From contig CBDFJY010000002.1 in NCBI GenBank assembly GCA_965248705.1, positions 919,095 to 983,094 on the forward strand: a DNA stretch of 64,000 nt. Direction: 5' to 3'. This document shows, in pieces, positions 1 to 64,000 of the stretch. The position numbers were made by a program, and so were the translations under genes. The notes below the pieces were generated by a model. That model saw nothing but the letters and a program-made list of their open reading frames with translations. It was not told the origin of the DNA and ran no database searches. Positions within the stretch are counted from its first letter, which is position 1, and each line of letters opens with the position of its first letter. This DNA is from Acidimicrobiia bacterium (GTDB lineage: Bacteria > Actinomycetota > Acidimicrobiia > Spongiisociales > ZC4RG35).

Positions 1-2
1 AG

Positions 3-812
3 CTATGCGAGGCGGATGTCGAGTTGTGGGGGGAGGAGGAAGTGGGGCGGGTGGTGCTGTATCACGGGGGAGCGGAGGTGGGACAGGGCGCTCACACCGC
101 CCTCGCGCAGATGGCTGCCGAGGCGGCCGGAGTGGATGTCGGGATGGTGGAGACCCACTACTCCGATACGGCCCACACCGGCGACTCGGGATCGGCTTCC
201 GCTTCCCGGCTGACTTGGATGGCAGGCAACTCCATCCTGGGCGCCACCGAAGAAGCCCAGAAGCGGTGGCTGGAGGGAGATCGGCCCGCCCTCGGCAGCT
301 TCCGGTTCGTTCCGCCGCCCACCGAGACCTTCGATCCCCAGACCGGCGCGGGGGAGCTCAACTTCGCTTACGGGTGGATGGCGGAGGCGGTGGAAGTGAT
401 CGTGGATCTGGACACCGGACACCTGAAGGTGGAGTCGGTGGTCTGCGCGGTGGATGTGGGAAAGGCTGTCAACCCGGGGTTGGTGAAGGGACAGATAGAG
501 GGAGCGGTAGCGCAGGCTCATGGCTACGCGGTCACCGAGCGGCTGGTGACAGAGAATGGGAAGATCCTCAATCCCCACCTGAGTACTTACCTCATTCCCG
601 GGATTGGGGACATTCCCGAGCGGGTGGAGAGCGTGATCCTGGAGATCCCCGACCCGAGAGGGCCTTGGGGGGTGCGGGGAATGGCGGAAATGCCCTTCAT
701 CCCGCTGGCACCCGCCGTTTCCGCAGCCCTGTTCGACGCGGTCGGTGTGTGGTTCGACGAGCTTCCCCTCACCCCCGGGAGAGTATCAGCGGGGTTGCGG
801 TGCCAAAAATGA
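3..812 (+). CDS. Molybdopterin-dependent oxidoreductase, Mo-binding large subunit (xanthine dehydrogenase/CoxL family), C-terminal part; 5' end lies outside the window
   Basis: Reading frame is open from the window edge. C-terminal signature ...GMAEMPFIPLAPAVSAALFDA... is typical of the XDH/aldehyde oxidase Mo-binding subunit. Confidence 0.6.
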   Translation, partial: LCEADVELWGEEEVGRVVLYHGGAEVGQGAHTALAQMAAEAAGVDVGMVETHYSDTAHTGDSGSASASRLTWMAGNSILGATEEAQKRWLEGDRPALGSFRFVPPPTETFDPQTGAGELNFAYGWMAEAVEVIVDLDTGHLKVESVVCAVDVGKAVNPGLVKGQIEGAVAQAHGYAVTERLVTENGKILNPHLSTYLIPGIGDIPERVESVILEIPDPRGPWGVRGMAEMPFIPLAPAVSAALFDAVGVWFDELPLTPGRVSAGLRCQK

Positions 813-942
813 ATGGCTGTTTTGGCGAAAAAGCGCCAAAGCTGGTATATATTTAGGGACGAGGTCGGTAGGTATACCGGCAAAGCCACTTTTTAGTCGT
901 GTGCCCTTGGCCCGACGAGCAAGCGAGCGGAAGGAAGATCGA

Positions 943-2685
943 ATGAGAAAACTGAAATTAGCCATTGCTCTGATGGCTGTCTTGGCGTTGTTGGCTGCGG
1001 CCTGCGGCGATGGCGACGATACGGCTGCTGTTGCTGAAGCCGAAGCCGCTCAGGCTCAGGCTGCTGCTGCCACGGCTCAGGCTGCTGCGGACGCGGCGGC
1101 TGCGGATGTTGCCGCGGCGCAGGCCGAGTTGGAAGCCGCGCAGGCCGAGTTGGAAGATACCCGCGCTGCTGCTGAAGCCGGCGATGCGGAGGCTCAGGCG
1201 GCGTTGGCTGCTGCTGAAGCCGAAGCTGCTGCGGCTCAGGCTGCTGCGGACGCGGCTGAGGCTGCTGCGGAAGACGCGCAAATGACGCTGGAAGCGTCGA
1301 TGATGGTGACGGCGCCCGAGATCCGGGAAGCCGAGGTGGCGATGGGTTTCAACGCCTGCTGCGCCGATTCGGCCTTTTGGCAGATTCCCGTCGATTTGGG
1401 CTGGTGGGATGATTTGAACATAACCATCGTCCCCAACTCGCCTACCTATCACTACTTCACCGCCAGCGCCGACGCCATCGCCTGGTTGCGAAACGGTGAA
1501 GGCGCCGTGGCCCCCGGCTGGGTGCCGGGACTGTTCGGGTCCTTGGAGACCTTCGCTCAGGACATCCCACCGATCTTCTTCGCGGACATCTATGTCGGCT
1601 ATGCCGTCCTGGTAGCGCCTGACAGCCCCTCGAAGACTGCTATGGAGTTTGTGGAGGAAGGTATGTCCTTCCCGGACGCGGCCTTGGCGGCCGTGCAGCA
1701 GCTGGTAGGCTCGGTTATCCACATTCCGCCGCACAGCACACAGCAGGCCCAGTACACGAACGCGTTTTTCGCCTATCTGCCCGAGTGGTGGGAGGCTTAC
1801 CAGGAAGACATTCCCGCTTTGGACGGTGAAGGCAACCCCTTGGTGTTGCTGGGCCGCGACGGCGAGCCACTCCTGGACGATGACGGCAACGTTCAGCCGA
1901 TTCGCATTACGACCAACGACTGGCGCAACTACGCCAATCCTCAGTACGTCGATGATCCCACGATTGTGCAGCTTTCGGCGGTTCCGGGCCGGATCGAGTA
2001 CGCCATGCCCTATGGCGCTCCGACCCTGGTGCAGATGATGCGCAACGGTTGGGATCCGCTGATCAACTTCGGGATGATGATCGAGAACGACCCGTTCTCC
2101 CAGCCGACGGCGATCGCCAGCGCCACTGTCGGCGGCATCGGCCTGTTGGCCAACCGCGAGTGGGTGGAGGCAAACAAGGACCTGACCTACCGAGTCCTCT
2201 CTATCGGCTTTCGGACCTTCGAGTTCCTCGAGGATCCCGAGACCCAGTACCAGGGGTGGGAGATCGAGGCCAATCTCATCAACGAGAAGCGCCAGTTGAG
2301 CATGGATCCCGAGGACATCGGGATCATCTGGACGACCATCGACCCGTCGTTCACCTGGGAGGACCAGGCAGCTGTGTGGGACTTGAACCTGCCCAGCTAC
2401 CACCCAGAGACGGTGTTCAGGACCCAGGTAGAGGCTCTGAAGGCCAAGGGAGTCCTGTCTGCGACCTATGACACGCAGGCTGGGCTCGAGCAGTTCTTGT
2501 TGGCCCAGGATCTCTATTACGACATGAAGGGCATGCAGGACCGTTCCGATGGTCTGTTCGCTACGGCTGAGGGAATGGATCTTTCCGACAGCCAGGCCGC
2601 TTTGGTCGAGCAGGCGCAGGCCCACTATGACATCTATAACTTCTACGACGCTCTCCGCTTCTTGGAGGCTGCCCTTATTGGGTAG
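943..2685 (+). CDS. Substrate-binding lipoprotein of ABC cassette 1: lipoprotein signal (LLAAAC), a ~110-aa Ala/Gln/Glu low-complexity linker, then a ~470-aa globular domain
   Basis: ATG at 943 is preceded by GGAAGGAAG. MRKLKLAIALMAVLALLAAACGDG has signal peptide plus lipobox. The gene heads an operon with two permeases and an ATPase. The reported ORF start at 745 is an upstream over-extension. Confidence 0.6.
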   Translation: MRKLKLAIALMAVLALLAAACGDGDDTAAVAEAEAAQAQAAAATAQAAADAAAADVAAAQAELEAAQAELEDTRAAAEAGDAEAQAALAAAEAEAAAAQAAADAAEAAAEDAQMTLEASMMVTAPEIREAEVAMGFNACCADSAFWQIPVDLGWWDDLNITIVPNSPTYHYFTASADAIAWLRNGEGAVAPGWVPGLFGSLETFAQDIPPIFFADIYVGYAVLVAPDSPSKTAMEFVEEGMSFPDAALAAVQQLVGSVIHIPPHSTQQAQYTNAFFAYLPEWWEAYQEDIPALDGEGNPLVLLGRDGEPLLDDDGNVQPIRITTNDWRNYANPQYVDDPTIVQLSAVPGRIEYAMPYGAPTLVQMMRNGWDPLINFGMMIENDPFSQPTAIASATVGGIGLLANREWVEANKDLTYRVLSIGFRTFEFLEDPETQYQGWEIEANLINEKRQLSMDPEDIGIIWTTIDPSFTWEDQAAVWDLNLPSYHPETVFRTQVEALKAKGVLSATYDTQAGLEQFLLAQDLYYDMKGMQDRSDGLFATAEGMDLSDSQAALVEQAQAHYDIYNFYDALRFLEAALIG

Positions 2686-2726
2686 GCTTTCGGTAGCGAT
2701 TGCCTAGTAGGTAAAAGAGAGGCTCC

Positions 2727-2767
2727 GAGCGCGGGGCCGGACGGTTTTGTCGTCCGGCCCCGCGCTC
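2727..2767 (+). promoter_or_regulatory. Intercistronic 17-bp perfect stem-loop between the binding-protein gene and permease 1 (likely mRNA stabiliser or attenuator)
   Basis: GAGCGCGGGGCCGGACG-GTTTTGT-CGTCCGGCCCCGCGCTC. The copy-2 counterpart has compensatory changes. Confidence 0.5.
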
Positions 2768-2811
2768 GGGCCTGTAGGTAAAGGACCGCGAGGGCGAGGA
2801 AGAGAGATACA

Positions 2812-3762
2812 GTGACCACCACAAGCACCGATGTTCTTGATGTGAGAGCGGCGGCGCATCGTGAAAAGCGGCGCCGTCAGGTTGCCTATAGCATTTATCT
2901 GGTCCTCGGGTTGATTCTTTTTTTGTTGTTTTGGCAGTTGTTGGCCTCGCCTTTTTCGCCTTTTTTCTATCTGATACCGCCGCCCCTTGATGCCGTCAGG
3001 CATTTCGGGGAGAATCTGTTTTTCAGTGAGCGGATGTTGGAGCGGTATGTTCATGCTTGTCCGGATCTGTTGGATGAGTTGGAGTTGACGGGGGGAGGAA
3101 TGTTCGATCTCCCTGATCGCTGTTTTGGGTATATTCTGCATTTGGTGCGGACCACCCGCAATATCATGATTGCGGTTACGCTGGGGACGGTGTTCGGTTT
3201 GTCGGTGGGGCTGAGCAGTTTGGTGTTCCCGAAGATCGCGGATGTGGTGACACCGATCGCTGGTTTTTTCGGGACTACCCCGATTTTCATAGCGGCGCCT
3301 TTTTTTGTGATCTGGTTCGGGATCGAGTATCCCCTGATGACCACCGTGGGGGTGGTTGTCTTTTACACCACCCTCCTCATGTATTTCTTCAGCCGCCGGG
3401 CGGCGGAAAATATACCGGTGGGGATCATTGAGTCGGCTCTTACTCTGGGAGGAGACAGCCGTGCTATTTTCCGGTGGGTGTATTTGCCGGGGACGATACC
3501 CGAGATCGCGGGCGGTTTTCGTATTGCATTGGCCGGCGCTTGGGGATTGGGTACGTTGGTGGAGGTGCTGGGGATACAGATGGGAGGAGGGTTTCTTATT
3601 CGTATGTGGAGCTTCGCCATGGGCCTTGTGGAGGGGCCGTCCGCGGTGGTCTCTCTGATTCTTTTCTTCGGTGTGTTGGCTGTGGTAGTCGACGGTATCC
3701 TGGTGCTGTTTATCCGTTTCATCACCAAGTGGTCCGAGGCCGGTCGCCGGCTGGGTTTGTAG
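2812..3762 (+). CDS. ABC transporter permease 1 (NitT/TauT-type binding-protein-dependent inner-membrane component)
   Basis: Multi-TM protein with EAA-like loop ESALTLGGDSRAIFRWVYLPGTIPEI. GTG start. Lies between the binding-protein and ATPase genes. Confidence 0.75.
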   Translation: MTTTSTDVLDVRAAAHREKRRRQVAYSIYLVLGLILFLLFWQLLASPFSPFFYLIPPPLDAVRHFGENLFFSERMLERYVHACPDLLDELELTGGGMFDLPDRCFGYILHLVRTTRNIMIAVTLGTVFGLSVGLSSLVFPKIADVVTPIAGFFGTTPIFIAAPFFVIWFGIEYPLMTTVGVVVFYTTLLMYFFSRRAAENIPVGIIESALTLGGDSRAIFRWVYLPGTIPEIAGGFRIALAGAWGLGTLVEVLGIQMGGGFLIRMWSFAMGLVEGPSAVVSLILFFGVLAVVVDGILVLFIRFITKWSEAGRRLGL

Positions 3763-3775
3763 GCAAGGAGGAACC

Positions 3776-4552
3776 ATGTCAACTGTTGTGAACTTTGAGA
3801 ACCTGTGGTGTGTATTCGAGCACCGATCCGGGCAATTGGTGCATGCCCTTGAAGACGTCACTTTCCAGGTCGATCCCGGGGAGTTTGTGTGCGTGGTGGG
3901 GAGGTCCGGGCATGGTAAGACCACCCTGCTGAGGGTGTTGGCCGGGCTTCAGCCTCCCACCGCCGGCTATGCCAAGCTGGGCGACACCGCGGTGACGGGG
4001 CCGGGTAGCGACCGGGCCATGGTTTTTCAGCAGGACACGGTGTTCCCCTGGTTGCATGTCCGCGAGAATGTTGAGTTTGGCCTCAGGGCCAACAAGGTTC
4101 CGGATAAGGAGCGGAACGAGATCGCCGATTACTGGTTGGAGGCGGTGGGATTGGAGGATTTCGCCGACTCTTGGCCGCGGGAGCTTTCTGGGGGTATGAG
4201 AAAGCGGGTGGCCTTGGCGGCGGCGATGGCGGTGGGCTCGGATGTTGTCCTTATGGATGAGCCTTTTGGGTCTGTTGATTATTTCACGCGCCGCAATCTT
4301 CATGAGGTTCTTTTGAACCTGTGGTTTGAGACCCGCAAGACCATCTTTTTTGTCACCCATGACATTGAGGAGGCGCTGATTCTTGCTGACCGGGTGATCC
4401 TCTTGGCCGAGGGCAAGCTGGTGGACGATATCGCGGTTTCTCTCCCTCGTCCTCGTAACGAGGATGTCCGGGCTACCCCCGAGGCGGTGAGTGTGTTCAA
4501 GCTGATCCTCGCGCATCTGGGCATCACCGAAGAGGAGGCGACGAAGGCTTGA
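3776..4552 (+). CDS. ABC transporter ATP-binding protein, NitT/TauT (SsuB/TauB/NrtD-like) family
   Basis: Walker A GRSGHGKTT, signature LSGGMRKRVALAAA, Walker B VVLMDEPFGSVD, and the family hallmark MVFQQDTVFPW. Confidence 0.9.
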   Translation: MSTVVNFENLWCVFEHRSGQLVHALEDVTFQVDPGEFVCVVGRSGHGKTTLLRVLAGLQPPTAGYAKLGDTAVTGPGSDRAMVFQQDTVFPWLHVRENVEFGLRANKVPDKERNEIADYWLEAVGLEDFADSWPRELSGGMRKRVALAAAMAVGSDVVLMDEPFGSVDYFTRRNLHEVLLNLWFETRKTIFFVTHDIEEALILADRVILLAEGKLVDDIAVSLPRPRNEDVRATPEAVSVFKLILAHLGITEEEATKA

Positions 4553-5772
4553 ACCAGCCTGCCCGCTTCCGAAGCCTTTATTGGATTGGAGGGCTGATCT
4601 GGGCTGTCTTTCTGGCTCCTTGGTTGCTCGTTCAACTGCCTGAAGGCTTTCTCTTCGTTTCTTGGACATCTGGCGAGGGCGTGATCAACGTTACGTGGTC
4701 GCTCCTTGTTTCTTGGCTGGTTTTGTTGCTGGCCTGGCCGGTTGTGTTCCGCCCGAGTGGGGTCAAGAACCGCCTGGTCAAGATGGGACGGGGGATAGCG
4801 GGGGGGCCGCCGATGCTGTTGGCCGGTATGCGCCGCAGCCCGCTCTTCTTCGTCTCCTGGGCGGTGTTGCTGGTAGCGTGGCAACTGGCGTCTTACATTG
4901 CGCCTTCGGGAGCCCTCGAGCACCCCCTGGTCCCCGGATGGGACTACGTGTTCGGCGAATCCCTCTCCAGAATGTCCGGAGACTGGACCGTCCTTGGGTT
5001 TGACCAGCTCGGGTTTGTAAATTTCCAGGTCGCTGACCTGGCGCCTTATCCCGCCTATGGCGGAGAGAGGACCGTGCCGGCCATTTTCCTCGCCATCGCT
5101 TTTCACTCGGGCGTGACCCTTTTCAGGCTGTTGTGTGGCATGACGATTGGTTTCACGCTCGGTCTCCTGACCGGATTGGCCATTCCCTATTGGCCGGCGT
5201 TGCGCCAGTCCGCTTGGGCGCCCATGAACTTTCTGCGGATGATCCCCCTCCTGGCGGCAATTCCCTGGTTGCAGTTTGCCCTGGGCTCCACCCTCTTTGG
5301 TATCACCATCTATATTGCATTCGGGGTGTGGACGACGCTGGTGGTGGCCACCATGAACTCGGTGGCCAACGTGCCTGACCGGTACATCGAAAGCGCCCGT
5401 ACCCTGGGCGCGTCCCGGCCGTGGACCTATTTCAAGGTGATAGTGCCGGGGGCGATTCCCGAGTTGCGCACCGCCATGTTGCTCGCCATGGGAGGGAGCT
5501 GGTCGCTGGCCATTGCCGCCGAGTTCCTGGGTTTCCCCACCGGGCTGGGATATATGGCAGCGGTGGCGGTGCAGGAAACCAACACCGCCCGGCTGGTGAT
5601 AGTGGCGTTCATCGTGGCTGGTTATTCTCTCACGACCTTCTACTTGCTCAACGAGGGATTCAAAAAGGCCGTGAGTTGGATGCCACAGCGCACCACCGGG
5701 AAGACGGATATCAGCAAGATGGCCGGGGCGGCAGGAGCGGGGGGTCGCGTGGAAAGCATCGAGGGCGGATAG
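4549..5772 (+). CDS. ABC transporter permease 2 with N-terminal membrane extension
   Basis: TTG start overlapping the ATPase stop. C-terminal half carries the permease core ARTLGASRPWTYFKVIVPGAIPELRTAMLLAMGGSW. Confidence 0.75.
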   Translation: MNQPARFRSLYWIGGLIWAVFLAPWLLVQLPEGFLFVSWTSGEGVINVTWSLLVSWLVLLLAWPVVFRPSGVKNRLVKMGRGIAGGPPMLLAGMRRSPLFFVSWAVLLVAWQLASYIAPSGALEHPLVPGWDYVFGESLSRMSGDWTVLGFDQLGFVNFQVADLAPYPAYGGERTVPAIFLAIAFHSGVTLFRLLCGMTIGFTLGLLTGLAIPYWPALRQSAWAPMNFLRMIPLLAAIPWLQFALGSTLFGITIYIAFGVWTTLVVATMNSVANVPDRYIESARTLGASRPWTYFKVIVPGAIPELRTAMLLAMGGSWSLAIAAEFLGFPTGLGYMAAVAVQETNTARLVIVAFIVAGYSLTTFYLLNEGFKKAVSWMPQRTTGKTDISKMAGAAGAGGRVESIEGG

Positions 5773-5859
5773 GCCGCGCCGCAGAATCAGCGTCCGCGAC
5801 GGGCGCCGCGTCGGGATTGACCATCCTGGTTTCTCCCTGCATATGAGGTTACCGGCGCG

Positions 5860-6756
5860 GTGCTGACCGGCATCGTCTTCGGGTTTATCACGGCGGTGAC
5901 GCTGGGGATCAATCATTTGCTCACTGCAGTGGTGGCCCGGCGCTTCGGCGTGCTGCGCTCCACTACCACCACTTTGAGCCTGGCCCTCTTGGTGATGGTC
6001 GCCTGGGCAATCCTCATCGACGTGCCGTTCGAAATCACCACTGACCAACTTGTTTTACTGGCCTTCTTGGGCTCCTGCGCCGGCGGGGCCTTTCTGGGCT
6101 CCTACACGGCCCTCCGACTCGGTCCGATCTCGGTGGTGAGCCCGATCGGCGCTCTGAGTGGCGCCATGACGGTGGTCTTCTCATTCTGGTTGCTGGGGGA
6201 AAGACCCGGCGCGGTGCAGTGGGCGGGGATACCGGTCGCGGTACTGGGAGCGGTGTTGGCATCCGTGGTGATCGAGCGCGGAGCCAAGATTCGACTGGTC
6301 ACCTGGGGGCCGGTCTTCGCCATGATCGGCGTGGTTGTGGGATCGCTCTCCAACGCCGGCCTGAAGATCCCCATCAGGGATGGACTCGACTCCAACCTGA
6401 CCGTCATCACCCAGCGGGTCTACACGGTGGCCTACGTCGCTCTGGTGTTGGTGATTGTCTCCCGGGTGACAGAACGGCGTCGACGAAGGGGAGATGATCC
6501 CCCGTGCCCGGTGAGAATTACCTGGAGGACAGGATGGCTGCTGGGCGTGGTGGGAGTGATCGACGCCGTCTCCTTCATATCATTCGGATACGGTTTGGCG
6601 TATGCTCCGGCTTGGCTGATTGGGATTATCTCCCAAAGCGGACGGGTAATAGCAGTGGTCGGCGGGGTGATGTTCTTCAACGAACGACTCCAATCCCTGC
6701 AGTGGACAGGCGTAGCCCTGGTAACGGTCGGCGTGGCCATGTCCATCGCCGGCTAG
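5860..6756 (+). CDS. EamA/DMT-superfamily transporter (10 TM)
   Basis: Two EamA-like halves, hydrophobic throughout. GTG start, start uncertain. Confidence 0.65.
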   Translation: MLTGIVFGFITAVTLGINHLLTAVVARRFGVLRSTTTTLSLALLVMVAWAILIDVPFEITTDQLVLLAFLGSCAGGAFLGSYTALRLGPISVVSPIGALSGAMTVVFSFWLLGERPGAVQWAGIPVAVLGAVLASVVIERGAKIRLVTWGPVFAMIGVVVGSLSNAGLKIPIRDGLDSNLTVITQRVYTVAYVALVLVIVSRVTERRRRRGDDPPCPVRITWRTGWLLGVVGVIDAVSFISFGYGLAYAPAWLIGIISQSGRVIAVVGGVMFFNERLQSLQWTGVALVTVGVAMSIAG

Positions 6757-6929
6757 GACCGCCGCTCCGAAGAGGGCGAACGCTATTTCGTCCCTCCGCC
6801 ATGTGGTCCCCTCCTCCATGACGACCCACGCCCCCGACCACTGCTGTTAGAAAAATAATGCCCTTTTGATAACAAGACACCAAGGCTAAGTATATATTTG
6901 AGGTTACAAGCGAGCGGAAGGAAGATCGA

Positions 6930-8687
6930 ATGAGAAAACTGAAATTAGCCATTGCTCTGATGGCTGTCTTGGCGTTGTTGGCTGCGGCCTGCGGCGATGG
7001 CGACGATACGGCTGCTGCGGACGCGGCGGCTGTTGCTGAAGCCGAAGCCGCTCAGGCTCAGGCTGCTGCTGCCACGGCTCAGGCTGCTGCGGACGCGGCG
7101 GCTGCGGATGCTGCCGCGGCGCAGGCCGAGTTGGAAGCCGCCCAGGCTGAACTGGCGGCCACCCAAGCTGCTGCTGAAGCCGGCGATGCGGAAGCGCAGG
7201 CGGAGTTGGCGGCTGCTGAAGCCGAAGCTGCTGCGGCTCAGGCTGCTGCGGACGCGGCTGAGGCTGTTGCGGAAGACGCGCAAATGACGCTGGAAGCGTC
7301 GATGATGGCGACGGCGCCCGAGATCCGGGAACTCGAAGTGGCTATGGGTATAGGTTTCTGTTGCGCCGACTTTGCCTATTGGCAGATTCCCTTGGAATTG
7401 GACTGGTATGACGAATTGGGTATAACCATCGTCCCCAATACGCCTACTTATTGGTATCTCACCAATAGCACCGAGACCAACGCCAAATTGCAGCGTCAAG
7501 AGCTTCACATGGCCAATGGCTGGGTGCCCTCACTGTTCATAGCTCTGGAGACCTTCGCTCAGGAGATTCCAGTGATTCACTTCGCGGATATCTTTATCGG
7601 CTATGCGGTCCTGGTATCGCCCGACAGCGATTCGAAGACTGCCCTGGAGTTCGTGGAGGAAGGGATGTCCTTCTCGGAGGCGGCCACGGCGGCCGTGGAG
7701 CAGTTGGTAGGCGAGGACATCTACATTACGCCGAATAGCACTACACAGGCCCAGTATGCGAACGCGTTTTTCGCCTATCTGCCCGAGTGGTGGGAGGATG
7801 TGCAGGAAGACATTTCCGTAATTGACGAGGAAGGCAACCCCTTGGTGTTGCTGGGCCGCGACGGCCAGCCACTCCTGGATGATGACGGCAACGTTCAGCC
7901 GATTCGCATTACGACCAACGACTGGCGCAATTATGCCAATCCGAAGTACGTCGAGGACCCCATTATCGTGGAGCTTTCGGCTGTTCCGGGCCGGATCGAT
8001 TACGCCATGCCCTTCCAGGCTCCAACCCTGGTGCAGATGATTCGTAACGGCTGGGATCCGCTGATCAACTTCGCGATGATGTTCGAGCACGACGCGTTCT
8101 CCCAGCAGACGGCGATCGCCAGCTCCACCACAGGCGGCACCGGCCTGATTGCCAACCGCGAGTGGGTGGAGGCGAACAAGGACGCGGTCTACCGGATACT
8201 CTCCGTTGCCCACCGGACCTTCGCTTTGCTCGATGATCCCGAGACCCAGCGAATTGGGTGGGAGATCGAGGCCAATCTCATCAACGAGAAGCGCCAGTTG
8301 ACCATGGATCCCGAGGACATCGGAGTCATATGGGAACAGATCGACCCCTCCTTTAACTGGGAGGACCAGGAGGCGCTTTGGGACTTGAACCTGCCCAGCT
8401 ACCACCCAGAGACGGTGTTCAGGAACCAGGTCGAGGAGCGTAAGGCCAAGGGAGAATTGTCTGCGACCTATGACACGCAGGCAGGACTCGAAAGGTTCTT
8501 GTTGGCCCAGGAGCTCTATTACGACATGAAGGGCATGCAGGAACGTTCCGACGAGCTCTTCGCCAGGGCTGAAGGAATGGATCTTTCCGATAGCCAGGCT
8601 GCTTTGGTCGAGCAGGCGCGCCACTGGTACGACATCTATAACTTCTACGACGCTGAGCGCTGGCTTGAGGCTGCCCTTATTGGGTAG
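6930..8687 (+). CDS. Substrate-binding lipoprotein of ABC cassette 2; diverged paralogue of 943..2685
   Basis: Same signal/lipobox and low-complexity linker as copy 1. The globular domain is strongly diverged in its N-terminal part (GIGFCCADFAYWQIPLELDWYDELGITIVPNTPTYWY...). Confidence 0.6.
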   Translation: MRKLKLAIALMAVLALLAAACGDGDDTAAADAAAVAEAEAAQAQAAAATAQAAADAAAADAAAAQAELEAAQAELAATQAAAEAGDAEAQAELAAAEAEAAAAQAAADAAEAVAEDAQMTLEASMMATAPEIRELEVAMGIGFCCADFAYWQIPLELDWYDELGITIVPNTPTYWYLTNSTETNAKLQRQELHMANGWVPSLFIALETFAQEIPVIHFADIFIGYAVLVSPDSDSKTALEFVEEGMSFSEAATAAVEQLVGEDIYITPNSTTQAQYANAFFAYLPEWWEDVQEDISVIDEEGNPLVLLGRDGQPLLDDDGNVQPIRITTNDWRNYANPKYVEDPIIVELSAVPGRIDYAMPFQAPTLVQMIRNGWDPLINFAMMFEHDAFSQQTAIASSTTGGTGLIANREWVEANKDAVYRILSVAHRTFALLDDPETQRIGWEIEANLINEKRQLTMDPEDIGVIWEQIDPSFNWEDQEALWDLNLPSYHPETVFRNQVEERKAKGELSATYDTQAGLERFLLAQELYYDMKGMQERSDELFARAEGMDLSDSQAALVEQARHWYDIYNFYDAERWLEAALIG

Positions 8688-8728
8688 GCTTCCGGTAGCG
8701 ATTGCCTAGTAGGTAAAAGAGAGGCTCC

Positions 8729-8767
8729 GAGCGCGGGCAGGACGGGTTTGTCGTCCTGCCCCGCGCT
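8729..8767 (+). promoter_or_regulatory. Intercistronic stem-loop, copy 2
   Basis: GAGCGCGGGCAGGACG...CGTCCTGCCCCGCGCT. A C>A change on the 5' arm is matched by G>T on the 3' arm relative to copy 1. Confidence 0.5.
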
Positions 8768-8812
8768 TCGGCCTGTAGGTAAAGGACCGCGAGGGCGAGG
8801 AAGAGAGATACA

Positions 8813-9763
8813 GTGACCACCACGGACACCGATGTTCTTGATGTGAGAGCGGCGGCGCACCGCGCCAGACGGCGAAGCAAGATTGCCTATTTCATCTATC
8901 TGACAGTCGGGTTAATTCTCTTTCTGCTGATTTGGCAGTTGATCGCCTCGCCCTTCTCGCCCCTTTTCTATCTCATACCGCCGCCCCTCGATGCCGTCAG
9001 GCATTTCGGGGAGAACCTGTTCTTCAGTCAGAGGATGTTGGAGCGGTATGTTCATGCTTGTCCGGATCTGTTGGATGAGTTGGAGTTGACGGGGGGAAGG
9101 ATGTTCGATCTTCCCGATTACTGTTTTGGGTATGTCCTGCATTTGGTGCGGACCACCCGCAATATCATGATTGCGGTTACGCTGGGGACGGTGTTCGGTT
9201 TGTCGGTGGGGCTGAGCAGTCTGGTGTTCCCGAAGATCGCGGATGTGGTGACACCGATCGCCGGTTTTTTCGGGACTACCCCGATTTTCATAGCGGCGCC
9301 TTTTTTTGTGATCTGGTTCGGGATCGAGTATCCCCTGATGACCACCGTGGGGGTGGTTGTCTTTTACACCACCCTCCTCATGTATTTCTTCAGCCGCCGG
9401 GCGGCGGACAACATACCGGTGGGTGTTATAGAATCAGCTCTTACTCTGGGAGGAGACCGCCGCACTATTTTCCGGTGGGTGTATTTGCCGGGGACGATAC
9501 CCGAGATCGCGGGCGGTTTTCGTATCGCATTGGCCGGCGCTTGGGGGCTGGGTACGTTGGTGGAGGTGCTGGGACCCCAGATGGGAGGAGGGTTTCTTAT
9601 TCGTATGTGGAGCTTCGCCATGGGCCTTGTGGAGGGGCCGTCCGCGGTGGTCTCTCTGATTCTTTTCTTCGGTGTGTTGGCTGTGGTAGTCGACGGTATC
9701 CTGGTGCTGTTTATCCGTTTCATCACCAAGTGGTCCGAGGCCGGTCGCCGGCTGGGTTTGTAG
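8813..9763 (+). CDS. ABC transporter permease 1, copy 2
   Basis: ~95% identical to 2812..3762. Confidence 0.75.
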   Translation: MTTTDTDVLDVRAAAHRARRRSKIAYFIYLTVGLILFLLIWQLIASPFSPLFYLIPPPLDAVRHFGENLFFSQRMLERYVHACPDLLDELELTGGRMFDLPDYCFGYVLHLVRTTRNIMIAVTLGTVFGLSVGLSSLVFPKIADVVTPIAGFFGTTPIFIAAPFFVIWFGIEYPLMTTVGVVVFYTTLLMYFFSRRAADNIPVGVIESALTLGGDRRTIFRWVYLPGTIPEIAGGFRIALAGAWGLGTLVEVLGPQMGGGFLIRMWSFAMGLVEGPSAVVSLILFFGVLAVVVDGILVLFIRFITKWSEAGRRLGL

Positions 9764-9776
9764 GCAAGGAGGAACC

Positions 9777-10553
9777 ATGTCAACTGTTGTGAACTTTGAG
9801 AACCTGTGGTGTGTATTCGAGCACCGATCCGGGCAATTGGTGCATGCCCTTGAAGACGTCACTTTCCAGGTCGATCCCGGGGAGTTTGTGTGCGTGGTGG
9901 GGAGGTCCGGGCATGGTAAGACCACCCTGCTGAGGGTGTTGGCCGGGCTTCAGCCTCCCACCGCCGGCTATGCCAAGCTGGGCGACACCGCGGTGACGGG
10001 GCCGGGTAGCGACCGGGCCATGGTTTTTCAGCAGGACACGGTGTTCCCCTGGTTGCATGTCCGCGAGAATGTTGAGTTTGGCCTCAGGGCCAACAAGGTT
10101 CCGGATAAGGAGCGGAACGAGATCGCCGATTACTGGTTGGAGGCGGTGGGATTGGAGGATTTCGCCGACTCTTGGCCGCGGGAGCTTTCTGGGGGTATGA
10201 GAAAGCGGGTGGCCTTGGCGGCGGCGATGGCGGTGGGCTCGGATGTTGTCCTTATGGATGAGCCTTTTGGGTCTGTTGATTATTTCACGCGCCGCAATCT
10301 TCATGAGGTTCTTTTGAACCTGTGGTTTGAGACCCGCAAGACCATCTTTTTTGTCACCCATGACATTGAGGAGGCGCTGATTCTTGCTGACCGGGTGATC
10401 CTCTTGGCCGAGGGCAAGCTGGTGGACGATATCGCGGTTTCTCTCCCTCGTCCTCGTAACGAGGATGTCCGGGCTACCCCCGAGGCGGTGAGTGTGTTCA
10501 AGCTGATCCTCGCGCATCTGGGCATCACCGAAGAGGAGGCGACGAAGGCTTGA
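9777..10553 (+). CDS. ABC transporter ATP-binding protein, copy 2 (identical to copy 1)
   Basis: Protein and nucleotide sequence identical to 3776..4552. Confidence 0.9.
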   Translation: MSTVVNFENLWCVFEHRSGQLVHALEDVTFQVDPGEFVCVVGRSGHGKTTLLRVLAGLQPPTAGYAKLGDTAVTGPGSDRAMVFQQDTVFPWLHVRENVEFGLRANKVPDKERNEIADYWLEAVGLEDFADSWPRELSGGMRKRVALAAAMAVGSDVVLMDEPFGSVDYFTRRNLHEVLLNLWFETRKTIFFVTHDIEEALILADRVILLAEGKLVDDIAVSLPRPRNEDVRATPEAVSVFKLILAHLGITEEEATKA

Positions 10554-11770
10554 ACCAGCCTGCCCGCTTCCGAAGCCTTTATTGGATTGGAGGGCTGATC
10601 TGGGCTGTCTTTCTGGCTCCTTGGTTGCTCGTTCAACTGCCTGAAAGTCTTCCCCTCGTTACCTGGACATATATCGATGGCGTGATCGTCGTGACGTGGT
10701 CGCTCATCCTTTCTTGGCTGGTTTTCTTGCTGGTCTGGCCGGTTGTGTTCCGCCCGAGTGGGGTCAAGAACCGCCTGGTCAAGATGGGACAGGGGATAGC
10801 GGCGGGGCCGCCCCTGCTGTTGGCCGGTATGCGCCGCAGCCCGCTCTTCTTCGTCTCCTGGGCGGTGTTGCTGGTAGCGTGGCAACTGGCGTCTTACCTG
10901 GCGCCTCCGGGAGCCCTCGAGCACCCCCTGGTCCCCGGATGGGACTACGTGTTCGGCGACACCTTCTTCAGAATGTCCGGAGACTGGAGCGTCCGCGGGT
11001 TTGACCTGGAGTTTGTGGTCCTCGATGTCGTGGAACTGGCACCCCTTCCCATCTATGGCGGGGAGGCGACTTGGCCGGCTGTGTTCCTCGCCATCGCTTT
11101 CCACTCCGGCACGACCCTTTTCAGGCTGTTGTGTGGCATGGCGGTCGGTATGAGCCTCGGTCTCCTGACCGGTCTGGCCATTCCCTATTGGCCGCCGCTG
11201 CGCAAGTCCGCTTGGGCGCCTATGAACTTTCTGCGGATGATCCCCCTCCTGGCGGCGATACCCTGGTTGCAGTTTGCCGTGGGCTCCACCCTGTTTGGTA
11301 TCACCATCTATATTGGATTCGGGGTGTGGACGACGATGGTGGTGGCCACCATGAACTCGGTGGCCAACGTACCTGACCGGTACATCGAAAGCGCCCGTAC
11401 CCTGGGCGCGTCCCGGCCGTGGACCTATTACAAGGTGATAGTGCCGGGATCGATTCCCGAGTTGCGCACCGCCATGTTGCTCTCCATGGGAGGGAGCTGG
11501 TCGCTGGCCATTGCCGCCGAGTTCCTGGGTTTCCCCACCGGGCTCGGGTACATGGCCAACGTGGCGGTGCAGGAAACCAACACCGCCCGGCTGGTGATAG
11601 TGGCGTTTATCGTGGCTTTTTATTCTCTCGCCACCTTCTTCTTGCTCAACGAGGGATTCAAAAAGGCCGTTAGTTGGATGCCACAGCGCACCACCGGCAC
11701 GACGGATATCAGCAAGGTGGCCGGGGCGGCAGGAGCGGCGGGTCGCGCGGAAACCCTCGAGGGCGGATAA
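10550..11770 (+). CDS. ABC transporter permease 2, copy 2
   Basis: Paralogue of 4549..5772; same architecture. Confidence 0.75.
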   Translation: MNQPARFRSLYWIGGLIWAVFLAPWLLVQLPESLPLVTWTYIDGVIVVTWSLILSWLVFLLVWPVVFRPSGVKNRLVKMGQGIAAGPPLLLAGMRRSPLFFVSWAVLLVAWQLASYLAPPGALEHPLVPGWDYVFGDTFFRMSGDWSVRGFDLEFVVLDVVELAPLPIYGGEATWPAVFLAIAFHSGTTLFRLLCGMAVGMSLGLLTGLAIPYWPPLRKSAWAPMNFLRMIPLLAAIPWLQFAVGSTLFGITIYIGFGVWTTMVVATMNSVANVPDRYIESARTLGASRPWTYYKVIVPGSIPELRTAMLLSMGGSWSLAIAAEFLGFPTGLGYMANVAVQETNTARLVIVAFIVAFYSLATFFLLNEGFKKAVSWMPQRTTGTTDISKVAGAAGAAGRAETLEGG

Positions 11771-11858
11771 GGCCCGCGCCGCGGAATAACGTCCGCGACA
11801 GGTGCCGCGTCGGGATTGACCATCCTGGGTTCTTTCCGTATAAGAAGCTGTCAACCAG

Positions 11859-12761
11859 TTGCTGACCGGCATCATCTTCGGGTTTATCACCGCGGTGACG
11901 CTGGGCATCAACCAGCTGCTCACTGCAGTGGTGGCCCGGCGCTTCGGCGTGCTGCGCTCCACTGCCATCACTGTGACCCTTGCCCTCTTGGTGATGGTCG
12001 CCTGGGCAATCATCATTCAGGTGCCGCTCGAGATCACCGCCGACCATGTGATCCTCTTGGTCCTGTTGGGTTCCTGTGTCGGCGGGACCTTTCTGTGTGG
12101 GTACACGGCTCTCCGACTCGGTCCGATCTCGGTGGTGAGCCCGATCGGCGCTCTGGGAGGCGCCATGACAGTGGTTTACTCGTTCTGGTTGTTGGGGGAA
12201 AGACCCGGCGCGGTGCAGTGGGCGGGAATACCGGTCGCGGTACTGGGAGCAGTGTTGGCATCCCTGGTGATCGAACGCGGGACCAAGATTCGACTGGTCA
12301 CTTTGGGGCCGGTCTTCGCCTTGATCGGCGTCCTGGTCGGGTCGATCTCCAACGCCGGCCTGAAGATCCCCATCAGGGATGGGGTGGATTCTAACCTCAC
12401 CGTCATCACCCAACGGGTCTTCACGGTGGCTGTCGTTCTTTTGGTGTTGGTAATTGTCCCCAGGGTGACAGAACGTCGACGAAGAAGAGACGCCCGGCAC
12501 GGGGGGAGAGATCCGGTGAAGATCACCTGGAGGACAGGATGGCTGCTGGGCTTGGTGGGATTGATCGACGCCGTCTCCTTCATATCATTCGGATACGGCC
12601 TGGCGTACGCACCGGCCTGGCTAATCGGAATTATCTCCCAAAGCGGACGGGTAATAGCCGTGATCGGCGGGGTGATGTTCTTCAACGAACGACTCCACCA
12701 ACTGCAATGGACAGGCGTAGCCTTGGTAATGGTCGGGGTGGCAATGTCCATCGCCGGCTAG
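11859..12761 (+). CDS. EamA/DMT transporter, copy 2
   Basis: Paralogue of 5860..6756, TTG start. Confidence 0.65.
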   Translation: MLTGIIFGFITAVTLGINQLLTAVVARRFGVLRSTAITVTLALLVMVAWAIIIQVPLEITADHVILLVLLGSCVGGTFLCGYTALRLGPISVVSPIGALGGAMTVVYSFWLLGERPGAVQWAGIPVAVLGAVLASLVIERGTKIRLVTLGPVFALIGVLVGSISNAGLKIPIRDGVDSNLTVITQRVFTVAVVLLVLVIVPRVTERRRRRDARHGGRDPVKITWRTGWLLGLVGLIDAVSFISFGYGLAYAPAWLIGIISQSGRVIAVIGGVMFFNERLHQLQWTGVALVMVGVAMSIAG

Positions 12762-12997
12762 CACCGCGGCCCGAGGAGGTACTCGTTGAGGGATTCAAGA
12801 AGGTCGTTGGTCGGATGCCACAATGCACGGGAAAGTGAACAGATGTCAGCAGGGTGGCCGGGGCGGAAGGAGCAGGAGGCCGCGGTGAAACTCTCGACGA
12901 CGGATAGGGCTTCGGACGCGGAATCGGCGTTCGCGGTCGAGCGGCCAATCGGGATTGGTCAGCCTGGCTTTTCCCTGTATGTGAAGCTGTCAACCAG

Positions 12998-13903
12998 GTG
13001 TTGACCGGCATCATCTTCGGGTTTATCACCGCGGTGACGCTGGGGATCAACCGCCTGCTCACTGCTGTGGTGGTACGGCGTTTCGGCGTGCTGCGCTCTG
13101 TCTCCGTCACTGTGACTCTGGCTTGCTTTTTGATGATGGCCTGGGCGGCGCTGATCGGTGTGCGAGTCGAGATGAATGCCGACCACCTGATCCTCCTGGT
13201 CCTGTTGGGCTCCTGTGTCGGCGGGGCCTTTCTGTGCGGTTACATGGCTCTCCGGGTCGGTCCGATCTCGGTGGTGAGTCCGATCGGCGCTCTGGGAGGC
13301 GCCATGACGGTGGTCTACTCCTTTTGGCTGCTGGGAGAGAGACCCGGCGCGGTGCAGTGGGCGGGAATACCGGTCGCGGTACTGGGAGCGGTGTTGGCGT
13401 CCCTGGTTATCCAGCGGGGGACCAAGATTCGACTGGTCACTTTGGGGCCGGTCTTTGCCTTGACCGGCGTGCTGGTGGGATCGATCTCCAACGCCGGCCT
13501 GAAGATCCCCATAAGGGATGGGGTGGATTCCAACCTCACCGTCATCACCCAACGGGTCTTCACGGTGGCTGTCGTCCTCTTGGTGTTTGTGATCTTCTCC
13601 CGGGTGATAGAACAACGACGACGAAGGGGAGATCCCCGGTACGAGGGGAGCCACCCGGTGAAGATCACCTGGCGGACGGGATGGCTGCTGGGTTTGGTGG
13701 GACTGATCGACGGCGCCTCCTTCATATCCTTCGGATATGCTCTGGCGCATGCACCTGCTTGGCTGATCTCGGTTATCTCCCAAACCGGACGGGTTATAGC
13801 CGTGATCGGCGGGGTGATGTTCTTCAACGAACGACTCCACAGCCTGCAGTGGACAGGCGTAGCTCTAATAAGCGTTGGAGTGGTGATGTCCATCGTCGGT
13901 TAG
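12998..13903 (+). CDS. EamA/DMT transporter, extra tandem copy (2b)
   Basis: Paralogue of 11859..12761. Preceded by a degenerate copy of the permease-2 3' tail. Confidence 0.65.
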   Translation: MLTGIIFGFITAVTLGINRLLTAVVVRRFGVLRSVSVTVTLACFLMMAWAALIGVRVEMNADHLILLVLLGSCVGGAFLCGYMALRVGPISVVSPIGALGGAMTVVYSFWLLGERPGAVQWAGIPVAVLGAVLASLVIQRGTKIRLVTLGPVFALTGVLVGSISNAGLKIPIRDGVDSNLTVITQRVFTVAVVLLVFVIFSRVIEQRRRRGDPRYEGSHPVKITWRTGWLLGLVGLIDGASFISFGYALAHAPAWLISVISQTGRVIAVIGGVMFFNERLHSLQWTGVALISVGVVMSIVG

Positions 13904-13931
13904 CACTGCCGCTAGCCGTTGGTTATGAAGA

Positions 13932-14140
13932 GCTGTGAAAGAAATCGTGGGTGGAGGATTGATTCTTGTCCCACGGGGGTTCACATTGAGATGTACCAAA
14001 CACCGAGACGGTCTGTCTTGGCATCGTTCGGACTTCGTCAAGGGATCAAACTGACCTCTTGCACGCCCTGTTCCGGGCTGGGCGGACGCGTGTTCGAACC
14101 GTGGCAAGGTGGTAGCGGGTCACTGCCGCTAGGCAGTGGG
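13932..14140. repeat. Conserved ~200-nt non-coding element, copy A (candidate structured RNA or miniature repeat element)
   Basis: ~75-80% nucleotide identity to 19354..19560 and 22451..22640. Internal hairpins with apparent compensatory substitutions. Terminal CACTGCC-GCTA-GGCAGTG hairpin. Confidence 0.5.
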
Positions 14141-14245
14141 CTTGCCTGAGGGCCCGGCAGGGAAGTGGTTTTTGCGCCTTTCCGCGGTGATTGGCAACAG
14201 AACCCGCCTCCGTGGGCTGGGGCCAGAGCTGGGTGGAGTCGGTGC

Positions 14246-15085
14246 TCAGTTCTCGGGGAAGGTGTACTGGAATACCCCGCCGGTGCGGATCATCTCGGCA
14301 GCGATGGCGTCGGCGTGGTCGATGAATCGGCGGAGCATGGCGTTGATTTGGTCCGGCACGTCTTGGAGTGCGCGATGTCCGGCGCCGACCGGTCTGCCGA
14401 TCACCACTTGGGGGCACAGCTCGCGGAGCAGGTCCAAGTCGAGGCGGGGTTGGCCGCAGTCAATGTACAGATACGGGCATTTCACTCCGGCCAGCACCGG
14501 CGCGGGATCGAAGCTGCTCATTCCATGCCAGCCGTTGAGGATCACGTGGTCGGGAACTTGCGCGAGCCGCGCGGCCATGGTTCCTACCCGGGAGGGGTCG
14601 TCGGTGGGCAGATAGGAGGCGCGAAGAAATCCGCGCAATGTCTCCCGGAAGGGGAGATCCTTTTGCATGAGGTGATCGAAGGGTCCGTGATGGTACTTCT
14701 GCCATCCGGGGATGTTGCTGGGCGAGTCGAGGCTGGCGATGGCGCTCACCAGTTCGGGATGGCGGGCGGCGGCCGAGATGATCACCTGTCCTCCCATGCT
14801 CTGGCCCACCAGCACGGGCCGATTCAGTTCCAGTTGGCGGATGAGTTCGGCCACGTCATCGCCGTGTTGGGCCATGGTGTAGGTCTCATCGGGCTTGTCG
14901 CTTTCCCCGTGGCCGCGCAGATCGACCGCCACGCACCGGTGATTGGGGGAGAAGTACTCCTCCTGGAAGCCGAAGCCTTCCCGATTGCCGAAGCCCCCGT
15001 GGATGAAAATGATGGCCGGATCGCCGGAGCCTAATTCGTGGTACGCAATGCGGTCGCCGTCGGGGGTAGTAATCCATTCAGTCAT
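14246..15085 (-). CDS. Alpha/beta-fold hydrolase, paralogue 1
   Basis: HG oxyanion motif IFIHGGFG, nucleophile elbow GQSMGG, C-terminal catalytic His in GAGH; 279 aa. Confidence 0.8.
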   Translation of the reverse strand: MTEWITTPDGDRIAYHELGSGDPAIIFIHGGFGNREGFGFQEEYFSPNHRCVAVDLRGHGESDKPDETYTMAQHGDDVAELIRQLELNRPVLVGQSMGGQVIISAAARHPELVSAIASLDSPSNIPGWQKYHHGPFDHLMQKDLPFRETLRGFLRASYLPTDDPSRVGTMAARLAQVPDHVILNGWHGMSSFDPAPVLAGVKCPYLYIDCGQPRLDLDLLRELCPQVVIGRPVGAGHRALQDVPDQINAMLRRFIDHADAIAAEMIRTGGVFQYTFPEN

Positions 15086-15388
15086 GGGACCCAGCCTAGT
15101 TTGTCCTATTTCTGGGTTGTAGCGACACTCGGGTCAATACCGGGTTAGTGGGGTTCGGCGGTGCATCCTGTTGCTTGATCACCACGTCGAGCAGAAAGGA
15201 AGCACCGCCGTGGGTAATGATGATGCCTTGTATCGCTTTAGGTTGGGGGTATTTGCTCTAGCAGAAGAGTTGGGAATCGTGCGTGTGCTGCATAACCGAA
15301 TGATGGGAATCCATCATTCTACGTTCATCGCTGGGCTTGAGTATATTTTGGAGCGTCAAGGTCGGCTGAATTGCTGGCTTAGCCGCTT

Positions 15389-17002
15389 TTGGTCGACAGC
15401 CGTTGGCCCGACGAGCAAGCGAGCGGAAGGAAAGCGCAAACGAGGAAATTCATATCAGCTATTTCTCTGGTGGCTATCTTGGCGTTGTTGGCTGCGGCCT
15501 GCGGCGACGGCGCGGCGGATACGGCTGCTGCGGACGCGGCTGTTGCTCAGGCCGAAGCCGCTGAGGCTGAGGCTGCTGCCAAGGAAGCCGACGAGGCCCA
15601 GAAGGCTCTGGAAGGGTCGATGATGGTGGAGGCCCCCGAGATTCGGGAAGCCGAGGTTGCGATGGGTTTCAACGCCTGTTGTGCCGATATGGCTTTTTGG
15701 CAGATTCCCGTCGAGTTGGGCTGGTGGGATGATTTGAATATCACCATCGTTCCCAATTCGTCCACCTATTACTATTTCGCCGCCGGCGCCGAGGCCATCG
15801 CCTGGTTGCGGAGCGGTGAAGGCGCCGTGGCCCCTGGGTGGGTGCCGGGACTGTTCGGGTCGTTGGAGACCTTTGCTCAGGAAGTCCCGCCGATTTTCTT
15901 CGCGGACATCTATGTCGGCTATGCGGTCCTGGTTGCGCCGGATAGTCCCTCCAAGACTGTGCTTGAGTTCGTGGAGGAAGGGATGTCTTTCCCGGAAGCC
16001 GCCTTGGCGGCCGTCCAGCAGTTGGTAGGGGCGGATATTTACATTTCGCCCAGCACCCAGCAGGCTCAGTACATGGATGCGTTCTTCGCTTATCTGCCCG
16101 AGTGGTGGGAGGCTTATCAGGAGGACATTCCCGCTTTGGACGAGGATGGCAACCCTCTGGTGTTGTTGGGCCGCGACGGCGAGCCACTTCTGGACGAGGA
16201 CGGCAGCGTTCAGCCGATTCGGATCACGACCAACGACTGGCGTAACTATGCCAACCCGCAGTACGTCCATGACCCCACGATCCTGGCGCTTTCGGCTGTT
16301 CCGGGCCGGATCGAGTACGCCATGCCTTATAGCGCTCCGACCCTGGTGCAGATGATGCGCAACGGTTGGGATCCGCTGATCAACTTCGGGATGATGTTCG
16401 AGAATGATCCGGTCTCCCAGCAGACGGCGATCGCCAACTCCACTGTCGGCGGTATAGGCCTGCTAGCGAACCGCGAATGGGTCAATAACAACAAGGACCT
16501 GGCCTACAGGGTTCTCTCTGCCGCCTATCGTACCTTTGAGTTCCTCGATGATCCTGAGACCCAGTACCAGGGGTGGGAGATCGAGGCCAATCTCATCAAC
16601 GAGAAGCGCCAGTTGAGCATGGAGCCTGAGGACATCGGGATCATCTGGTCGACCATCGATCCCTCCTTTAACTGGGAGGAGCAGGCGGCGCTGTGGGACT
16701 TGAACCTCCCGAGCTACCACCCCGAGATAGTGTTCGTCACTCAGATCGAGAAGCTGAAGGCCAAGGGGGTGTTGTCCGAGGACTATGACACGCAGGCCGG
16801 GCTGAAAGAGTTCTTGTTGGCCCAGGACCTCTACTATGAGATGAAGGAATTCGAGACGCGCTCCGACGCACTATTCGAGAGAGCTTCGGGAAGAGATCTT
16901 TCCCCGGCCCAGGCCGCTTTAATCGCCCAGGCGCAGTTCCACTATGACATCTATAACTTCTACGACGCTCTCCGCTTCTTGGAGGCTGCCCTTATCGGGT
17001 AG
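15389..17002 (+). CDS. Substrate-binding lipoprotein of ABC cassette 3
   Basis: Paralogue of copy 1. The ancestral ATG is mutated to ACG, so an upstream ATG at 15389 gives a longer signal n-region. Shorter low-complexity linker. Confidence 0.5.
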   Translation: MVDSRWPDEQASGRKAQTRKFISAISLVAILALLAAACGDGAADTAAADAAVAQAEAAEAEAAAKEADEAQKALEGSMMVEAPEIREAEVAMGFNACCADMAFWQIPVELGWWDDLNITIVPNSSTYYYFAAGAEAIAWLRSGEGAVAPGWVPGLFGSLETFAQEVPPIFFADIYVGYAVLVAPDSPSKTVLEFVEEGMSFPEAALAAVQQLVGADIYISPSTQQAQYMDAFFAYLPEWWEAYQEDIPALDEDGNPLVLLGRDGEPLLDEDGSVQPIRITTNDWRNYANPQYVHDPTILALSAVPGRIEYAMPYSAPTLVQMMRNGWDPLINFGMMFENDPVSQQTAIANSTVGGIGLLANREWVNNNKDLAYRVLSAAYRTFEFLDDPETQYQGWEIEANLINEKRQLSMEPEDIGIIWSTIDPSFNWEEQAALWDLNLPSYHPEIVFVTQIEKLKAKGVLSEDYDTQAGLKEFLLAQDLYYEMKEFETRSDALFERASGRDLSPAQAALIAQAQFHYDIYNFYDALRFLEAALIG

Positions 17003-17135
17003 GCTTCCGGTTCGATTGCCTAGTGGCAAAAAAAAGCGCCGCTCCGGCCTGTAAGCAGGACTGCGAGGAAGAGAGAGCGGCGGCGCATCGCCAGAAACGG
17101 CGCCGCCAAATCACCGAGGAGGAGGCGACGAAAGC

Positions 17136-18353
17136 TTGAACCAACCAGCCCTCTTCCGACGTCTGTTCTGGGTTGGGTGGCTGATCTGGGCTGTCCTGAT
17201 TCCGTGGTTGCTTATTCAGTTGCCGGAAAGCCTTCCTTTCGTTACCTGGACGCATGGTGAGGGTGTGATCAACGTCACGTGGTCTTATATCGTTTCCGGG
17301 TTGGTGTTGTTCTGGGCTTGGCCGGTTGTGTTCCGCACGACCCGGTTCAAGGACCGTCTGGTCAGGGCGGGGCGGGGGATAGCGGCGGGGCCGCCGATGC
17401 TGTGGGCTGGTATGCGCCGTAGCCCGCTCTTCTTCGTCTCTTGGGTGGTGTTGCTGGTGGCGTGGCAGGTGGCGTCTTATGTTGCGCCTCCGGGAATTCT
17501 CGAGCATCCCCTGGTTCCCGGATGGGACTACGTGTTCGGTGACACCTTCTTCGGATTGTCCGGGTACTGGACCGTCCGCGTGTTGGACCTTGGGTTCGCG
17601 ACCTTCCATCTCGACGGACTGGCGCCGCTTCCCATCTATGGTGGGGAGGAGACCTGGCCGGCCGTGTTCCTCGCAATCGCTTATCACTCCGGTACGACCC
17701 TTTTCAGGCTGTTGTGTGGCATGGTGGTCGGCGTGACGCTCGGTCTCCTGACCGGTCTGGGCCTTCCCTACTGGCCGGCGGTGCGCCAGACCGCGTGGGC
17801 GCCCATGAACTTCCTGCGGATGATCCCCCTCCTAGTGGCGATTCCCTGGTTGCAGTTCGCCGTGGGCTCCAGCCTCACTGGTATCACCCTCTATATCGCC
17901 TTCGGGGTGTGGACGACGCTGGTGGTGGCCACCATGAATGCGGTAGCCAACGTGCCCGACCGGTACATCGAAAGCGCCCGTACCCTGGGCGCCTCCCGGC
18001 CGCGCACCTATTTCAAAGTGATAGTGCCGGGGTCGATTCCAGAACTGCGCACCGCCATGCTGCTCGCCATGGGAGGGAGCTGGTCGCTGGCGATCGCCGC
18101 CGAGTTCCTGGGTTTCTCCGCCGGGCTGGGGTACATGGCCAACGGGGCGGTGCAGGAAACCAACACCGCCCGGCTGTTGATAGTGGCGTTCATCGTGGCT
18201 CTTTATTCTCTCACGACTTTCTTCTTGCTCAACGAGGGATTCAAAAAGGCCGTTAGCTGGATGCCCCAGCGTACCACCAGGGGGCCGGACATCGCTAAGG
18301 TGGCCGGGGCGGCAGGAGCGGCAGGCCCCGTCGAAACCCTGGAAGACAGATAG
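17136..18353 (+). CDS. ABC transporter permease 2, copy 3
   Basis: Paralogue of 4549..5772. Permease 1 and the ATPase are missing upstream. Confidence 0.7.
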   Translation: MNQPALFRRLFWVGWLIWAVLIPWLLIQLPESLPFVTWTHGEGVINVTWSYIVSGLVLFWAWPVVFRTTRFKDRLVRAGRGIAAGPPMLWAGMRRSPLFFVSWVVLLVAWQVASYVAPPGILEHPLVPGWDYVFGDTFFGLSGYWTVRVLDLGFATFHLDGLAPLPIYGGEETWPAVFLAIAYHSGTTLFRLLCGMVVGVTLGLLTGLGLPYWPAVRQTAWAPMNFLRMIPLLVAIPWLQFAVGSSLTGITLYIAFGVWTTLVVATMNAVANVPDRYIESARTLGASRPRTYFKVIVPGSIPELRTAMLLAMGGSWSLAIAAEFLGFSAGLGYMANGAVQETNTARLLIVAFIVALYSLTTFFLLNEGFKKAVSWMPQRTTRGPDIAKVAGAAGAAGPVETLEDR

Positions 18354-18428
18354 GACCCGCTTGCAGTTGGGCGGTGCGTCGGGACCTAGGCGCCATGGCC
18401 TCTTTCCGTTTATGAAGCTGTCCACGGG

Positions 18429-19325
18429 GTGCTGACCGGCGTCATCTTCGGGTTTATAACCGCGGTGACGCTGGGGATCAACAGTCTGCTCACTGCCGTA
18501 GTGGCGCGGCGCTTCGGCGTGCTGCGCTCTGCTGCCGCCACGCTGACGCTGGCTCTCTTGGTGATGGTCGCCTGGGCAATCCTCATCGACGTGCCGCTCG
18601 AGATGACCACCGACCATCTGATCCTCTTGACCTTTCTGGGCACCTGCGTCGGCGCCTCCTTTCTGGGCTCCTATATGGCCCTCCGACTGGGCCCGATCTC
18701 CGTGGTAACACCGATCGGCTCTCTGGGGACCGCGATGACAGTGGTCTACTCCTTTTGGCTGCTGGGGGAAAGACCCGGTGCCTTGCAGTGGGCGGGAATA
18801 CCGATCGCCGTGCTGGGAGCAGTACTGGTATCGCTTGTAATCAAACGCGGGACCAGGGTTCGACTGGTCACCTGGGGACCGGTCTTCGCGTTGATCGGCG
18901 TATTCGTAGGATCGATCTCCAACGCCGGCCTGAAGATCCCCATCAGGGACGGAGTCGACTCCAACCTGACCGTAATCACCCAACGGGTCTTCACAGTGGC
19001 CTTCGTCCTGTTGGCGTTGGTGGTTTTCTCCCGGCTGGGATTACGGCGTCGGCGAGAGGGAGATGACCCTCAGTACCCGATGAGGATCACCTGGAAGACA
19101 GGATGGCTCTTGGGCCTGGTGGGACTGATCGACGGCGTCTCTTTCATATCATTCGGATACGGATTGGCCTACGCACCGGCCTGGTTGATCGCGATCATCT
19201 CCCAAAGCGGAAAGGTGATAGCCGTAATCGGCGGGGTGATCTTCTTCAAGGAACGACTCCACCGACTTCAGTGGACCGGCGTGGGGCTGATAATGGTCGG
19301 CGTGATGATGTCCCTCGTCGGCTAA
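18429..19325 (+). CDS. EamA/DMT transporter, copy 3
   Basis: Paralogue of 5860..6756, GTG start. Confidence 0.65.
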   Translation: MLTGVIFGFITAVTLGINSLLTAVVARRFGVLRSAAATLTLALLVMVAWAILIDVPLEMTTDHLILLTFLGTCVGASFLGSYMALRLGPISVVTPIGSLGTAMTVVYSFWLLGERPGALQWAGIPIAVLGAVLVSLVIKRGTRVRLVTWGPVFALIGVFVGSISNAGLKIPIRDGVDSNLTVITQRVFTVAFVLLALVVFSRLGLRRRREGDDPQYPMRITWKTGWLLGLVGLIDGVSFISFGYGLAYAPAWLIAIISQSGKVIAVIGGVIFFKERLHRLQWTGVGLIMVGVMMSLVG

Positions 19326-19353
19326 TACCGCCTTTTCCATCCGCGGTGGGAGG

Positions 19354-19560
19354 TTGTGAAAGGAACCGCATTGGGAGGGTTGATTCTGTCTCATGGAGGG
19401 TTCATAGTGATATGAGCCAAACACCGAAGCGGTCTGCTCCGGCGTCGTTCGGACCTCGTAGAGGGATCAAATAACCCTGCTGAATGCTCTGTACCTGGCT
19501 GGACCGAGTGTGTTCGACCCGTGGCAAGGTGGTGGCGGGCCACTGCCGCAAGGCAGTGGG
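19354..19560. repeat. Conserved ~200-nt non-coding element, copy B
   Basis: Homologous to 13932..14140. Terminal hairpin CACTGCC-GCAA-GGCAGTG has a GNRA loop on the plus strand. Confidence 0.5.
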
Positions 19561-19660
19561 ATCGCCTGTGGACCCAGAGGCAACTTTTCGCGACTTCTCA
19601 CAAAGATTGGCGATAGTTTCTGAATCGTGAGCTGGGGGCGGCGGTGGTTGGAGTTGGTCC

Positions 19661-20500
19661 TCAGTTCCCGGGAAAGGTGTATTGGAATACTCCGCCGGTA
19701 CGGATCATCTCGGCGGCGATGGCGTCGGCGTGTTCGATGAATCGGCGCAGCATGGCGTTGATCTGGTCCGGCACTACCTGGAGGGCTCCATGTCCGGCGC
19801 CGACCGGTTTGCCGAACACCACTTGGGGGCACAGTTCGCGGAGCAGGTCCAGGTCGATGCGAGGCTGTCCGCAGTCAACATATAGATAAGGGCACTCTAT
19901 GCCTGCCAGTATCGGCGCGGGATCGAAGGCGCTCAACCCGTGCCAGTCGCTGAGGATCACGTGGTCGGGAACTTGGGCCAGCCGCTCGGCTGTGTTCTTG
20001 GCGCGGGTCGGGTCGTCGGTGGGCAGGTGGGAGGCGCTGAGAAACCCGACCAGCGTGTCCCGGAAGGGTAGGTCCTTTTGCATCAGGTGATCGAAGGGTC
20101 CGTGATGGTACGCGGTCCACCCGGGGATGTTGCTGGGAGAGTCCAGGCTGGCGATCGCTCCGACGAGGTGGGGATGGCGGGCGGCGGCGGAGATGATTAC
20201 CTGTCCTCCCATGCTCTGGCCGACCAGCACCGGCCGGTTCAGTTCCAGTTGGCGGATGAGTTCGGCAACATCATCGCCGTGCTGTTCCATGGTGTAGAGA
20301 TGATCGGGCTTGTCGCTTTCCCCGTGGCCGCGCAGATCGACCGCGATGCAGCGGTGATTGGGGGAGAAGTACTCCTCCTGGAGGCCGAATCCTTCCCGAT
20401 TGCCGAAGCCGCCGTGGATAAGGATGATGGCCGGATCGCCTGCACCCACCTCGTGGTATGCAATGCGGACGCCGTCGGAGGTGGTGATCCATTCGGTCAT
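19661..20500 (-). CDS. Alpha/beta-fold hydrolase, paralogue 2
   Basis: Same motifs as paralogue 1. Confidence 0.8.
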   Translation of the reverse strand: MTEWITTSDGVRIAYHEVGAGDPAIILIHGGFGNREGFGLQEEYFSPNHRCIAVDLRGHGESDKPDHLYTMEQHGDDVAELIRQLELNRPVLVGQSMGGQVIISAAARHPHLVGAIASLDSPSNIPGWTAYHHGPFDHLMQKDLPFRDTLVGFLSASHLPTDDPTRAKNTAERLAQVPDHVILSDWHGLSAFDPAPILAGIECPYLYVDCGQPRIDLDLLRELCPQVVFGKPVGAGHGALQVVPDQINAMLRRFIEHADAIAAEMIRTGGVFQYTFPGN

Positions 20501-20573
20501 GTGCCGTAGCGTAGTTGTCGGGGTCTCATAGACGGCTAGGGACAGGTCACTATGACGGCTTCGGGTGCAATCC

Positions 20574-21413
20574 CTATGTGGAGGGGAAGGTGTATTGGAA
20601 GACGCCGCCGGTGCGGATCATCTCGGCGGCGATGGCGTCGGCGTGTTCGATGAACCGCCGAAGCATGGCGTTGATTTGGTCCGGCACCACCCGGAGGGCC
20701 CCATGTCCGGCGCCGACCGGTTTGCCGACCACCACTTGGGGGCACAGTTCGCGGAGCAAGTCCAGATCGACGCGCGGCTGTCCGCAGTCGACGTACAGAT
20801 AAGGGCACTTCACCCCAGCCAGCAACGGCGCGGGATCAAAGGCCATCATCCCCTGCCAGCCGTTGAGGATCACATGGTCGTCAAGCCGGGCCAGCCGCGC
20901 CGCTGTGTTCTTGGCGCGGGTCGGGTCGTCGGTGGGCAGATGGGCGGCGCTGAGGAAGAGTTCCAGCGCCTTCCGGAAGTCTTGGTCCTTTCGCATGAGG
21001 TGATCGAAGGGTCCGTGATGGTAGGCGTGCCATCCGGGGATGTTGCTGGGCGAGTCGAGGCTGGCGATGGCGCCCACCAGTTCGGGATGGCGGGCGGCGG
21101 CCGAGATGATCACCTGTCCCCCCATGCTTTGTCCCACGAGGACTGGCCGATCCAGATCCAGTTGGCGGATAAGTTCGGCCACATCGTCGCCGTGTTGTTC
21201 CATGGTGTAGAGCTCATCGGGTTTGTCGCTTTCGCCGTGCCCGCGCAGATCGACGGCGATGCAGCGGTGATTGGGGGAGAAGTACTCCTCCTGGAGGCCG
21301 AAGCCTCCCCGATCGCCGAAGCCGCCGTGGATAAGGATGATGGCCGGGTCGCCAGCGCCCAGTTCGTGGTAGGCGATGCGGACGTCATCGGAGGTGGTGA
21401 TCCATTCAGTCAT
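20574..21413 (-). CDS. Alpha/beta-fold hydrolase, paralogue 3
   Basis: Same motifs (GQSMGG, GAGH). Confidence 0.8.
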   Translation of the reverse strand: MTEWITTSDDVRIAYHELGAGDPAIILIHGGFGDRGGFGLQEEYFSPNHRCIAVDLRGHGESDKPDELYTMEQHGDDVAELIRQLDLDRPVLVGQSMGGQVIISAAARHPELVGAIASLDSPSNIPGWHAYHHGPFDHLMRKDQDFRKALELFLSAAHLPTDDPTRAKNTAARLARLDDHVILNGWQGMMAFDPAPLLAGVKCPYLYVDCGQPRVDLDLLRELCPQVVVGKPVGAGHGALRVVPDQINAMLRRFIEHADAIAAEMIRTGGVFQYTFPST

Positions 21414-21542
21414 GTCACTCAGCTTAGGTTGTCAGCCCGGCAGGGGAGGGCGAAACGGCGCCAGGAAATTGGTGCTCCAGTTGGCGTTATACGCCCGTCC
21501 GGCGTTCGCCGGTCCCAAGTGAGCGGTGTTCGCCGCGGGTCC

Positions 21543-22385
21543 TTATGTGGAGGGGAAGGTGTATTGGAATACTCCGCCGGTGCGGATCATTTCGGCGGCG
21601 ATGCCGTCGGCGTGTTCGACGAATCGGCGGAGCATGGCGTTGATCTGGTCCGGCACGTCCTGGAGGGCCCGATGTCCAGCGCCGACCGGCTTTCCGATCA
21701 CCACCTGGGGGCACAGCTCACGGAGCAGATCCAGGTCGAGATCCGGCTGACCGCAGTCGATGTACAGGTAGGGACACTTCACCCCGCGCAGCGTGGGTGT
21801 GGGGTCGTAATCGGCCTTGCCCCGCCAAGTGTTGAGGATCAACTTGTCGGAAACTTCGGCGAGCCGTGCGGCCATGGTGCCCACCCGGGAGGGGTCGTCG
21901 GTAGGCAGATAGGCGGCTTTGAGGAACGTGTAGAGTGTTTCGCGGATAGGGGGGCCGTCCTTGCTCATCAGGGGTTGGTAGGGACCGTGAAAACGCTGGT
22001 GCCACCCGGGGATGTTGCTGGGCGAGTCCAAGCTGACGATCGCCCCCACCAGTTCGGAGTGGCGGGCGGCGGCAGCGATCACCACCTGTCCGCCCATGCT
22101 CTGGCCCACCAGCACGGGCCGATGCAGCCCCAGGTGGCGGATGAGATCTGCCACGTCATCCCCGTGTTTGTCCATGGTGTAGGGCTCATCGGGCTTGGCG
22201 CTGTCGCCGTGGCCACGCAGGTCGACCGACACGCACCGGTGATTGGGCGAGAAGTACTCCTCCTGGAAGCCGAATCCTCCCCGCTTGCCGTAAGCGCCGT
22301 GGATGAAGAGGATGGCCGGGTCGCCGGCGCCCACCTCGTGGTAGGCAATGCGCACCCCGTCGGAGGTGGTAATCCATTCAGTCAT
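21543..22385 (-). CDS. Alpha/beta-fold hydrolase, paralogue 4
   Basis: Start set at the conserved MTEWITT (ATG 22385). The longer reported ORF is an upstream over-extension. Confidence 0.75.
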   Translation of the reverse strand: MTEWITTSDGVRIAYHEVGAGDPAILFIHGAYGKRGGFGFQEEYFSPNHRCVSVDLRGHGDSAKPDEPYTMDKHGDDVADLIRHLGLHRPVLVGQSMGGQVVIAAAARHSELVGAIVSLDSPSNIPGWHQRFHGPYQPLMSKDGPPIRETLYTFLKAAYLPTDDPSRVGTMAARLAEVSDKLILNTWRGKADYDPTPTLRGVKCPYLYIDCGQPDLDLDLLRELCPQVVIGKPVGAGHRALQDVPDQINAMLRRFVEHADGIAAEMIRTGGVFQYTFPST

Positions 22386-22450
22386 GTCACTGAGCTTAGG
22401 GTGTCGTGTCGCGGTGTGGCACCAACACTTTTCGTCTGTTTTTGTCAAAG

Positions 22451-22640
22451 GTTGTGAAACAAATCGCTGTTGGGGGGTTGATTCTGTTCCCCGGGGAGTT
22501 CATATTGATACAAGCCAAACACCAAGACGGTCCGCCCAGGCGTCGTTCGGGCCGCGTCGAGGGATCAAATGTCCTTATTCAACCAGCCCTGTTCCGGGCT
22601 GGACGAGTCTGTTCGACCCATGGCAAGGTGGTGGTGGGGG
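22451..22640. repeat. Conserved ~200-nt non-coding element, copy C
   Basis: Homologous to copies A and B. Here it lies between two hydrolase genes rather than after an EamA gene. Confidence 0.45.
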
Positions 22641-22870
22641 AGGGCCCAGGGAAGCTTTTTCGCGACTTTTCTGCCATGATCAACGACTGCCGTTCGCATA
22701 ACCAGGCACCCCAGACCACCCACCCGGTCGCTACATCTCAGAAACAACTGAGCTTAGGGTGTCCGCCCGGGACGAGGGTGAACGGCGACAGCTTATTGGT
22801 GCCTGAGTTGGCGTGAAGCACCGGAGTGCCGGTCGCCGGGTCGAACGGATCGGCGTTGCCGCGCGGGTTC

Positions 22871-23710
22871 TCATGTGGAGGGGAAGGTGTATTGGAATAC
22901 CCCGCCGGTGCGGATCATTTCGGCGGCGATGCCGTCGGCGTGTTGGATGAAGCGGTTGAGCATGGCGTTGATCTGGTCCGGCACGTCCTTGGTGGCCTGA
23001 TGACCGGCGCCCACCGTTTTGCCGATCACCACCTGGGGGCAGAGCTCGCGGAGCAGATCGAAGTCGAGACCGGGTTGGCCGCAGTCGATGTAGAGATAGG
23101 GGCACTTCACCTGGCGCAGTACCGGCGCCGGATCAAAGGCGCTCATTCCCTGCCAGCCGTTCACGATCACATGCCCTGGAACCTCGGCCAGCCAGTCTGG
23201 CATTTCCCCGACCCGCGACGGGTCGTCGGTGGGCAGATAGGCGGCGCTGAGGAAGGTTTGCAGCGCCTCCCGGAAGGGGCCGTCCTTGGTCATCAGGTGG
23301 TCGAACGGACCATGAAAGCGCCGGTGCCATCCGGGGATGTTGCTGGGCGAGTCCAGGCTGGCGATCGCCCCCACCAGTTCGGGATGGCGGGCGGCTACGG
23401 AGATGACCACCTGTCCGCCCATGCTGTGACCAACCAGGATAGGCCGCCGTATCCCCAGATGGCGAAGCCATTCGGCAGCCTCATCGGCGTATTTGTCCAT
23501 GGTGTAGAGTTCATCGGGCTTGTCGCTGTCGCCGTGGCCACGCAGGTCGATAGCCAGACACCGGTGATTGGGCGAGAAGTATTCCTCCTGGAATGTGAAA
23601 CCAGTCCGGTTGCCGAACCCGCCGTGGATGAAGACGATGGGCGGATCGCCGGCGCCCGCCTGGTGGTAGGCGAGGCGTACGCCGTCGGAGGTGGTGATCC
23701 ATTCAGTCAT
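22871..23710 (-). CDS. Alpha/beta-fold hydrolase, paralogue 5
   Basis: GHSMGG variant of the nucleophile elbow. Confidence 0.8.
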   Translation of the reverse strand: MTEWITTSDGVRLAYHQAGAGDPPIVFIHGGFGNRTGFTFQEEYFSPNHRCLAIDLRGHGDSDKPDELYTMDKYADEAAEWLRHLGIRRPILVGHSMGGQVVISVAARHPELVGAIASLDSPSNIPGWHRRFHGPFDHLMTKDGPFREALQTFLSAAYLPTDDPSRVGEMPDWLAEVPGHVIVNGWQGMSAFDPAPVLRQVKCPYLYIDCGQPGLDFDLLRELCPQVVIGKTVGAGHQATKDVPDQINAMLNRFIQHADGIAAEMIRTGGVFQYTFPST

Positions 23711-23840
23711 GTCACCGAGCTTAGGGTGTCAGCCTGGAAGGGAAGGTGAGCGGCTGCGCCATGTTGATCTCCGAGTCGGCGTGAAACACTGGACTGCCGG
23801 ATGGCCGGTCCGAACGAACGGCGTTCGGCGCTGGGGCCTC

Positions 23841-24680
23841 TTATGTCGAGGGGAAGGTGTATTGGAATACTCCGCCGGTGCGGATCATTTCAGCGGCTAT
23901 GGCGTCGGCGTGTTCGATGAATCTGCGGAGCATGGCGTTGATCTGATCCGGCACGTCCTTGGTGGCGGCGTGACCGGAGCCCACCGTTTTGCCGACCACC
24001 ACCTGGGGGCACAGCTCACGGAGCAGATCGAAGTCGAGATACGGCTGGCCGCAGTCGATGTAGAGATAGGGGCATTTCACCTGGCGCAGTACTGGAGCCG
24101 GATCGAAGGAGCTCAATGCCCACCACGCTCTGGTGATTACATGGTCGGGAAACCCGGCCAGCCGCTCCGTGATTCCCGCGACTCGCGATGGGTCGTCGGT
24201 GGGCAGATAGGCGGCGCCGAGGAAAGTTTCCGCTGCTTCCCGGAAGGGACCGTCCCTGGTCATCAGGTGGTCGAAGGGGCCACTAAAGCGTCTCTGCCAT
24301 CCGGGGATATTGCTGGGCGAGTCCAGGCTGGCGATCGCCCCCACCAGTTCGGGATGGCGGGCAGCCGCGGAGATGACCACCTGTCCGCCCATGCTGTGAC
24401 CCACCAGGATGGATCGGCGGAGACCGAGTTGGCGGATCAGCTCGGCCACGTCGTCGGCGTGTTTGGCCATCGAATAGACCTCGTCGGGTTTTTCGCTGTC
24501 GCCGTTGCCGCGCAGGTCGACCGCCACGCACCGGTGATTGGGCGAGAAGTACTCCTCCTGGAAGCCGAAGCCTCCCCGATTGCCGTAGATACCGTGGATG
24601 AAAACAATGGGTGGATCCCCGGCGCCCACTTGGTGGTAGGCGATGCGTACACCGTCGGGGGTGGTGATCCATTCAGTCAT
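23841..24680 (-). CDS. Alpha/beta-fold hydrolase, paralogue 6
   Basis: Start set at the conserved MTEWITT (ATG 24680); GHSMGG. Confidence 0.75.
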   Translation of the reverse strand: MTEWITTPDGVRIAYHQVGAGDPPIVFIHGIYGNRGGFGFQEEYFSPNHRCVAVDLRGNGDSEKPDEVYSMAKHADDVAELIRQLGLRRSILVGHSMGGQVVISAAARHPELVGAIASLDSPSNIPGWQRRFSGPFDHLMTRDGPFREAAETFLGAAYLPTDDPSRVAGITERLAGFPDHVITRAWWALSSFDPAPVLRQVKCPYLYIDCGQPYLDFDLLRELCPQVVVGKTVGSGHAATKDVPDQINAMLRRFIEHADAIAAEMIRTGGVFQYTFPST

Positions 24681-24745
24681 GTCGCCGAGCTTAGGTATCC
24701 GGGTGATCAACCCCGCAGACAGTCAATTCCCGGCAGCCCGGGTGG

Positions 24746-25759
24746 CTAGAGCGCCAATCGCTCGGCCAGTTGGACGGCGTTGAGCGCCGCGCCCTTGCGG
24801 AGGTTGTCGCCCACGACCCACAGGTTGATGCCCCCGGGTGTCCCCACCGTTTCCCGCACCCGGCCCACCAGGGCACGGTCCGTCCCGGCGCTGTCCAGAG
24901 GAGTGGGCGGGATGTCCTCCCAGACCTCCACCCCGGGGGCGGCGGAGAGGATTTCCAGCGCCTCCTCTCGGCCCAGCGCACGGTCGAACCACACCGAGGC
25001 GGCTAGACCGTGGCCGACCATCACCGGCACCCTCACGCAGGTCGGCTCCACGGCCAACTCCGCCAAATCAAGAATTTTGCGGGACTCGTGTATCAGCTTC
25101 CACTCCTCGTCGGTATAGCCCTGCCCAGTCTCCGAGCCGGCCATGGGCAGCACGTTGAAGCCGATGGGGCGGCTGTAGACCTCGCCTCCCGGGTCAATCC
25201 ATTTTCCTTGCACCAGGCCGGAGCGATCACTCCGGAAGTGGTCGATCTGGGCAGATAGCTCGGTCATCCCCTTCTGGCCCGAGCCCGAAACCGACTGATA
25301 GGAGGTGGCCACCATCGAACGGAGCCCCGCCTCCCGATGGAGAGGGGCGACCGCCATCATCAACACCATGGTGGTGCAGTTGGGGTTGGCCACAATTCCC
25401 CGATGTGACCCCAGGGCATGGTCGTTCACATCCGCCACCACCAGCGGAACTGTCGGATCCATCCGGAAACAGGACGAATTGTCGACTACTACCGCCCCAG
25501 CGGAGACAAAGCGGGGGGCGTGTGCACGTGATCGGGAGGCGCCGGCTGAGAAGATCGCCAATTCGATTCCCTCGGGATCGGCCTCATGCAAATCTTCCAC
25601 CTCGACTTCTCCCCAAGCGGTGGAGATCTTCTGTCCGGCCGAGCGCGCCGAGGCCATAAGCCGCAGCCGGCCGACGAGGAAATCCCGGTCGGCCAGGATA
25701 TCCAACGCCGTCCGGCCCACCGCTCCGGTGGCGCCCACCAAGGCCAGGTCGACGCTCAT
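24746..25759 (-). CDS. asd: Aspartate-semialdehyde dehydrogenase
   Basis: [15 protein letters not shown] Rossmann N-terminus, active-site Cys region. Start overlaps the lysC stop (ATGA). The reported ORF over-extends upstream. Confidence 0.9.
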
Positions 25760-27000
25760 GCCCCCCGCTCCTCTCGGATCAGGGGGGGCCTGAACTCGCG
25801 GTGAAGCGCCTGGACGGCCTTGTTCATCTGGGATTGATCTACCACACAGGAGATTCTGATAGTGGAGGTGGAGATCATCTCGATGTTGATCCCGGCCCTG
25901 CCCAATGTCCGAAACACCCGGGCCGCCACGCCCGGCTCGGTTTTCATGCCTGCTCCTATCAGCGACACCTTGGCGATGTCGTGGCGAATCTCCACCCCGG
26001 AGGCCTTCACCTGCCGCCCGATCAACCTGACCACCTCTCCCGCCCATTCCGTGGAATCTTTGGGAATGGTGAAGCTGATGTCGGACAGACCCTCTCGGGA
26101 GACGTTCTGCACGATCATGTCAACGTTCACGCCTGCCGTCGCCAGGGGCTCGAAGACGGAAGCCGCCACACCGGGCTGGTCGGGGACTTCCCGCAAGGTG
26201 ACCTTCGCCTCCGAGGCGTCGTGGGCTATTCCGCTGATTATGGCTTGTTCCATGCGCTCCATATCGGTCGCCTTTCTTATCCAAGTGCCGGGCAGGCCGG
26301 TAAAAGAGGATCGTACGTGGATGGGGACGCCGTATCGACGCCCCACCTCCACCGCCCGGGGAATGAGCACGCCCGCTCCCCCGGCGGCCAATTCCATCAT
26401 TACCTCGTAGGAGACCTCTTCCAGCTTCTGGGCTTCGGGGACTATCCGGGGATCGGCAGTCATCACCCCGGAAACATCTGTGTATATCTCGGCTACATCG
26501 CCTCCCAGAGCCGCAGCCAGCGCCACCGCGCTGGTATCGGAGCCTCCCCTGCCCAGGGTGGTGATCTCCTTCGATCGGGGGTTCACCCCCTGGAACCCCG
26601 CCACGATCACCACCTTCCCCTCGGCGAGATTGTCGGTTACCCGAACACCCGTTATCCCCTGGATCTTGGCCGCCCCATGAGTGTCGTCGGTGAGAATTCC
26701 GGCCTGGCTGCCGGTGAGGCTCACCGCCTCCACGCCATGGGCGGCGATGGCCATGGCAGTCAGGGCAATGGAAATGCGTTCCCCGGCAGAAAGCAGCATG
26801 TCCATCTCTCGGGCCGGCGGGCTGGCGTTCACTTCCCGGGCCAGGTTAACCAGGTTGTCGGTGGTGTCTCCCATGGCGGAGACCACCACCACCACCTGCG
26901 CGCCGGTCCGGCGGGCGTTCACCACCCGGGCGGCGACGTTTTTGATTCGCTCGGGGGTGGCGAGGGAAGATCCGCCGAATTTCTGTACGATCCGCGACAT
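25756..27000 (-). CDS. lysC: Aspartate kinase
   Basis: [13 protein letters not shown]..., amino-acid kinase fold plus two C-terminal ACT domains. Start chosen at the conserved N-terminus. Confidence 0.9.
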
Positions 27001-27284
27001 ATTCAAGGGGGAGAGGGGGAAGTCCAACCCAATGTTACGGCTTGACGCTCTTTTGCCCACGCCGGTTCGGCTAAAGGCCATCGGGGCGAGCGCCAACGTA
27101 AGCCGGCTAACCGGTGCGGGCGCCGGATCGTTGCCAAAACAGGTTGTGGAGACCCGCCGACAAGTCCCAATGAGATGCGTACAATCATTCGCAGAGATTC
27201 AAATGATGATCCGTAGTACGAATGGTGTGGCGCTGTCCAGCGAAGAACCTATGGCGAGCCGACTGCACGGGAGGCGCCGTTTAG

Positions 27285-28079
27285 GTGGTTAAAGAAAAAC
27301 GACAGCGTCAGAAGGCCGCCAAGGCGGCGCGTATCCAAGCAGAGCAAAAGAAGCGCTCCCGGCGCGAAAGCCTGAAACGACTGGGAATCGGGGTGGTGAT
27401 GGCTCTGGTCTTGGTGGGGGTACTGGTCACCTGTAATTTGCGCAGCGGAAAAGAACAGGAGGAAAGACTCATCGAATTGTCATCCACCTACCAGGAATAC
27501 CGAGAGAAGCCAACCGCCTGCGGAGGGGAGGCGCCGCCCGCGTTGCGGATGATGAACTTCGCGGGTTTTGTTCCCCAGGAGATACCGGATGGGGCGTTAG
27601 TGACCGCCAAGGTCAAAACCTCCTGCGGGGAGGTGGTGATAGCACTGGACACGAATTACCCCGAAACCGTCAACTCCTTTGTCTTTTTAGCCAGGGAAGG
27701 GTATTACGATGGCACGGTCTTTCACCGGATAGCGGAGGTGTTCGTGGTCCAGGGAGGCGATCCCACCGCCACGGGACGGGGAGGTCCCGGATACGACATC
27801 GCCGACGAGTTCCCGCCCGAAGACTTCAAATACACCCGGGGGGTGGTGGCAATGGCCAACGCCGGTAAGAACACCACCGGCAGCCAGTTCTTCTGGATGC
27901 TGAAGGACGCCCCGTTCCTCAATCCGCAGTTCAACGTGTTGGGTCGAATAACCGACGGCTTGGAAGTCCTGGACCTCATCGCCCAAATCCCCACCGCTCG
28001 GTCCTCCTCCAGCAACGAGCAAAGCCTTCCCCTGGAGGCCATCTATATCGAGTCGGTGGAGATCACCGTCGAATCCTGA
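27285..28079 (+). CDS. Cyclophilin-type peptidyl-prolyl cis-trans isomerase with N-terminal basic/TM anchor
   Basis: FHRI..VQGGDPTATGRGGPGY...GVVAMANAGKNTTGSQFF; GTG start. Confidence 0.8.
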   Translation: MVKEKRQRQKAAKAARIQAEQKKRSRRESLKRLGIGVVMALVLVGVLVTCNLRSGKEQEERLIELSSTYQEYREKPTACGGEAPPALRMMNFAGFVPQEIPDGALVTAKVKTSCGEVVIALDTNYPETVNSFVFLAREGYYDGTVFHRIAEVFVVQGGDPTATGRGGPGYDIADEFPPEDFKYTRGVVAMANAGKNTTGSQFFWMLKDAPFLNPQFNVLGRITDGLEVLDLIAQIPTARSSSSNEQSLPLEAIYIESVEITVES

Positions 28080-28092
28080 CCAGGCCCCGGCA

Positions 28093-28962
28093 ATGGGGGT
28101 CGACCTTCACACTCACACGACCGCCTCTGACGGCGCCGACTCTCCCACCGAACTGGTTGCCGCGGCCGCCGCATTGGGATTGTCAGCGGTGGCCGTCACC
28201 GACCACGACACCACCGAAGGCCTGAAAGAGGCCGCGGCCGCGGCCGCCGGTGCCGGAATCGAACTGGTCGGGGGACTGGAGCTTTCCCTGGAGTGGAGTC
28301 GAGGGGCTATGCATTTGCTGGTGCTGATGATCGATGACCCCGATTCCCTGCCCTTTCGGCTGGAGAAGGTTCGCAATGGCAGGGTTCGGCGCAACCTGCT
28401 GATAGCGGAGCGTCTCCGTTCCCAAGACGTGGATATAACCATGGAAGAGGTGAGGCGGGAAGGTGGGGAGGGAACCATCGGAAGGCCGCATTTCGCCTCC
28501 CTCTTGGTGAAGAAAGGCTACGTCCCCGACATTCCCGCGGCTTTTGATCGTTATCTGGCCAGGGGATGTCCCGCCTATGTGGAAAGATATCGCCTCGCTC
28601 CCGCCGAGGCCATCGAGCTTGCCCACGCGGTGGGGGGAGCGGCGGTTTTGGCCCATCCTCTCACGTTGGGAGTGGAGGGCGGCGAGCTCTCCGCCTTGCT
28701 GGAGGAACTCGCCGCGCAAGGTTTGGACGGACTGGAGGCTCACTACGGAGCGTACGGCCCGACTACCCGTCGCTCGTTGGCCACGGTGGCCCGACGGCAC
28801 GGTCTTATCCCCTCGGGAGGTTCCGACTACCACGGGCGCTTCAAGCCGGACACCAGGCTGGGAGTGGGGCGGGGCGACCTGGTGGTCCCCGACGAGGTGC
28901 TGGCCGAACTGCGGGTGGCGGCCGTTTCATGGTCGAAGCGTCTCCTGGGATCTCGATCATGA
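28093..28962 (+). CDS. PHP-domain metal-dependent phosphoesterase (TrpH/YciV-like)
   Basis: MGVDLHTHTTASDGADSP...VTDHDT; His-rich PHP motifs. Confidence 0.8.
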   Translation: MGVDLHTHTTASDGADSPTELVAAAAALGLSAVAVTDHDTTEGLKEAAAAAAGAGIELVGGLELSLEWSRGAMHLLVLMIDDPDSLPFRLEKVRNGRVRRNLLIAERLRSQDVDITMEEVRREGGEGTIGRPHFASLLVKKGYVPDIPAAFDRYLARGCPAYVERYRLAPAEAIELAHAVGGAAVLAHPLTLGVEGGELSALLEELAAQGLDGLEAHYGAYGPTTRRSLATVARRHGLIPSGGSDYHGRFKPDTRLGVGRGDLVVPDEVLAELRVAAVSWSKRLLGSRS

Positions 28963-30542
28963 AAGGAAAGGCGATGGGCATGGGCGCCGCCGCCCTGGTG
29001 GTATCGGGAGGAGTGTTGCTTTCCAGAGTGTTGGGATTGGCTAGAGAGACGATGCTGGCCGCGCTGATCGGGGTCAACGCCGTGGGAGATGTCTACCGGG
29101 CCGCGTTTTTGGTCCCAGACCTGCTCAACTATCTGCTGGCCGGGGGTTATCTGACCATCACATTCGTGCCCATTCTCGCCTCTCGTATAGCGGCGAACGA
29201 TCCCCAAGGCGGCAATCAGGCCTTTGTGGCTGTCTTTCGGGTGGTCACCGGTTTGACCGCCCTCCTGACCGTGGCGCTGATGATTTGGACGGCGCCCCTC
29301 ATGGATCTGATCTATCCCGAACTGTCTCCGGCCCAGCTCGGAGAGGTGATCCGACTCACCAGGATTGCCCTGCCCGCCCAGGTCTTTTTCGTGGGGGGAT
29401 CGCTGCTGATGGCCTACCAGTACGCTCACAGGCGGTTCCTGGTTCCCGTCGTCGCTCCCATTGTCTACAACCTGGCCATTATCGCCGGAGGGCTGGCCGG
29501 TGGGCTCCTTGCCAACCCACCTCCCGCCGACGGATTCGTGTGGGGGGCGCTGGCGGGCGCCGTAATCGGCAATTTCTGCGTACAGTGGTGGGGTGCACGC
29601 CGGGTGGGCCTGCGCCTGGTGAAGGAGGTGGCTTGGAAACACCCGTCGGTCCGAACCTATTTGGCTTTGGCTATTCCGTTGATGGTGGGCCAGTCGGTGG
29701 CGGTACTCGATGAGCAGTTCGTCCGGTTTTTCGGTCAGTTGACAGCGGAGGGAGGGATTTCGGCTCTTTCCTTTGCGCGGGCGCTGAATATGGTTCCGGT
29801 GGGAATGGTGGCCCAGGCGGCCGGGGTGGCGGCCTTTCCCTTCCTGGCCTCTTTGGCCGCGGAGGGTCGTCGCTCCGAGTTGGCCGAAACCACCTTGCGC
29901 ACCGCTCGGATGACGCTCTTTTTGGGAACCGGCGCGGCGGCCGCGGTATTGGCAGTGGGAGGACCTGGCGTGAGGCTTGTCTTCCAGTGGGGAGCGTTCA
30001 GTTCAGCGGATTCGGCGCTGGTGGCCCAACTGCTGGCCGTCTACGCGCTGGCAATTCCCGCCTGGGGTCTTCATCAGGTGATTGCCCGGTCCTTTTACGC
30101 CGAGCGGCGGATGTGGCCGCCGGTGGTGATCGGTACCCTGGCCGCCGCGGTCGCGGTTCCCCTTTCTTTGGGGCTGGTGTCGGCGTGGGACGCCGAAGGA
30201 TTGGTATGGGCGAGCGTGATCTCCATGGCTGCCTATACGGTGACGCTGACCCTCTTTTGGTTGCGGGGTCGGGGCGCGGCGGGTAAAGGTCTGGCTTTAG
30301 GGCTGGCGCGCTCGGTGGTGGCCGGTGTGGCGGCGGCTGGGGCCGGGTGGTTGGTCGCCCGCTGGTTTTCCCAAGACGGAGCCTGGAAAGTCACCGAAGC
30401 GCTGGGCGCCTTTGTGGTGGGAGGGGTGGTTGTCGCTTTGGTTTTCGCGGCTGTGGCCCGGCTGCTGGGAAGCAGGGAGCTGCAATCTTTGTGGGCGGCC
30501 CGCAGGGGAGGCGACACTGCGAGTTCTCCCGAAAACGCTTAG
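28959..30542 (+). CDS. murJ: Lipid II flippase MurJ (MviN)
   Basis: LSRVLGLARETMLAALIGVNAVGDVYRAAFLVPDLLNYLLAGGYLT...; 14-TM profile. Start at ATG 28959 overlaps the upstream stop. The reported ORF from 28566 is an over-extension. Confidence 0.8.
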   Translation: MKGKAMGMGAAALVVSGGVLLSRVLGLARETMLAALIGVNAVGDVYRAAFLVPDLLNYLLAGGYLTITFVPILASRIAANDPQGGNQAFVAVFRVVTGLTALLTVALMIWTAPLMDLIYPELSPAQLGEVIRLTRIALPAQVFFVGGSLLMAYQYAHRRFLVPVVAPIVYNLAIIAGGLAGGLLANPPPADGFVWGALAGAVIGNFCVQWWGARRVGLRLVKEVAWKHPSVRTYLALAIPLMVGQSVAVLDEQFVRFFGQLTAEGGISALSFARALNMVPVGMVAQAAGVAAFPFLASLAAEGRRSELAETTLRTARMTLFLGTGAAAAVLAVGGPGVRLVFQWGAFSSADSALVAQLLAVYALAIPAWGLHQVIARSFYAERRMWPPVVIGTLAAAVAVPLSLGLVSAWDAEGLVWASVISMAAYTVTLTLFWLRGRGAAGKGLALGLARSVVAGVAAAGAGWLVARWFSQDGAWKVTEALGAFVVGGVVVALVFAAVARLLGSRELQSLWAARRGGDTASSPENA

Positions 30543-30657
30543 CTGTACTTCCCACAAATGTCGCTTGACAGTCTTGGTTGAGTGAAGACATGCGCAACCT
30601 GTTTGATTAGTCCCGCCATCACTTACGGACGGTACTTTCCCTGCATCTCCAACGCGG

Positions 30658-31308
30658 TCAGGGCATATGCGACTGTACCGAGATGGTGATCGATACCTCG
30701 ATGTCGTGGATCGCCTGCGACATAGCCTGACCGATGAGGTCCAGCCTGCGCACCTGCGCGATTCGGTCAGACGCTTTGTTGAACTCACTCCTGGACAGTA
30801 GTTCGTTAAAGATATCGCATGCGTCGGCCAGGCAGATGAGCATCACGTCGCGGGGGCCCGGGATTTCGTCGTTGAACAGCACCTCCATGATGCGCAGCTT
30901 CACCTCCCGTTCGGCCTTACCGTCAATGGTCGGGTAGCGCCTGGACCGGAACGCCCACAGAAAACGTTTGTCCTGACGTTCCAGGATGCCGCGGGTAACC
31001 AGCCTGGAGAGCGCGTCCTCGCGGATCGCGGCGGCGCTCTCCACAGTGTGTTCCACCCAGTAACGGGTAGGGCGCCTCTCTCCCGCTGCTATCCCGGCTA
31101 ACGTCGGGTCGAGAAGACTGTCGCCCACCGGCGTGGCGTCAACGAGGATCAGATTCTCAAGGTCGGTGTCGATGCGGTTCTCCATCGCCAAGTCCATCAA
31201 CACACCGCCGGCGATGGCATAGTCCAGTGACCAGTTGGGCACGTATACAAACCGCCCGTCTTGATCACGGAGCAGGAGCAGGAGGATTTCCTCGACGAAT
31301 CTCAGCAT
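30658..31308 (-). CDS. GPP34/GOLPH3-like family protein
   Basis: N-terminus MLRFVEEILLLLLRDQDGRFV is characteristic of bacterial GPP34 proteins. Confidence 0.55.
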   Translation of the reverse strand: MLRFVEEILLLLLRDQDGRFVYVPNWSLDYAIAGGVLMDLAMENRIDTDLENLILVDATPVGDSLLDPTLAGIAAGERRPTRYWVEHTVESAAAIREDALSRLVTRGILERQDKRFLWAFRSRRYPTIDGKAEREVKLRIMEVLFNDEIPGPRDVMLICLADACDIFNELLSRSEFNKASDRIAQVRRLDLIGQAMSQAIHDIEVSITISVQSHMP

Positions 31309-31429
31309 ATGCCGGTCCTTCCTATAACGCGCTCGCCCAGCGCCTTGCCGGGCGCGGCCCGACTGTCACTCCAAGGGGTTCGGAGCGTCTCAGTCTACCT
31401 GCTGACTCTGAACCTCAGTGCGAAGGCGC

Positions 31430-31705
31430 TCAGCGAAGCACTCCCTGTCGCGTAGATGATCTCAGCCAGGGCTGGGAGGATGGTCGGGTGGGGGCCGAGT
31501 CGCCGTTCAGGCCTGGATCGGGACGCGGCAGTTGATCCACGGCGGTCAGCCGACCTGCTCGCATCCAGGCAGAAAGCTGATTGGAGATGCGAGGCCGGCG
31601 GGCCTGGGCCGCCCGCCGTCGTCGCCGCATCTGCTCTATCACCGCCGAGAGCGCCGCCGCCTCGTATTCACCGGCCCCGCCTTTTATCTCGAACCGTTCA
31701 ATCAT
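31430..31705 (-). CDS. Small basic protein downstream of methylmalonyl-CoA epimerase; possibly acyl-CoA carboxylase epsilon-subunit-like
   Basis: 91 aa, overlaps the epimerase stop by 8 nt, Ala-rich AALSAVIEQM segment; weak similarity argument. Confidence 0.3.
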   Translation of the reverse strand: MIERFEIKGGAGEYEAAALSAVIEQMRRRRRAAQARRPRISNQLSAWMRAGRLTAVDQLPRPDPGLNGDSAPTRPSSQPWLRSSTRQGVLR

Positions 31706-32111
31706 CAGACGGCTCCACCAGCTCGATCAACGTTCCGGCCAAGTCACGGGGATGAACGAAGGCGATCCGGGTTCCCCCGCCTCCCGGACGAGGCTCGTGG
31801 TCGATCAGCCTTGCGCCCTGCCCCTGGAGGTGTTCCAAGGCGGCGTCGATGTCGGCCACCGCCCAGGCCAGATGATGGACCCCTTCTCCCTTTTTGACCA
31901 GGAACCGGCCCACCGGAGTGTCCGGTCCGAGCGGCCGGAGCAACTGGATGAACGATCCGCCCAAGGGAATCATCGCTTCTTCCACCCCCTGGGAGGAGAC
32001 AGTTTCCCGATACAGGGGCGTTATCCCGTATTTGACCCGGTACTCGACCAAGGCTTGGTCGAGATCATGAACGGCGATGCCTACATGGTCGAGGTTGAGC
32101 AGTTTGATCAA
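31698..32111 (-). CDS. mce: Methylmalonyl-CoA epimerase (VOC/glyoxalase family)
   Basis: LDHVGIAVHDLDQA...HHLAWAVADIDAALEHL. Confidence 0.8.
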   Translation of the reverse strand: MIKLLNLDHVGIAVHDLDQALVEYRVKYGITPLYRETVSSQGVEEAMIPLGGSFIQLLRPLGPDTPVGRFLVKKGEGVHHLAWAVADIDAALEHLQGQGARLIDHEPRPGGGGTRIAFVHPRDLAGTLIELVEPSDD

Positions 32112-32260
32112 AGCGTCCTGTCGGGTCGTGAGCTTTATTAGACATGCGAGAAGGCCAACGGGTTACGCAAAGCTGGAACATTTCCCAAAAGAGAAACCGG
32201 ACCGGTCAACTATCCTTCGGCTGTGATGAGTGTTTCAAACCCGGTCGGCAGGGTGGAGTG

Positions 32261-33244
32261 ATGGCGTCGGGATCGGGCCACAACTATGCCCTTGATCTGA
32301 CCCAGGTAACGGAGCAGGCCGCCATCGCCGCTGCTCATTGGCAGGGAAGGGCCGATAAGGATGCAGTTGATCAGGCCGCGGTGGACGGGATGCGCGAACG
32401 TCTCAGCACCATCCGTTTCGATGGAGTGGTGGTGATTGGTGAGGGCGAAAAGGATCGGGCGCCCATGCTTCACAATGGGGAACGGGTGGGGAGCGGCCGG
32501 GGTATACAGGTGGATATAGCCGTCGACCCGGTGGACGGGACGGCGCTGACCGCCCGCGGAGGGCCGGGGGCATTGTCGGTGATCGCCGTGGCAGAGCGGG
32601 GAACCATGTTTGCGCCCGGAGGCCTGGTCTATATGGACAAGCTGGCGGTGGGAGCGGAAGCGGCGGGGGTAATCGACCTGGAGGCCCCGGTCCGCCACAA
32701 CCTGACTCGGGTCGCCAAGGCAAAAGGCCTCGACCTTGATCAGTTGACGGTGATCGTGTTGGATCGTCCCCGCAATGAGGTTTGCATCAAAGAGATACGG
32801 GCGGTCGGGGCCCGGATTCGGTTGATCGGCGATGGGGATGTCTCCGCCGCGATCGCCACCGCCCGTTCCGAAACGGGAATCGATGTCCTGATGGGAATTG
32901 GTGGTTCGCCCGAGGCGGTGATCGCCGCGGCCGCCATGCGCTGTGTGGGTGGGGAGATCCAGACCCGACTGTGGGCGGGTAACGACCGACAGCGGGAGTA
33001 CGCGACTGTCCACGGCTTGGACCTCAAGCGGGTGATGATCACTGTCGATCTGGTGGGGGGAGACGAGGCGTACTTGGCCGCTACCGGAGTAACCACTGGC
33101 GAGTTCCTGCGAGGCGTGGAATTCGGCCATGACCGAGCGGTTACCCACAGCGTTACGATGCAAGCCAGCACGGGGACTATCCGCTACATGAATACCCACC
33201 ACAACCTGGCTCGTTTGGAAGAACTGGAGGCGCGAAACGCCTGA
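32261..33244 (+). CDS. glpX: Fructose-1,6-bisphosphatase class II
   Basis: MASGSGHNYALDL...DPVDGTALTARGGPGALSVIAV. Start moved to the conserved N-terminus. Confidence 0.85.
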   Translation: MASGSGHNYALDLTQVTEQAAIAAAHWQGRADKDAVDQAAVDGMRERLSTIRFDGVVVIGEGEKDRAPMLHNGERVGSGRGIQVDIAVDPVDGTALTARGGPGALSVIAVAERGTMFAPGGLVYMDKLAVGAEAAGVIDLEAPVRHNLTRVAKAKGLDLDQLTVIVLDRPRNEVCIKEIRAVGARIRLIGDGDVSAAIATARSETGIDVLMGIGGSPEAVIAAAAMRCVGGEIQTRLWAGNDRQREYATVHGLDLKRVMITVDLVGGDEAYLAATGVTTGEFLRGVEFGHDRAVTHSVTMQASTGTIRYMNTHHNLARLEELEARNA

Positions 33245-33259
33245 GCCGTGTGTTGTCAG

Positions 33260-34114
33260 TCAGCGAGAGACACCGGGAGCGATCGGATCGCCGGAGTCGC
33301 GTTCCTGAACAGCCTGGGCGAATCCGACCTGCTCGGCCCGGCGTTTGAACCACAGTCCCTCGGGTGAATGGCGGGCGATTCCGTCAAACAGCGTGGCAAA
33401 CATTTGGGTGCTGGCCAATCCCATGTTCTCCAATGCCTGGTTGACCACCATTTTGTTCATTATCAACTGATTGCGCGGGACACCCTTGATGCGGTCGGCT
33501 AACTCCGCCACCCTTGCGTCCAGACGGTGTTCGGGTACTGCGTCGACCACCAACCCGATTCGCTTTGCCTCGGCGCCGTCTATCAGGTCGCCGGTCAGGA
33601 GCATCCGCTTGGCTTGTTCGGCGCCCACCCGATAGACCCACATGGCGGTGGTGGGACATCCCCACACCCTGGCGGGCGGGTATCCGATCTTGGCATCGGA
33701 GGCCATCACTACCAGGTCGCAGGAGAGAGCGATGTCGGATCCTCCCGCCACCGCGTAACCCCTCACCTTGGCGATGGTGGGCTTGGAGCATCTCCACAGC
33801 GACATAAAGTCTTTGGTGTTGCGGCTCATCATCCGAAAGTCCACGGTGGGATCCCAGGGCATCTCCTGGGTGTGGGGCTCGTCGGCCCGCTCGGCGAATG
33901 CCGCGAGGTCGTATCCAGAGCAGAACGCCCGTCCCGCTCCGGTTAAGACCACCACATGAACACGGGGGTCGTCGTCGGCCGTTTCCACCGCCTCTCGAAT
34001 CTCGCTCGGCATCCACTGGTCGATGGCGTTGAGCCGCTCGGGGCGGTTGAGGGTAATGGTGGCTATCCGGTCAGAGACCTGGTATCGGATGCTTCGGTAT
34101 TCCGCTGTGTCCAT
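33260..34114 (-). CDS. Enoyl-CoA hydratase/isomerase (crotonase) family protein
   Basis: ITLNRPERLNAI...VVVLTGAGRAFCSGYDL. Confidence 0.85.
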   Translation of the reverse strand: MDTAEYRSIRYQVSDRIATITLNRPERLNAIDQWMPSEIREAVETADDDPRVHVVVLTGAGRAFCSGYDLAAFAERADEPHTQEMPWDPTVDFRMMSRNTKDFMSLWRCSKPTIAKVRGYAVAGGSDIALSCDLVVMASDAKIGYPPARVWGCPTTAMWVYRVGAEQAKRMLLTGDLIDGAEAKRIGLVVDAVPEHRLDARVAELADRIKGVPRNQLIMNKMVVNQALENMGLASTQMFATLFDGIARHSPEGLWFKRRAEQVGFAQAVQERDSGDPIAPGVSR

Positions 34115-34135
34115 AAGAGTTGGTATCCCGTCTGT

Positions 34136-34861
34136 TTAACCGGCATTCCCCACGGTTTCCGCGACCGTGGCGGCGGCCGGGCCCAAAGGTAGCGCAACCT
34201 GACTGTTCTGGGCGCCCAAGCCCGCTTTTCTGAGCGCCGCTAGCAGTCCGTCTGCGAAATAGCGGTCCAGCCCGGTATCTCCGAGTGGGTGGTTTCCGTG
34301 ATGGTTGACCAGAATGAAAGCGGTTCCGGCCTCCTGGGCCGCGGCCATGTCGTCGTCGGTGTCGCCGATCATCACCACTCGGTGCAGGGGGGTATCTGCC
34401 GCCGCCTCCCGCAGATGATTGCTAAGCAGCCCAACTTTGCTTCGGCCTGCAAACCCGCGCAGACCTTCGATGCGGGTGAAGTAACGGGCGATACCCAGCT
34501 TTCTGACCAACGAGTTCAAGGGAGCATGGGGATATAGTGAGAGAATCGACTGGGTGGCCCCGCTCCGGGCCACCATCTCCAGTGCTGGGGTGGTTTCTGC
34601 AGCCAGTCGAACGAGGTGCAGGTTGCTCTCATATGCCATCAGAAAGTGGCGGTTGACCCGTTCCCACTCCGAGTCTGTGAGGTCCCGCCCCAGCACCCGC
34701 CGATAGAACAACGGAAGGGGACGGACGAACAGTTTGATGTATTCGGAGAGGTTGAGTGGGTCGGCGCCCAATTCCTCGAGGGCGGTGTTGACGGCGAAAT
34801 GCACCTGCGGAAGATCATCCCAAAGGGTCCCGTTCCAGTCCCATACCACATGATCGGCCAT
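34136..34861 (-). CDS. HAD-family hydrolase (phosphoglycolate-phosphatase-like)
   Basis: VVWDWNGTLWDD (motif I DxDGT variant), ...VVMIGDTDDDMAAA (motif IV). Confidence 0.7.
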   Translation of the reverse strand: MADHVVWDWNGTLWDDLPQVHFAVNTALEELGADPLNLSEYIKLFVRPLPLFYRRVLGRDLTDSEWERVNRHFLMAYESNLHLVRLAAETTPALEMVARSGATQSILSLYPHAPLNSLVRKLGIARYFTRIEGLRGFAGRSKVGLLSNHLREAAADTPLHRVVMIGDTDDDMAAAQEAGTAFILVNHHGNHPLGDTGLDRYFADGLLAALRKAGLGAQNSQVALPLGPAAATVAETVGNAG

Positions 34862-35109
34862 TCCCTCCCAGAGGATACGCCCGGTTTCTGTCGAAGACCT
34901 AAGTTGCAATTGTTTGGGCTATGGCTTGGATAGCTTCGGCTGGTTTAAGATGGGCGGGTGGTGGATGAGGGCGGCTCCAATGTCGAACTGCTCACCGACA
35001 ATGACGCCTGGGATGGGGCTCCGGTGTGGTCGCCTGATGGGCTTTGGAAAAGTCAGGGTGGGGGCTCGGGATGGATCCCCTTGCTGTTGCTCCCCCCGGC
35101 CCTCCTCGG

Positions 35110-35391
35110 TTAGAAGGGCGATTCTCCCAAGCCCACTACGTTCATCTTGATGAAGCGGCCCCGGTCCGATCCGGTTGATGGGCTGATCTGGGCCAGGGAA
35201 CGGGTTCTGTCGGTGGTCTCGACCAAAGCGGTCAGGCTCTTTTGGTCCACGCACGAGCCCTTCGACACGGTGAGTGTTCCATTCCAGGTTCTCCGCACAG
35301 GATCAGTTATCCGCAATTCCGCAGTCCCGATATCCAACAGGAAACCGGCCGGGTCCATCACTCGGAGTATTCCTTGGTAGAAGTCGCTCAT
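35110..35391 (-). CDS. Hypothetical protein downstream of hspR
   Basis: ORF only. Overlaps an alternative-frame ORF 34919..35254; neither is recognisable. Confidence 0.2.
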   Translation of the reverse strand: MSDFYQGILRVMDPAGFLLDIGTAELRITDPVRRTWNGTLTVSKGSCVDQKSLTALVETTDRTRSLAQISPSTGSDRGRFIKMNVVGLGESPF

Positions 35392-35403
35392 GAGACGGCC
35401 AGA

Positions 35404-35862
35404 CTAGTCGGAGCCCGCCGCGCCATGGCCGGGCAAGCCTTGGTAGTAGATGCGGCGAAGGCCTTCCAGTTCTCCGGAGACGGCCCCCAGCCGGTCGTCC
35501 AGATCTCGGATCTTGGCTCGCAGTCGTACGTTTTCTGATTCCAGTTGGGCCGCCCGACCAGCGGAGCTGGCCAAAAGCTCCTGTTGACGCCGCCGCCTTT
35601 GCTGCTCACGGTGCACTGCCGAGAGCTCGTTCTGAAGTTCGATCACCATTCTCACGCCCTCCAGGTTGAGCCCGGCGGAGGTAAGTTCGCCGATGAGTAG
35701 AAGCCGTTCGATGTCCTGTTGGGAATAACGACGGGTGCCTCCCTCGGTGCGATAGGGCGCCACCAAGCCGCGCCGCTCGTAGATGCGCAAGGTCTGGGGG
35801 TGCATGCCCGACAGCCGGGCCGCCACCGATATCACAAACACGGCTTCCTGATAGCTGCTCAT
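35404..35862 (-). CDS. hspR: MerR-family heat-shock repressor HspR
   Basis: VFVISVAARLSGMHPQTLRIYERRGL HTH. Last gene of the dnaK operon. Confidence 0.85.
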   Translation of the reverse strand: MSSYQEAVFVISVAARLSGMHPQTLRIYERRGLVAPYRTEGGTRRYSQQDIERLLLIGELTSAGLNLEGVRMVIELQNELSAVHREQQRRRRQQELLASSAGRAAQLESENVRLRAKIRDLDDRLGAVSGELEGLRRIYYQGLPGHGAAGSD

Positions 35863-36980
35863 GTCTCCACCACAAAGTGAGATCGTATATCTTCACTGTC
35901 CAGATCGGCCAGACTTTCCAGCAGTCGCCGCTGCTGTTTGGAGAGACGCTTGGGGATTTCCACCCTGGCTTCCACCAGCAAGTCCCCGGTTTTGCCTTTC
36001 CGTGCGGGAGCCCCTCTGCCTCTGAGCCGAAAGGTCTTCCCGTTGTGCGTGCCGGCCGGGATTCGCAGCTTGACGGGTCCGTTGAGAGTGGGAATCTCCA
36101 GGGTGGCGCCCAAGGCCGCTTCGGCGTAAGTGAGAGGCAGCACCAGGTTTAGGTGATTACCGTTGCGCTCGAACAGCGGGTGGTTTTCCACTTCGATTTG
36201 CACCACCAGATCACCGGGAGGTCCGCCCAAACGGTCCGGAGCGCCTTTCCCTCTGACCTTTATCCGGCTTCCATCCTTGACTCCGGCCGGGACTTTGACC
36301 CGCACCTGGCGGGTGCGGTGGCGGGCGCCTCTTCCCCGACATCCCGTACAGTGCTCTTTGATCATCTTTCCCGACCCTTGGCACTGTGGGCAGGGTCGGC
36401 TGAAGGAGAAGAAGCCTTGGTTCTGGACGCTCATTCCCTGTCCTGAGCAGGCCGGACAGATCTCGGCTTGGGTGCCTGCCTGGGCCCCGGTTCCCCGACA
36501 TTCGCTACAGGAAGCCAGGCCCTTTACTGCAATCGACTTGGTGACGCCTCCGAGAGACTCTTCAAATGTGAGCAGGAGTTCGGCGTTGAGGTCGGCGCCC
36601 CGGCTTGCTCTCCCCTGCTGTCCGGGGCGTCCGAACAGGTCGCCGAAGCCGCCCATCCCTCCCAGCAGGTCTTCCAGGTTTACCTGTCCCCCGAAGGGGG
36701 CGCCGCCGCCCCTTCCCGCACCCGGGAAGTGCTGATATCCTCCCGACTCCACCAATCGGCGGACCTCGTTGTACTCTTGGCGCCGCTCGGGATCGGAGAG
36801 CACGGAGTAGGCCTCCGAAACTTCCTTGAACTTTTCCGACTTGGTCGGATCGCCGGGGTTGGCGTCGGGGTGATAGAGCCGGGCGAGCTTCCGATAGGCG
36901 TGCTTGATCTCCTCGGGAGTAGTGGATTTTCCAACTCCCAAGGTCTGATAGAAGTCCTTATCTACCCAGTCGCGGTTCAT
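35859..36980 (-). CDS. dnaJ: Chaperone DnaJ
   Basis: J-domain with HPD, Gly-rich region, four CxxCxGxG zinc-finger repeats. Confidence 0.95.
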   Translation of the reverse strand: MNRDWVDKDFYQTLGVGKSTTPEEIKHAYRKLARLYHPDANPGDPTKSEKFKEVSEAYSVLSDPERRQEYNEVRRLVESGGYQHFPGAGRGGGAPFGGQVNLEDLLGGMGGFGDLFGRPGQQGRASRGADLNAELLLTFEESLGGVTKSIAVKGLASCSECRGTGAQAGTQAEICPACSGQGMSVQNQGFFSFSRPCPQCQGSGKMIKEHCTGCRGRGARHRTRQVRVKVPAGVKDGSRIKVRGKGAPDRLGGPPGDLVVQIEVENHPLFERNGNHLNLVLPLTYAEAALGATLEIPTLNGPVKLRIPAGTHNGKTFRLRGRGAPARKGKTGDLLVEARVEIPKRLSKQQRRLLESLADLDSEDIRSHFVVET

Positions 36981-37000
36981 CTATTCGGATTGGCTCTTTC

Positions 37001-37615
37001 TTATTCGGATTGGTTCTTTCTGGTTACCACCACCAAGGCAGGTCGCAGGAGTCGGCCCCCCAATCGATACCCGCGGCGCACCTCGTTGGAGACCATCATC
37101 TCCCCGTCTCCCGACGGGGGGGCGTTGATCGGCTGGTGGGCATCGGGGGAAAAACTCTGGTCGGTGGTGGGGATGATTTCCAGGCCCTGGCTCTGCAGGG
37201 TTCCCAGCATCAGCTCATAGGTGGCCTTTATCCCGGTGAGGACACTTTGCTCCTCTTCGGAGGAGACTTCCAGCCCCAAGGCGGCGTCGAAACTGTCCAG
37301 GACGGGCAAGAGGGACGCCACTGTCCGTCCCGCCGCCTGGGAGGCCACCGTCGACTGCTCCCGGCGCATTCGCTTCCGGTAGTTGTCCAAGTCGGCCACC
37401 GCCCGCAGGTGGGACTGATGGGCGTCGTCGGCTCGTTGCTCTGTCTCTCGTAGGGCCTCTAATGCCATCCCCAGAGCTTCGGCGGGGTCTTCGGGGAGTT
37501 CATCCATCCCCGCGGGGAGGAAAGGCTCCAGCTCCGACTCCACCTCTACTTTTTCAGCCAAAACTTTCTCCGACAGCGAGTCCACGGAGTCACCGGTGTC
37601 CTGGGATGAGTCCAC
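37001..37615 (-). CDS. grpE: Nucleotide exchange factor GrpE
   Basis: Position between dnaK and dnaJ; coiled-coil plus C-terminal beta domain. Confidence 0.85.
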   Translation of the reverse strand: MDSSQDTGDSVDSLSEKVLAEKVEVESELEPFLPAGMDELPEDPAEALGMALEALRETEQRADDAHQSHLRAVADLDNYRKRMRREQSTVASQAAGRTVASLLPVLDSFDAALGLEVSSEEEQSVLTGIKATYELMLGTLQSQGLEIIPTTDQSFSPDAHQPINAPPSGDGEMMVSNEVRRGYRLGGRLLRPALVVVTRKNQSE

Positions 37616-37617
37616 GA

Positions 37618-39447
37618 TTACTCGTCCTCGTCCTCGTCCTCGACGATCTCGGCCTCCACCACATCGTCATCTTCGTCACCGGCTGCGTCCTGGTCCTGCT
37701 CAGCCCGGGCCGCCGCCTCCTGGTAGAGACGGGTCGCCATCTGCTGGCTGGCCGCGATGAGCGCTTCCATCTTCTCGCGTACTGCGACAGAGTCGGCATT
37801 TTGGTTTTCCAGCACCGCCCGAAGGTCGGACAGAGCGGTCTCCAGCGCGCTTTTCTCCTCCTCGGTCAGTTGCTCGCTCTGCTCCGCCATGAGCTTTTCG
37901 GTCTGATGCACCAACTGGTCGGCCTGGTTTCGAGTTTCGACGGCTTCCCGTTTCTGGCGGTCCTCTTCCGCGTAATGCTCGGCGTCGCTGACCATCTGGT
38001 CAATCTCTTTTCCATCCAGGGCGGTCCCACCGGTGATGGTCATGGCCTGCTGTTTGCCGGTGGCCAGGTCTTTGGCGGACACGTTGACTATCCCGTTGGC
38101 GTCGATGTCGAAAGTGACCTCGATTTGGGGAATTCCCATGGGCGCGGGAGGAATCCCGGTCAGGAGGAACTTGCCAAGGCTTTTGTTGTCGTTGGCCATG
38201 GTGCGCTCTCCCTGCAGCACATGAATCTCTACCGAGGGCTGGTTGCTATCGGCAGTGGTGAATATCTCCGAGCGGCGGGTGGGGATAGTGGTGTTGCGCT
38301 CAATCATCTTGGTCATCAGCGACCCCTTGGTCTCCACGCCCAGGGTCAGGGGGGTGACATCCAGCAACAAGACATCTTTCACGTCTCCCTTGAGCACTCC
38401 GGCCTGAATGGCCGCTCCGGCGGCCACCACTTCGTCGGGATTGACTCCCCTGTGAGGCTGGCGGCCGGACAGCTTCTGCAGCAGTTCCTGAACGGCGGGC
38501 ATGCGGGTGGATCCTCCCACCAGCACCACATGGTCGATGTCTCCCGTTTTTACCCCGGCGTCTTTCACAGCCGAGAGAAACGGCCTCTCCAGACGCTTGA
38601 GGAGAGATTCGGACAGCTTTTGGAACTCAGAGCGGGTCAGTTTGTACTGGAGGTGGAGCGGTCCCGCCGAGGTGGCGGTTACGAAAGGAAGGTTGATCTC
38701 GGTTTCGGCCACGGTGGAAAGTTCGATCTTGGCTTTTTCGGCAGCCTCCCGGAGCCGCTGGACAGCCATCCGGTCGGAGGAAAGATCCACTCCGTGCTCA
38801 TCCCGGAACCGCCTGGCCAGCCAGTCGATGATGGCCTGATCCCAGTCGTCGCCGCCCAAGTTGGTGTCGCCGCTGGTGGACTTCACCTCGAAAACGCCGT
38901 CGCCGATCTCCAGGATGGAGACATCGAAGGTCCCGCCGCCCAGATCGAACACCAGGATGGTCTGGTCGCTTTCCTTGTCCAAGCCGTAGGCGAGCGAGGC
39001 GGCGGTCGGCTCGTTGATTATGCGAAGCACATTCAACCCGGCGATGACTCCCGCCTCCTTGGTAGCCTGCCGCTGAGCGTCGTTGAAGTATGCGGGGACG
39101 GTGATCACCGCCTCGGTCACCGGACCGCCCAGGTACGCCTCAGCGTCACGCTTGAGCTTGAGCAGCACCCGAGCCGATATTTCCTGCGCCCGGTAGGTTT
39201 TCTGATCAGCATTGATGGACCAACTGGTGCCCATTTGCCTTTTTACCGAGCGGACGGTGAGGTCGGGATTGGTGATGGCCTGTCGCTTGGCCACCTCTCC
39301 CACCAGGATTTCTCCGTCCTTGAAAGCCACCACCGACGGGGTGGTGCGGGACCCCTCGGCGTTGGCGATGATGACCGGATCGGCGCCGTCCAGGGCGGCT
39401 ATCACACTGTTGGTGGTTCCGAGGTCTATTCCGACTGCGGATGCCAT
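37618..39447 (-). CDS. dnaK: Chaperone DnaK (Hsp70)
   Basis: [15 protein letters not shown]..., DLGGGTFD, C-terminal EEVD-like acidic tail. Start set at the conserved N-terminus. Confidence 0.95.
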
Positions 39448-39547
39448 ATCGTTTTTCCTCCGTTTTTCGATGTGAGGTGCGATCCCCAAGCCGGGGGGCC
39501 GGGAACCGCCTTTGGTTGTCTATCTAGTATAACCTAACAATAGGGCT

Positions 39548-39576
39548 ATCATATTTCCACCACGACTAATTATCAA
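39548..39576 (-). promoter_or_regulatory. Candidate sigma-70-type promoter of the dnaK operon (TTGATA-17-TATGAT)
   Basis: Minus-strand hexamers at 39576..39571 (-35) and 39553..39548 (-10), ~95 nt upstream of the dnaK start, in an AT-rich patch. Confidence 0.4.
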
Positions 39577-39612
39577 ATTGACCCACGTTGAAGGCCGCAA
39601 GGGCGGTTTGTG

Positions 39613-40017
39613 CTAGTCGGCGGGGTTTAGCTCCAACGAACAGGAGTTAAGGCAGTAGCGCTTCCCGGTGGGTCCGGGTCCGTCCGGGAACAGATGTCCG
39701 AGATGTCCTCCGCATCCCTTGCACAGCACCTCGGTGCGGGCCATGCCGTGGGAGGTGTCGGTGCGGGTCTCGATTCGCTCCGAATCCATGGCCTCCCAAA
39801 AGGAGGGCCACCCGGTGCCCGAGTCGTATTTGGTGTTGGAATCGAACAGTTCCATTCCGCATCCCGCGCAGGCGTAGATTCCGGGGTCCTTGGTGTTCCA
39901 GTAAGCGCCAGTGAAGGGGTGTTCCGTACCACCTTCCCGCAACACCTGGTATTGCATCGGGTCGAGGCGTTCCTGCCACTCGGATTCGGTTTGGGGTAGG
40001 GCAGTCTTTTCGCTCAT
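39613..40017 (-). CDS. msrB: Peptide-methionine (R)-S-oxide reductase
   Basis: Two CxxC zinc motifs and a catalytic RYCLNSCSL-type C-terminus. Confidence 0.9.
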   Translation of the reverse strand: MSEKTALPQTESEWQERLDPMQYQVLREGGTEHPFTGAYWNTKDPGIYACAGCGMELFDSNTKYDSGTGWPSFWEAMDSERIETRTDTSHGMARTEVLCKGCGGHLGHLFPDGPGPTGKRYCLNSCSLELNPAD

Positions 40018-40215
40018 AATGCATGGACTCTACAGAAAGAGGTTTAGGTTGTTGCGGTCGTTGCAATTTCTCTTGCGATCTGGTCCCGCGCCGTTCGGTC
40101 GGGCGGCGGAGGGAGCGAACGCTCCTCATATCCGTGCCTCGGTGGGTGGCATGCCAGTCCCCCATTTTCGATAGGATGGAATAGGCCGCCGCGGCCAGAG
40201 AGACCCAACGAAGAA

Positions 40216-40305
40216 ATGGCCCTTTATGATGTCGTGACCCTGGGCGAGACGATGTTTCGCCTGACCCCGCCTGGGGCGGGCCGGCTGGGCCAAGCTTGTC
40301 GCTTC
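40216..40305 (+). pseudogene. N-terminal fragment of a PfkB/ribokinase-family sugar kinase (remnant)
   Basis: MALYDVVTLGETMFRLTPPGAGRLGQA matches the first ~30 aa of KdgK-like kinases, then loses similarity. Confidence 0.4.
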
Positions 40306-40331
40306 GAGGCAGGGTTCGGATACAAAAGAGA

Positions 40332-40880
40332 TTATTGGAGGAGACAGATCAGGTGGTCCAACAGCACTATCTGGCCGGAGGACATCTTGGCCCGGGCTTC
40401 GGTGATGGAAAACCACTCGGCCCGGTCGATTTCAGGAAACTCTTGGGTCTTTCCGGAGCGGGGCGGCCACTCCATTGAGAAGAGCCCTGGGGCAAGTGCG
40501 GCCGAATCGAAATCGGCTTCCACCGCCCAGATGTTCATTACCTGGTGCGATGTCTTGACTTGAGGGAGTGGCAGCCAGGGTGCAGGCGGCGCCGGCCAGC
40601 CAGTCTCCTCCTCGAATTCGCGAGTGGCCGTTTCGTGGAGAGTTTCGCCATTGTGGGCAGCGCCCTTGAATACGGTCCAGCCACCTTGGTCGACTCGGGA
40701 CCAAAAGGGCCCGCCGTAATGTCCGAGGAGTACTTCGAGAGACTGGTTTGGGCTTAAGCGATAGATCAATAGGCCGGCACTTATCCGGGGAGGCACAATG
40801 ACGATTCGCTTCAGGCTGAGGGAAGGACGGTCAAACCGAGTTCCCCAATATGGCTTGCGCGAATGCTCCCAGGGTGGCAT
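40332..40880 (-). CDS. NUDIX hydrolase (start uncertain)
   Basis: NUDIX box GGW.VFKG...ETLHETATREFEEETGW. Confidence 0.6.
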   Translation of the reverse strand: MPPWEHSRKPYWGTRFDRPSLSLKRIVIVPPRISAGLLIYRLSPNQSLEVLLGHYGGPFWSRVDQGGWTVFKGAAHNGETLHETATREFEEETGWPAPPAPWLPLPQVKTSHQVMNIWAVEADFDSAALAPGLFSMEWPPRSGKTQEFPEIDRAEWFSITEARAKMSSGQIVLLDHLICLLQ

Positions 40881-41526
40881 AACTCCAGGTGGGTTGTGCG
40901 TCCACCACTCGGGCGGCGTTGTGATCCCGGCGGATCCACACGGTATCGATCCCCAAGGCCCCGGCGGGAGCGATGTCATGAAACAAGCTTTGCGCGACGT
41001 GCAGCACTCGGGATCTGTCGCCCAAGGTTGCGAAGGCGGCGTCGAACATAGCCCGGTTCGGTTTGTAAAGACCCACGTCCTCGGCCGTGATGATGTGACT
41101 GAACGAAACCCCTAACTGCCGGTTGGTGCGGGCAAAGAGATCGTTGTCCACGTTGGAGATGATGGCCAGGTCGAATCTTTGCGCCAACCTGGTCAAGGCC
41201 TCAACGGTGTCCGGGAAAGGCCTCCAGTCACCGACACTGCGGGCGAAATAATCGAGGTCGCCTGCAGACGGTGTAAAGGCCAAATCGCTGCCCAGGCGGC
41301 GCAGCACTTCTCGCAACACATCCGCGTACCGACCTCCGTCAGATTGGACTTCCGGTTCGGTGCGGGCAAAGAATTCCAACAGGTACATGTCTGAGGCTTC
41401 CCGGTTGTGGCCCCTCAGCACCGGTTGTAAGTGGTCGACGATTCCCGAACTCCAGTCCACCAGGGTGCCGTAGCAATCGAATGTGAGGACGCGGTAGTTC
41501 TCTGCTCGGGGGTGTTGTGAAGCCAT
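40831..41526 (-). CDS. HAD-family hydrolase (haloacid dehalogenase type II-like)
   Basis: LTFDCYGTLVDW motif I; ...LYKPNRAMFD. Confidence 0.7.
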   Translation of the reverse strand: MASQHPRAENYRVLTFDCYGTLVDWSSGIVDHLQPVLRGHNREASDMYLLEFFARTEPEVQSDGGRYADVLREVLRRLGSDLAFTPSAGDLDYFARSVGDWRPFPDTVEALTRLAQRFDLAIISNVDNDLFARTNRQLGVSFSHIITAEDVGLYKPNRAMFDAAFATLGDRSRVLHVAQSLFHDIAPAGALGIDTVWIRRDHNAARVVDAQPTWSYATLGAFAQAILGNSV

Positions 41527-41639
41527 GATCCTTTTCGCAACCGGCTTACCTTGAATTTTACTACTTTCCGGAGGAAGTCCAGCCGGTGGTGGAGTAAGGG
41601 GGCGGGGCTGGTTGGCTCCGCCCCCCTTTTGGTAAGTGG

Positions 41640-43334
41640 CTATCTGTTGTCGCCAAGATCGAGAGGCTGGGCGTTGAGGTACTTGCTTACGGTTCCCGCT
41701 ACCGTTTCCAAGTCCTGTTCGCAAGATCCTCGCTCGTCCCGATACAGGGAGTCCAAGTCTCGGTAAAGGGCATCCATCAACGCCTCAGGGGTGTTGCGGT
41801 CCCAGGCGTAGAAGCTATTCCGAGCGAACTCGGCATATTGCATCACGTAGGACTGGACCCGATAGTCGCAGGCGCCGTCGCTGAAGGGCAGATCCACGGC
41901 TCCCACCGGGGTGCGGGTGTGCAACTCCTTGAAAAAGCAGTCCAGGCAGGGTCGGTACCGCACGGTAGCCGACACCAGCCAGTCGTTTCTCCTGGTCTCG
42001 TCGGCCAGTTTCACCTCGAAGAAGGCAGCAGTGGCGACTCCGCCCAGCAGTGGAGCGGATTGACTCTTCACCAACTCGTCCTCTCGGAACAACTCCGAGT
42101 CGATCTTGCGGTTTTCGTAACCGATCAGACGCCACAGCTCGACCGATTCGGGATTGAACTCCACCTGGGCTTTTGCTTCCCAACCCACGATTCCCGATAG
42201 GACCTTGTCCAGGAACCGATCGCCGCTTTGGTAGTCGTATATGTACTGATACCAGCCCTGGGCCTGGTCGGCGATCTGTTCCAACAACACATCGTTGTAG
42301 TTGCCCTCGCCCACTCCACCGGCGGCCATGCTGATGTCGGAGTCTCTCTTGGCTCTTTCCACCAATTCCAGGATGCTGTCAGGTCCGGTAGCGGGACCGG
42401 TGTTGGCCACTCCATCGGACAAGAACAGCACCATCACCTGACGGTCGGAGTCACGGGCCTCATCGGCGGCGAGTTCGTAGCCCATTCTGAGACCTTCTCC
42501 GGCGTTGGTGGAGCCATCGGGATACAGATTGGCTTCCCGGTACCGGCGTCGGGCACGCTCGCCATGCTCTGGATGAACAATCACATGGGCATGATCGTGA
42601 AAGGTGACCAGCCCGAACCGGTCATCGGGATTGAGGCTGTCCAGCAATTGTTGCAATATGGTGGTGGCCACGTTCCAGCGGTCGCCGTCTGCCATGGAGC
42701 CGGACTGGTCCAGCACCACGATATAGCTCACCGGCTGATTGGATCCTCGCCCGGTCTCTACCGCGATTCGCACCAGGCGGTACTCGTCGCGAAGATAAAA
42801 TGGGTTCTGTGTGCCCTGCACGCACATTCTTATGGTTCCGTCGCTCACCGATTCATCACAGCGGGCATCGAAAGCGTTGATCATCTCCTCGGCTCTGATC
42901 GCATCGGGATTGGGTCGAGCGCCCTGATCCAGATACACGAACTGGCGATACCAACTGGCCGTATCGGCATCAAGACCAAAAGTCGAGAAAGGTTGCTCAT
43001 CGGCAGGGATCTGAGGATTCACACCGTAGCCCTGATAAAACACCAGCGGAAATTCCGTGGGAGCCGGTCTGGAGGAGGTTGTTTCCTTCGCCGCTTCCTC
43101 GCTGGCGGCACCTGAGAGTGCCGCCGCTGGCGTGGTAGTAGTCGGCGCCGGCGCACCCGACGAACTTGATGCCGCAGCCTCGGCTTCGGCAGCTCGTTGC
43201 TCGGCTGGGGCGGCAGTAGTAGCCGGAGCAGCGTTGGTGATGATTGCCTCAGAGTCGTCTGCGTCGCTTCCACAGGCGGCCACTGTTAGGGCCGATAAGG
43301 CCACAATGGCTGTTTTCAGCCAAATACGTTTCAT
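41640..43334 (-). CDS. Secreted lipoprotein with von Willebrand factor type A domain
   Basis: MKRIWLKTAIVALSALTVAACGS signal/lipobox; MIDAS motif VLDQSGSM. Start at ATG 43334, which has a spaced AGGA. Confidence 0.7.
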   Translation of the reverse strand: MKRIWLKTAIVALSALTVAACGSDADDSEAIITNAAPATTAAPAEQRAAEAEAAASSSSGAPAPTTTTPAAALSGAASEEAAKETTSSRPAPTEFPLVFYQGYGVNPQIPADEQPFSTFGLDADTASWYRQFVYLDQGARPNPDAIRAEEMINAFDARCDESVSDGTIRMCVQGTQNPFYLRDEYRLVRIAVETGRGSNQPVSYIVVLDQSGSMADGDRWNVATTILQQLLDSLNPDDRFGLVTFHDHAHVIVHPEHGERARRRYREANLYPDGSTNAGEGLRMGYELAADEARDSDRQVMVLFLSDGVANTGPATGPDSILELVERAKRDSDISMAAGGVGEGNYNDVLLEQIADQAQGWYQYIYDYQSGDRFLDKVLSGIVGWEAKAQVEFNPESVELWRLIGYENRKIDSELFREDELVKSQSAPLLGGVATAAFFEVKLADETRRNDWLVSATVRYRPCLDCFFKELHTRTPVGAVDLPFSDGACDYRVQSYVMQYAEFARNSFYAWDRNTPEALMDALYRDLDSLYRDERGSCEQDLETVAGTVSKYLNAQPLDLGDNR

Positions 43335-44242
43335 GGTCATTTCCTTTTCATGTTGTTGGGTTGTGTTGGGAGATGGAAGGCCACTAGCCCTCGGTGTCTT
43401 TTGAAAACAAGACATCGTGGGTGGGGTGAACCCTCTTTTCATGGTTTCTTCTTGTCTGATGTTGTCTAGGTCGGGGCCCTCGGCGTTTGGGTGTCTCGTC
43501 CCGTTCGCGGTACCTGGTTCCAGACTCTGTGGGGACGGCTTACCCTCGTCTGGGTACAGGTAGCCCAAGTTTCGGCAGAAGGCATGGAAAACGCCTCCGG
43601 GGTGTGGATGTCCTAGGGGTAGGGGTTGCTACCCGCTGTTTTCGACCTAATACGCCGGGTAAGCCGGCGCCGAGGATGGTTTGATACTCGGCCGTAGGGA
43701 AGACCTACTGCGCCCGCCGGGGTGCGGGCGTTTCAACTAGTGAAAAGCAATCGAGGAGCGGTGGTTAAAGCACCTGGCAACCGTTTAGCATCCAACCAAC
43801 CGGCCTTCTCGGCGCTGCGATCCGAACTGCTGGATTGGGTAGCCGTCAGGCGCCACTAGTCGAGACAGTCGGGATCGAACTCCCCTTGGGACTTGCCTAC
43901 CGGCCCACGACTCCTGACCGGACTTGATCAAGAGTCGGTTGGCCCTTCGGTAATCGCCGTAATGCCAAACAGGCCTTTGGTCTAATGAGTTTCATGGTTA
44001 GGTTCCTTTTTTCATTGTTTGGGTGTTTTTGGGAAGGCGAAACGCGATTCGCCTTTAAGCCCATACTAAAGGAACTGAGACTCTATATCGTGGATAAAGG
44101 TTACATTTTTTTTTCGCGGGTTTGATATTCCGCCGCGTGGTGCGACCAAGCGTCTGCAATTTTTCTTTGGTCAGGAGATTGCCGAAGCCGGTCACCTGCC
44201 CGCGCGGGCGCTCCCCAACCGGACGATGGCGCGCACCCCGTT

Positions 44243-44755
44243 TCAGCGTGAGAGGGCGGCTAGGACCTCGGGAAAGGCAGCTTCGGCGAGGGCTTGCATC
44301 TCTTCGTCGGTCCGGTCCTGGATGGGGTGGGACGTCAGCACCCTGCGGGGATACATGCCCAGGGCCTCTCCCTGGGCATCGGCCGCCTGGGCGAATCGGT
44401 CCGATGCGACGAACACCCCTGCTACACCCCGGTCTTCCAAATCAACGAGGTCGTGCACACTGCACGACGCGCACGATCCTCAGTCGGCCAGGGCTTCCAC
44501 CACTGCCGTGCACTCGGCGGCGATCTGCTGGCGCAGATCGAGGGGGGCCGGTTTGGAGAAGGTGGGCTTGCGGTAGTGCCTTACCGACACCCCCCTTTGG
44601 GAGAACAGCTCTTCCAGCCTCTTTATGAAGACATCGCCGCGCGGTTTGGAGATGTCCAGCAGGGCAACGGTCTGACCGGCAAGATCGGCGATTCGAGGAC
44701 TGAGGGGCCGCTTATGGGTAGTTCTTTCGCTGGTCGGGTCCAACAAGGCAGTCAT
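44243..44755 (-). CDS. Probable UGSC-family selenoprotein; in-frame TGA (44482..44480) read as selenocysteine
   Basis: ORFs 44480..44755 and 44243..44458 are in the same frame, separated only by TGA. The peptide across the junction reads ...ALAD-U-GSCASCS. A perfect 8-bp hairpin GUCGUGCA-GUG-UGCACGAC starts 11 nt after the UGA, at SECIS spacing. Confidence 0.6.
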
Positions 44756-44768
44756 CTGGCGCCCCCTT

Positions 44769-46232
44769 TTAGTAGTCGATAGCGGCGGTGGTCATTTGCG
44801 AACTGGATGCTCCACCGATCCAACCTGAGATTATCGCGGAGAACATTCCGGCGTCCCCGCCGGCGTGAACAAACCAAAGGCCTTCGGGAGTGAACTTCAA
44901 TACTTCCTTCTTCTTGGCAGCCACTGCGGGCGGCAGGCCCTCCGCGACTCCACCGGCGCCGGCCACCATCTCGTCGGTGGGGAGCGTGAGAAGGGCAGAG
45001 ATTTCTTGGCGAAGCCGGGCCTTGGACCAACCCGCTTCCCGGAAGACTCGGGCATGCTCGGGAGAAACCACCACTATGGCCTCGGACAATCCGGCAAACT
45101 TGGGATGACCTATCATGCGCAGCTGCAATGCGAAAGTGCGGGCCAGGGATTCGGGGTGGCGGGACCGCTGATCAACTATCTCGATCGGCCCGTGTCCGGC
45201 GAAGAGGGTGACGGTGGAATCCTGGGAGGAGTATCCCCGCTCTACTGACAAAGACTCCCATGGTGATCCTTCCTCATCCTCGGGAAAACAAAAGGACAGC
45301 TTTCCGGGGCTGCCCAGCGCGGCCCGGTCCACTCCGCCGGGCCGGGCGCCGCCCACATTGCGGACCACCAGGTTGAGGGCCCGCCCGATGGTCATGTTGG
45401 CTCGGTTGCCTTGGCCGAGGGCGTTGATCCCCGAATTCATCCCGATCCGTCGCCGGATCGGGCCGTTTACCACCAGCACGGGACCCGTGAAGTAGGTGGT
45501 GGCGGCGATGCCATGGATGTTAAAACGCTTCCCAGCTGCTGCTTTTACCGCCGACAGCACCACCGGCAGATACTCGGGCAAACAGCCCGCCATCACTGCG
45601 TTGATGGCCACTTTTTCAACTGTGCATTCCGCCAGGTCGGGAGGAAGGACACAGACCACCTCTTCGGGGGACAGGGGCGTGCCTTCCAGCATTCTCGCCA
45701 CTCGTCTCTCGGTGGGGGGTGTTACCGGCAAGCCATCGGTCCATCCGCGGGCGAAAGCCGCTTCGATGGGGTCCTCCGAGCTTCCCATCTCTATTCGACG
45801 AGATGCCAGGCGGTGAGGGGAATGTCGCCGTAGCATTCGCTGGTGAACATCGGGCAGCATGGTGTCCGAGCCGCACCCGGGGCGTTGGTCCGGTAGTCCT
45901 TTCCCCAGGCCTTGGGTTGCGGTCACCCGCTCCCACCCGCTTCTCAGCCAGCCTGCCTGCTGATCGACCACCTTGCCGCTCTCAATGCGATAGATGGTGG
46001 GGGTGGTCTCGGTTTGAAGTTGCCAGGAGATTTCCAGTTCTCGGTCGTGAATAACTTCCAATCCCGGAGGAAAGTCGGCTTGGTCCTGGGACACCAATGC
46101 CGGAGTGTGTCCTCCTCGGGACAACTCGGTGAGGACGGGTATCACCAAATGGCAGGTTTCGCAATCCTCTTTGATCACCACCACCAGCCCGTTGGGGATC
46201 GGAAGACTTGTAGGGGGTTGGTCGTTGGTCAA
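44769..46232 (-). CDS. Thioredoxin-like (CETC) domain fused to a ~380-aa domain of unknown function; immediately upstream of and co-oriented with the selenoprotein gene
   Basis: N-terminal CxxC plus a cis-Pro TPT thioredoxin-fold signature. The C-terminal domain is not recognised. 13-nt gap to the downstream gene. Confidence 0.5.
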   Translation of the reverse strand: MTNDQPPTSLPIPNGLVVVIKEDCETCHLVIPVLTELSRGGHTPALVSQDQADFPPGLEVIHDRELEISWQLQTETTPTIYRIESGKVVDQQAGWLRSGWERVTATQGLGKGLPDQRPGCGSDTMLPDVHQRMLRRHSPHRLASRRIEMGSSEDPIEAAFARGWTDGLPVTPPTERRVARMLEGTPLSPEEVVCVLPPDLAECTVEKVAINAVMAGCLPEYLPVVLSAVKAAAGKRFNIHGIAATTYFTGPVLVVNGPIRRRIGMNSGINALGQGNRANMTIGRALNLVVRNVGGARPGGVDRAALGSPGKLSFCFPEDEEGSPWESLSVERGYSSQDSTVTLFAGHGPIEIVDQRSRHPESLARTFALQLRMIGHPKFAGLSEAIVVVSPEHARVFREAGWSKARLRQEISALLTLPTDEMVAGAGGVAEGLPPAVAAKKKEVLKFTPEGLWFVHAGGDAGMFSAIISGWIGGASSSQMTTAAIDY

Positions 46233-46280
46233 GATGACACCCTGGGTTTGTGCAGGTTTAAAAGTCGGCCGGGCTTTATT

Positions 46281-46469
46281 TCATGAAGCTTTCCGACACA
46301 ATAGCGCGAGGCCCTTTTCATTAATCTGTGAACGGTGCTCAAGGTTGTAGGCGATCCTGGTGCTGTCGGGTGACCACACCGGATAGCCGCTGCGGTCTGT
46401 GGTGAGTTGCCGTTGATTGGCCCCGCTGGCATCCAACGCCCAGATCGTCTTTCCCGACATTGCGGGCAA
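46281..46469 (-). pseudogene. Fragment of a TolB/PD40 beta-propeller repeat protein
   Basis: LDASGANQRQLTTDRSGYPVWSPDSTRIAY is a classic PD40 repeat. Only one repeat is present; surrounding frames are broken. Confidence 0.35.
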
Positions 46470-46678
46470 AGACGATGCCCGCTGGGTCTGTTTCGTCGGA
46501 ATACTCCCCCACGTCGGGGACCGCAGACCCCGGTGGGGCCAGCATCACCAGCCCAGCCAAAACTCCTGAACCACTCGAGAAACCCCACCGTGACGGCCAA
46601 CTATTTCAGGGAACGGTAAGCCATGTGGTCAGCCTAACTCACCCCTGGCGTCTGTGACAGGGCCAGATTGGGAGTTGT

Positions 46679-47251
46679 CTACCCGATGGCGCCTTCGACT
46701 TGGAGCAATGTGCGTTTGCGCTCGGTCCCGCCCAACCCGTAGTGGCCGATCAGGCCGTTGGAGCGTACCACCCGGTGGCAGGGGATCACCAGGGGAACCG
46801 GGTTACGGGCCATGGTCTGTCCCACCGCCCGGGCGGCTTTGGGGCGTCCGGTGCGCCGGGCCAGCCATCCGTAGGAGCGCGTCTCACCGCGGGGGATGGC
46901 AGCAGTTTCATTCAGAACCTGTCGCTGGAAATCGGTTACCGAGCGAAAATCGACCGGAAGAGCACCGGGCGTGCCCTCCGCCAAGGCTTGGAGGATCAGA
47001 TCGTTCCACGTTTGGGGCGGCCGAGCTTCCAACAGTCGTCTTCGGAAACGTTGCTCGAATCGCTGCTGGAACCCATCGTCGAGCAGGTCCACAGCCGAAA
47101 CGCCCAGGGGATTGAATGCCACCACAACCGGCCCCAGGGGAGATTCGAACACCGAGAAACCATCCGACAACCCGGTTCCAAGCGCCACCCCGTCCTTTAC
47201 GCCCCTGGGGGCAGGGATTGCCAGTCGTCCCAACTTCTTTTCAATATTCAT
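46679..47251 (-). CDS. ogt: Methylated-DNA--protein-cysteine methyltransferase
   Basis: PCHRVV active site, HTH-like DNA-binding region. Confidence 0.85.
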   Translation of the reverse strand: MNIEKKLGRLAIPAPRGVKDGVALGTGLSDGFSVFESPLGPVVVAFNPLGVSAVDLLDDGFQQRFEQRFRRRLLEARPPQTWNDLILQALAEGTPGALPVDFRSVTDFQRQVLNETAAIPRGETRSYGWLARRTGRPKAARAVGQTMARNPVPLVIPCHRVVRSNGLIGHYGLGGTERKRTLLQVEGAIG

Positions 47252-47777
47252 TGACTGCTCCTGCTATTTCTTTATCGATAATCGACCGTAACCGGGCCAG
47301 CCCTCGGCGGACATCGCTTCTGGCAGTGTTGTGGGGACGGCCTGTCGTCTCGGAAATCTCCTCGTAGGAAAGCCCGGCCACATGTCTCAGAATCACCGCC
47401 CGACGTTGGGTCATCGGCAGAAGCGCCCATCGTTGGCGCCACAGATGAGAGTCGGGTGGCTCTGCCGGTAAGTACCCGGCATCCTCCAACTGTAGCGGTA
47501 CCGGTCGTATTGACTCTGCTCGAACTTCATTGCGCAGGAGGTTGAGTGCGATAGTCCAGACCCATCCCCGAAGTTTCATGTTGTGGATGCGTTTGGGCGG
47601 ATAGGTCTGCAAGGCTCGATAGGCCCGGATGAACGCCTCTTGGGTGAGGTCCTCGGCGCGATGGTGATCTCCAGTGAGCTGGCGAAGCCCACTGAACACA
47701 CCGTGCTGCAGCAGGGACACCAACTGCGGAAAACTGTTGTCCAAATCGGATGCCAGGGACCTCGCCAAGTTATCCAT
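47241..47777 (-). CDS. ECF-subfamily RNA polymerase sigma-70 factor
   Basis: Sigma region 2 (DLTQEAFIRAYRAL) and region 4 (LSYEEISETTGRPHNTARSDVRRG). Confidence 0.8.
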   Translation of the reverse strand: MDNLARSLASDLDNSFPQLVSLLQHGVFSGLRQLTGDHHRAEDLTQEAFIRAYRALQTYPPKRIHNMKLRGWVWTIALNLLRNEVRAESIRPVPLQLEDAGYLPAEPPDSHLWRQRWALLPMTQRRAVILRHVAGLSYEEISETTGRPHNTARSDVRRGLARLRSIIDKEIAGAVNEY

Positions 47778-47899
47778 CTACTTAAAAGAACCCGAATCTG
47801 CCCGGTTGCGTTGCATTAGGGCCGGGATTTCTTCGCGGGTGGGAAGCGGCGATCTTGTAGAGAGACGAATCAAGCTGCAAGATAAGCTACCGTGGTTCG

Positions 47900-48910
47900 G
47901 TGATGGCCAAAGAAGTCACCACCGTGGAGATCGCCGGGGAGGAGGTGCGGATTTCTAGTCCCTCCCGGGTGGTGTTTCCGAAATGGGGATGGACCAAGCT
48001 GGATGTCGTCAAACATTTCGTGGTGTGTGCGGAGGGGGCTCTTCGGGGGGTGGCCAACCGCCCCACCATGCTCAAGCGCTTTATGAAAGGAGTGGACCAG
48101 CCTCCCATCTATCAAAAGCGGGCCAAGCCGGGCAGTCCCTTCCAAACCATCTCCATTCGCTTCCCCTCTCAGCGTCCGGGGGTGATGAATGTCCCCACCT
48201 CTCGGGCGGACATCATCCGGCTGGCGCAGCTGGGCTGTCTGGACTTTCACCCCTGGCCGGTCCGGGCGGACGACATCGACCACCCCGATGAACTGCGGCT
48301 CGACTTCGATCCCACCCCCGGTTTTGGGTTTGACCATGTAAAAGAGGCGGCCCTGGGGGCCGGCGCCTTGCTAAAGGAGGTCGGGCTTCGGGGATGGCCC
48401 AAGACTTCGGGGAGCCGCGGGATCCATGTGTATGTGCGAATAGTGCGCTGCTACGACTTCCACCACACCCGCCGGGCGGTGCTGGCTTTCGCCAGAGAGC
48501 TGGAGAGACGGCTGCCGGGCCTGGTAACCACCAAATGGTGGAAGGAGGAGCGGCGAGGAATCTTCGTGGATTACAACCAGAACGCCCGGGACAAAACCGT
48601 CTCCTCCGCCTACGGGGTCCGGCCCACCGGATACGTCTCGGCTCCCCTCACCTGGGATGAGTTGCCTGCTGTCGAGATCGAGGACTTTCCAATGAACCGA
48701 TTCGCCGACCGTTATCAGGCGGTGGGTGACTTGACAGACGGGATCGATCAGTCGACGGGAGAGATTCATACCCTGTTGGAATGGGTGGTGCGTGACGAGG
48801 AGGAGTACGGCTTGGGCGACGCGCCCTGGCCCCCCCACTATCCAAAGCAGCCCGGTGAGCCTCCCCGGGTGCAACCTTCCCGCCAGCGCCGCGCAGACCA
48901 CGAATACTGA
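47900..48910 (+). CDS. Stand-alone NHEJ primase-polymerase (LigD polymerase-domain-like)
   Basis: SGSRGIHVYV and other archaeo-eukaryotic-primase-like motifs. No ligase or nuclease domain attached. Confidence 0.7.
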   Translation: MMAKEVTTVEIAGEEVRISSPSRVVFPKWGWTKLDVVKHFVVCAEGALRGVANRPTMLKRFMKGVDQPPIYQKRAKPGSPFQTISIRFPSQRPGVMNVPTSRADIIRLAQLGCLDFHPWPVRADDIDHPDELRLDFDPTPGFGFDHVKEAALGAGALLKEVGLRGWPKTSGSRGIHVYVRIVRCYDFHHTRRAVLAFARELERRLPGLVTTKWWKEERRGIFVDYNQNARDKTVSSAYGVRPTGYVSAPLTWDELPAVEIEDFPMNRFADRYQAVGDLTDGIDQSTGEIHTLLEWVVRDEEEYGLGDAPWPPHYPKQPGEPPRVQPSRQRRADHEY

Positions 48911-48940
48911 TTCCGCGTCCCGGGGGGTCGAAACGGGCCG

Positions 48941-49516
48941 CTATTTCTGACGCTTTTGAAAGTCCCGGTGGCTGCGGCTGGGGGTCGGGCCGGTCTGATC
49001 CTGGTATTTGGAGCCGGTGATCCCACTCCCGTAGGGGTTTTCGGCCGGGGTCGACATCTGATAGAAGCTGATCTGTCCGATCCGCATGCCGGGATAAATA
49101 GCGATGGGGAGCTGGGCGACGTTGGAGAGTTCCAGGGTGAGGTGGCCGTTGAAGCCCGGGTCGACGAATCCGGCCGTGGAGTGGATCATCAGACCCAGCC
49201 GCCCCAGACTGGATTTGCCCTCCAGTCGGGCTACCACATCGTCTCCCAGCCGGACTCGCTCCAGGGTGGCGCCCAAGGCGAATTCGCCGGGGTGAAGAAT
49301 GAAGTGATTGTCGGGTTCCACCTCGTGGAGGGAAGTGAGTTTCTCCTGGAGCCGGCGGGGGTCTATGTAGGGATAGAGGTGATTGGCGAAGACCCGGAAG
49401 GTGGCCGCCACCCGCAGGTCCACGCTGGAAGGTTGCACGTGTGACTCTTCGTAAGGCTCGATTTCGATCCGGCCCTCCTCCAAGGCTTCCTTTATGGATC
49501 GGTCAGAAAAGATCAC
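48941..49516 (-). CDS. dcd: dCTP deaminase
   Basis: [12 protein letters not shown]...SSVDLR, dUTPase-like fold. Confidence 0.85.
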
Positions 49517-49598
49517 TATGTCCTCGTCTCAAGCCATTGCCGCTGTCCACCTCTGGGGCGAACAGGACTCTTCCGCCAGCACTGTAGCCGCACGAACG

Positions 49599-52500
49599 TT
49601 ACCGGCTGGGGGTCGGTACCCGGACGATCTCGACACGAGTCTCTTTGTCATAGAGTTCGGCTGCAAGAGACTGCACCGTTGCCGCGGTGGCATTCTGGAG
49701 TTCTTGCAGAGAACGCGCCGACGTGGAAACGCTTTTGTCGTCAAGGTGTAACCGGCTGGTGATGACATTGAGCAGCCCGGCGTTGTTGACCTTGTCGAAG
49801 TCGGCTTGGGCAACGGCCTTGGCCTGTTGGAGTTCCTCGCTGGTGGGTCCGTTGGCCACCATATCGGCCAGGATCGCAAGGACCCTGTCGTAGGCGTCTT
49901 GGTAGCCGTCGGCATCGACGGTGAAAAACAGATTCGAGTAGATCGTGGGCCGTGGCGTGAGGGCCGGTTCGATCGAGACCCCCGCAATGTAAGAGGCGCC
50001 CAACTCTTCCCGGACCAACTGGGTGAGACGGTCGTCCAGAATCACTCGAAGTAGGTGAGCGTTGACTCTCGCCGATGGGGTGACGGCCCCCTCGGCCTCG
50101 TGGTACATCTGCAGAACGGCGCTCATATTCTCGCCGATCGGTATCTCTCGCCTCACCAAGCCATCAGGTGGCGCCGGATGGCGGTCAACGTAGGTGTCGG
50201 ACTCACCGGCGGGGAGGGTCCCGATGTAATGGCGGGCGAGTCGTTCGATGACCTCGGCATCGGTGTCACCCACCACCGCCACCACCATGTCGTCCACATC
50301 ACCCAGGCGGCGCTGGTAGAGGTCGAGTAGCGATTCGGCGGTCATCGTGGCGAGTTGTTCGGGGGTTGCCACCGGTCGGTGCCAGGCGGGATCGAAGCGG
50401 GCTTCGTTGTAGGCCACCAACGCCTGCCAGGAGGGATGCACCTCCGCCAGTTGAGTGCGGATGGCGGCACTGTTCAGTGCTTGATCGAAGGCGATGTCGT
50501 CCACCCGGGGAGCGGTGACGAGCAGGTGCAGGAGTTGGAACAGGGTTTCCACATCTTCACTGTTGGCGCCGCCATCGAAACCTTCTGTGGTCTCGCCGAT
50601 CGACGCGCTCAAGGAGGCGGTGCTCTCCCCGAGGAAACGGTTGATCTGCAACTGCGTCAGGTCACCGAAGCCACTACGCAGCACCGCTTCGACCGCTCGG
50701 GGAGCGAGCGCCCGCGCGCCCGGTTCCAGTTGGGACCATCCCCCCAGCGAACGGGTGCGGAGGTGGACAGTCGCCTCGGTGATGTCGGAGTACACGAACA
50801 CCACCCGGGCCCCGTTGGCGAACTCCCACTGAGTGCCTTCCAGTACGGGGAGGGGGCCACTGGAAACCGGCTCCACCGGCTCGGGAACCGCCATCAACTG
50901 ATCGATCTCCGGCTCGACTGGTGGAGGCTCGCTGCGCGGCGATGCGGCCACCACCGCAGCTTCCAGGTCGGCGGTGGATGGGAGGCTGGCAGCGTTGGGA
51001 CCGACTGCGATCAGAATCGGCCCGGCCCGGCTCATTAGCCACCGGTAGTGATCGGTCAACTTCTCGGCCGTCACCTCTTCGAGAAGGGCCGAAACCCGGT
51101 CGAACCGATCCTGAGGGGCACTGATGTCAGCGCCGTACAGGAAGTGGGCTACGTAGTTTCCCGCGTACCGCGGGTCCGTGGTCGTACCGGCCGTTTCAAG
51201 CCGGTGCTCCAGTGCGGTGGCAAGTTCCTCTCTGACGCGGACCAGGTCGGCATCGGTGAAGCCATACTTCTGCACGGTCTGCAACACCGACAAGTAAGCA
51301 CTGGAAGCCGTGTCGAGGTTTTCGCCCTGCCAGTTGGTGCCGAAGTAGCGCAATCCTCGGTTGTGGTTGAAGGTGTCAAAGTGAGGGCGATCCACCTGTG
51401 CCAGTTCCCCGCGGTAGTAGGCGTCTTCGAGCCGATTGGCGATCATCAATTCCGCGAGGCTGTCCAACAGCAGGAGGCGCTCTGCGCCAAACGTGCCGGC
51501 ATTGAACGATGGAATGGGGATGTCGAAGGAAATGAATGTGTAACCCTGTGCTTCGTCAGTGACTACGTGGTAGGACGGCGCCGGATCGGGTGTCACTTCG
51601 GGAAGTGAGAAGGGTGGGGCGGTACCTGGCTCTATCGATCCGAAGTGCTCCTCCACCAGGGCATAGAGGTCGTCTTCAGGTACGTCGCCCACCGCCACGA
51701 TGGCCATGTTTGACGGGACGTACCAGGTCTCGTAGAACCCCCGCAGGTCCGCGGCGGTCATCGACTCCAGAGACGGCGCCGTACCGCCCGGGTAATACCC
51801 CTCATAGGGCGTGCCCTGGGTGTATATACGATCGAACTCCGCGCCGATCTGACCACCACTGGTCTCGGTCCGGAAACGCAACTCGTCCAGAACCACCCCT
51901 CGCTCTGCGATAACCCCCTCGGGGTCAATGAGGGCGGCATGGGCCATCTGCGACAGGACATGCAGCGCCGTGCTCACATTTTCTATCGGATCGGCCGTCA
52001 CCGTCAATTCGTAGACAGTTTGGTCGTACCAGACCCCGGCATTTATGTCAGGACCGAGTTCGGCGCCCAGGGATCGAATGGTGGCGTTGAAAGATTCGGC
52101 CGTGTACGCCTCGGTTCCCTCAAACAGGATGTGCTCCAGGAAGTGAGCGATACCCCGGCCCGGTTCGGGTTCGTTGATCGATCCCGCCTTCACGACCAGT
52201 CGAAGAGTCACGCTCTTTCCAGGCTTATCGTTTTGTCGCACGTAATAGGTGAAGCCGTTGTCGAGTGTTCCGATGCGCACCGCCGGGTCGTTGGGCAGGG
52301 GAGTCGAGTCCACGGCCGGCTGGTAGCCGAGTAGCGGCACCAGTTCCACTGCACGCGCCAGGAAGGCTGCCATCTGACCGCGTGTTACATCAGCGGAGGG
52401 GCAGTAGAGGAAAGCGTCGGCGGAACAACCAACGGTCAGGCGAGCGGCGGCCAGAGCATTGATGTCGCCGGCGTTTTCGACGCCTGCCAGATCTCCGAAC

Positions 52501-52985
52501 CCGATGTAGCCCGCCGGGGGGAGTTTGAAGGCACGGGTAAGGACAGTCGCAATCTCCGCACGGGTCAGGCCGTCCTCGGGGCAGAACCTGAGCGGATCAC
52601 CACCGCATCCCTCGATGATGCCCTGGTCCACCAGTTGTTCAATGTGGGGAGCTGCCCACATTATTTCATTGTCCAGGTCGGCGAATCGTGTCGACGGCGC
52701 CTCCTGCCCAGGGTTGAACCCGAAGACCGCCCTGGCGAGCCAAACCGCCATCACCCAGCGTTGTGCAGGCTCGTCGGGACAGAAGCTGCCTTCGGCGCAA
52801 TCCGTCTCGGTAAAGAGTCCTAAGGCGTGCAGGGCCTCAATTGCCGGAGCGTGGACACTCTGAGAGGAAACATCCTCGTAGGCCCCATCGTCGGCAGCAG
52901 CTATGGGGGTGGCGAGGAGCGTTGCAAGCATCGCTAGAGCCACGAACAGGGTTACAAACCGGGACAGTCGAACAGCCACAGTCAT
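49599..52985 (-). CDS. Secreted M16-family (pitrilysin/insulinase) zinc peptidase anchored by three N-terminal SLH domains
   Basis: Signal peptide, SLH repeats (TRAEIATVLTRAF, TRGQMAAFLARAV), inverted zinc motif HFLEH, duplicated M16 halves; 1128 aa. Confidence 0.75.
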   Translation of the reverse strand: MTVAVRLSRFVTLFVALAMLATLLATPIAAADDGAYEDVSSQSVHAPAIEALHALGLFTETDCAEGSFCPDEPAQRWVMAVWLARAVFGFNPGQEAPSTRFADLDNEIMWAAPHIEQLVDQGIIEGCGGDPLRFCPEDGLTRAEIATVLTRAFKLPPAGYIGFGDLAGVENAGDINALAAARLTVGCSADAFLYCPSADVTRGQMAAFLARAVELVPLLGYQPAVDSTPLPNDPAVRIGTLDNGFTYYVRQNDKPGKSVTLRLVVKAGSINEPEPGRGIAHFLEHILFEGTEAYTAESFNATIRSLGAELGPDINAGVWYDQTVYELTVTADPIENVSTALHVLSQMAHAALIDPEGVIAERGVVLDELRFRTETSGGQIGAEFDRIYTQGTPYEGYYPGGTAPSLESMTAADLRGFYETWYVPSNMAIVAVGDVPEDDLYALVEEHFGSIEPGTAPPFSLPEVTPDPAPSYHVVTDEAQGYTFISFDIPIPSFNAGTFGAERLLLLDSLAELMIANRLEDAYYRGELAQVDRPHFDTFNHNRGLRYFGTNWQGENLDTASSAYLSVLQTVQKYGFTDADLVRVREELATALEHRLETAGTTTDPRYAGNYVAHFLYGADISAPQDRFDRVSALLEEVTAEKLTDHYRWLMSRAGPILIAVGPNAASLPSTADLEAAVVAASPRSEPPPVEPEIDQLMAVPEPVEPVSSGPLPVLEGTQWEFANGARVVFVYSDITEATVHLRTRSLGGWSQLEPGARALAPRAVEAVLRSGFGDLTQLQINRFLGESTASLSASIGETTEGFDGGANSEDVETLFQLLHLLVTAPRVDDIAFDQALNSAAIRTQLAEVHPSWQALVAYNEARFDPAWHRPVATPEQLATMTAESLLDLYQRRLGDVDDMVVAVVGDTDAEVIERLARHYIGTLPAGESDTYVDRHPAPPDGLVRREIPIGENMSAVLQMYHEAEGAVTPSARVNAHLLRVILDDRLTQLVREELGASYIAGVSIEPALTPRPTIYSNLFFTVDADGYQDAYDRVLAILADMVANGPTSEELQQAKAVAQADFDKVNNAGLLNVITSRLHLDDKSVSTSARSLQELQNATAATVQSLAAELYDKETRVEIVRVPTPSR

Positions 52986-53064
52986 CCTCCAGGGAAGGGG
53001 TCAGGATTGGCGATACATAGCGTAGTCACCGCCACGGAGCATACCGAAGGCGGCTCCGATGGAG

Positions 53065-53135
53065 AGCGGGTGAGGGGAATCGAACCCCCACTCCGAGCTT
53101 GGGAAGCTCGTGTTCTACCATTGAACTACACCCGC
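53065..53135 (-). tRNA. tRNA-Gly (anticodon CCC)
   Basis: Cloverleaf reading GCGGGTG-TA-GTTC..GAAC-A-CGAGC-TTCCCAA-GCTCG-GAGT-GGGGG-TTCGATT-CCCCT-CACCCGC-T, close to canonical tRNA-Gly. Confidence 0.9.
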
Positions 53136-53188
53136 CGGCTAGGAATTCTTAGTCTAAAGGGGCGCAGGCGGCCATCCCGAGGAGGGCC

Positions 53189-54037
53189 TCAGGATCCAGT
53201 CGGCGGGAAGCTGTACTGGAATACCCCGCCGGTGCGGATCATTTCGGCGGCCAGGGCGTCGGCGTTTTCGATGAACCGCCTGAGCATGGCGTTGACCTGG
53301 TCGGGAACATCCTGTAGGGCCTTATGTCCGGAGCCCACTGTCTTTCCGATCACAACCTGGGGACAAAGCTCTCTGAGCCAACCAAAATCCAGACCAGGCT
53401 GGCCACAATCGATGTACAGGTAAGGCGCTTTCACCTTGGCCAGCACCGGGACAGGGTCGAATAAGGTCATGGTCTGCCAGCCATTGACGAGCACATAATC
53501 GGGGATCGGGGCCATTCTTTCCATGAAGCTACCCGCATGATCCGGGTCGGTGGAGAGATAGGCGGCGCCGATGAACATCTGCAGCGCTTCCCGAATGGGG
53601 CCGTCCGAAGTCATCAAATGATCGAATGGGCCGATGTAGCTCTTGGTCCACCCCGGAGCGTTGCTGGGTGAATCGAGACTGGCTATCGCTCCCACCAAGT
53701 CGGGATGCCGGGCGGCGACGCTTATGACGACCTGTCCTCCCATGCTCTGGCCGATCAGAACAGGTCGGTTCAAACCAAGGTGACGGATCAATTCGGCGAC
53801 ATGGTCGGCATGTTCCGCCATGGTGATGATCCGATCGGGTCTATCGCTTTCACCGGTGTGACCTATCAGATCGACGGCCAGGCGCCGGTGACTGGGAGAA
53901 AAGTACTCCTCCTGGAGGCCGAAGCCTCCTCGGCTACCGTATACGCCGTGGATAAAGATCAGCGCCGGATCACCTGCACCCATGTCGTGGTAAGCGAGCC
54001 GTTCGCCGGCTGCAGTGGTAAACCATTTTGTAGTCAT
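53189..54037 (-). CDS. Alpha/beta-fold hydrolase, paralogue 7 (distant copy of the tandem-array family)
   Basis: IFIHGVYGSRGGFG, GQSMGGQV, GSGH. Confidence 0.8.
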   Translation of the reverse strand: MTTKWFTTAAGERLAYHDMGAGDPALIFIHGVYGSRGGFGLQEEYFSPSHRRLAVDLIGHTGESDRPDRIITMAEHADHVAELIRHLGLNRPVLIGQSMGGQVVISVAARHPDLVGAIASLDSPSNAPGWTKSYIGPFDHLMTSDGPIREALQMFIGAAYLSTDPDHAGSFMERMAPIPDYVLVNGWQTMTLFDPVPVLAKVKAPYLYIDCGQPGLDFGWLRELCPQVVIGKTVGSGHKALQDVPDQVNAMLRRFIENADALAAEMIRTGGVFQYSFPPTGS

Positions 54038-54225
54038 TTGGCATGTCAGTTTAGCCGTGGAGGGCGGAACGGGTCGCTCGATAGGCGATCAAATCACCAG
54101 GTCACCCCTGCGGGGCCACCAAAACCGCAGGAGAAGAATCTCTTGGCATCGACCTAGACAGTTTCCTCGTCCGTTGGCAAGGTCCCACCAGCAATCGACC
54201 TTTGGGCAGCGGGTAAGGATGTGGA

Positions 54226-55441
54226 CTATTTTCTTTGTTTGGCCAGGTACCGGCGGCGGTGGGGGTGGCGCCGAGGTGGTGGGTGTCCGTAACGGGTGGG
54301 TGGTGGGTGGAGTAGGTGCTGTCCGGTGGGGGTCTGGCGCACTTGCCATCCGTCGTCATGTACTTTGTGGTGGCAGCGGCTGCATAACAGGACTAGGTTG
54401 TTCAGGTCGCTTTTGCCTTCGGCGGCCCAGGGGGTGATGTGGTGCGCCTGACACCAAGCGGCCGAGGCGCCACATCCCACGCACTTTCGGTCCCGTGCCA
54501 CCAGGGCGATGCGTTGGGCCGGACTGGCGATCCGCCGCGATCTTCCCAGATCCAGCGGCTGGGATGCACCCCGGAAGATGGCGGGGAGGATCGCGGCGTC
54601 ACACGCCAACTCCCGGGCCTTCTGGACGGGGATGGGAGTCCCATCAGAAAGGCGACCGTTGCGGAGTTCTCCGGCGATGACGTCGTAGTCGGCGATCAGC
54701 AACAACCTAGCCCCCCGGGACCGATCATCCTCGTTGCTGTACCCGCCTGCTTTAGTGAGCAGCAGTGCGAGAGCGTCGGCCATCCGCTGACCCGCAGTGG
54801 CCCGGTTGCGGGGGTCCTCTTCTCGCCACAACTCGTCCATCTTCTGTGACAACGCTGTCTCGATCCGCGCGCCCGTGATGGGATCGAACCGCCCAAACAA
54901 GACTGCCATCCCATCGTCAGGATCGGTCTTGACGTTGGCGAACCGCCGGGACCGCTGATGCTCCAACCTTCCCATGCCGTCATCTCGGGAACGTTGCTGT
55001 TCATGCCTCCGGACGGTTCCCGCGAACTTGTCCGGTGACTGGGTACGGGCCGCGTCCCCTAGTTCGTTCTCGTTTATCTCTCCCCGCTGAGAAGCACCCG
55101 CAATGATCCGCGCATTGTCGTAAGGGATCTCTCCGTTCCGTAACCCCTTGGAAGTCTCCGACAGTCCCTGAAGTTCCACTGCGGTCTCCACTTCCGAGCG
55201 TGCCCGGCGGCGGGACCGCAAACCACCCTCTCGTAGCACCGTTTCGGTCAGTTCGGTTCCTTCCCGCCGCTGCAAGCTCGGCAACCGCATCGGCGCGGAT
55301 CCCGGCCAGTTGGTTCTCTGAGCGGATGGTGGACTGCACCCGATCGTGGAGTTGTTCCACCGTGGCCTCCGAGACCGCCAGGTTGGGCGCCAACACCCGG
55401 GCTTCGTTCACCACCTGTCGGTTGATAGTTGTTTTGTTCAT
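54226..55441 (-). pseudogene. DUF222 + HNH endonuclease ('13E12-repeat'-type) gene, apparently frameshifted
   Basis: The N-terminal DUF222 part is in ORF 55001..55441 and the C-terminal HNH part (CHHITPW...CSRCHHKVH) is in ORF 54226..55290. The two frames overlap. Confidence 0.5.
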
Positions 55442-55566
55442 GCCTACCAGTATGAACTAGGGGTGTGATAAAACACCACCCCATATCACTAAGTTAGTAA
55501 AACCAACACTAACAATCGATTATATAGACAAAGGAGAAGACCCTCTGTTTTGGTGTACTTGAAGCA

Positions 55567-56685
55567 TCAAGCACCAATGGACACCCTCCGACCCTCTCGG
55601 CTCGAGGTCATTACTGCGTCGAGGATTCGATGGAGCTCCACTCCGTCATCGAAGTCGGGTCGGAAACGTCGTCCTTCCCGGATGGAATCGGCGAAATCTG
55701 TCAGGGCTCTCGCCACGTTGTAGCCGGAGTGGCTCTCGGTCAGCGGCGTCTCCGAGAAGTACTCGCCGGGGATCTCCACCTGCTCCAGAATGTCTGTTTC
55801 CCTTCGGCCCACCGAAACTTTCAGGGGGCCTACCGACAACCTGACAGGGCTGAATTGGTAGTAGGAGGGCGCCCCCAGGAGGATCTGTCCCTCCTCTCCG
55901 AGGATTCGCAGAGAGTACCCCAGGGGAGGTGAGGTGGTGTTGGAGGCGTAGGCCGTCCCGACCACACCTCCGGTCATTTCGGCGATGGCCATCACCGTGT
56001 CGGCGGTCTTCCACTCGAAGGTTCCCCCTTCGCTGAACACCCCTGCCGGGGAGAGGGTCAGTTGGCGGGCGGAGATGTTCTTCACGTCTCCCAGGATGAA
56101 ACGAACCGAATCCATCACATGCCCGAAGGCTACGAACAGCGCGCCGCTTGCTTCGGAGTGACGCACCAGCCAGGACCGGTCGGAGTCCACTTCGAACTTC
56201 GAGAGCATCTGGGAGGCCAGGAAGGAAAGAGGCCGGCCGATGGCACCGTCGGCCAACAGTTGTCGCGCCCAGCCGATCGCAGGGGCGAAGCGGCCCTGCA
56301 GACCCACCGCAGTGGGGATCCCCCCGGCCGCGGCCGCGGCCGCCATCTCCCGGGCCTGAGTGGTGTCCAAAGCTAGAGGCCACTCGCAGAAGACCGGTTT
56401 GCCGGCTCGTAGAGCCGCCATGGCCAGCGGATGGTGAAGGCGGGGCCGGACCGCCACCGTCACCAGGTCCACTTCGGGGTCGTTGCACAGATCCTCTACG
56501 CCGGCGTACCACTTGCGAGCTCCCCACTTTTGGGCGGCGGCCTTGGCTGTCTCCGGGCGGGTGGTGCAGACCGCCTCCAAGGTCAGTCCAGGGGCGGCTC
56601 GCACCGCCGGCAAGTGAGCCCGGTCACCGAAGCCGGGCGGGCTGGCGCCCATCACTCCCACTCGTACCGGATCACGGTTACTCAT
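55567..56685 (-). CDS. Gfo/Idh/MocA-family oxidoreductase
   Basis: N-terminal Rossmann fold VGVMGASPPGFGDRAHLPA... and EWPLA motif. Confidence 0.8.
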   Translation of the reverse strand: MSNRDPVRVGVMGASPPGFGDRAHLPAVRAAPGLTLEAVCTTRPETAKAAAQKWGARKWYAGVEDLCNDPEVDLVTVAVRPRLHHPLAMAALRAGKPVFCEWPLALDTTQAREMAAAAAAGGIPTAVGLQGRFAPAIGWARQLLADGAIGRPLSFLASQMLSKFEVDSDRSWLVRHSEASGALFVAFGHVMDSVRFILGDVKNISARQLTLSPAGVFSEGGTFEWKTADTVMAIAEMTGGVVGTAYASNTTSPPLGYSLRILGEEGQILLGAPSYYQFSPVRLSVGPLKVSVGRRETDILEQVEIPGEYFSETPLTESHSGYNVARALTDFADSIREGRRFRPDFDDGVELHRILDAVMTSSREGRRVSIGA

Positions 56686-56792
56686 AAAATGCCCCTTTCC
56701 ACGTTTGTCGCCAAGCCAACTAGGAGACGGGTGGTTTCACCACCATCTGATGGCGATCGCTGTAACACTTCTAAAGTTACCGCCGAGCCGAC

Positions 56793-58529
56793 TTATCCGA
56801 CACCATGGCGCTCCGCTCGCAGCTGTTCGGTGGCTTGGTGGTCGAGTTGATAGTCCTCGGGCAGGCGAACCATCCGGTTCGGGGAGCCGGTATAGCGGAT
56901 AATCACTCCGTAGTCCCGCTCCGCTCCGGTTATAGAAACGTAGCCCTCGACCACATCGGCCAGCACCATCGCCGGATCCCGCTCCAGCGGGTCGCCGAAG
57001 CCGCCGCCGCCGGGAAGATTGAGTTGCACCCGCTGGAACGGATCAAGGGTGAGCAAGGCCTTGGGCTGGCCCTTCCTCTGGCCGTCTAGAAGCAGTTCAC
57101 CCCGAGCTCCGGGGCCTCCTCCCAGGATTCCCTCCGGGGGATGGTTGATCCGGTCCACCATGGCCGAGACCGTCCATGCCGCCTCGGTTCGACATCCCAT
57201 CTCGGTGTTCTGCCCGAGGCCTCCCCGGAAACGGCCAGGCCCCCCGGAGTCGGGTCGAAGCTCCCGGCGGTGTTGGATCAAAGAAGACAAGGTCTCGATC
57301 GCCTCGGCCGGCACCCCCGCCACCCCGCTGGGGAATCCGGTGGCACTGAGGCCGTCCTTTCCGGCCCGGGCGCCTCCTCCTCCGCACTGGAAAAGGCTGA
57401 AGGTGAAGAAGCTCCTCTTGCCCGGGGGTTGTCCCCGCCAGACGCTGATCCAGATCGGGTCGGATCCTGCGGCCATCAGGGGCAGCGCTTCAGCCAGGGC
57501 TCCGAATATCACGCCCGGCAGAAAATGTCCCAAAATGTGCCGCGAGGCCACCGCGGCCGGCGGACGGCAGTTGAGAATGGAGCCGGGGGGAGCGGAAACA
57601 TGCACTGGCCGGAAGGCCCCTTCGTTGTGGGGCACCTCGGGGCTCACCGCCGCCTTCATGGCGAAGGAGGCGTAGGCGTGGGTGTAGTTGAACACCACGT
57701 TGATCCCTCTCTGGCTCTGGGGTGAGGAGCCGGCGAAGTCGATATGGATGTCGCGGTCTTCGACGTTCACCGCCACCTTGATCTTGATGGGCTCCTCGAA
57801 CCCGTCACTCCAGGTTTCGTGCTCGTACCGACCGTTGGGAATCGTGCCAATCGATTGGCGCATGGCTTCCTCGGAGCGGTTCATAATCTCGCGGGCAACC
57901 GGATCGATGGAGTCGAGATCGAACTCGTCCATGAACTTGAGGAGCGCCCGAGCGCCTACCTCGTTGCTGGTGGTCTGGGCGTAGAGGTCGCCCACCGTCT
58001 CGTCGGGGGTACGCACATTGGCTCTGATCAGCTTGATGAGATCCCGGTTGATCTCTCCTCTTCGGAAGAGCTTCATGATGGGCAGCCGCAGGCCCTCTTC
58101 GTAGACCTCCCTGGCTTCAGCAGAGAGGATCCTGCCGCCGATGTCGGCCGCGTGGCAGGTGTTGGCAAAGTAACCCACGATCTGCCCGGCTCTGAACACC
58201 GGAGTGGCAACTGTTATGTCGTTGATCTGGCCGGCGGTCATCCACGGGTCGTTGGTTGCCAGAACGTCGCCTTCCGACAGCCTCTCGGGCGGATATTCGG
58301 CCAGCAGGTGGCGCATTCCGGTGGCCATGGCGTTGATATGGCCGGGAGTGCCGGTGAGCGACTGGGCGACCATGGCGCCCTCGGTGTTGAACACCCCGCA
58401 GGCCAGATCCTGGGTTTCACGAACAATGGTGCTGAAGGCGGTGCGTATCAAGGCCACCTGCTGCTCATTCACCACCGACAAGAGTCGGTTCCACAGCACC
58501 TCCAGAAGAATGGAATCCATCCCGCTCAT
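56793..58529 (-). CDS. hyuB: Hydantoinase B / 5-oxoprolinase subunit
   Basis: N-terminus SGMDSILLEVLWNRLLSVVNEQ..., family size ~580 aa. Confidence 0.85.
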   Translation of the reverse strand: MSGMDSILLEVLWNRLLSVVNEQQVALIRTAFSTIVRETQDLACGVFNTEGAMVAQSLTGTPGHINAMATGMRHLLAEYPPERLSEGDVLATNDPWMTAGQINDITVATPVFRAGQIVGYFANTCHAADIGGRILSAEAREVYEEGLRLPIMKLFRRGEINRDLIKLIRANVRTPDETVGDLYAQTTSNEVGARALLKFMDEFDLDSIDPVAREIMNRSEEAMRQSIGTIPNGRYEHETWSDGFEEPIKIKVAVNVEDRDIHIDFAGSSPQSQRGINVVFNYTHAYASFAMKAAVSPEVPHNEGAFRPVHVSAPPGSILNCRPPAAVASRHILGHFLPGVIFGALAEALPLMAAGSDPIWISVWRGQPPGKRSFFTFSLFQCGGGGARAGKDGLSATGFPSGVAGVPAEAIETLSSLIQHRRELRPDSGGPGRFRGGLGQNTEMGCRTEAAWTVSAMVDRINHPPEGILGGGPGARGELLLDGQRKGQPKALLTLDPFQRVQLNLPGGGGFGDPLERDPAMVLADVVEGYVSITGAERDYGVIIRYTGSPNRMVRLPEDYQLDHQATEQLRAERHGVG

Positions 58530-60646
58530 TTCCCGCCCGTCTTCCCGTTCAAGGTCACCACCAGGTTGAGTTGGGAATCCACCCGGATGTGGCCGCCCGG
58601 GCCGATAACTGCCGTCGACTCCTGTTCTTCGATGATGGCCGGGCCCGCCATCTCGTCACCTTCTCTCAGTCGGTATCGGTCGTAGACGGGAGTGTCCCGG
58701 AAGGCGGCATTCTCGGGGAAATAGGCCGGTCTCCTTCCCTTGAGGGCCGCCCCGTCCGCAGGAGGCCGGTCGCCGGTCTGTCGGTGGACCACCGGTGCCG
58801 GCCCGGCGCTCACGACTCTCCAAGTAAGGGCTTCCAGCCCGACCTCGGGACCGGAGCGGCCGTAGAGATCCCGATAGACCCGATCGAAGCCCTGCTGCAG
58901 GGTCTGGTAATCCTTTTCCCCCAGAACCTCTCCGGGAACCGGGACTCTTACCTCGTGGCCCTGTCCTATGTAGCGGATGTCAACGCTGCGGGTATGGGTT
59001 ATGTCATCCGCCTTCGCTCCCGAATCCGCCAGCAGTGCGGTTCCCTGCTGCTCGAGGTTGGAGAACATGCCGTTGAGGAAGTCCCAGTCGAGGTTGTCCA
59101 GTTGGGCATAGTGGGACTGGACAAAGTCGAAGGCCAGAGGGGCGACCAGGAACCCCAATGCCGAGGTGACCCCGGCGGAGGGAGGGAGAATCAGGCTGGC
59201 GCTGCCGGTCAGTTCGGCGACCCGGTACCCGTGCACCGGCCCCGCCCCTCCGAAGGCGATCAACGGCAGCGAGCGGGGATTCTTCCCCCGCTCCACCACA
59301 TGAACACGCGCGGCGTTGGCCATGTTTTCGTTCACCAACTGGTGGATGCCCCAGGCCGCTTCGGTCACCGACAGCCCCATCGGTCCGGCGATCTGGGATT
59401 CGATGGCCCGGCGGGCGGATTCGGTGTCGAGCGTCATTCGGCCGCCCAGGAAGTAGTCGGGATCAAGATAGCCGAGGGTTAGATCGGCGTCGGTAACGGT
59501 CGGCTGGGTGCCGCCCAAGGCATAGCAGACCGGGCCGGGATCCGATCCGGCCGACTGCGGCCCGATCTTGAGCAGCCCGAGTTGGTTGATCCGGGCGATC
59601 GAGCCTCCTCCCGCCCCGATCTCGATCATCTCGATCACCGGTACCTTCACCGGAAGGCCGGAGCCTTTTCGGAACCGGTACCGCCGGTCGACCTCGAAGT
59701 CGTATGTGACCGACGGACGCTGCTCCGCAATGACGCACAGCTTGGCGGTGGTGCCACCCATATCGAAGGAGAGAAGGTCGTCAACTCCGGCGTCCGCACC
59801 GAGGGTTGCCGCGGCCAGCGCCCCGGCCGCCGGGCCGGATTCGAGAAGCCGGATGGGAAAGCGGGTGGCGGTCTCCACCGTGGCGATACCCCCCGAGGAC
59901 AGCATCGCAAAAAATGACCCTCCGAATCCCATATCGGCCAGACGGTCTTCCAGGCCTTGCAGGTATTGCTCGGCCAGGGGCTGGACGTAGACGTTGGCGA
60001 TCGTGGTGGAGGCGCGTTCGTATTCTCTGATCTCGGGGGCAACTTCGGAGGAGATGGAGACCCGCAGGCTTGGCGCGGCGCGAGCCACCGCCCGGCGGGC
60101 GGCCTGTTCGTTGGCGGGATTGGCGAAGCTGTGAAGAAAGCTGATCGCCACCGCCTCGATTCCCCGCTCGGCCAGCTCGGCAGCCAGCGTTTCCACCATC
60201 CCCTCGTCCACTTCTGCCAGCAACTCGCCACCCGCCGCGGTCCGCTCGGGAACATCGAAGCGAAGATGGCGGGGGGTCAGGGGACGGGGCAACTCCAGAA
60301 ACAGGTCGTAGAGCTCGTAGCGATGCTCCCGCCCTATCTCGACCGAATCCCGAAACCCCTCGGTGGCCAACAGGGCGGTGCGGGCGCCCGTGCGCTCGAT
60401 GATGGTGTTGGTTACCAGGGTGGTTCCATGCACCAGATGTCTGATCTGCGATGTCTCCAGACCGGACCGGGCCAGAGTTTGGGTTAGCACCTCCTCCACC
60501 CCCAGGGAAGGGTCGCCGGGCGTGGTTAGCACCTTTCCCACCACTGTTTTCCCCGAGCGGTCGTCGACCAACAGCAAATCGGTGAAAGTGCCTCCGATAT
60601 CCACCCCGATGCGATAGGCGGCCACTGGCGAGCCGGAAGTTTTCAT
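58526..60646 (-). CDS. hyuA: Hydantoinase A / 5-oxoprolinase subunit
   Basis: YRIGVDIGGTFTD acetate/sugar-kinase-like fold. Stop overlaps the hyuB start (ATGA). Confidence 0.85.
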   Translation of the reverse strand: MKTSGSPVAAYRIGVDIGGTFTDLLLVDDRSGKTVVGKVLTTPGDPSLGVEEVLTQTLARSGLETSQIRHLVHGTTLVTNTIIERTGARTALLATEGFRDSVEIGREHRYELYDLFLELPRPLTPRHLRFDVPERTAAGGELLAEVDEGMVETLAAELAERGIEAVAISFLHSFANPANEQAARRAVARAAPSLRVSISSEVAPEIREYERASTTIANVYVQPLAEQYLQGLEDRLADMGFGGSFFAMLSSGGIATVETATRFPIRLLESGPAAGALAAATLGADAGVDDLLSFDMGGTTAKLCVIAEQRPSVTYDFEVDRRYRFRKGSGLPVKVPVIEMIEIGAGGGSIARINQLGLLKIGPQSAGSDPGPVCYALGGTQPTVTDADLTLGYLDPDYFLGGRMTLDTESARRAIESQIAGPMGLSVTEAAWGIHQLVNENMANAARVHVVERGKNPRSLPLIAFGGAGPVHGYRVAELTGSASLILPPSAGVTSALGFLVAPLAFDFVQSHYAQLDNLDWDFLNGMFSNLEQQGTALLADSGAKADDITHTRSVDIRYIGQGHEVRVPVPGEVLGEKDYQTLQQGFDRVYRDLYGRSGPEVGLEALTWRVVSAGPAPVVHRQTGDRPPADGAALKGRRPAYFPENAAFRDTPVYDRYRLREGDEMAGPAIIEEQESTAVIGPGGHIRVDSQLNLVVTLNGKTGGK

Positions 60647-60780
60647 GGAACGCTTTGGCCGATCCCGTTGTGTCTCTGAACAGAATCCAGACTACCGGTT
60701 GGGATCAATGACGCTCTCGGGAATTGCCCTGCGCCCTTCCCAAATCCGGATCAGCGCCGGGCGGTGGAGCATAGTCTGGG

Positions 60781-61680
60781 ATGGGCATGACGTCACCCCC
60801 GAACTCGGCCGGGTTTGCCCGACGACCCGGTTTGGGATTTGCAATGGCATTGACAGGGGGAGTCTTGTTCGGCGTTTCGGGTACGGTGGCCGCCGGCCTG
60901 TTCTCCTCCATCACTCCGGCCGAACTCAATCAGTACCGGCTGGTCGCGGGGGCGGCGATCGTTTCCGGGATGGCGGCGCGCAAGGGTCTGGTGCGCCACG
61001 AAGGAAACCTGGGTTGGCTGGCGTTGCTCGGTCTGATAACCGCCACCGTTACCTATCTCTATTACGTGGCCGTCGAGCGATTGGGGGTGGGCCCGGGAAC
61101 AACCATTCAGTTCGTGGCCCCGGTCCTGATGTTGTTGTGGAGACGGTTCGTCCAGCATTTAGCAGTACCGTCCACCGCCTGGACGGGCGCCGCGGGCGCG
61201 GTGATCGGGGTAGGTTTGGTCACCGGCGCCTTCTCGGCCGAGTATGCAGATTCGGTGGGCATGCTGGCCGGTCTGGGGGCGGCTTTCTCCTTTGCCGCGC
61301 TGACCATCGTGGCCGAGAAGCTGGGCAAGACCCTCCATCCCATCACCTATACGGCCTATGGATTGACCATCGCCGCTCTGATCTGGGCGGCGGCGCTGCC
61401 GGTGAGCACTCCCCATCTTTCGGTGGTGGGCTGGGTGGGGATCGCCTGGGTGACAATTATGGGAATGGGGATCCCGTTTCTGCTGCTGATGAGCTCCCTC
61501 CGTCACATCAGCCCCGGACCGGCGGGGGTGGCTGCCACATCCGAGCCCATAGTGGGGGCCCTGGTGGCCTGGGTGGCGTTGGGCCAAACGCTTTCTCTTC
61601 CCCAGGTGATGGGAGTCGCACTAACCGTTCTAGGTGTGGCGGTGGTGCAATTCAGCACCCGACGAACCCCTGGCTTCTGA
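60781..61680 (+). CDS. DMT-superfamily (EamA-like) transporter; start uncertain
   Basis: Ten hydrophobic segments in two EamA-type halves. Confidence 0.55.
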   Translation: MGMTSPPNSAGFARRPGLGFAMALTGGVLFGVSGTVAAGLFSSITPAELNQYRLVAGAAIVSGMAARKGLVRHEGNLGWLALLGLITATVTYLYYVAVERLGVGPGTTIQFVAPVLMLLWRRFVQHLAVPSTAWTGAAGAVIGVGLVTGAFSAEYADSVGMLAGLGAAFSFAALTIVAEKLGKTLHPITYTAYGLTIAALIWAAALPVSTPHLSVVGWVGIAWVTIMGMGIPFLLLMSSLRHISPGPAGVAATSEPIVGALVAWVALGQTLSLPQVMGVALTVLGVAVVQFSTRRTPGF

Positions 61681-61706
61681 AATTGTGACGGCATAGGGAC
61701 CAGGTT

Positions 61707-62567
61707 GTGGGCACATCGGTAACCATCACAGGAACGGGCATGCCGCTGCCGTCCATCACGCGAGCCGGACCGGGCGTGCTGGTGCGCTCGGAGGGATTGG
61801 CGTTGCAGTTCGATGCGGGCCGGGCGACTTCCATGCGACTGGCGGCCTGTGGCTTGACGCCGGTTGACCTCGATGCGGTGTTTGTCACACATCACCACAG
61901 TGATCACCTCAGTGGGTTGGAGGATCTGGTGATGTCCCGGTGGATAATGGATCGGCTCGACGAGTTGGCGCCACTTCCGATCTTGGCGCCCTTCGGTCCG
62001 GCCACGGACTTCCTGAAGCGGATGCTCGACCCGTGGGAGCATGACTTGGCGGTGCGGAGCGTTCATACCGGTCGGGGAACCTACCCGGGATTCGAGGTGA
62101 AGCCCTTTGAGATCGAAGACTCCTTGGGCGAAGTGTGGTCGCAGGGAGAGATACGGGTGAAAGCTGGTCCGGTGCGCCACGAGCCGGTGACTCCCGCGGT
62201 GGGATACCGCATCGAGACTCCCGATGGGGTTGTGGCCATCACCGGTGACACTCTGGTGTGTGAGGAAGTGGCGAGCCTGGCTGTCGGCGCTGATGTGTTG
62301 GTGTATGAGGCAATGCGTTTCGAATTGGTCGAGGCCATGCCGAAAAATGTGCACTTCATACTCGGCTACCACGCAGATACTCGGCTGATCGGCGTCCAAG
62401 CCCAAAAGCTGGGGGTGAAACACCTCATACTGACCCACCTCGTCCCCGAGCCCGCCAACAAAGGGGATCGCCAGGCCTTCGTGGACGACATCCGAAACGG
62501 CGGATACGACGGGAATCTGACTGTCGCCAGCGATTTGTCTACTGTTACTCTGAGTAGAGAGGAATAA
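61707..62567 (+). CDS. MBL-fold metallo-hydrolase
   Basis: VFVTHHHSDH motif. Confidence 0.75.
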   Translation: MGTSVTITGTGMPLPSITRAGPGVLVRSEGLALQFDAGRATSMRLAACGLTPVDLDAVFVTHHHSDHLSGLEDLVMSRWIMDRLDELAPLPILAPFGPATDFLKRMLDPWEHDLAVRSVHTGRGTYPGFEVKPFEIEDSLGEVWSQGEIRVKAGPVRHEPVTPAVGYRIETPDGVVAITGDTLVCEEVASLAVGADVLVYEAMRFELVEAMPKNVHFILGYHADTRLIGVQAQKLGVKHLILTHLVPEPANKGDRQAFVDDIRNGGYDGNLTVASDLSTVTLSREE

Positions 62568-63245
62568 ATGGGCAGCCCAATGGAGTCGGATAAGGAATCT
62601 CCGTCTTCGACGCGCTACGTTCGCCGTCTGGTTCGCAAGCTTGGCGACGCCATAGGGGTAGAAGAGCGAGTCCTGGTTTCGGCTCGCCGGGTCGGGCACC
62701 TGGTTCGTAAGCTGGGTCATAGTGTGGAGGGTGATGAGCCGGATCGGGTTCAAGACACCATTGACACCAACCAGTTTCGCAAGGCCTGCGGACAGTTCAT
62801 GACCGGAGTGAACGCGGTCACCGCTGTCGATCAGGAGTCTGTCCCGGCCGCGCTGATCGTCAATTCCTTTACATCGGTTTCTCTCGATCCGCCCTTGGTG
62901 CTGGTATGCATCGATCGGGACACGAACAGCTACCGCGTCATGTCCACTGCCACCCGCTATGCGGTGCATGTTCTCTCGGCGGATCAGGAGTCGGTGTCGA
63001 GACTATTCACTCGGAGCGACCTATCCGGAGCAGAAAAGCTCGATGGAGTTCCCTGGTCACCGGGTTTTGAAGGGGTTCCTCTCCTCTCTGACTACATGGT
63101 GCGGTTCGAGTGCCGGGTGATCGCCGGCTATGACGGCGGCGACCATGTGATCTACCTGGGAGCGGTGGAGAAGGTGGAGATGGGTGATACCGACCGACCT
63201 GCGCTGGGGTATTTCCGAGGGAGCTATTACCACTATTCGGACTGA
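62568..63245 (+). CDS. Flavin reductase-like (FMN-binding split-barrel) protein with a ~60-aa N-terminal extension
   Basis: FRKACGQFMTGVNAVT...LDPPLVLVCI pattern of NADH:FMN reductase domains. Confidence 0.65.
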   Translation: MGSPMESDKESPSSTRYVRRLVRKLGDAIGVEERVLVSARRVGHLVRKLGHSVEGDEPDRVQDTIDTNQFRKACGQFMTGVNAVTAVDQESVPAALIVNSFTSVSLDPPLVLVCIDRDTNSYRVMSTATRYAVHVLSADQESVSRLFTRSDLSGAEKLDGVPWSPGFEGVPLLSDYMVRFECRVIAGYDGGDHVIYLGAVEKVEMGDTDRPALGYFRGSYYHYSD

Positions 63246-63475
63246 AGCGGGCGGTGATCGCCCTGTGGGCGCACAGAGTCTATGTACCACTATTGTGCAT
63301 CGAACCCCACGGCACGTGGCGGTTCGCCGCGAACTGCTGATTCGGCTGAGTACCGGAGGCAATCTGACCTCTGATACCCACGCCCCCTTACCCGGCCCGA
63401 ACGCGACGCGAGGCCGGAGCGCTGGGCCCCGGCCTCGCGTCGTTCAAGGTTGTTCTTTGAGTTAGAGGAGCGCGA

Positions 63476-64000
63476 TCAGCAGTCGAGCACGATCCATTCG
63501 TCGACTTGGTCGACCATCCGGGTTGGGCCGTCCGCGGTGACCAGGACGTTGTCGGCGATGCTGATCCCGCCCAGCATGGAGCCCTTCACGGGGTCGTCGA
63601 TTCGGACCGCCGGATGGGTGTTGATGATCATGTTCTCGGCCATGATCCGCTCTTTCCCCGGTATCCACGGCGGTTCCAAGGAGTCGACGCCAATGCCGTG
63701 GGCAGTGTAGGAGTTGATGCCCTTCGCCGAAGGATATCCCCAGGCTTCGTAGACCCGATCGCGAGCGTCGAGGACGGTGTTGGATGACTCTCCGGCTTTC
63801 ATTGCCTGCACAACGGCATCGAAGCTCTCCACCCGCATCTCCCAGAACGCCTGCTGTTCAGCGGTTGGAGGCTTGAAGCTGTACACCCTGCGAACCTCCA
63901 CCCAATAGCCTGAAGGGCCTCCCCACTCCAGGTCGAACACCATTATGTCGTCCGGCTCGATCACTCCGCGGGTTCCCGGCCCGAAGCAATCGAAGGGGGC
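63476..64000 (-). CDS. M24-family metallopeptidase (Xaa-Pro aminopeptidase/creatinase-like), C-terminal part; gene continues past the window end
   Basis: C-terminal pita-bread-fold motifs ...YTAHGIGVDSLEPP... Confidence 0.6.
   Translation of the reverse strand, partial: APFDCFGPGTRGVIEPDDIMVFDLEWGGPSGYWVEVRRVYSFKPPTAEQQAFWEMRVESFDAVVQAMKAGESSNTVLDARDRVYEAWGYPSAKGINSYTAHGIGVDSLEPPWIPGKERIMAENMIINTHPAVRIDDPVKGSMLGGISIADNVLVTADGPTRMVDQVDEWIVLDC

Follow-up and report, generated by a model that had tools for sequence, protein, structure and literature searches.

A putative NitT/TauT-type ABC importer, tandemly amplified and with three distinct binding proteins, in a lineage of Acidimicrobiia

Several described transport systems resemble the locus analysed here. 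TauABC, SsuABC and the other NitT/TauT importers (TC 3.A.1.16, 3.A.1.17; TauA, SsuA, ThiY, CmpA/NrtA, PqqT) have ATPase and permease families like those found here, a binding protein with a two-lobe fold, and an operon headed by the binding-protein gene. Some ABC importers are served by several binding proteins, including orphans, as with HisJ and LAO on the common HisQMP; here too, a common translocator would be supplied by paralogous binding proteins, not all of which come with membrane genes of their own. The selenocysteine-assisted organometallic (SAO) system comprises SaoA, SaoP, SaoB, SaoX and SaoE, with a Cys-Cys (CC) pair in the cleft of SaoX, a CU in SaoB, and the exporter SaoE present only alongside the importer (bioRxiv 10.1101/2022.07.06.499078).

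In the window (the whole 64,000-nucleotide stretch analysed, from an Acidimicrobiia bacterium), a transporter unit is repeated in tandem on the + strand: unit 1 at 943-6756, unit 2 at 6930-13903 and unit 3 at 15389-19325. The features are as follows.

3..809, + strand: 3' end of a xanthine-dehydrogenase-family (XDH) molybdenum-subunit gene (tblastn, 89% identity to the PF01315/PF02738/PF20256 gene of related locus L009)
943..2685, + strand: binding protein 1, a 580-aa lipoprotein of type 'FNA-CCAD-S'
1357..1362, + strand: vicinal Cys-Cys codons of binding protein 1 (aa 139-140), directly after predicted strand 1
2812..3762, + strand: permease 1 of unit 1, 316 aa, BPD_transp_1, TauC/SsuC-like
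3577..4644 (= 9578-10645), + strand: 1,068-bp exact repeat, spanning the permease 1 3' end, the whole ATPase gene and the permease 2 5' end
3776..4552, + strand: ATPase of unit 1, 258 aa, TauB/SsuB/NrtCD-like
4549..5772, + strand: permease 2 of unit 1, 407 aa, with an N-terminal extension carrying extra TM segments
5860..6756, + strand: EamA/DMT carrier of unit 1, 298 aa, two EamA repeats
6930..8687, + strand: binding protein 2, 585 aa, type 'IGF-CCAD-F'
7359-7364 and 15677-15682, + strand: vicinal Cys-Cys codons of binding proteins 2 and 3
8813..9763, + strand: permease 1 of unit 2
9777..10553, + strand: ATPase of unit 2, DNA 100% identical to the unit 1 ATPase
10550..11770, + strand: permease 2 of unit 2
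11859..12761, + strand: EamA 2a of unit 2
12998..13903, + strand: EamA 2b, the extra EamA of unit 2, with its own orthologue group in related genomes
14246..15085, - strand: alpha/beta-hydrolase paralogue 1, 279 aa, GQSMGG serine nucleophile motif, no signal peptide
15389..17002, + strand: binding protein 3, 537 aa from TTG, shorter linker, type 'FNA-CCAD-M'
17003..17135, + strand: deletion scar of unit 3
17136..18353, + strand: permease 2 of unit 3, 405 aa
18429..19325, + strand: EamA 3 of unit 3
19661..24710, - strand: five further tandem alpha/beta-hydrolase paralogues (19661-20500, 20574-21413, 21543-22448, 22871-23710, 23841-24710), the two long ORFs (21543-22448, 23841-24710) having aligned Met starts at ~22385 and ~24680

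An earlier note on this DNA had described three tandem five-gene copies, each with an EamA gene. The tandem repeat and the presence of EamA in every unit hold, but the units are unequal, with five, six and three genes; unit 2 has two EamA genes, so that the window holds four against three binding-protein genes, and only units 1 and 2 are complete. In unit 3, permease 1 and the ATPase were removed by a deletion that left a scar: the 133-bp gap at 17003-17135 consists of the spacer that separates the binding-protein and permease 1 genes, joined to the final ~30 nt of the ATPase coding sequence, a remnant encoding ITEEEATKA*. Unit 3 must therefore borrow both components from units 1 or 2.

The ATPase matches PF00005 at 1e-29, its best matches being the SaoA, TauB and NrtCD models, and both permeases are BPD_transp_1 proteins closest to SaoP, TauC and SsuC. 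These domain and model matches agree with the earlier assignment and identify the system, at the level of sequence, as a NitT/TauT-type ABC importer. Permease 1 and permease 2 are only 26% identical, and two unlike permeases flanking one ATPase suggest a heterodimeric membrane part. The ATPase genes of units 1 and 2 are identical at 777/777 nt, and we read the 1,068-bp identical tract around them as a probable gene-conversion tract. Between units, protein identity is 93% for permease 1, 79-86% for permease 2, 78-85% for EamA and 73-84% for the binding proteins, the ranges of permease 2 and EamA overlapping that of the binding proteins. The view that ATPase and permeases alike are nearly or fully identical is thus correct for the ATPase but too strong for the permeases, permease 2 above all. 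Two loops of permease 2 are variable (aa 29-49 and 119-179, unit 1 numbering); these 82 residues, predicted to be periplasmic, hold 28 of the 59 permease-2 differences (p = 2e-7). Since permease 2 diverges in these loops, the translocator would be only partly shared, with the ATPase and largely permease 1 in common and permease 2 cassette-specific.

All three binding proteins have a lipobox and a vicinal CC, which together account for all their cysteines. In binding protein 1, the lipobox (LLAAC) is followed by a ~95-aa Ala/Glu-rich linker and a 463-aa globular domain, compared with ~300 aa in known NitT/TauT binding proteins. The CC, which may contact the ligand directly, is kept in all close homologues and is missing from the non-CC relatives. 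The globular part matched no Pfam or NCBIfam model, but its relatives and its predicted structure point to a transport fold: of 50 relatives recovered in a profile search, 30 have a match to Pfam NMT1 (PF09084) and 26 to NMT1_2, and an AlphaFold model built from a deep alignment (pLDDT 92.3, pTM 0.90) has TauA, SsuA, ThiY, Thi5, PqqT and CmpA as its top Foldseek matches (target TM ~0.6-0.7). The family profile also detects 3qsl (6e-7), CmpA (1e-5) and SsuA (1.5e-4) among PDB sequences. A 47-residue insertion is confined to the closest clade, and a C-terminal helical extension of ~130 aa is common to a small 'long NMT1-like' subfamily. The model and the distant relatives indicate that the lipoprotein is a divergent, enlarged NMT1-like (NitT/TauT) binding protein. 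The oversized, unrecognised globular part and the conserved CC had both been pointed out in the earlier note.

The binding proteins differ unevenly along their length. Identity between units 1 and 2 reaches its minimum, 61%, at 1433-1533, within the start of the globular domain, and the N-terminal lobe of binding protein 2 is the most divergent of the three. A strongest divergence in the first ~150 aa, claimed earlier for all three, therefore describes protein 2 against 1 and 3; between proteins 1 and 3, most differences are found toward the C-terminus. Type-specific positions cluster in globular residues 13-110 (23 of 41; odds ratio 5.9, p = 2.5e-7) and include residues just before the CC; others lie outside, in the strand-end loop 142-145. 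The densest block, 55-72, is a helix plus loop, not a classic strand-end loop. In sequence, the type-specific residues thus cluster in the N-terminal lobe, beside the CC and in loop 142-145; this may be the ligand-site clustering expected earlier, but docking may explain some of it. Between types B1 and C, 62 fixed differences change the amino acid and 4 are silent, a contrast inflated by silent-site saturation within types. Among the three copies, no pairwise dN/dS value or window exceeds 1, and the N-lobe window has the highest dS as well (0.84). Rather than evolving fast, the N-lobe thus seems to have been shielded from gene conversion, its divergence being apparently old and not the product of rapid adaptive change.

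Comparison between genomes separates the histories of these genes. Within a genome, ATPase genes are 100, 99.2, 98.2 or 97.2% identical in DNA, versus 82-92% between genomes, whereas binding-protein paralogues are 94-96% identical to their cross-genome counterparts and 75-83% within a genome. Orthologue protein identity to single-copy genomes is ~75% for the binding protein and ~60-63% for the permeases; the corresponding figures for paralogues are 77% and 86-94%. Permease 2 keeps cross-species orthology, as does the binding protein. These identities indicate that the ATPase evolves in concert within genomes and that the binding proteins stay distinct across species, in keeping with their divergence as first noted.

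A scan of GTDB species genomes recovered the locus in ~30 Acidimicrobiia genomes (Ca. Spongiisociaceae and relatives). The host lineage is named for living in sponges. Virtually every complete locus has the genes for the binding protein, permease 1, the ATPase, permease 2 and EamA in this order, and convergent serine alpha/beta-hydrolase paralogues lie downstream in most. A CC-clade relative, 42% identical and on a contig of 53% GC, has a hydrolase, an unrelated 474-aa gene, the binding protein, a permease, the ATPase, a permease and EamA in succession; the pairing of this binding protein with EamA, found unusual earlier, thus extends beyond the ~30 genomes to this relative. Orphan binding-protein and EamA pairs, lacking ABC membrane genes, occur in at least 10 loci, and at least 10 related loci have an orthologue of EamA 3 (90-98% identity) behind a binding-protein gene that is terminal or an orphan. 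Many loci have XDH upstream, a position that is conserved in a subset of the related genomes; the flanking genes (XDH, deaminases, PALP enzymes) are not universally present. The locus showed no riboswitch and no other hint of its regulation.

We consider it probable that the locus encodes a lineage-specific, tandemly amplified NitT/TauT-type ABC importer whose three binding proteins capture related but different solutes. The unit would have been duplicated in the ancestor of a subclade, and gene conversion since then may have kept the ATPase and the adjacent permease gene ends alike within each genome, while the binding proteins (above all their N-terminal lobes), the predicted-periplasmic permease-2 loops, the EamA carriers and the hydrolases would have been kept distinct. 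Unit 3, having lost permease 1 and the ATPase by deletion, would rely on those of its neighbours. Binding proteins 1-3 would then pass related small organic solutes to translocators with one common ATPase type; judging by gene neighbourhood, the cytoplasmic serine alpha/beta-hydrolases may process the imported compounds, and EamA may export a product or offer a second transport route. The divergence pattern is compatible with substrate-range diversification and the uptake of several related compounds. The original proposal of such diversification on a shared translocator gains from the distinctness of the binding proteins, but permease 2 has diverged too and dN/dS stays below 1.

It is also conceivable, if rather unlikely, that the binding proteins diverged mainly for docking, each co-evolving with its own permease 2 so that parallel transporters for one substrate are insulated, with amplification serving dosage or regulation. 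The cassette-specific differences in the predicted-periplasmic loops of permease 2 suggest that some binding-protein divergence may reflect docking, the more so as permease 2 shares the cross-species orthology of the binding protein; the helix that carries many type-specific residues (55-72) could point toward the permease instead of the ligand and, with the permease-2 loops co-varying, docking specificity could explain part of the pattern. However, the orphan binding proteins persist in at least 10 loci without a permease of their own and must dock on a non-cognate one, the CC-flanking residues and loop 142-145 also differ by type, and dosage alone does not require that EamA and hydrolase paralogues be amplified and kept distinct as well. 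That the repeat, notably the 1,068-bp tract, was created by assembly or polishing is hardly credible. The source is a MAG-type long contig, in which collapse or consensus polishing can create exact repeats, but several independent assemblies (L006-L008, L014, L016, L018, L025) repeat the multi-unit layout down to the paired EamA genes, the shortened final unit and the flanks, and the ATPase pairs elsewhere are near-identical without being fully so (99.2, 98.2, 97.2%), the pattern expected of recurrent gene conversion.

By analogy with SAO, the CC could be a thiophilic site of a system that takes up a metal, a metalloid or an organometallic compound, EamA providing the corresponding efflux valve. 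In favour are the invariance of the CC, its position at the strand-1 loop and the absence of any other Cys pair from the mature protein, together with the NCBIfam comparison, in which the ATPase and both permeases score best against SaoA and SaoP. We regard this as improbable: the scores are far below the cut-offs (SaoA, 217.6 vs 360; SaoP, 44-74 vs 295), SaoB and SaoX have no matches, the gating Sec/Cys that SaoP carries after its EAA loop has no Cys counterpart in either permease, and a MerB-like lyase or other SAO gene is absent from every locus examined. In an aerobe, a CC outside the cytoplasm may be no more than a vicinal disulfide, and serine hydrolases as conserved neighbours point to organic substrates. 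Slightly less probable again is that EamA is the true partner of the orphan binding proteins; a DMT-superfamily secondary transporter that depends on a binding protein would constitute a new class. The recurrent pairs without ABC membrane genes, the EamA orthologue kept at 90-98%, the surplus EamA gene in the window and the reach of the association to the 42%-identical relative fit this idea. Every orphan-pair genome, however, has at least one full ABC unit at the same locus, orphan binding-protein genes lack an adjacent EamA in L017 and L039, binding-protein genes adjoin each other in L012 and L019, the two repeats of the plain ~300-aa EamA carrier are not accompanied by any further domain, and non-CC relatives have the same permease-ATPase-permease layout without EamA.

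A diversified NitT/TauT-type importer would thus depart from its known counterparts in several respects. Compared with other NitT/TauT importers, its binding protein escapes the Pfam and NCBIfam models and adds the 47-aa insertion, the ~130-aa C-terminal extension, the invariant CC and the ~95-aa linker; it has two unlike permeases instead of one, and EamA is a fixed member of the unit. Similar in layout are the loci of 'long' NMT1-like binding proteins next to hydantoinase/oxoprolinase genes (e.g., L053), in which the C-terminal helical extension recurs, as does the order binding protein, permease, ATPase, permease; they lack the CC, the insertion and EamA and match Pfam NMT1 directly. SAO resembles the locus in a lipoprotein with CC in the cleft region, an exporter beside the importer and the top NCBIfam matches, yet the present genes, besides their low scores, have no SaoB/SaoX homology, no MerB-like lyase and a permease gate without Cys or Sec, and their hosts are aerobic-type Acidimicrobiia versus anaerobes in SAO. 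Unlike HisJ and LAO on HisQMP, whole units are duplicated here, divergence of the binding protein is accompanied by that of permease 2, the ATPase appears to be kept identical by gene conversion, and the extra binding proteins usually keep an EamA partner.

The transporter genes of all three units are on the + strand, and a hydrolase gene on the opposite strand separates units 2 and 3:

Unit 1, + strand: binding protein 943-2685, permease 1 2812-3762, ATPase 3776-4552, permease 2 4549-5772, EamA 5860-6756
Unit 2, + strand: binding protein 6930-8687, permease 1 8813-9763, ATPase 9777-10553, permease 2 10550-11770, EamA 11859-12761 and 12998-13903
Between units 2 and 3, - strand: alpha/beta-hydrolase 14246-15085
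Unit 3, + strand: binding protein 15389-17002, permease 1 absent, ATPase absent, permease 2 17136-18353, EamA 18429-19325

The earlier note had described three copies of a five-gene unit. This observation was confirmed in part: the repeat is there, but its members are not equally composed, with 5, 6 and 3 genes in units 1, 2 and 3. When the five unit-1 proteins were used as tblastn queries against the window, no extra copies appeared, and unit 3 showed no trace of permease 1 or the ATPase. The 133-bp gap of unit 3 matches, in its first part, the spacer between binding protein and permease 1 of unit 1 and, in its second part, the last ~30 nt of the ATPase gene, still encoding ITEEEATKA-stop. 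Because the gap thus joins the spacer to the ATPase 3' end, unit 3 is a former full unit that lost ~1.75 kb by deletion.

The spacer between binding protein 1 and permease 1 contains at 2700-2745 a ~39-nt GC-rich inverted repeat, CTCCGAGCGCGGGGCCGGAC...GTCCGGCCCCGCGCTCGGG, which is missing from the homologous remnant in unit 3. A role as intra-operon attenuator or mRNA stabiliser, lifting expression of the binding protein above that of the downstream genes, is possible. An Rfam search of 1-25000 returned chance-level matches only and no riboswitch, and a promoter and terminator scan gave nothing above background. The start of binding protein 3 (15389-15500) has no ATG; where proteins 1 and 2 have the Met of MRK, the aligned codon is ACG. 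A full signal peptide results only from a start at the TTG at 15389, and the n-region is then unusually long. At L006, a locus of a related genome, the gene caller picked a GTG that leaves just 10 residues ahead of the lipobox Cys.

The ATPase matches PF00005 (1e-29), and its best NCBIfam matches are SaoA (1.7e-64), TauB (4.4e-62), NtrCD (2.1e-58) and SsuB (1.7e-55). All scores are under the equivalog cut-offs, and the ATPase is therefore placed at family level only. Both permeases match PF00528 (BPD_transp_1), with SaoP, TauC, SsuC and NtrB as best matches. The TauABC and SsuABC cut-offs are not reached (TauB 209.9 vs 357, SsuB 188 vs 395, TauC 38.7-54.6 vs 342), and TauA and SsuA have no match. 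The ATPase, the permeases and the fold of the binding protein are those of NitT/TauT-type importers (TC 3.A.1.16/17), among which the heterodimeric permease arrangement is atypical. As a NitT/TauT-type importer, the system combines a binding-protein subfamily that lacks annotation with a constant EamA partner and co-amplified hydrolases. Permease 1 (2812-3762) has a ~60-aa loop after TM1 with two cysteines, aa 82 and 104 (ACPDLL...DLPDRC), both conserved between units 1 and 2; a periplasmic disulfide between them, at the docking surface, is possible.

Binding proteins 1-3 consist of a lipobox (LLAAAC in all three and in homologues; pattern [LVI][ASTVI][GAS]C, read by eye from the sequence), an Ala/Glu-rich linker of ~95 aa that is shorter in protein 3, and a globular part of 463 aa. 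The globular domains are encoded at nt 1294-2682, 7296-8684 and 15608-16999. They have no Pfam or NCBIfam match at E <= 0.1, and direct PDB sequence search was also empty. The NMT1 (PF09084) and NMT1_2 (PF13379) thresholds are reached by none of the three, and by distant relatives only: 30 and 26, respectively, of 50 relatives from a profile search. That search, of 1.84 billion representatives, gave 230 clusters (at 50% identity) with E <= 0.001, mostly of 430-480-aa proteins; a word-indexed search gave 162 homologues, all unnamed or 'hypothetical' and most at least 66% identical. An AlphaFold model built with a 116-sequence alignment has pLDDT 92.3 and pTM 0.90 (a model from 20 close homologues, pLDDT 65, was left unused). 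Its top Foldseek matches in the PDB are TauA, SsuA, ThiY, Thi5, PqqT and CmpA, over a ~300-residue core, and the family profile matches the PDB sequences 3qsl, CmpA and SsuA. The HMM and structure searches suggested in the earlier note, which had not recognised the family, thus identify it, through the model and the profile, as a divergent NMT1-like two-lobe protein, in agreement with its transporter genes.

Three features are added to this fold. A C-terminal helical extension of ~130 aa is common to all 116 relatives; a 47-aa insertion at globular residues 166-212 is present in the closest clade only; and one extra residue creates the vicinal Cys-Cys (CC) right after strand 1, where non-CC relatives have a single residue. 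Close family members have the pair without exception, and the mature protein contains no other cysteine pair; the sequence fits a vicinal disulfide and a free dithiol alike. The CC clade, those homologues having the motif, is much smaller than the ~230 clusters. These searches define an unannotated binding-protein subfamily that goes with a fixed set of genes for two permeases, an ATPase, EamA and serine hydrolases. One 683-aa CC-clade homologue (locus L049, 2945-4996) has a long N-terminal region with faint S-layer-homology matches and stands alone, without ABC or EamA genes, adjoining an endonuclease and a C11 peptidase. Two further proteins, P0122 (846 aa) and P0123 (695 aa), are likewise extended at the N-terminus, and the three may be wall-anchored binding proteins with a different role.

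Similarity between the copies depends on the gene. The ATPase copies are identical at 777/777 nt and lie inside an exact 1,068-bp repeat (3577-4644 = 9578-10645). Protein identity is 93% for permease 1, 79-86% for permease 2, 78-85% for EamA and 73-84% for the binding proteins. Along the alignment of units 1 and 2, identity spans 100% to 61% and is lowest at 1433-1533, in the first part of the binding-protein globular domain; the signal peptide and linker immediately 5' are 96-99% identical. In the divergent N-lobe window of protein 2 against protein 1, dN is 0.39 and dS 0.84, the highest of all, and we read it as an old divergence that escaped homogenisation, not as rapid amino-acid change. 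Binding proteins 1 and 3 have similar N-lobes and differ mainly close to the C-terminus. When dN/dS was calculated per region, as the earlier note had proposed, all pairwise windows were below 1; positive selection was dropped as an explanation, the MK-like ratio being confounded by silent-site saturation.

Comparison between genomes indicates how these differences arose. Multi-unit loci are confined to the window's subclade among the loci of the genome scan. Binding-protein paralogues are each closest to their counterpart in other genomes (94.3% identity for window protein 1 with the first paralogue of the related locus L018, and 96.4% for protein 2 with the second), while paralogues within one genome are 75-83% identical. 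ATPase pairs within a genome are 100, 99.2, 98.2 and 97.2% identical vs 82-92% between genomes, with orthology still visible in two genomes (L009 and L013). Permease 1 is partly homogenised; permease 2 mostly retains cross-genome orthology. Relative to single-copy genomes the binding protein has ~75% protein identity and the permeases ~60-63%, whereas between paralogues the order is reversed, at 77% vs 86-94%. In these alignments, the pattern bears the mark of gene conversion on the motor, with selection against homogenising the binding protein. The locus is a clean natural case of opposing processes, in which the motor is homogenised by gene conversion and the substrate-facing parts are kept distinct.

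Binding proteins fall into types according to the residues around CCAD. All single-copy genomes have 'IYP-CCAD-L', which is the outgroup state (YPCCAD). Amplified genomes have 'FNA-CCAD-S' in unit 1, 'IG[FTH]-CCAD-F' in unit 2 and 'FNA-CCAD-M/L/T' in the last unit or in orphans, that is, binding-protein genes without ABC membrane genes of their own. Among the 463 globular positions, 225 are conserved across all four types and 41 more are fixed within a type but different between types. Divergence equal everywhere, an outcome that the earlier note had set against its own reading, was not found: 23 of the 41 type-specific positions are in residues 13-110 (odds ratio 5.9, p = 2.5e-7), including 19-20 just before CC, 28, the block 55-72, 79-80, 93 and 100-101. 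More lie outside this region, in the strand-end loop 142-145 (HIPPH, YISP or YITPG). In the NMT1-like fold of periplasmic binding proteins, cleft-facing strand-end loops contact the ligand. An invariant GWVPG loop aligns within one residue of an NrtA/CmpA loop, which we take to be the site of the ligand-binding Trp. Types B1 and C are separated by 62 fixed amino-acid-changing and 4 fixed silent differences, against 262 changing and 454 silent within types, a ratio that is inflated by silent-site saturation and is used here as a sign of type-specific constraint only.

Part of the binding-protein divergence, above all in helix 55-72, may serve contact with the permease instead of the ligand. Permease-2 differences are likewise concentrated, with 28 of 59 in 82 loop residues (aa 29-49 and 119-179) that hydropathy and the positive-inside rule predict to be periplasmic. 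The proposal that diverged binding proteins work on a shared translocator, with substrate-range diversification, is supported in its main point and in part as a whole. A shared translocator holds for the ATPase and largely for permease 1, but not for permease 2, which mostly keeps its own orthology. In several related genomes the last unit is cut down to binding protein and EamA. The EamA genes downstream of this last binding protein belong to a single orthologue group with 90-98% identity to window EamA 3, and because this group is conserved in at least 10 loci, the reduced unit is maintained and not decaying. The binding protein of this unit must rely on membrane components from other genes of the locus, which favours a shared ATPase and permease 1.

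The window EamA (~300 aa) matches PF00892 at 4e-23 in two stretches (82.6 bits vs cut-off 28.2). Its scores for the phosphonate-associated TIGR03340, 40.7-41.7 bits, are under the cut-off of 288, and PDB sequence search was empty. In the simplest reading, EamA would export a product or provide a parallel uptake route. The linkage of binding protein and EamA persists across reduced units, and orphan binding proteins with conserved EamA partners could form a binding-protein-dependent DMT carrier; if true, this would add a third class of binding-protein-dependent secondary carrier to TRAP and TTT. There is little to support this, however, as every genome with an orphan pair retains a full ABC unit and some orphan genes have no EamA. 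The combined proposal, in which such a DMT transporter exists and the invariant CC of the cleft region joins directly in ligand capture, through thiol/disulfide chemistry or as a thiophilic site, is in our judgement highly improbable.

A scan of one genome per species (185,579 species) with the alignment of close homologues gave 39 loci, each in an Acidimicrobiia genome or in an unclassified 'bacterium' MAG. Among them are several with the name Ca. Spongiisociaceae or Spongiisocius, and the sponge association is drawn from these lineage names, not from sample sources. The module is single-copy in most genomes. With the window proteins mapped to all loci, the genomic-context search proposed in the earlier note found binding protein, permease 1, ATPase, permease 2, EamA as the gene order of virtually all complete loci. 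Downstream, most loci have two to six convergent hydrolase paralogues. Upstream, a subset has a xanthine-dehydrogenase-family gene pair (the window starts inside the Mo-subunit gene of such a pair), two deaminases and two PALP enzymes; other loci differ. In a 42%-identical relative (53% GC contig) the order is hydrolase, an unrelated 474-aa gene, CC binding protein, permease, ATPase, permease, EamA, SDR and P450. In a non-CC relative (L053) it is binding protein, permease, ATPase, permease, then hydantoinase A/B, with no EamA. Because the non-CC relative has it, the two-permease layout is a feature of the wider 'long NMT1-like' subfamily; EamA and the hydrolases accompany the CC clade in the loci examined. 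On one contig, OZ241390.1 (loci L038 and L039), a second binding-protein copy lies 1.7 Mb from the full unit; its sequence is unchanged in each segment that was inspected, and none of the module's other genes is within 10 kb.

The six window hydrolases (14246-15085 and 19661-24710, - strand) are tandem ~279-aa paralogues, 73-87% identical, that appear to have multiplied along with the transporter. All have GQSMGG or GHSMGG (GxSxG), an HGG oxyanion motif and a GAGH C-terminal His, match PF00561 and PF12697, and have no signal peptide; by these features they are serine-type, cytoplasmic alpha/beta-hydrolases. PDB sequence search gave only generic matches. Haloalkane dehalogenases use an Asp nucleophile, and this identity was excluded by the Ser nucleophile. 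The long + strand ORFs (up to 630 aa) at 14165-15034 and 20565-24749 are not genes but antisense shadows cast by the hydrolases in 60-64% GC DNA. The neighbourhood (Mo hydroxylase, deaminases, hydantoinases in relatives, serine hydrolases, P450) hints weakly at N-heterocyclic or ester/lactone-type organic substrates. If these are host-derived, the amplified module would be a sign of metabolic specialisation in these symbionts, and the three binding proteins are ready for ligand fishing.

Elsewhere in the window, hydantoinase B and A genes (oxoprolinase-type; 56793-60646, - strand) lie ~37 kb from the cassettes; a pair of the same kind is directly beside the transporter of L053. A 691-aa ORF at 37462-39537 (+ strand) matches PF10712, 'NAD-specific glutamate dehydrogenase' (5e-134), which we take to be an antisense artefact of dnaK. 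It overlaps an opposite-strand 623-aa ORF (37618-39489) adjoining a DnaJ gene, and the real gene is probably DnaK on the - strand. A 216-aa protein (30658-31308, - strand) has a GPP34 (Golgi phosphoprotein 3) domain at 1e-42, a family better known in eukaryotes.

Our literature search returned nothing on vicinal disulfides in binding proteins or on this transporter in sponge Acidimicrobiia; papers found under 'Spongiisoci' concern an unrelated archaeon. Binding proteins of the SAO system have CU or CC in the cleft, and its importer is accompanied by an exporter (bioRxiv 10.1101/2022.07.06.499078). SaoA and SaoP are the top NCBIfam matches here, far under cut-off (SaoA 217.6 vs 360, SaoP 44.3 and 74 vs 295). 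No binding protein matches SaoB or SaoX in NCBIfam, neither permease has a Cys downstream of the EAA loop as in the SAO permease gate, and the window and related loci encode no MerB-like lyase. The vicinal Cys pair is an unusual and testable trait in a binding protein, and SAO is its closest described parallel, with a likeness of working principle at most.

Follow-up and report, generated by a model that had tools for sequence, protein, structure and literature searches.

Positions 745-24710 of the window (the whole 64-kb stretch of Acidimicrobiia DNA that was analysed) are extraordinarily amplified, carrying three ABC-transporter operons, four EamA genes and seven tandem or nearby hydrolase genes (279-289 aa). 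The ABC-transporter operon encodes a putative binding protein of ~600 aa without annotation, two permeases and an ATPase, and is present as a 5.9-kb direct repeat (920-6775 vs 6907-12779, 89.7% identity) plus a shorter third copy. An eighth hydrolase gene (53189-54037) is more divergent, with about 71% nt identity to the array, and adjoins a tRNA gene (53065-53135, - strand), and a DUF222-HNH endonuclease gene (54226-55290) is located near both. A long ORF at 37462-39537 (+ strand) gave a Pfam match to NAD-GH (PF10712), a family regarded as spurious and derived from the strand opposite dnaK. The genuine gene in this place is probably 37618-39489 on the - strand, adjoining dnaJ (35859-36980).

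Position and gene context of the element copies

Three copies of an intergenic element, namely, A, B and C, were located in the amplified region (Table 1). The pairwise BLAST identities were 77.6% over 223 nt (A-B), 75.7% over 189 nt (A-C) and 78.5% over 191 nt (B-C), with E-values of 1e-31 to 1e-44, and a BLAST search of the whole 64-kb window revealed no fourth stretch resembling them. The three-copy repeat described in the initial annotation was thereby confirmed, and the sequence blocks quoted there were all found with minor differences per copy. Profile searches extended the homology slightly beyond the 3' limits given there, through a T-run and CGCGAC. The spacing between element and genes is constant: the EamA stop is ~25 nt away, and the hydrolase ATG 61-65 nt.

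The gene context was also as reported: A and B are each flanked by an EamA gene on the + strand and a convergent hydrolase gene on the - strand, and C is located between two - strand hydrolase genes. No + strand gene is located 3' of any copy, as a 5' leader or riboswitch would require, in agreement with the earlier remark that the element is not a simple 5' leader; on the - strand, only C-type copies precede a gene. The - strand leaders of three hydrolase paralogues (22386-22410, 21414-21440 and 23711-23735) have in common a conserved stretch of ~20 nt directly before the start codon, GACACCCTAAGCTnnGTGAC-ATG, with no obvious Shine-Dalgarno motif.

Table 1 Element copies, + strand motifs and neighbouring genes in the window
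Feature	Position	Strand	Remarks
Copy A	13928-14181	+	25 nt past EamA stop (13903); 65 nt to stop (14246) of convergent hydrolase; BLAST, nhmmer
Copy B	19350-19598	+	25 nt past EamA stop (19325); convergent hydrolase 19661-20500 on the right; BLAST, nhmmer
Copy C	22447-22670	+	61 nt to ATG of hydrolase 21543-22385 (divergent); 200 nt to stop of hydrolase 22871-23710 (convergent); both hydrolases on - strand; BLAST, nhmmer
EamA/DMT transporter gene	12998-13903	+	Pfam PF00892; last gene of an ABC-transporter operon copy
EamA paralogue of 12998-13903	18429-19325	+	78% aa identity
Alpha/beta hydrolase, 279 aa	14246-15085	-	Right of copy A; Pfam PF00561, PF12697; paralogues 19661-20500 (right of B) and 22871-23710 (right of C), 78-86% nt identity
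Hydrolase, 280 aa	21543-22385	-	Start codon faces copy C
A-rich 5' block TGKGAAAnAAAyC	22453-22465, 13934-13946, 19355-19367	+	Left edge of homology
Promoter-like TTGATT-17 nt-CATATT	22478-22506; counterparts 13959-13987, 19380-19408	+	
Inverted repeat CGGTCCG-N13-CGGGCCG (hairpin)	22528-22554, 14009-14035, 19430-19456	+	
Hairpin AGGG[ATCAAAnnn]CCYY	22560-22577, 14041-14058, 19462-19478	+	Holds invariant 8-mer AGGGATCA
G-rich block ACCCATGGCAAGGTGGTGGTGGGGG	22616-22640, 14097-14119, 19517-19539	+	Possible CCCRU/RYGGG hairpin
28-nt insertion with hairpin CACTGCC-GCTA-GGCAGTG	14120-14147 (A); 19540-19567 (B)	+	Loop GCAA in B
3' end GGGCCC...T-run...CGCGAC	22641-22666	+	
T-run and GCG motifs	14169-14178, 19585-19594, 22656-22666	+	

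Occurrence in related genomes

A three-block pattern scan covering 185,579 species genomes matched only two Acidimicrobiia MAGs, with near-identical orthologues of A and B, and gave one match per related genome, including a relative with a complete 2.79-Mb chromosome. Fetching the DNA around EamA homologues yielded 13 further distinct copies (L016-L019, L031-L038 and L041 are among the source loci), and the resulting alignment contained 16 distinct sequences, that is, the three window copies and the 13 from closely related Acidimicrobiia metagenome genomes. All 16 copies belong to genomes with an EamA-B orthologue at least 83% identical, and all lie at the same two junction types. The element was found in none of the loci fetched around EamA homologues at 59-79% identity (L020-L030). 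Pattern scans of metagenomes and viral contigs gave chance matches only, as checked by BLAST and nhmmer, a BLAST search against plasmids and phages gave no match, and a literature search returned nothing on the EamA/hydrolase element locus. The related genomes appear to derive from marine and sponge metagenomes, as judged by sample names only. The element is a lineage-specific non-coding module found in one clade of uncultured Acidimicrobiia and, given that no significant RNA-structure signal was obtained (see below), at most a candidate small-RNA gene.

The sampled genomes carry one to three copies each. The EamA-B/hydrolase junction is empty in L016-18 and L033-37, where a spacer of only 33-69 nt is found; the junction can therefore exist without the element, which is not simply the EamA terminator. 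A clean 1.37-kb deletion at 4307/4308 of L002 (window 13961/15332) has removed window positions 13962-15331, and with them the neighbouring hydrolase gene and the greater part of copy A, and the B copies of L031 and L032 have an internal deletion of ~130 nt (L031 15908-16028). The stand-alone C-type copy, with no + strand gene upstream, is present in every locus that covers this part of the hydrolase array.

The flanking genes of L016, L017 and L018 are 99.5-100% identical, yet the intergenic C-type junction differs by 15-30%. This junction (L016 7600-8030) is a two-haplotype mosaic with the crossover inside the element, in which the left half of L017 is identical to that of L018 and the right half to that of L016. 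The mosaic points to allele exchange by recombination, with the conserved ends of the hydrolase genes as putative homology arms, and the C-type junction looks like a hotspot of recombination or gene conversion between hydrolase paralogues. Within the swapped segments, as counted from the alignment, the core differs by 17-20% and the adjacent spacers by 44-47%, a further indication of some constraint on the core.

Origin of the copies

A and B lie within one duplicated block of 2.3 kb comprising EamA, element and hydrolase (12788-15101 vs 18234-20516, 79% identity). C is part of the tandem hydrolase array and has the element and the right-hand hydrolase in common with A and B. Because the copies share duplicated flanks, the repetition reflects segmental duplication and not transposition: the three window copies arose through co-duplication with the adjacent EamA and hydrolase genes, both segmental and tandem.

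Insertion of a miniature mobile repeat (MITE or REP-like) on three occasions is hardly credible, a miniature repeat element being one of the two readings offered in the initial annotation. The ends of the element, GTTGTGAAA and TTTCGCGAC, form an imperfect inverted repeat in which 7/9 positions match, and the 12-nt direct repeat CACTGCCGCTAG lies around copy A. However, this direct repeat is specific to copy A, all 16 of the 16 copies occupy two syntenic junctions at fixed gene distances with flanks that are duplicated too, and no scattered copies or target-site duplication were found. Moreover, the complete 2.79-Mb chromosome of the relative has a single pattern match, the metagenome, viral, plasmid and phage collections hold no homologues, and the window has no transposase or integrase. 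The syntenic copies, the poor terminal repeat and the lack of a target-site duplication effectively refute the mobile reading. The 12-nt repeat is an exact one (13904-13915 and 14121-14132) that brackets most of copy A; its second copy makes up the loop and the left arm of the hairpin in the 28-nt insertion, and the repeat is absent around B and C.

Coding potential

The substitutions between copies are even over the codon phases (17/15/16, 12/14/18 and 12/12/17), and so are the variable columns of the alignment (15/27, 17/27 and 15/26). In contrast, 73% of codon positions 1 and 2 and 25.5% of positions 3 are invariant in the flanking hydrolases. Many indels of the element are not multiples of three and shift the frame, and copy B contains a stop and a frameshift, which bears out the original description of a conserved non-coding element.

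A small protein gene or a pseudogene is the least plausible reading, proposed for one + strand frame that stays open for ~80 codons in most copies. Frame +1 lacks a stop over 74-81 codons in 11/13 of the copies examined; in A and B a different frame remains open, for 75 and 63 codons, respectively. By our own estimate, an open frame of this length is expected by chance in about one in three sequences of such G-rich composition, and the stop-free + strand frame (window 22440-22680 and orthologues) probably results from the G-rich, stop-poor composition. Against a protein product, codon periodicity is absent, the C-terminal half of the longest open frame falls in different frames in different copies, and the translations gave no Pfam match at E<=10 and no homologue among 5.8 billion proteins. 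The small-protein reading is effectively refuted by six-frame translation, codon-phase counts, Pfam and the protein-database search. Gene callers sometimes place spurious ORFs on the element (e.g. L031 19009-19260).

Sequence conservation

Across 11 copies, 34.5% of the element columns are invariant and the mean pairwise identity is 0.725; the four-fold sites of the adjacent hydrolases in the same 11 copies show 22.6% and 0.63. At the nine C-type loci, the element reaches an identity of 0.75 with 40% invariant columns vs 0.63 in the 5' spacer and 0.53 in the 3' spacer, and the spacers touching the element have 6-19% invariant columns. The invariant columns are clustered, with a longest run of 8 nt (permutation p = 0.02). 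For the two closest orthologues, window C and L031 C, identity is 80% in the element and 84% at four-fold sites; between the window and L031, coding DNA is 94-96% and the other spacers 51-88% identical. As judged from these alignments, the element is under mild purifying selection, and the constraint is modest.

These values bear directly on the main rival reading, in our view somewhat less likely than the leading one, namely, that the element is a passive passenger, that is, intergenic DNA co-duplicated with the flanking paralogues, with no product of its own and with generic transcription signals or leftovers. Its conserved patches might then serve, for example, to terminate transcription of the two convergent units, EamA and hydrolase. 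The common duplication of A and B is consistent with such a passenger, as are an identity of the element that approaches the value for the adjoining coding DNA and exceeds the four-fold sites by only ~0.1, a divergence in the nearest orthologue pair about like that of other spacers, the loss or internal deletion of copies with no obvious consequence, and the lack of a structure or covariation signal (see below). However, the element is conserved above the spacers that touch it, its core differs less than the spacers between near-identical strains, its invariant columns cluster, and a C-type copy has been retained in every sampled genome with the hydrolase array.

Motifs of the + strand

Homology begins ~25 nt before TTGA, in an A-rich block whose T, G, G, A, A and A are invariant in 16/16 copies. 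It is followed by a sigma-70-like arrangement, TTGAnn-17/18-CAnnnT, in all 16 copies; variability is highest between the two hexamers, and the -10-like hexamer starts with C, never T. Downstream, the G-rich run TGGCAAGGTGGTGGnGGGGGAGGG is constant on the + strand, and the unpaired constant blocks CCAAACACC and AGGGATCAA lie beside short helices.

A T-run of 4-7 nt was found in 15/16 copies (three T in L037C). In most copies, a GC hairpin with a stem of 3-6 bp lies directly 5' of the T-run, such as GGGCCC-GAAAGG-GGGTTC-T6 and GGG(AG)CCC-GAA-GGG(GA)CCCC-T7; copy C has no good GC hairpin at this place. The hairpin and T-run read as a terminator on the + strand only, and the - strand presents an A-run followed by a hairpin. 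A consensus promoter and terminator scan flagged neither signal at these sites, with the promoter motif below threshold, and both are therefore treated as putative. Beyond the T-run, the spacer up to the hydrolase stop contains a 7-bp hairpin with palindromic arms (CCGATCG ... CGATCGG) in L033 (14880-14934), L041 (14805-14856) and L037 (13980-14031), which may be the hydrolase terminator.

The opposite strand was considered in the same way. It is improbable, in our judgement, that the element is a cis-acting part of the - strand hydrolase operon, that is, an intercistronic or 3'-UTR element for RNA processing or stability, or an operator or promoter region of the downstream 280-aa hydrolase. 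Such an element would act at the C junction, and A and B would be displaced relics. The element is located downstream of a 279-aa hydrolase on the - strand in all window copies and in every orthologue, the C-type junction is always retained while A- and B-type copies come and go, and the - strand A-run and hairpin are not terminator-like, so that operon read-through is plausible. However, no promoter-like motif was found on the - strand, its folding signal is absent (z +0.2 to +0.5), and the G-U variants of the best hairpin become C.A mismatches there. The A-type copies are also not decaying and have the best hairpin and T-run structures.

Folding and covariation

A scan of the 64-kb window with Rfam 15 at the gathering threshold matched only the tRNA at 53065-53135, and at E<=10 over 13000-24000 no match overlapped any copy. 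The earlier failure to assign the element to RNase P, tmRNA, SRP, 6S or a riboswitch was thus upheld.

The initial annotation had described the element as apparently structured and had named non-significant covariation as an outcome that would refute it. The covariation was non-significant: in the 11- and 16-sequence alignments, each measure was reached in 65 to 491 of 500 shuffles, with power limited by 16 sequences of 76% mean column identity. This null result holds for the RNAalifold consensus, the five local hairpins and the long-range helix. With three sequences, RNAalifold gave -65.9 kcal/mol on the + strand vs -41.4 kcal/mol on the - strand, and with 11 sequences the + strand was also favoured (column-shuffle z = -2.56). 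With 16 sequences, the consensus changed and z was -0.47 on the + strand and +0.22 on the - strand; all sub-regions had |z| < 1.6. The consensus structures from 3, 10, 11 and 16 sequences were inconsistent with one another, the single-sequence MFE z-scores (-2.5 to +1.2) were centred on 0 on both strands, and the folding energy of the + strand is inflated because this strand is rich in G and U. The apparent structure was therefore not sustained.

The individual hairpins were examined in the 16 copies. The hairpin proposed to co-vary (CCC-ACG-GGG, CTC-ATG-GAG and CCCC-GGGG) occupies the stretch where the element varies most and has not been preserved in the 13 further copies, for example in CCCACCCGT, CACACCGGC, CCCAGTGGC and CGTGGGGAG, and CCCCGGGG is too short for any loop. 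The proposed GGTC...GACC pairing does exist, within the hairpin CGGTCYG-N13/14-CGGRCY in which 96.8% of cells are paired, but its changes are one-sided only: 5/6 pairs vary one-sidedly, mostly from G-C to G-U, and of the six variant states, five are G-U on the + strand and the sixth is C.A. Over all five local hairpins, 10 pairs have G-U variants vs 6 with A.C, and the strand asymmetry is thus weak. The hairpin AGGG[ATCAAnnnn]CCYY is 92% paired with one-sided changes only; it and the CGGTCYG/CGGRCY hairpin are the robust features. The CCCRU/RYGGG hairpin is 87% paired, with one pair showing G-C, A-U and many A.C. As for the 7-bp hairpin said to have a GNRA-type loop, GCTA is not GNRA, and the hairpin belongs to the 28-nt insertion that is present only in window A and B and their near-identical orthologues and absent from C and the 13 others; the L002 orthologue has two uncompensated stem changes.

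Three further candidates were rejected. The closing helix GTTGKGAAA / TTTYGCGAC was set aside because a GTG-to-GGG change on its 5' side is uncompensated on the 3' side. The long-range helix GGGTTGA / TCRACCC is 88% paired, shows no covariation and competes with a local hairpin. An attC integron site was considered for GTTGAC / GTTCAAC; the motif order is reversed and no integrase was found. An RNAduplex search of the whole window for trans targets was dominated by long interior loops, and only antisense self-matches stood out.

A large structured RNA of a new class, riboswitch- or ribozyme-like and ~230 nt long, which the closing helix would delimit, is accordingly very unlikely. The three- and 11-sequence foldings favour the + strand, and the closing helix is 89.5% paired with two pairs changed on both sides. 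However, the signal is gone with 16 sequences, covariation is not above shuffles, the GTG-to-GGG change stands uncompensated, the folding energy is inflated by composition, and the + strand has no downstream gene to regulate.

Discussion

The leading reading, which we hold tentatively and at somewhat less than even confidence, is that the element is a small autonomous + strand transcription unit and a candidate sRNA, in line with the independent small-RNA gene considered in the initial annotation. Its boundaries are sharp and match a promoter-to-terminator unit, the C copy is retained, the copy number is variable and the constraint is mild, so that an sRNA unit fits best. This candidate reading draws on the promoter-like and terminator-like motifs and not on structure. 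If the motifs act as promoter and terminator, a discrete RNA would be made. In the proposed unit, the A-rich upstream block precedes the sigma-70-like promoter (TTGAnn, 17-18 nt, CAnnnT), and the RNA body of ~150 nt (~175-180 nt in A and B with the 28-nt hairpin insertion) would contain two conserved hairpins, both short, and be G-rich towards its 3' end. The GC hairpin and U-run would stop + strand transcription ahead of the convergent hydrolase gene, thereby shielding it. The target of the RNA might be the transporter/hydrolase locus, where it could, for example, be antisense to the - strand hydrolase operon or insulate against it. Since the duplications, recombination at the conserved ends of the hydrolase paralogues appears to have exchanged some copies and to have truncated or eliminated others.

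A bolder extension of the candidate sRNA reading, to which we give little credence, would be a new Acidimicrobiia small RNA of ~150 nt on the + strand, maintained at one or more copies per genome beside an amplified transporter/hydrolase array. Its alleles would recombine between strains much faster than the flanking genes change, and it could regulate this array, or insulate it as an antisense RNA, in a manner that differs from strain to strain. If transcribed, the element would join the very small number of candidate regulatory RNAs known from uncultured Acidimicrobiia, linked to a heavily amplified uptake-and-hydrolysis locus. It would be at most a narrowly distributed addition to a familiar RNA class. 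If the element is only a co-duplicated spacer, the lesson is one of method: repeats between paralogous genes inherit their similarity from duplication, and three copies may seem to co-vary by chance, a signal that was removed here by adding orthologues.

Comparison with known systems

Like riboswitches and cis-acting leaders, the element has conserved unpaired blocks by short helices; it differs from them in that it is never upstream of a + strand gene, shows no covariation and has no Rfam match. REP, BIME and ERIC repeats and MITEs are likewise repeated, hairpin-bearing intergenic sequences of 100-300 nt, often between convergent genes, whereas the element has one to three syntenic copies, none dispersed, and a poor terminal inverted repeat. 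Co-amplified intergenic spacers of paralogous operon arrays also resemble it: their boundaries are common with those of the duplicated genes, their identity tracks that of the flanks, and recombination between conserved gene ends creates, deletes and shuffles copies. The element differs from such spacers in being conserved above its neighbours and in one junction being retained in all sampled genomes. Compared with 6C, 6S and Ms1, it matches none in Rfam, and it has neither the C-rich loops of 6C nor the long closing helix of 6S, nor covariation support. With intergenic or 3'-UTR-type bacterial sRNA genes in general, which have a promoter of their own and an intrinsic terminator (e.g. actinobacterial 6C and Ms1), it has in common a short non-coding unit with a promoter-like motif and, in most copies, a hairpin/U-run, together with lineage specificity, a position between or after protein genes and a variable copy number.

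Follow-up and report, generated by a model that had tools for sequence, protein, structure and literature searches.

In the actinobacterium Rhodococcus jostii RHA1, an ABC importer, PatDABC, is coupled with a monoalkyl phthalate hydrolase, PatE, according to PMC10973024, which cites Hara et al. (2010). Other described systems resemble parts of the locus analyzed here. Small carboxylesterases and cofactor-free haloperoxidase-perhydrolases (Pseudomonas fluorescens aryl esterase, 1VA4; chloroperoxidase F, 1A8S; Thermogutta terrifontis esterase, 4UHC) share with its hydrolases a length of ~275 aa, the fold, a helical cap, a Ser-Asp-His triad, an HG oxyanion motif and the S-M-G-G run after the nucleophile. 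The NitT/TauT importers TauABC, SsuABC, NrtABCD and ThiXYZ share with its transporter a short ATPase, TauC/SsuC/NtrB-like permeases and the presence of NMT1/NMT1_2 in distant relatives of the receptor. The locus lies in a 64,000-nucleotide stretch of DNA (the window) and combines seven alpha/beta-hydrolase genes with cassettes of transporter genes (Table 1). With modest confidence, we lean towards reading it as a locus for substrate acquisition that is conserved in, and specific to, a lineage of sponge-associated Acidimicrobiia. Import would there be followed by hydrolysis, and the compounds harvested are probably a group of related small esters or lactones.

Table 1. Coordinates of the hydrolase genes, transporter cassettes and neighboring features in the window
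Feature	Coordinates	Strand	Remarks
Cassette 1	943..6756	+	lipoprotein binding protein 943-2685, permease 2812-3762, ATPase 3776-4552, permease 4549-5772, EamA 5860-6756; Pfam BPD_transp_1, ABC_tran, EamA
Cassette 2	6930..13903	+	binding protein 6930-8687, permease 8813-9763, ATPase 9777-10553, permease 10550-11770, EamA 11859-12761, second EamA 12998-13903
Noncoding element, further copy	13928-14120		hydrolase/EamA convergent junction
H6	14246..15085	-	GQSMGG; between cassettes 2 and 3; hexamer 15093-15098
Cassette 3, partial	15389..19325	+	binding protein 15389-17002, permease 17136-18353, EamA 18429-19325
Noncoding element, further copy	19349-19540		hydrolase/EamA convergent junction
H1	19661..20500	-	GQSMGG; ends row, convergent with EamA; hexamer 20508-20513
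H2	20574..21413	-	GQSMGG; open reading frame and translation; hexamer 21421-21426
H3	21543..22385	-	280 aa; GQSMGG; open reading frame and translation; hexamer 22393-22398
Conserved noncoding element, ~190 nt	22446..22640	-	H4-H3 gap
H4	22871..23710	-	GHSMGG; orthologues at most 95% identical; hexamer 23718-23723
H5	23841..24680	-	asd-proximal, ancestral position 1; GHSMGG and GSGH
-10-like hexamer TAAGCT	24688..24693	-	13 nt before H5 ATG
asd (aspartate-semialdehyde dehydrogenase)	24746..25759	-	NCBIfam NF011456, 407 bits (cut-off 223)
lysC (aspartate kinase)	25756..27000	-	NCBIfam NF005155, 538 bits (cut-off 346)
tRNA-Gly(CCC)	53064-53135		53 nt downstream of H7
H7, dispersed paralogue	53189..54037	-	282 aa; GQSMGG and GSGH; beside tRNA-Gly(CCC); hexamer at -16

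All seven hydrolase genes are intact, encode 279 to 282 aa and lie on the minus strand. The layout given in the first-pass annotation (a row of five genes behind lysC-asd, a sixth between cassettes and a seventh at tRNA-Gly) agrees with the open reading frames, and the coordinates confirm its 65-nt same-strand spacer between asd and H5. Pairwise amino acid identity among the seven copies, put there at 65 to 90%, was measured at 66 to 88%. Order and strand in the five-gene row are head to tail as described, but the row is broken by a gap of 485 nt between H4 and H3, compared with 65 to 130 nt for the other spacers, that between asd and H5 included. The GQSMGG or GHSMGG nucleophile elbow is present in all seven, whereas the GAGH motif of the catalytic His is replaced by GSGH in H5 and H7. 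The ATG of H3 lies 3 nt further upstream than that of a 279-aa gene would. The tRNA-Gly(CCC) gene is also found ~60 nt downstream of the H7 orthologue in six of the seven loci scanned in other species, and ~1.2 kb away in the remaining one (L042).

A Pfam profile search and a neighbor-joining tree placed the seven copies in one monophyletic family, not in unrelated sub-families, and the family is restricted to sponge-associated Acidimicrobiia (Ca. Spongiisociaceae and relatives). Scores for Abhydrolase_1/6 exceed the threshold (82 bits for Abhydrolase_1 in H1), and the Ser96-Asp209-His237 triad and the HG oxyanion motif are invariant among 136 family copies. Outgroup homologues (Dehalococcoidia and others) are 31 to 43% identical. 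A C-terminal tail, AAEMIRTGGVFQYTFP, is clade specific and nearly invariant; it is missing from outgroup homologues of 42 to 44% identity and occurs in partial form in one relative of 47% identity. No signal peptide was found, the hydrolase sequence beginning directly at strand 1, and in the mechanism proposed below the enzymes would be cytoplasmic.

The AlphaFold2 model of H1 (pLDDT 92.5) has a helical cap at approximately residues 128 to 198. Its closest solved structures in Foldseek (TM 0.75 to 0.79, 19 to 26% identity) include the P. fluorescens aryl esterase, the Thermogutta esterase, non-heme chloroperoxidases, an enol-lactonase and Est816, with aryl esterases at 0.78. Thus, small aryl esterases/perhydrolases and lactonases of the alpha/beta fold come nearest to the predicted fold. 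In a profile search against solved structures, the N-acyl-homoserine lactone (AHL) lactonases Est816 (4e-26) and AidH (2e-24) matched over the full length. No NCBIfam equivalog was reached by the hydrolases (best, 72 bits; cut-offs, 241 to 300), and therefore no substrate can be transferred by homology.

The best full-length solved matches, which include both these lactonases and cofactor-free haloperoxidases/perhydrolases, are compatible with a possible, if unlikely, alternative, namely that the hydrolase array and the cassettes are functionally independent neighbors in a plastic chromosome region. The transporter would then import something unrelated, and the hydrolases would have substrates that are endogenous or diffuse freely, such as AHLs (quorum quenching) or general short-chain esters, or would be perhydrolases. 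Substrates of AHL lactonases and perhydrolases need no ABC importer. Identity to the lactonases, however, is only ~25%.

Far from being confined to this assembly, the array is present in ~35 loci of Acidimicrobiia associated with sponges and corals. In the neighbor-joining tree, copies group by array position across species and not by genome. H5 falls together with the gene at the start of the array in every related genome. H4 has its orthologues at array position 2 in seven loci (L001, L002, L003, L005, L007, L013 and L022) and as the first gene of a captured row in L008. H3 is 94% identical to position 3 of L002 (96% in the cap alone), and H2 is 97% identical to position 4 of L002 and 95% identical to position 5 of L001. 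Six window copies out of seven are closer to an orthologue in another genome (90 to 97%) than to any window paralogue (at most 88%); H6 is a near-tie, with an orthologue at 87% and its window paralogue H1 at 86%, and its counterpart in L002 is a remnant with an internal deletion. Within the cluster, dS is 0.41 to 0.78 and dN/dS is 0.18 to 0.32, while H7 forms a separate old clade with a dS of 1.1 to 1.4 to the cluster copies. The duplicates are old and held by purifying selection, and the ancestor of the family had about three copies, compared with five to seven in the window's subclade. We suggest that the array would have grown by birth-and-death tandem duplication.

These data bear on the explanation that the array reflects amplification, recent or still in progress, as a dosage response, or else is an artefact of assembling repeats. 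Although the genes are head to tail, equal in length and regularly spaced (913 to 970 nt), and neighboring transporter genes are multiplied too, we give this explanation almost no credence, given the dS values, the protein differences of 12 to 34% between copies, their orthology with other species and the presence of the same arrays in independent short-read and long-read assemblies of those species. Chance or assembly duplication of repeats is ruled out by the protein divergence and the independent assemblies. The description of the array as amplifying, if taken to mean recent or ongoing growth, does not hold, in view of its synonymous divergence, purifying selection and position-by-position orthology.

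Divergence is concentrated in the cap, where pN/pS is 0.53 to 0.55, compared with 0.18 to 0.27 in the rest of the protein; the cap/core divergence ratio is 2.1 between paralogue groups and 1.3 within groups. We propose that specialization of the paralogues may have taken place chiefly in the cap (lid), the domain that shapes the pocket for the substrate. Because alpha/beta-hydrolase caps are less constrained in general, part of this signal is expected without specialization.

The conserved partner of the array is the convergent NitT/TauT-type ABC importer with its EamA permease, not asd, and no feature of the arrangement is better conserved than this link. EamA and ABC genes follow the array convergently in 25 of the 27 loci that have at least 7 kb of flank. 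This adjacency spans deep divergence (hydrolase orthologues down to ~65% identity) and survives inserted insertion sequences and defense islands in some loci. In the window, L003 and L005, hydrolase genes and partial cassettes are interleaved. All of this argues against independent neighbors. Independence is favored by the acceptance of insertion sequences, defense genes and efflux genes between the region's parts, by the separate transcription units of the two convergent gene sets, and by the lack of such a transporter near H7 and the outgroup homologues of the hydrolases. That hydrolases and transporter are not co-transcribed counts against functional coupling; it is the conserved neighborhood, that is, synteny, that points to import followed by hydrolysis. 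Hydrolases, binding proteins and EamA permeases have all increased in copy number in the window's subclade, which also counts against independence. This joint increase amounts essentially to a single event in a single subclade and is not statistically independent evidence. The suggestion of one amplifying module is upheld as regards the conserved link and the joint rise in copy number, but not as regards present amplification.

By comparison, of 21 loci whose upstream flank spans at least 6 kb, only 7 have asd near the array. The lysC stop codon is overlapped by the asd ATG (ATGA). No terminator is predicted between asd and H5, and lysC-asd is upstream of the array in the window and in ten related loci (L001, L002, L005, L007, L008, L022, L025, L028, L030 and L033). 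Together with the short same-strand spacer and a weak match of H7 to MetX homoserine acyltransferase models (E ~3e-4), these last two observations would fit hydrolases that belong to a lysC-asd operon, are transcribed by read-through from asd and have as substrate an intermediate or derivative of the aspartate family, such as a homoserine ester or lactone. We hold this to be improbable: where asd is present, an IS607-like element (as in L025) or unrelated genes of the opposite strand (as in L007) can lie between it and the array, and the hydrolases, at 279 aa, are too short for MetX and score 18 to 20 bits against cut-offs of 296 to 500. A functional tie of the array to asd is thus unsupported.

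In addition, every hydrolase gene is preceded by its own -10-like hexamer, and read-through from asd, raised in the first-pass annotation, need not be invoked. Among 136 family genes, TANNNT starts at -13 in 91 and between -16 and -12 in 120, and it is almost absent elsewhere within 60 nt upstream. No Shine-Dalgarno sequence precedes the hydrolase genes, while the transporter genes have one. This pattern is in line with the -10 motif of actinobacteria and with the extensive leaderless transcription described for Mycobacterium tuberculosis (PMC3898074), and it suggests that each hydrolase gene is a separate leaderless transcript from its own promoter, which may permit separate regulation. Paralogy could contribute to the conservation of the hexamer. 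The noncoding element, whose copies were matched by nhmmer, has ~60 invariant columns (14 copies, nine genomes) and no match in Rfam; whether it is part of the hydrolase-importer module is uncertain.

In the complete cassettes, the ATPase gene stands between two permease genes that differ from each other. Cassette 3 lacks the first permease and the ATPase; its counterparts in L001 and L002 consist of a binding protein and EamA only, with a 35-aa permease relic in L002. The best NCBIfam matches of the ATPase and permeases are of the TauB/TauC/SsuC/NtrB type, all below equivalog cut-offs: the ATPase, which is without a C-terminal regulatory domain, scores best with TauB/SsuB/NrtCD, and the permeases with TauC/SsuC/NtrB. 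Judged from these profiles, the importer is a NitT/TauT-type ABC system. The binding protein has a lipobox (LLAAC|G), no direct match in Pfam, NCBIfam or PDB, and a structure model of low confidence (pLDDT 57). Operons of its distant relatives encode an ATPase together with one permease or two, always two where the contig is long enough, and a Paracoccus relative with the same four-gene order is annotated in RefSeq as an ABC substrate-binding protein. Through these relatives, the lipoprotein is predicted to be an NMT1-type binding protein, though a very divergent one. In related genomes, each copy of EamA and of the binding protein is matched, position by position, by orthologues of its own.

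We hypothesize that, in the acquisition locus that we favor, the binding-protein-dependent importer would take up a family of small polar compounds through its NMT1-like lipoprotein receptors, and that the convergently encoded hydrolases would then cleave an ester or lactone bond or, less likely, an amide. An EamA/DMT permease encoded alongside may serve for the export of one of the hydrolysis products or as a second way into the cell. The additional binding proteins and EamA copies appear to have diverged in parallel with the hydrolases, and the substrates are therefore probably several related compounds and not more of one.

Compared with the described esterases and haloperoxidases (1VA4, 1A8S and 4UHC), the window hydrolases, whose activity is predicted, differ in sequence (19 to 26% identity), in their tail and in forming a multi-copy array. 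With the AHL lactonases Est816 (5EGN) and AidH (4G5X) they share the G-x-S-x-G nucleophile and a similar size, but lactonase activity is not inferable at ~25% identity, and a conserved importer adjoins the window hydrolases, whereas AHLs need none. The window importer differs from known NitT/TauT systems in its gene order around the ATPase and its sub-equivalog scores, and its receptor in a ~110-aa Ala/Glu-rich linker and a large insertion. In its proposed logic, the locus resembles PatDABC and PatE as presented in PMC10973024: an actinobacterial host, binding-protein-dependent import of small carboxylate esters and a cytoplasmic hydrolase. It differs from that system in its many hydrolase paralogues, several binding proteins, EamA permeases and convergent arrangement, and in belonging to a sponge symbiont.

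Seven alpha/beta-hydrolase open reading frames, H1 to H7, were all found on the minus strand where the first-pass annotation had placed them, and they encode proteins of 279-282 amino acids with 66-88% pairwise identity. The motifs it had described were seen in the hydrolase copies as GQSMGG or GHSMGG and as GAGH or GSGH. The five copies said to lie in a row downstream of lysC-asd are indeed in place, although a 485-nt gap between H4 and H3 breaks the row. The spacer between asd and H5 is 65 nt, as had been claimed, and both asd and lysC were named by NCBIfam. At 25756-25759, lysC and asd overlap in an ATGA that holds the stop codon of the former and the start codon of the latter, a classic sign of translational coupling, here of a lysC-asd operon.

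Hydrolase paralogues and the lysC-asd genes in the window
Gene	Position	Strand	Remark
H5	23841-24680	minus	first after asd
H4	22871-23710	minus	
H3	21543-22385	minus	280 aa
H2	20574-21413	minus	
H1	19661-20500	minus	last of row
H6	14246-15085	minus	between cassettes 2 and 3
H7	53189-54037	minus	beside tRNA-Gly
asd	24746-25759		NCBIfam
lysC	25756-27000		NCBIfam

Matches to the Pfam families Abhydrolase_1 and Abhydrolase_6 lie above the gathering threshold (82.2 and 65.6 bits for H1, 61.1 and 55.9 bits for H7; cut-offs of ~26). The nucleophile elbow (G94-x-S96-x-G98), the acid D209 after a strand at 205-208, H237 and the oxyanion residues H29-G30 follow the canonical order, and S96, D209, H237, H29 and G30 are invariant in all 136 copies from 45 loci. 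An AlphaFold2 model (pLDDT 92.5, pTM 0.92) predicts a canonical eight-stranded core with a helical cap at residues ~128-198. Foldseek matched it best to small aryl esterases/perhydrolases, to an enol-lactonase and to Est816, a lactonase (TM 0.75-0.79, identity 19-26%), and a profile search of PDB sequences returned at the top, at full length, two AHL lactonases of the alpha/beta fold, Est816 and AidH, together with a putative aryl esterase. H1 to H7 belong to the alpha/beta-hydrolase fold superfamily. No signal peptide was found in the hydrolases.

Assignment to a named function was less successful, as the hydrolases approach none of the NCBIfam equivalogs (best 72 bits versus cut-offs of 241-300). 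The haloalkane dehalogenase model NF002938 is the top or second match, with 67-72 bits against a cut-off of 241 and over the N-terminal half only; this assignment fails because the nucleophile is Ser, not Asp, in all copies. Homoserine O-acyltransferase MetX was also rejected: its profiles (~350-380 aa, versus 279-282 aa for the hydrolases) are matched by H7 alone, at 18-20 bits versus cut-offs of 296-500.

All seven hydrolases carry a C-terminal tail, AAEMIRTGGVFQYTFP, at residues ~257-279 (19661-19732 in H1), which is clade-specific and nearly invariant among paralogues and orthologues. Outgroup homologues with 42-44% identity have no tail and end directly after the last helix, and a 47%-identical relative (P0108) has a partial one. 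Synonymous changes do occur in the tail, and therefore the constraint acts on the protein.

Homologues with more than ~60% identity were found in uncultured Acidimicrobiia only; several of these are named Ca. Spongiisociaceae or Spongiisocius, and many are metagenome bins from sponges or corals. After these, the nearest relatives come from Dehalococcoidia, Acidobacteriota, Rhizobiales and other groups, with 31-43% identity and a single copy per locus. That the arrangement might be unique to this assembly, a possibility raised in the first-pass annotation, did not hold: loci of the same family occur in other genomes (45 loci, 136 copies), with two to seven hydrolase copies per locus and a mode of three. 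The closest species in the genome collection are represented by loci L001 and L002; their orthologue of H1 matches it at 96% identity.

In a neighbour-joining tree of the 136 copies, the hydrolases group according to array position rather than genome of origin. The asd-proximal H5 type forms a single clade across the whole family, and two more clades hold, respectively, the middle and the last genes of arrays with three copies. Within the window's subclade, the last clade is split into the H2, H1 and H6 types plus one type without a member in the window, and the H4 type has arisen. In six of the seven window hydrolases, the nearest sequence is an orthologue from another species (90-97%) and not a window paralogue, of which none exceeds 88%; H6 comes close to a tie (87% for the orthologue, 86% for the paralogue).

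The amplifying module suggested in the first-pass annotation, if taken as a recent amplification, is not borne out, as near-identical copies were not seen. That the array arose by recent amplification or is an assembly artefact is extremely improbable, being contradicted by dS values of 0.41-0.78 among the clustered copies (1.1-1.4 to H7) and by the positional orthologues in other species. Between hydrolase copies, dN/dS is 0.16-0.32. The expansion instead represents birth-and-death evolution of maintained paralogues, and not concerted evolution. In L002, H6 corresponds to a remnant with an internal deletion (14141-14542), of which residues 1-118 and 253-279 alone are left, and the second permease survives as a 35-aa relic at 12026-12130; the two are direct evidence of gene death within the module.

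Divergence among the paralogues is concentrated in the cap. The pN/pS ratio is 0.53-0.55 in alignment columns 125-205, which cover the cap, versus 0.18-0.27 elsewhere. Different paralogue groups share 53% identity in the cap and 78% in the core (cap divergence 2.1 times that of the core), and members of one group share 89% and 91%, respectively (ratio 1.3). After the duplications, the cap changed and was subsequently held. Such a pattern would be expected for diverging substrate specificity, and some excess in the cap would be expected regardless, because alpha/beta-hydrolase caps are generally less constrained.

H7 constitutes a separate, stable locus. As the first-pass annotation had noted, it lies beside a tRNA-Gly gene; this tRNA-Gly(CCC) is 53 nt downstream of H7 and ~60 nt downstream of the H7 orthologue in six of the seven loci scanned from other species, the exception being L042, where the distance to the H7 counterpart is ~1.2 kb. 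No transporter was found near H7 in the window or in the scanned H7 loci of other species. Immediately upstream of H7 is a DUF222/HNH endonuclease gene, with a hydantoinase/oxoprolinase A and B pair a little beyond it (54226-55290 and 56793-60646, minus strand, for this gene and the pair).

Shine-Dalgarno-like sequences are present at the transporter genes and absent at the hydrolase genes. A TANNNT hexamer, mostly TAAGCT, starts at position -13 in 91 of the 136 family genes and between -16 and -12 in 120, and is nearly absent elsewhere in the 60 nt upstream; in the window it starts at -13 in all six clustered genes and at -16 in H7. The hexamer matches the actinobacterial -10 motif, which is centred 7-12 bp upstream of the transcription start, and fits the extensive leaderless transcriptome reported for Mycobacterium tuberculosis (PMC3898074). 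From the motif, we infer that each hydrolase paralogue probably has its own promoter and a leaderless mRNA, which would make read-through from asd unnecessary. A promoter and terminator consensus scan of the array gave nothing above shuffled expectation, and the spacers between genes show no more stable folding than shuffled sequences (z between -0.9 and +0.2). Among the 21 loci with enough upstream flank, asd is in range in only 7, and it is sometimes split from the array by mobile or unrelated genes. A functional tie of the hydrolases to lysC-asd, to which the window's short spacer might point, is poorly supported and very improbable.

On the plus strand, convergent with the array, the transporter cassettes are as originally described, two complete and one partial. 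The complete units consist of genes for a binding protein, a permease, an ATPase, a second permease and EamA, with an extra EamA gene in the second unit, and the partial unit consists of binding protein, permease and EamA. Among the 27 loci that extend at least 7 kb beyond the last hydrolase gene, EamA and ABC genes are convergent beyond the array in 25; in L017, the ABC genes have the other orientation. Genomes with three hydrolases have one cassette, and members of the window's subclade have five to seven hydrolases, two to three binding proteins and two to five EamA genes, the extra binding-protein and EamA copies being orthologous position by position. Because the extra units often comprise only a binding protein and EamA, the gene content suggests that additional receptors may feed a shared translocator.

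In relatives, the module region is an insertion hotspot. Mobile or defence insertions lie between its parts in L025 (5866-8048), L030 (12651-14737), L010 (3025-8895) and L009 (12996-16995), and the inserted elements are an IS607-like TnpB with a serine recombinase (assigned from ORF translations), IS21 (IstA/IstB), a TerB-BrxC/D-helicase island and a MacB/HlyD efflux system. The adjacency of array and transporter is kept despite the IS21, the IS607-like element, the TerB/BrxD/helicase island or the MacB efflux genes in some genomes.

Genes beyond the binding protein vary among related loci (peptide ABC transporter, SDR, DUF2165, deaminase), and a molybdenum hydroxylase adjoins in only four. 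In the window, the 3' end of such a gene, of the molybdopterin-dependent xanthine dehydrogenase/aldehyde oxidase family, lies at 24-812 (plus strand) directly upstream of the first binding-protein gene; the fragment is 91% identical to the L025 protein over 266 aligned amino acids. The same neighbour occurs in L010 (17562-20401), L025 (17951-20808) and L033 (18520-20745), preceded in L010 and L025 by a gene for a 2Fe-2S subunit, and is absent from the other related loci. In L047, a Dehalococcoidia outgroup with a 42%-identical hydrolase, such a pair lies ~5 kb away (10244-12360).

Tau, Ssu and Nrt components are the best matches of the cassette ATPase (210 bits with TauB, 198 bits with NrtCD) and of both permeases (TauC, SsuC and NtrB), all below the equivalog cut-offs, which places these proteins by family and no more closely. 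The binding protein is a lipoprotein with the lipobox LLAAC|G, an Ala/Glu-rich repeat linker and a domain of ~450 aa, for which direct Pfam, NCBIfam or PDB profile searches gave nothing meaningful and the AlphaFold2 model (pLDDT 57) was too poor for a fold search. Searching 1.84 billion representatives with a profile recovered 182 relatives (E values down to ~1e-60). Those of 440-470 aa carry NMT1 or NMT1_2 signatures, mostly below the gathering score, which 4 of 10 relatives reached (P0346 with 36.2 and P0272 with 27.5 bits for NMT1_2, P0265 with 27.0 and P0318 with 25.6 bits for NMT1). These 440-470-aa relatives are encoded in operons together with an ATPase and one or two permeases, both permeases being present wherever the contig reaches far enough, and a Paracoccus yeei plasmid has the same order of binding protein, permease, ATPase and permease, with the first named ABC substrate-binding protein in RefSeq. 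The cassettes therefore appear to encode a NitT/TauT-type importer with a very divergent receptor. The linkers, Ala/Glu/Gln-rich and ~110 aa long from lipobox to folded domain, are encoded by 21-nt (7-aa) repeats at 994-1278, 6996-7280 and 15458-15610, and their repeat content differs among the three binding proteins.

We lean towards an import-then-hydrolyse reading of the region, whose specialised hydrolases, receptors and EamA permeases would serve a family of small polar esters or lactones. The main alternative is a neighbourhood conserved without functional coupling, in which the hydrolases would be lactonases, perhydrolases or general esterases, the kinds of enzyme found among the structural matches; we consider the alternative possible, if rather unlikely. 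As hints to the substrate, the contexts of the hydrolases on Rhizobium and Acidisarcina plasmids, of the distant binding-protein relatives and of the Paracoccus operon revealed no common theme.

A conserved noncoding element of ~190 nt sits between the second and third hydrolase genes and at convergent hydrolase/EamA junctions. It occurs in the window at 22446-22640, 19349-19540 and 13928-14120 (minus-strand sense), in loci L001, L002, L003, L005, L007, L012, L013 and L022, and also in L033 (202-393), L037 (15247-15436) and L042 (16378-16581). It is also present at unrelated sites between genes, after murJ and next to the gene of a LigD primase-polymerase. About 60 columns are invariant across 14 copies. 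The element has no Rfam match at E values up to 10, and a metagenome pattern scan gave one match. RNAalifold predictions are weak on both strands (-10.8 and -14.8 kcal/mol), with few compensatory pairs and a conserved GGTCCG...CGGACC hairpin. The element could represent a dispersed repeat, a platform for protein binding or an sRNA. In the gap between H4 and H3, a 17-nt hydrolase leader motif, GACACCCTAAGCTCAGT (minus-strand sense), is present twice as a direct repeat (22389-22405 and 22747-22763), and the two copies flank the extra 341 nt that hold the element. The flanked segment looks like an insertion, or like the scar of a deletion, precisely at the start of a gene.

Members of the Spongiisociaceae group of Acidimicrobiia are uncultured and live widely in sponges, and their uptake from the host has largely been inferred from generic annotations. 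The locus, with its orphan-receptor ABC importer, EamA permeases and three to seven specialised esterase-like enzymes, is among the most conserved lineage-specific features of the group, and its genes are currently annotated merely as "alpha/beta hydrolase" or "hypothetical protein". It is also a clean case, provided by nature, of birth-and-death evolution in which divergence centres on the cap. Should the coupling be real, the three lipoprotein receptors and the seven soluble enzymes could be expressed and screened against sponge metabolites to name a substrate class that feeds the symbionts; if it is not, the locus represents an ordinary paralogue expansion. A symbiosis-specific pathway, in which small esters or lactones derived from the sponge are captured, imported and cleaved by matching hydrolases, is a more speculative proposal that we regard as unlikely. 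In such a pathway, the co-diversified orphan binding proteins would capture the substrates, with one variant of hydrolase, receptor and permease per substrate variant; the EamA permeases would return or remove one product, and the C-terminal tail and the 190-nt element would be parts of assembly or regulation. Such a pathway, if real, would constitute an as yet undescribed way for host and symbiont to exchange metabolites.

Among characterised enzymes, the AHL lactonases AidH and Est816 are the best full-length matches of the hydrolases among PDB sequences (profile E values of 2e-24 and 4e-26, respectively), and at ~25% identity they are too distant for specificity to be transferred. The group of cofactor-free haloperoxidases, perhydrolases and aryl esterases gives the top Foldseek match, and its S-M-G-G is present in the hydrolases. 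The oxyanion loop reads HGGFG, HGIYG, HGAYG or HGVYG and has no Trp, unlike that of the Pseudomonas fluorescens esterase, in which Trp follows HG. In the literature that we searched, neither this array nor Spongiisocius genomes are described. For the coupling of import to hydrolysis, a precedent is PatDABC/PatE of Rhodococcus jostii RHA1, an ABC importer coupled to an esterase (PMC10973024). The enzyme superfamily, tandem paralogue arrays, NitT/TauT importers and leaderless genes are all of already known kinds; what is new is a symbiont-restricted, uncharacterised hydrolase clade with a distinctive tail and its conserved pairing with an orphan-receptor importer and EamA.

Follow-up and report, generated by a model that had tools for sequence, protein, structure and literature searches.

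A UGSC-family selenoprotein gene in an Acidimicrobiia bacterium, with a probable SECIS hairpin behind its in-frame UGA and a thioredoxin-fold partner gene

The window, by which we mean the whole 64,000-nt stretch of DNA analysed here, carries on its minus strand at 44243..44755 a genuine member of the UGSC selenoprotein family, a family already described, so that the locus is not novel as a selenoprotein call. We read the locus, with a probability of about 0.92, as an operon in which a UGSC selenoprotein is made by recoding of an in-frame UGA through a SECIS hairpin and has a redox role together with the product of the gene next to it. For annotation this means one 170-aa selenoprotein gene instead of two fragments. 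UGSC proteins are among the most abundant selenoproteins of aquatic metagenomes (PMC2398784), yet are without known function.

The gene and its family

Read from the ATG at 44755-44753 to the TGA at 44245-44243, the minus strand forms a single frame of 171 codons with one internal stop, a TGA at 44482-44480. An earlier note on this DNA had pointed to two minus-strand ORFs in a common frame that are split solely by this TGA, and to a 170-aa read-through product containing VVEALAD-U-GSCASCSVHDL. The ORFs are present where the note had placed them (44480..44755, 91 aa, and 44243..44458, 71 aa, in the program-made ORF list), and translation reproduced the product as AVVEALAD*GSCASCSVHDLVDLEDR, ending at the second TGA. 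Counting Sec, the protein has 170 residues; the Sec codon (44480..44482, minus) specifies residue 92, the first of U-G-S-C-A-S-C in the context EALAD-U-GSCASC, where homologues have Cys. Six nucleotides before the ATG, inside the 13-nt gap that follows the TAA stop of the upstream gene, a Shine-Dalgarno-like AAGGGGG (44762..44768, minus) probably serves as the ribosome-binding site. When all in-frame TGA joins of the 64-kb window were compared, only that at 44482 combined a coding-like GC pattern with a redox-type motif, and by these two measures no second selenoprotein was found among them.

With Cys put in place of Sec, the read-through product was matched by NCBIfam NF041046 'UGSC family (seleno)protein' (141 bits against a curated cut-off of 125, E 2.7e-41, profile positions 2-146 of 147) and by Pfam PF24696 'UGSC family' (145.3 bits against a cut-off of 25, positions 2-171 of 172). 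The family label given in the earlier note is therefore a real one, corresponding to these two entries, and the product passes both curated cut-offs. The two profiles cover residues 4-169 of the product, that is, both sides of the TGA, and a weak Pfam match to DUF116 (E 0.043) lies over the motif region. At the motif itself the window reads ALAD-U-GSCASC where homologues read ALAD-C-GSCTSC or LSD-C-GSCTSC, the C, G, S and C being invariant. The 'UGSC-containing protein', of unknown function, was first noted in Hyphomonas neptunium and a gutless-worm symbiont (PMC1976440), and in Global Ocean Sampling data, where UGSC ranked among the most abundant selenoprotein families, 255 Sec forms stood against 21 Cys forms (PMC2398784). 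A domain called 'Unknown_1' is fused to UGSC in the same data (PMC2398784). A 2026 review, in which UGSC is linked to NF041046, still places it among the functionally uncharacterised families (PMC13188914).

A protein search of 5.8 billion sequences, from which the best 120 matches were considered, returned about 40 full-length homologues (137-188 aa, 45-58% identical) and 79 N-terminal fragments of ~93-120 aa that are 63-70% identical and cover 52-54% of the query. Among the 38 full-length homologues that were aligned, 36 have Cys at the column of the window's TGA and the remaining two (P0002, P0004) have W; in all of these the sequence continues past the column, giving the Sec/Cys-aligned homologues for which a search had been proposed. 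The fragments all stop at EALAD, one residue before the TGA column. To judge from the alignment, the ~93-aa database entries are gene-caller truncations at the same codon, and the W in P0002 and P0004 is best explained by callers run under an alternative code in which TGA is Trp; the expectation that ORF callers would split or truncate this gene was thus borne out. Mis-annotation of the UGA is systematic across P0002, P0004 and P0042-P0120, and public protein collections are full of ~93-aa UGSC truncations, accompanied by a few entries in which the Sec residue is given as Trp.

When one genome per species was scanned, relatives turned up in at least 586 genomes, and the best 80 loci were analysed. 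These come mostly from Acidimicrobiia, with some from Pseudomonadales, Myxococcota, Chloroflexota, Dormiibacterota and Eisenbacteria; the nearest relatives are Acidimicrobiia MAGs, with OZ244034.1 at 92%.

Partner gene, operon and selenocysteine machinery

Directly upstream of the UGSC gene, in the same orientation and 13 nt from its start codon, lies a gene (44769..46232, minus) for a protein of 487 aa that we call the partner. Its N-terminal ~100 aa form a thioredoxin-fold domain with a C-x-x-C (C24-E-T-C27) at the first helix, and this is followed by a Cys-rich domain of ~370 aa that belongs to no known family and to which nothing in Pfam, NCBIfam or the PDB corresponds. As a whole, the partner likewise matched nothing in Pfam or NCBIfam and no sequence in the PDB. 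Its homologues number more than 8000, of which a few carry the name 'thioredoxin family protein', and one database entry (P0121) is 100% identical to it.

Of the 160 loci that were fetched, 143 have the partner on the strand of the UGSC gene and immediately upstream of it. The partnerless loci comprise 12 of the Cys type, all on truncated contigs, and five of the Sec type, one of them truncated. In the other four (L038, L049, L056 and L069; Eisenbacteria, Myxococcota, a MAG labelled Ferrithrix, and Haliangium), where the upstream DNA extends for 5 kb or more, no partner was detectable within that distance. A two-gene operon with the partner first and UGSC second is the best explanation of the locus.

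Within the 64-kb window, no selA, selB, selD or tRNA-Sec was found by ARAGORN, Rfam, Pfam on nearly all called ORFs, a motif search, or tblastn with the SelA, SelB and SelD of one relative (L013). The window's ORFs lack SelA, SelB and SelD domains, no frame contains a SelB-type P-loop or SelD motif, and the sole tRNA is a tRNA-Gly. The genome from which the window comes presumably carries selA, selB, selD and selC all the same. In L013, an Ilumatobacteraceae MAG, a sel cluster adjoins the partner-UGSC operon (380-6501 of that locus), the order being selD (AIRS/AIRS_C), selA (PF03841, 331 bits), selB (GTP_EFTU plus SelB winged helix), tRNA-Sec(UCA), partner, UGSC. Altogether, tRNA-Sec and sel genes stand beside the operon in 6/80 Sec-type loci, all six from Ilumatobacteraceae/Acidimicrobiaceae MAGs: L013, L017, L031, L065 and L072 have selD, selA and selB, and L057 has tRNA-Sec, selD and a partial selB at the locus edge. 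No Cys-type locus has adjacent Sec machinery, in flanks that are shorter than those of the Sec-type loci.

Fold and possible function

Structure prediction was carried out on P0001, a Cys homologue that is 58% identical to the window protein. The UGSC fold predicted from this model is a five-fold beta-alpha, flavodoxin-like arrangement and not a thioredoxin fold, whereas a 'likely Trx-like fold' had been suggested for the family (PMC2398784). In the model the Sec position lies where strand beta3 meets helix alpha3, and this location and the spacing of the U-x-x-C together suggest a redox-active centre.

Bacterial Sec insertion is an established recoding route, and as applied by us to this locus it would run as follows. 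The UGA at 44482-44480 would not be read as a stop during translation. The hairpin 11 nt downstream would expose an apical loop that contains GU and lies 19 nt away from the UGA and, as a SECIS predicted to bind SelB, would recruit SelB-GTP-Sec-tRNA(Sec) to the ribosome, with Sec then entering the chain at the first position of U-G-S-C-x-S-C. In the finished protein U92 could pair with C95, and possibly C98, in a selenenylsulfide/selenol-thiol redox centre at the helix N-terminus. The UGSC protein would most likely cooperate with the partner as a small redox subunit or carrier; the thioredoxin-fold C-x-x-C domain of the latter may exchange reducing equivalents with it, and the C-terminal domain of the partner would do the substrate chemistry. 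It is gene adjacency and the motifs that suggest such a redox relay, and a physical interaction between the two proteins.

A different role can be proposed for the same residues. The U/C-x-x-C-x-x-C, together with an invariant His and Asp, could bind a metal or Fe-S centre with Sec as a ligand, in which case the partner would act as a maturase or supply the catalytic subunit of a metalloenzyme. We consider this unlikely, while giving it more than passing weight. The fold match concerned, at 10-12% identity, involves an alpha/beta architecture that is very common, and it is no proof of a shared cofactor; the arrangement usual for redox selenoproteins is a U-x-x-C where a strand passes into a helix (PMC2398784), and a thioredoxin-fold C-x-x-C domain in the partner suits thiol/selenol exchange. 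We take the redox reading as the more likely of the two.

More broadly, and as a tentative proposal that we put a little short of even odds, UGSC and its partner may make up an uncharacterised, very widespread two-protein redox or metallo-enzyme system, composed of a flavodoxin-like U-x-x-C-x-x-C selenoprotein and a fusion of thioredoxin and ~370-aa catalytic domains. The presence of selD-selA-selB-tRNA-Sec beside the operon in some Acidimicrobiia suggests that this operon may be a main reason for these bacteria to keep Sec decoding. The near-obligate partner, the non-thioredoxin fold and the sel machinery that adjoins the operon in some Acidimicrobiia offer starting points for finding the function of UGSC.

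The hairpin downstream of the UGA

The UGA is followed by a spacer of 11 nt (44469..44479, minus; GGAUCGUGCGC), made up of the codons for G-S-C and two further bases, and then by the hairpin (44450..44468, minus). The 5' arm GUCGUGCA at 44468-44461 and the 3' arm UGCACGAC at 44457-44450 enclose the loop GUG at 44460-44458, so that the element described in the earlier note, GUCGUGCA-GUG-UGCACGAC after an 11-nt spacer, is there at 44468-44450 as a perfect 8-bp stem. Its loop of 3 nt has GU at positions 1-2 and lies 19 nt from the UGA, and the predicted dG is -10.9 kcal/mol. The bacterial-SECIS consensus calls for a stem of 4-16 bp and a loop of 3-9 nt whose first two positions include a G, most often as G followed by G/U (PMC13188914), as well as 16-37 nt from UGA to loop and an MFE of -7.5 kcal/mol or lower (PMC13188914). 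With 3 nt, 8 bp, 19 nt and -10.9 kcal/mol, the window hairpin falls within all four ranges, and the suggestion that it is a SECIS of the SelB-binding kind agrees both with this published consensus and with the selection at the RNA level described below.

An equally good hairpin follows 7 of the 1705 TGA trinucleotides of the window and the local fold z-score is -1.56; a single hairpin is thus weak evidence, and the case must be comparative. Within 44435-44490 (minus), a direct repeat, UCGUGC...UCGUGC, which encodes S-C-A-S-C, also permits another, longer stem in which the G and A of the UGA take part, with an MFE of -25.6 kcal/mol. We rejected this longer stem with the upstream repeat, as it is not conserved in the orthologues, and the register originally proposed is therefore the relevant one. 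No Rfam family matched at gathering score anywhere in the window, and the Infernal check that had been recommended for the hairpin region yielded only a noise match (E 6.4).

The comparison that carries most weight is between Sec-type and Cys-type genes. The Cys-type set consists of 79 genes from metagenomes with the near-identical peptide CGSCTSCSTHD, and the contrast between the two forms is a clean natural experiment on RNA-level selection for a SECIS embedded in coding sequence. A hairpin occurs at the same offset in 81/81 Sec-type sequences, with all 8 pairs in 75 of them, and the full 8-bp stem occurs in none of the 79 Cys-type sequences. In the proposed register 96.9% of cells pair, against 1.6-60% when the register is slid.

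Codon usage separates the spacer and flank from the hairpin in the Sec forms. Ser is written with six codons at +2, in the spacer, but as TCG at +5 (74/75) and as AGT at +7 (81/81); Cys at +3 is TGC in 57 and TGT in 24, against TGC in 81/81 at +6; and Asp at +13 is GAT in 45 and GAC in 29, against GAC in 80/81 at +10. The Cys-type genes use 2-5 synonymous codons at each hairpin position. The AGT codon, which supplies the GU of the loop, is found in 2/79 Cys-type genes, against every Sec-type sequence. Within the hairpin, codon entropy is 0-0.11 bits for the Sec forms but 0.63-2.01 bits for the Cys forms, and outside the hairpin synonymous variability is comparable between the two. Inside the stem, the Sec forms leave just one site free, the third base of the His+9 codon (CAC/CAT), at which either C or U can pair with the G opposite. 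One stem pair appears as GC (15), GU (7) and AU (2), and never as AC.

It might be supposed that the hairpin is not a SECIS at all, but a by-product of self-complementary codons for S-C-S-V-H-D, with read-through brought about by some other signal. There is some substance to this. The palindrome comes partly free from the peptide, since the S-C (UCGUGC) and H-D (CACGA) codons are complementary and a run of S-C...H-D is prone to pair through UCGUG and CACGA; some Cys-type genes fold stems of 6-7 bp at the same place; and, besides the modest z-score given above, covariation is not significant, 76-85 of 500 shuffles reaching the observed scores. The lack of significance is due to invariance, as 5/8 pairs never vary, and the case rests instead on the synonymous-site contrast between Sec and Cys forms. 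On that contrast we judge a by-product very improbable. The Cys-type genes encode nearly the same peptide with free choice among codons and never produce the full stem, whereas the Sec-type genes hold one codon per position, including the AGT of the loop; the synonymous sites just outside the hairpin are equally variable in both forms, and the one site left free within the stem is that at which either base pairs with G. Sequence comparison thus shows the hairpin to be under RNA-level selection, which accords with our reading of it as a SECIS.

Translation beyond the UGA

Substitution rates were compared with the five closest relatives, L001-L005, which share 80-92% protein identity with the window product. 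Over the 88 codons before the TGA dN/dS is 0.065-0.15, and over the 78 codons after it 0.07-0.10, with dS at 0.64-1.3 downstream; the downstream result is unchanged when the hairpin codons are left out. As the part after the TGA is as constrained as the part before it, these comparisons show the downstream half to be translated in the lineage of the window. The earlier note had named an unrelated downstream ORF as grounds for giving up its proposal; what we find downstream is the same family profile and purifying selection.

At the aligned codon, TGA is present in 80/80 of the best orthologous loci and is followed in frame by GSCxSC. The terminal stops of the same 80 genes drift between TGA (42), TAG (28) and TAA (9), and none of these loci has a frameshift or second stop. 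The 79 Cys-type loci also have Cys at the Sec column, so that the in-frame UGA is aligned with Cys in homologues and the coding sequence is conserved on either side of it. Taken together, the fixed internal TGA, the drifting true stops and the use of TGA to end 21/47 called genes of the window, the UGSC gene itself among them, point to the standard genetic code, and on these sequence grounds we regard sequencing error and code reassignment as excluded.

A simpler account would take the TGA as a genuine stop, leaving a truncated gene or pseudogene with a 91-aa product and a decaying remnant downstream. Gene callers give exactly such models for most relatives, and no Sec machinery was seen in the 64-kb window. 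A remnant would not be expected to retain the low dN/dS found over the downstream 78 codons at a dS of 0.64-1.3, nor to be spanned together with the upstream half by the family profiles, nor to keep one internal TGA and an intact frame through 80 loci while the true stops change, and we find this account hardly credible. Decoding of the UGA as Trp, Gly or Cys, by a reassigned code or near-cognate suppression, could cite the W recorded at the Sec position in P0002 and P0004, but can for practical purposes be dismissed, since those entries are best explained by alternative-code callers, TGA terminates many of the called genes of the window, this one included, tRNA-Sec(UCA) and sel genes adjoin the operon in relatives, and UGSC is a documented Sec/Cys family (PMC2398784, PMC13188914). 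Insertion of Sec is left as our reading of the codon.

Other features of the window

Some further observations were made in the course of the work. Three tandem transporter modules occupy 745-19325, each with an EamA-type membrane protein and a lipoprotein-like binding protein whose N-terminus is Ala/Glu-rich and of low complexity; two of the copies also have a first permease and an ABC-type ATPase, as identified by eye, and the binding-protein ORFs had no Pfam match. Scattered among and beyond these repeats are five paralogous genes for alpha/beta-hydrolases of ~280 aa whose N- and C-termini are nearly the same, all on the minus strand (14246-15085, 19661-20500, 22871-23710, 23841-24710 and 53189-54037). 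An ORF of 630 aa on the plus strand (20565-22457) looks like a spurious antisense frame. The window also has an MsrB gene with a SelR domain (39613-40017, minus) and an O6-methylguanine methyltransferase gene, ogt (46679-47251, minus). Both families are selenoproteins in some organisms, and here both ORFs run without an interrupting TGA.

Between the stop of the UGSC gene and a VWA-domain gene lie 674 nt (43569-44242) with no convincing ORF. In L001, the nearest relative, a match is found only for residues 390-527 of the window's VWA protein, a pattern suggestive of decay or rearrangement on the downstream side of the operon.

Comparison with known systems

Compared with the UGSC family as described (reference ABI76733.1, Hyphomonas neptunium; PMC1976440, PMC2398784, PMC13188914), the window protein is alike in its length of ~170-180 aa, its U/C-G-S-C column and its unknown function. 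The subclade formed by the window and L001-L005 differs in having Ala for Thr at +4 (GSCASC against GSCTSC), and otherwise in nothing substantive.

The SECIS element of E. coli fdhF has a bulged U and a larger loop and is contacted by SelB. By comparison, the stem in the window is perfect and free of a bulged U, its loop has the minimal 3 nt, its sequence is unrelated and no Rfam model describes it. What the window shares with the bSECISearch model, of which fdhF is the prototype (PMC13188914 Fig. 2A), is a hairpin directly 3' of the UGA inside the coding sequence.

As to fold, the resemblance of UGSC to Mmp7 and McrC of the methyl-coenzyme M reductase activation complex (PDB 8s7v chains H, I) is one of fold only, at 10-12% identity; this alpha/beta fold is very common, no sequence-level relationship was detected, and organisms and context are different. 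A parallel may also be drawn with the thioredoxin-fold UxxC/CxxU selenoproteins (Trx-like, Prx-like, SelW-like and DsbA-like), which are alike in placing a Sec-Cys pair at a helix N-terminus after a strand, in having Cys homologues and in their presumed redox role.
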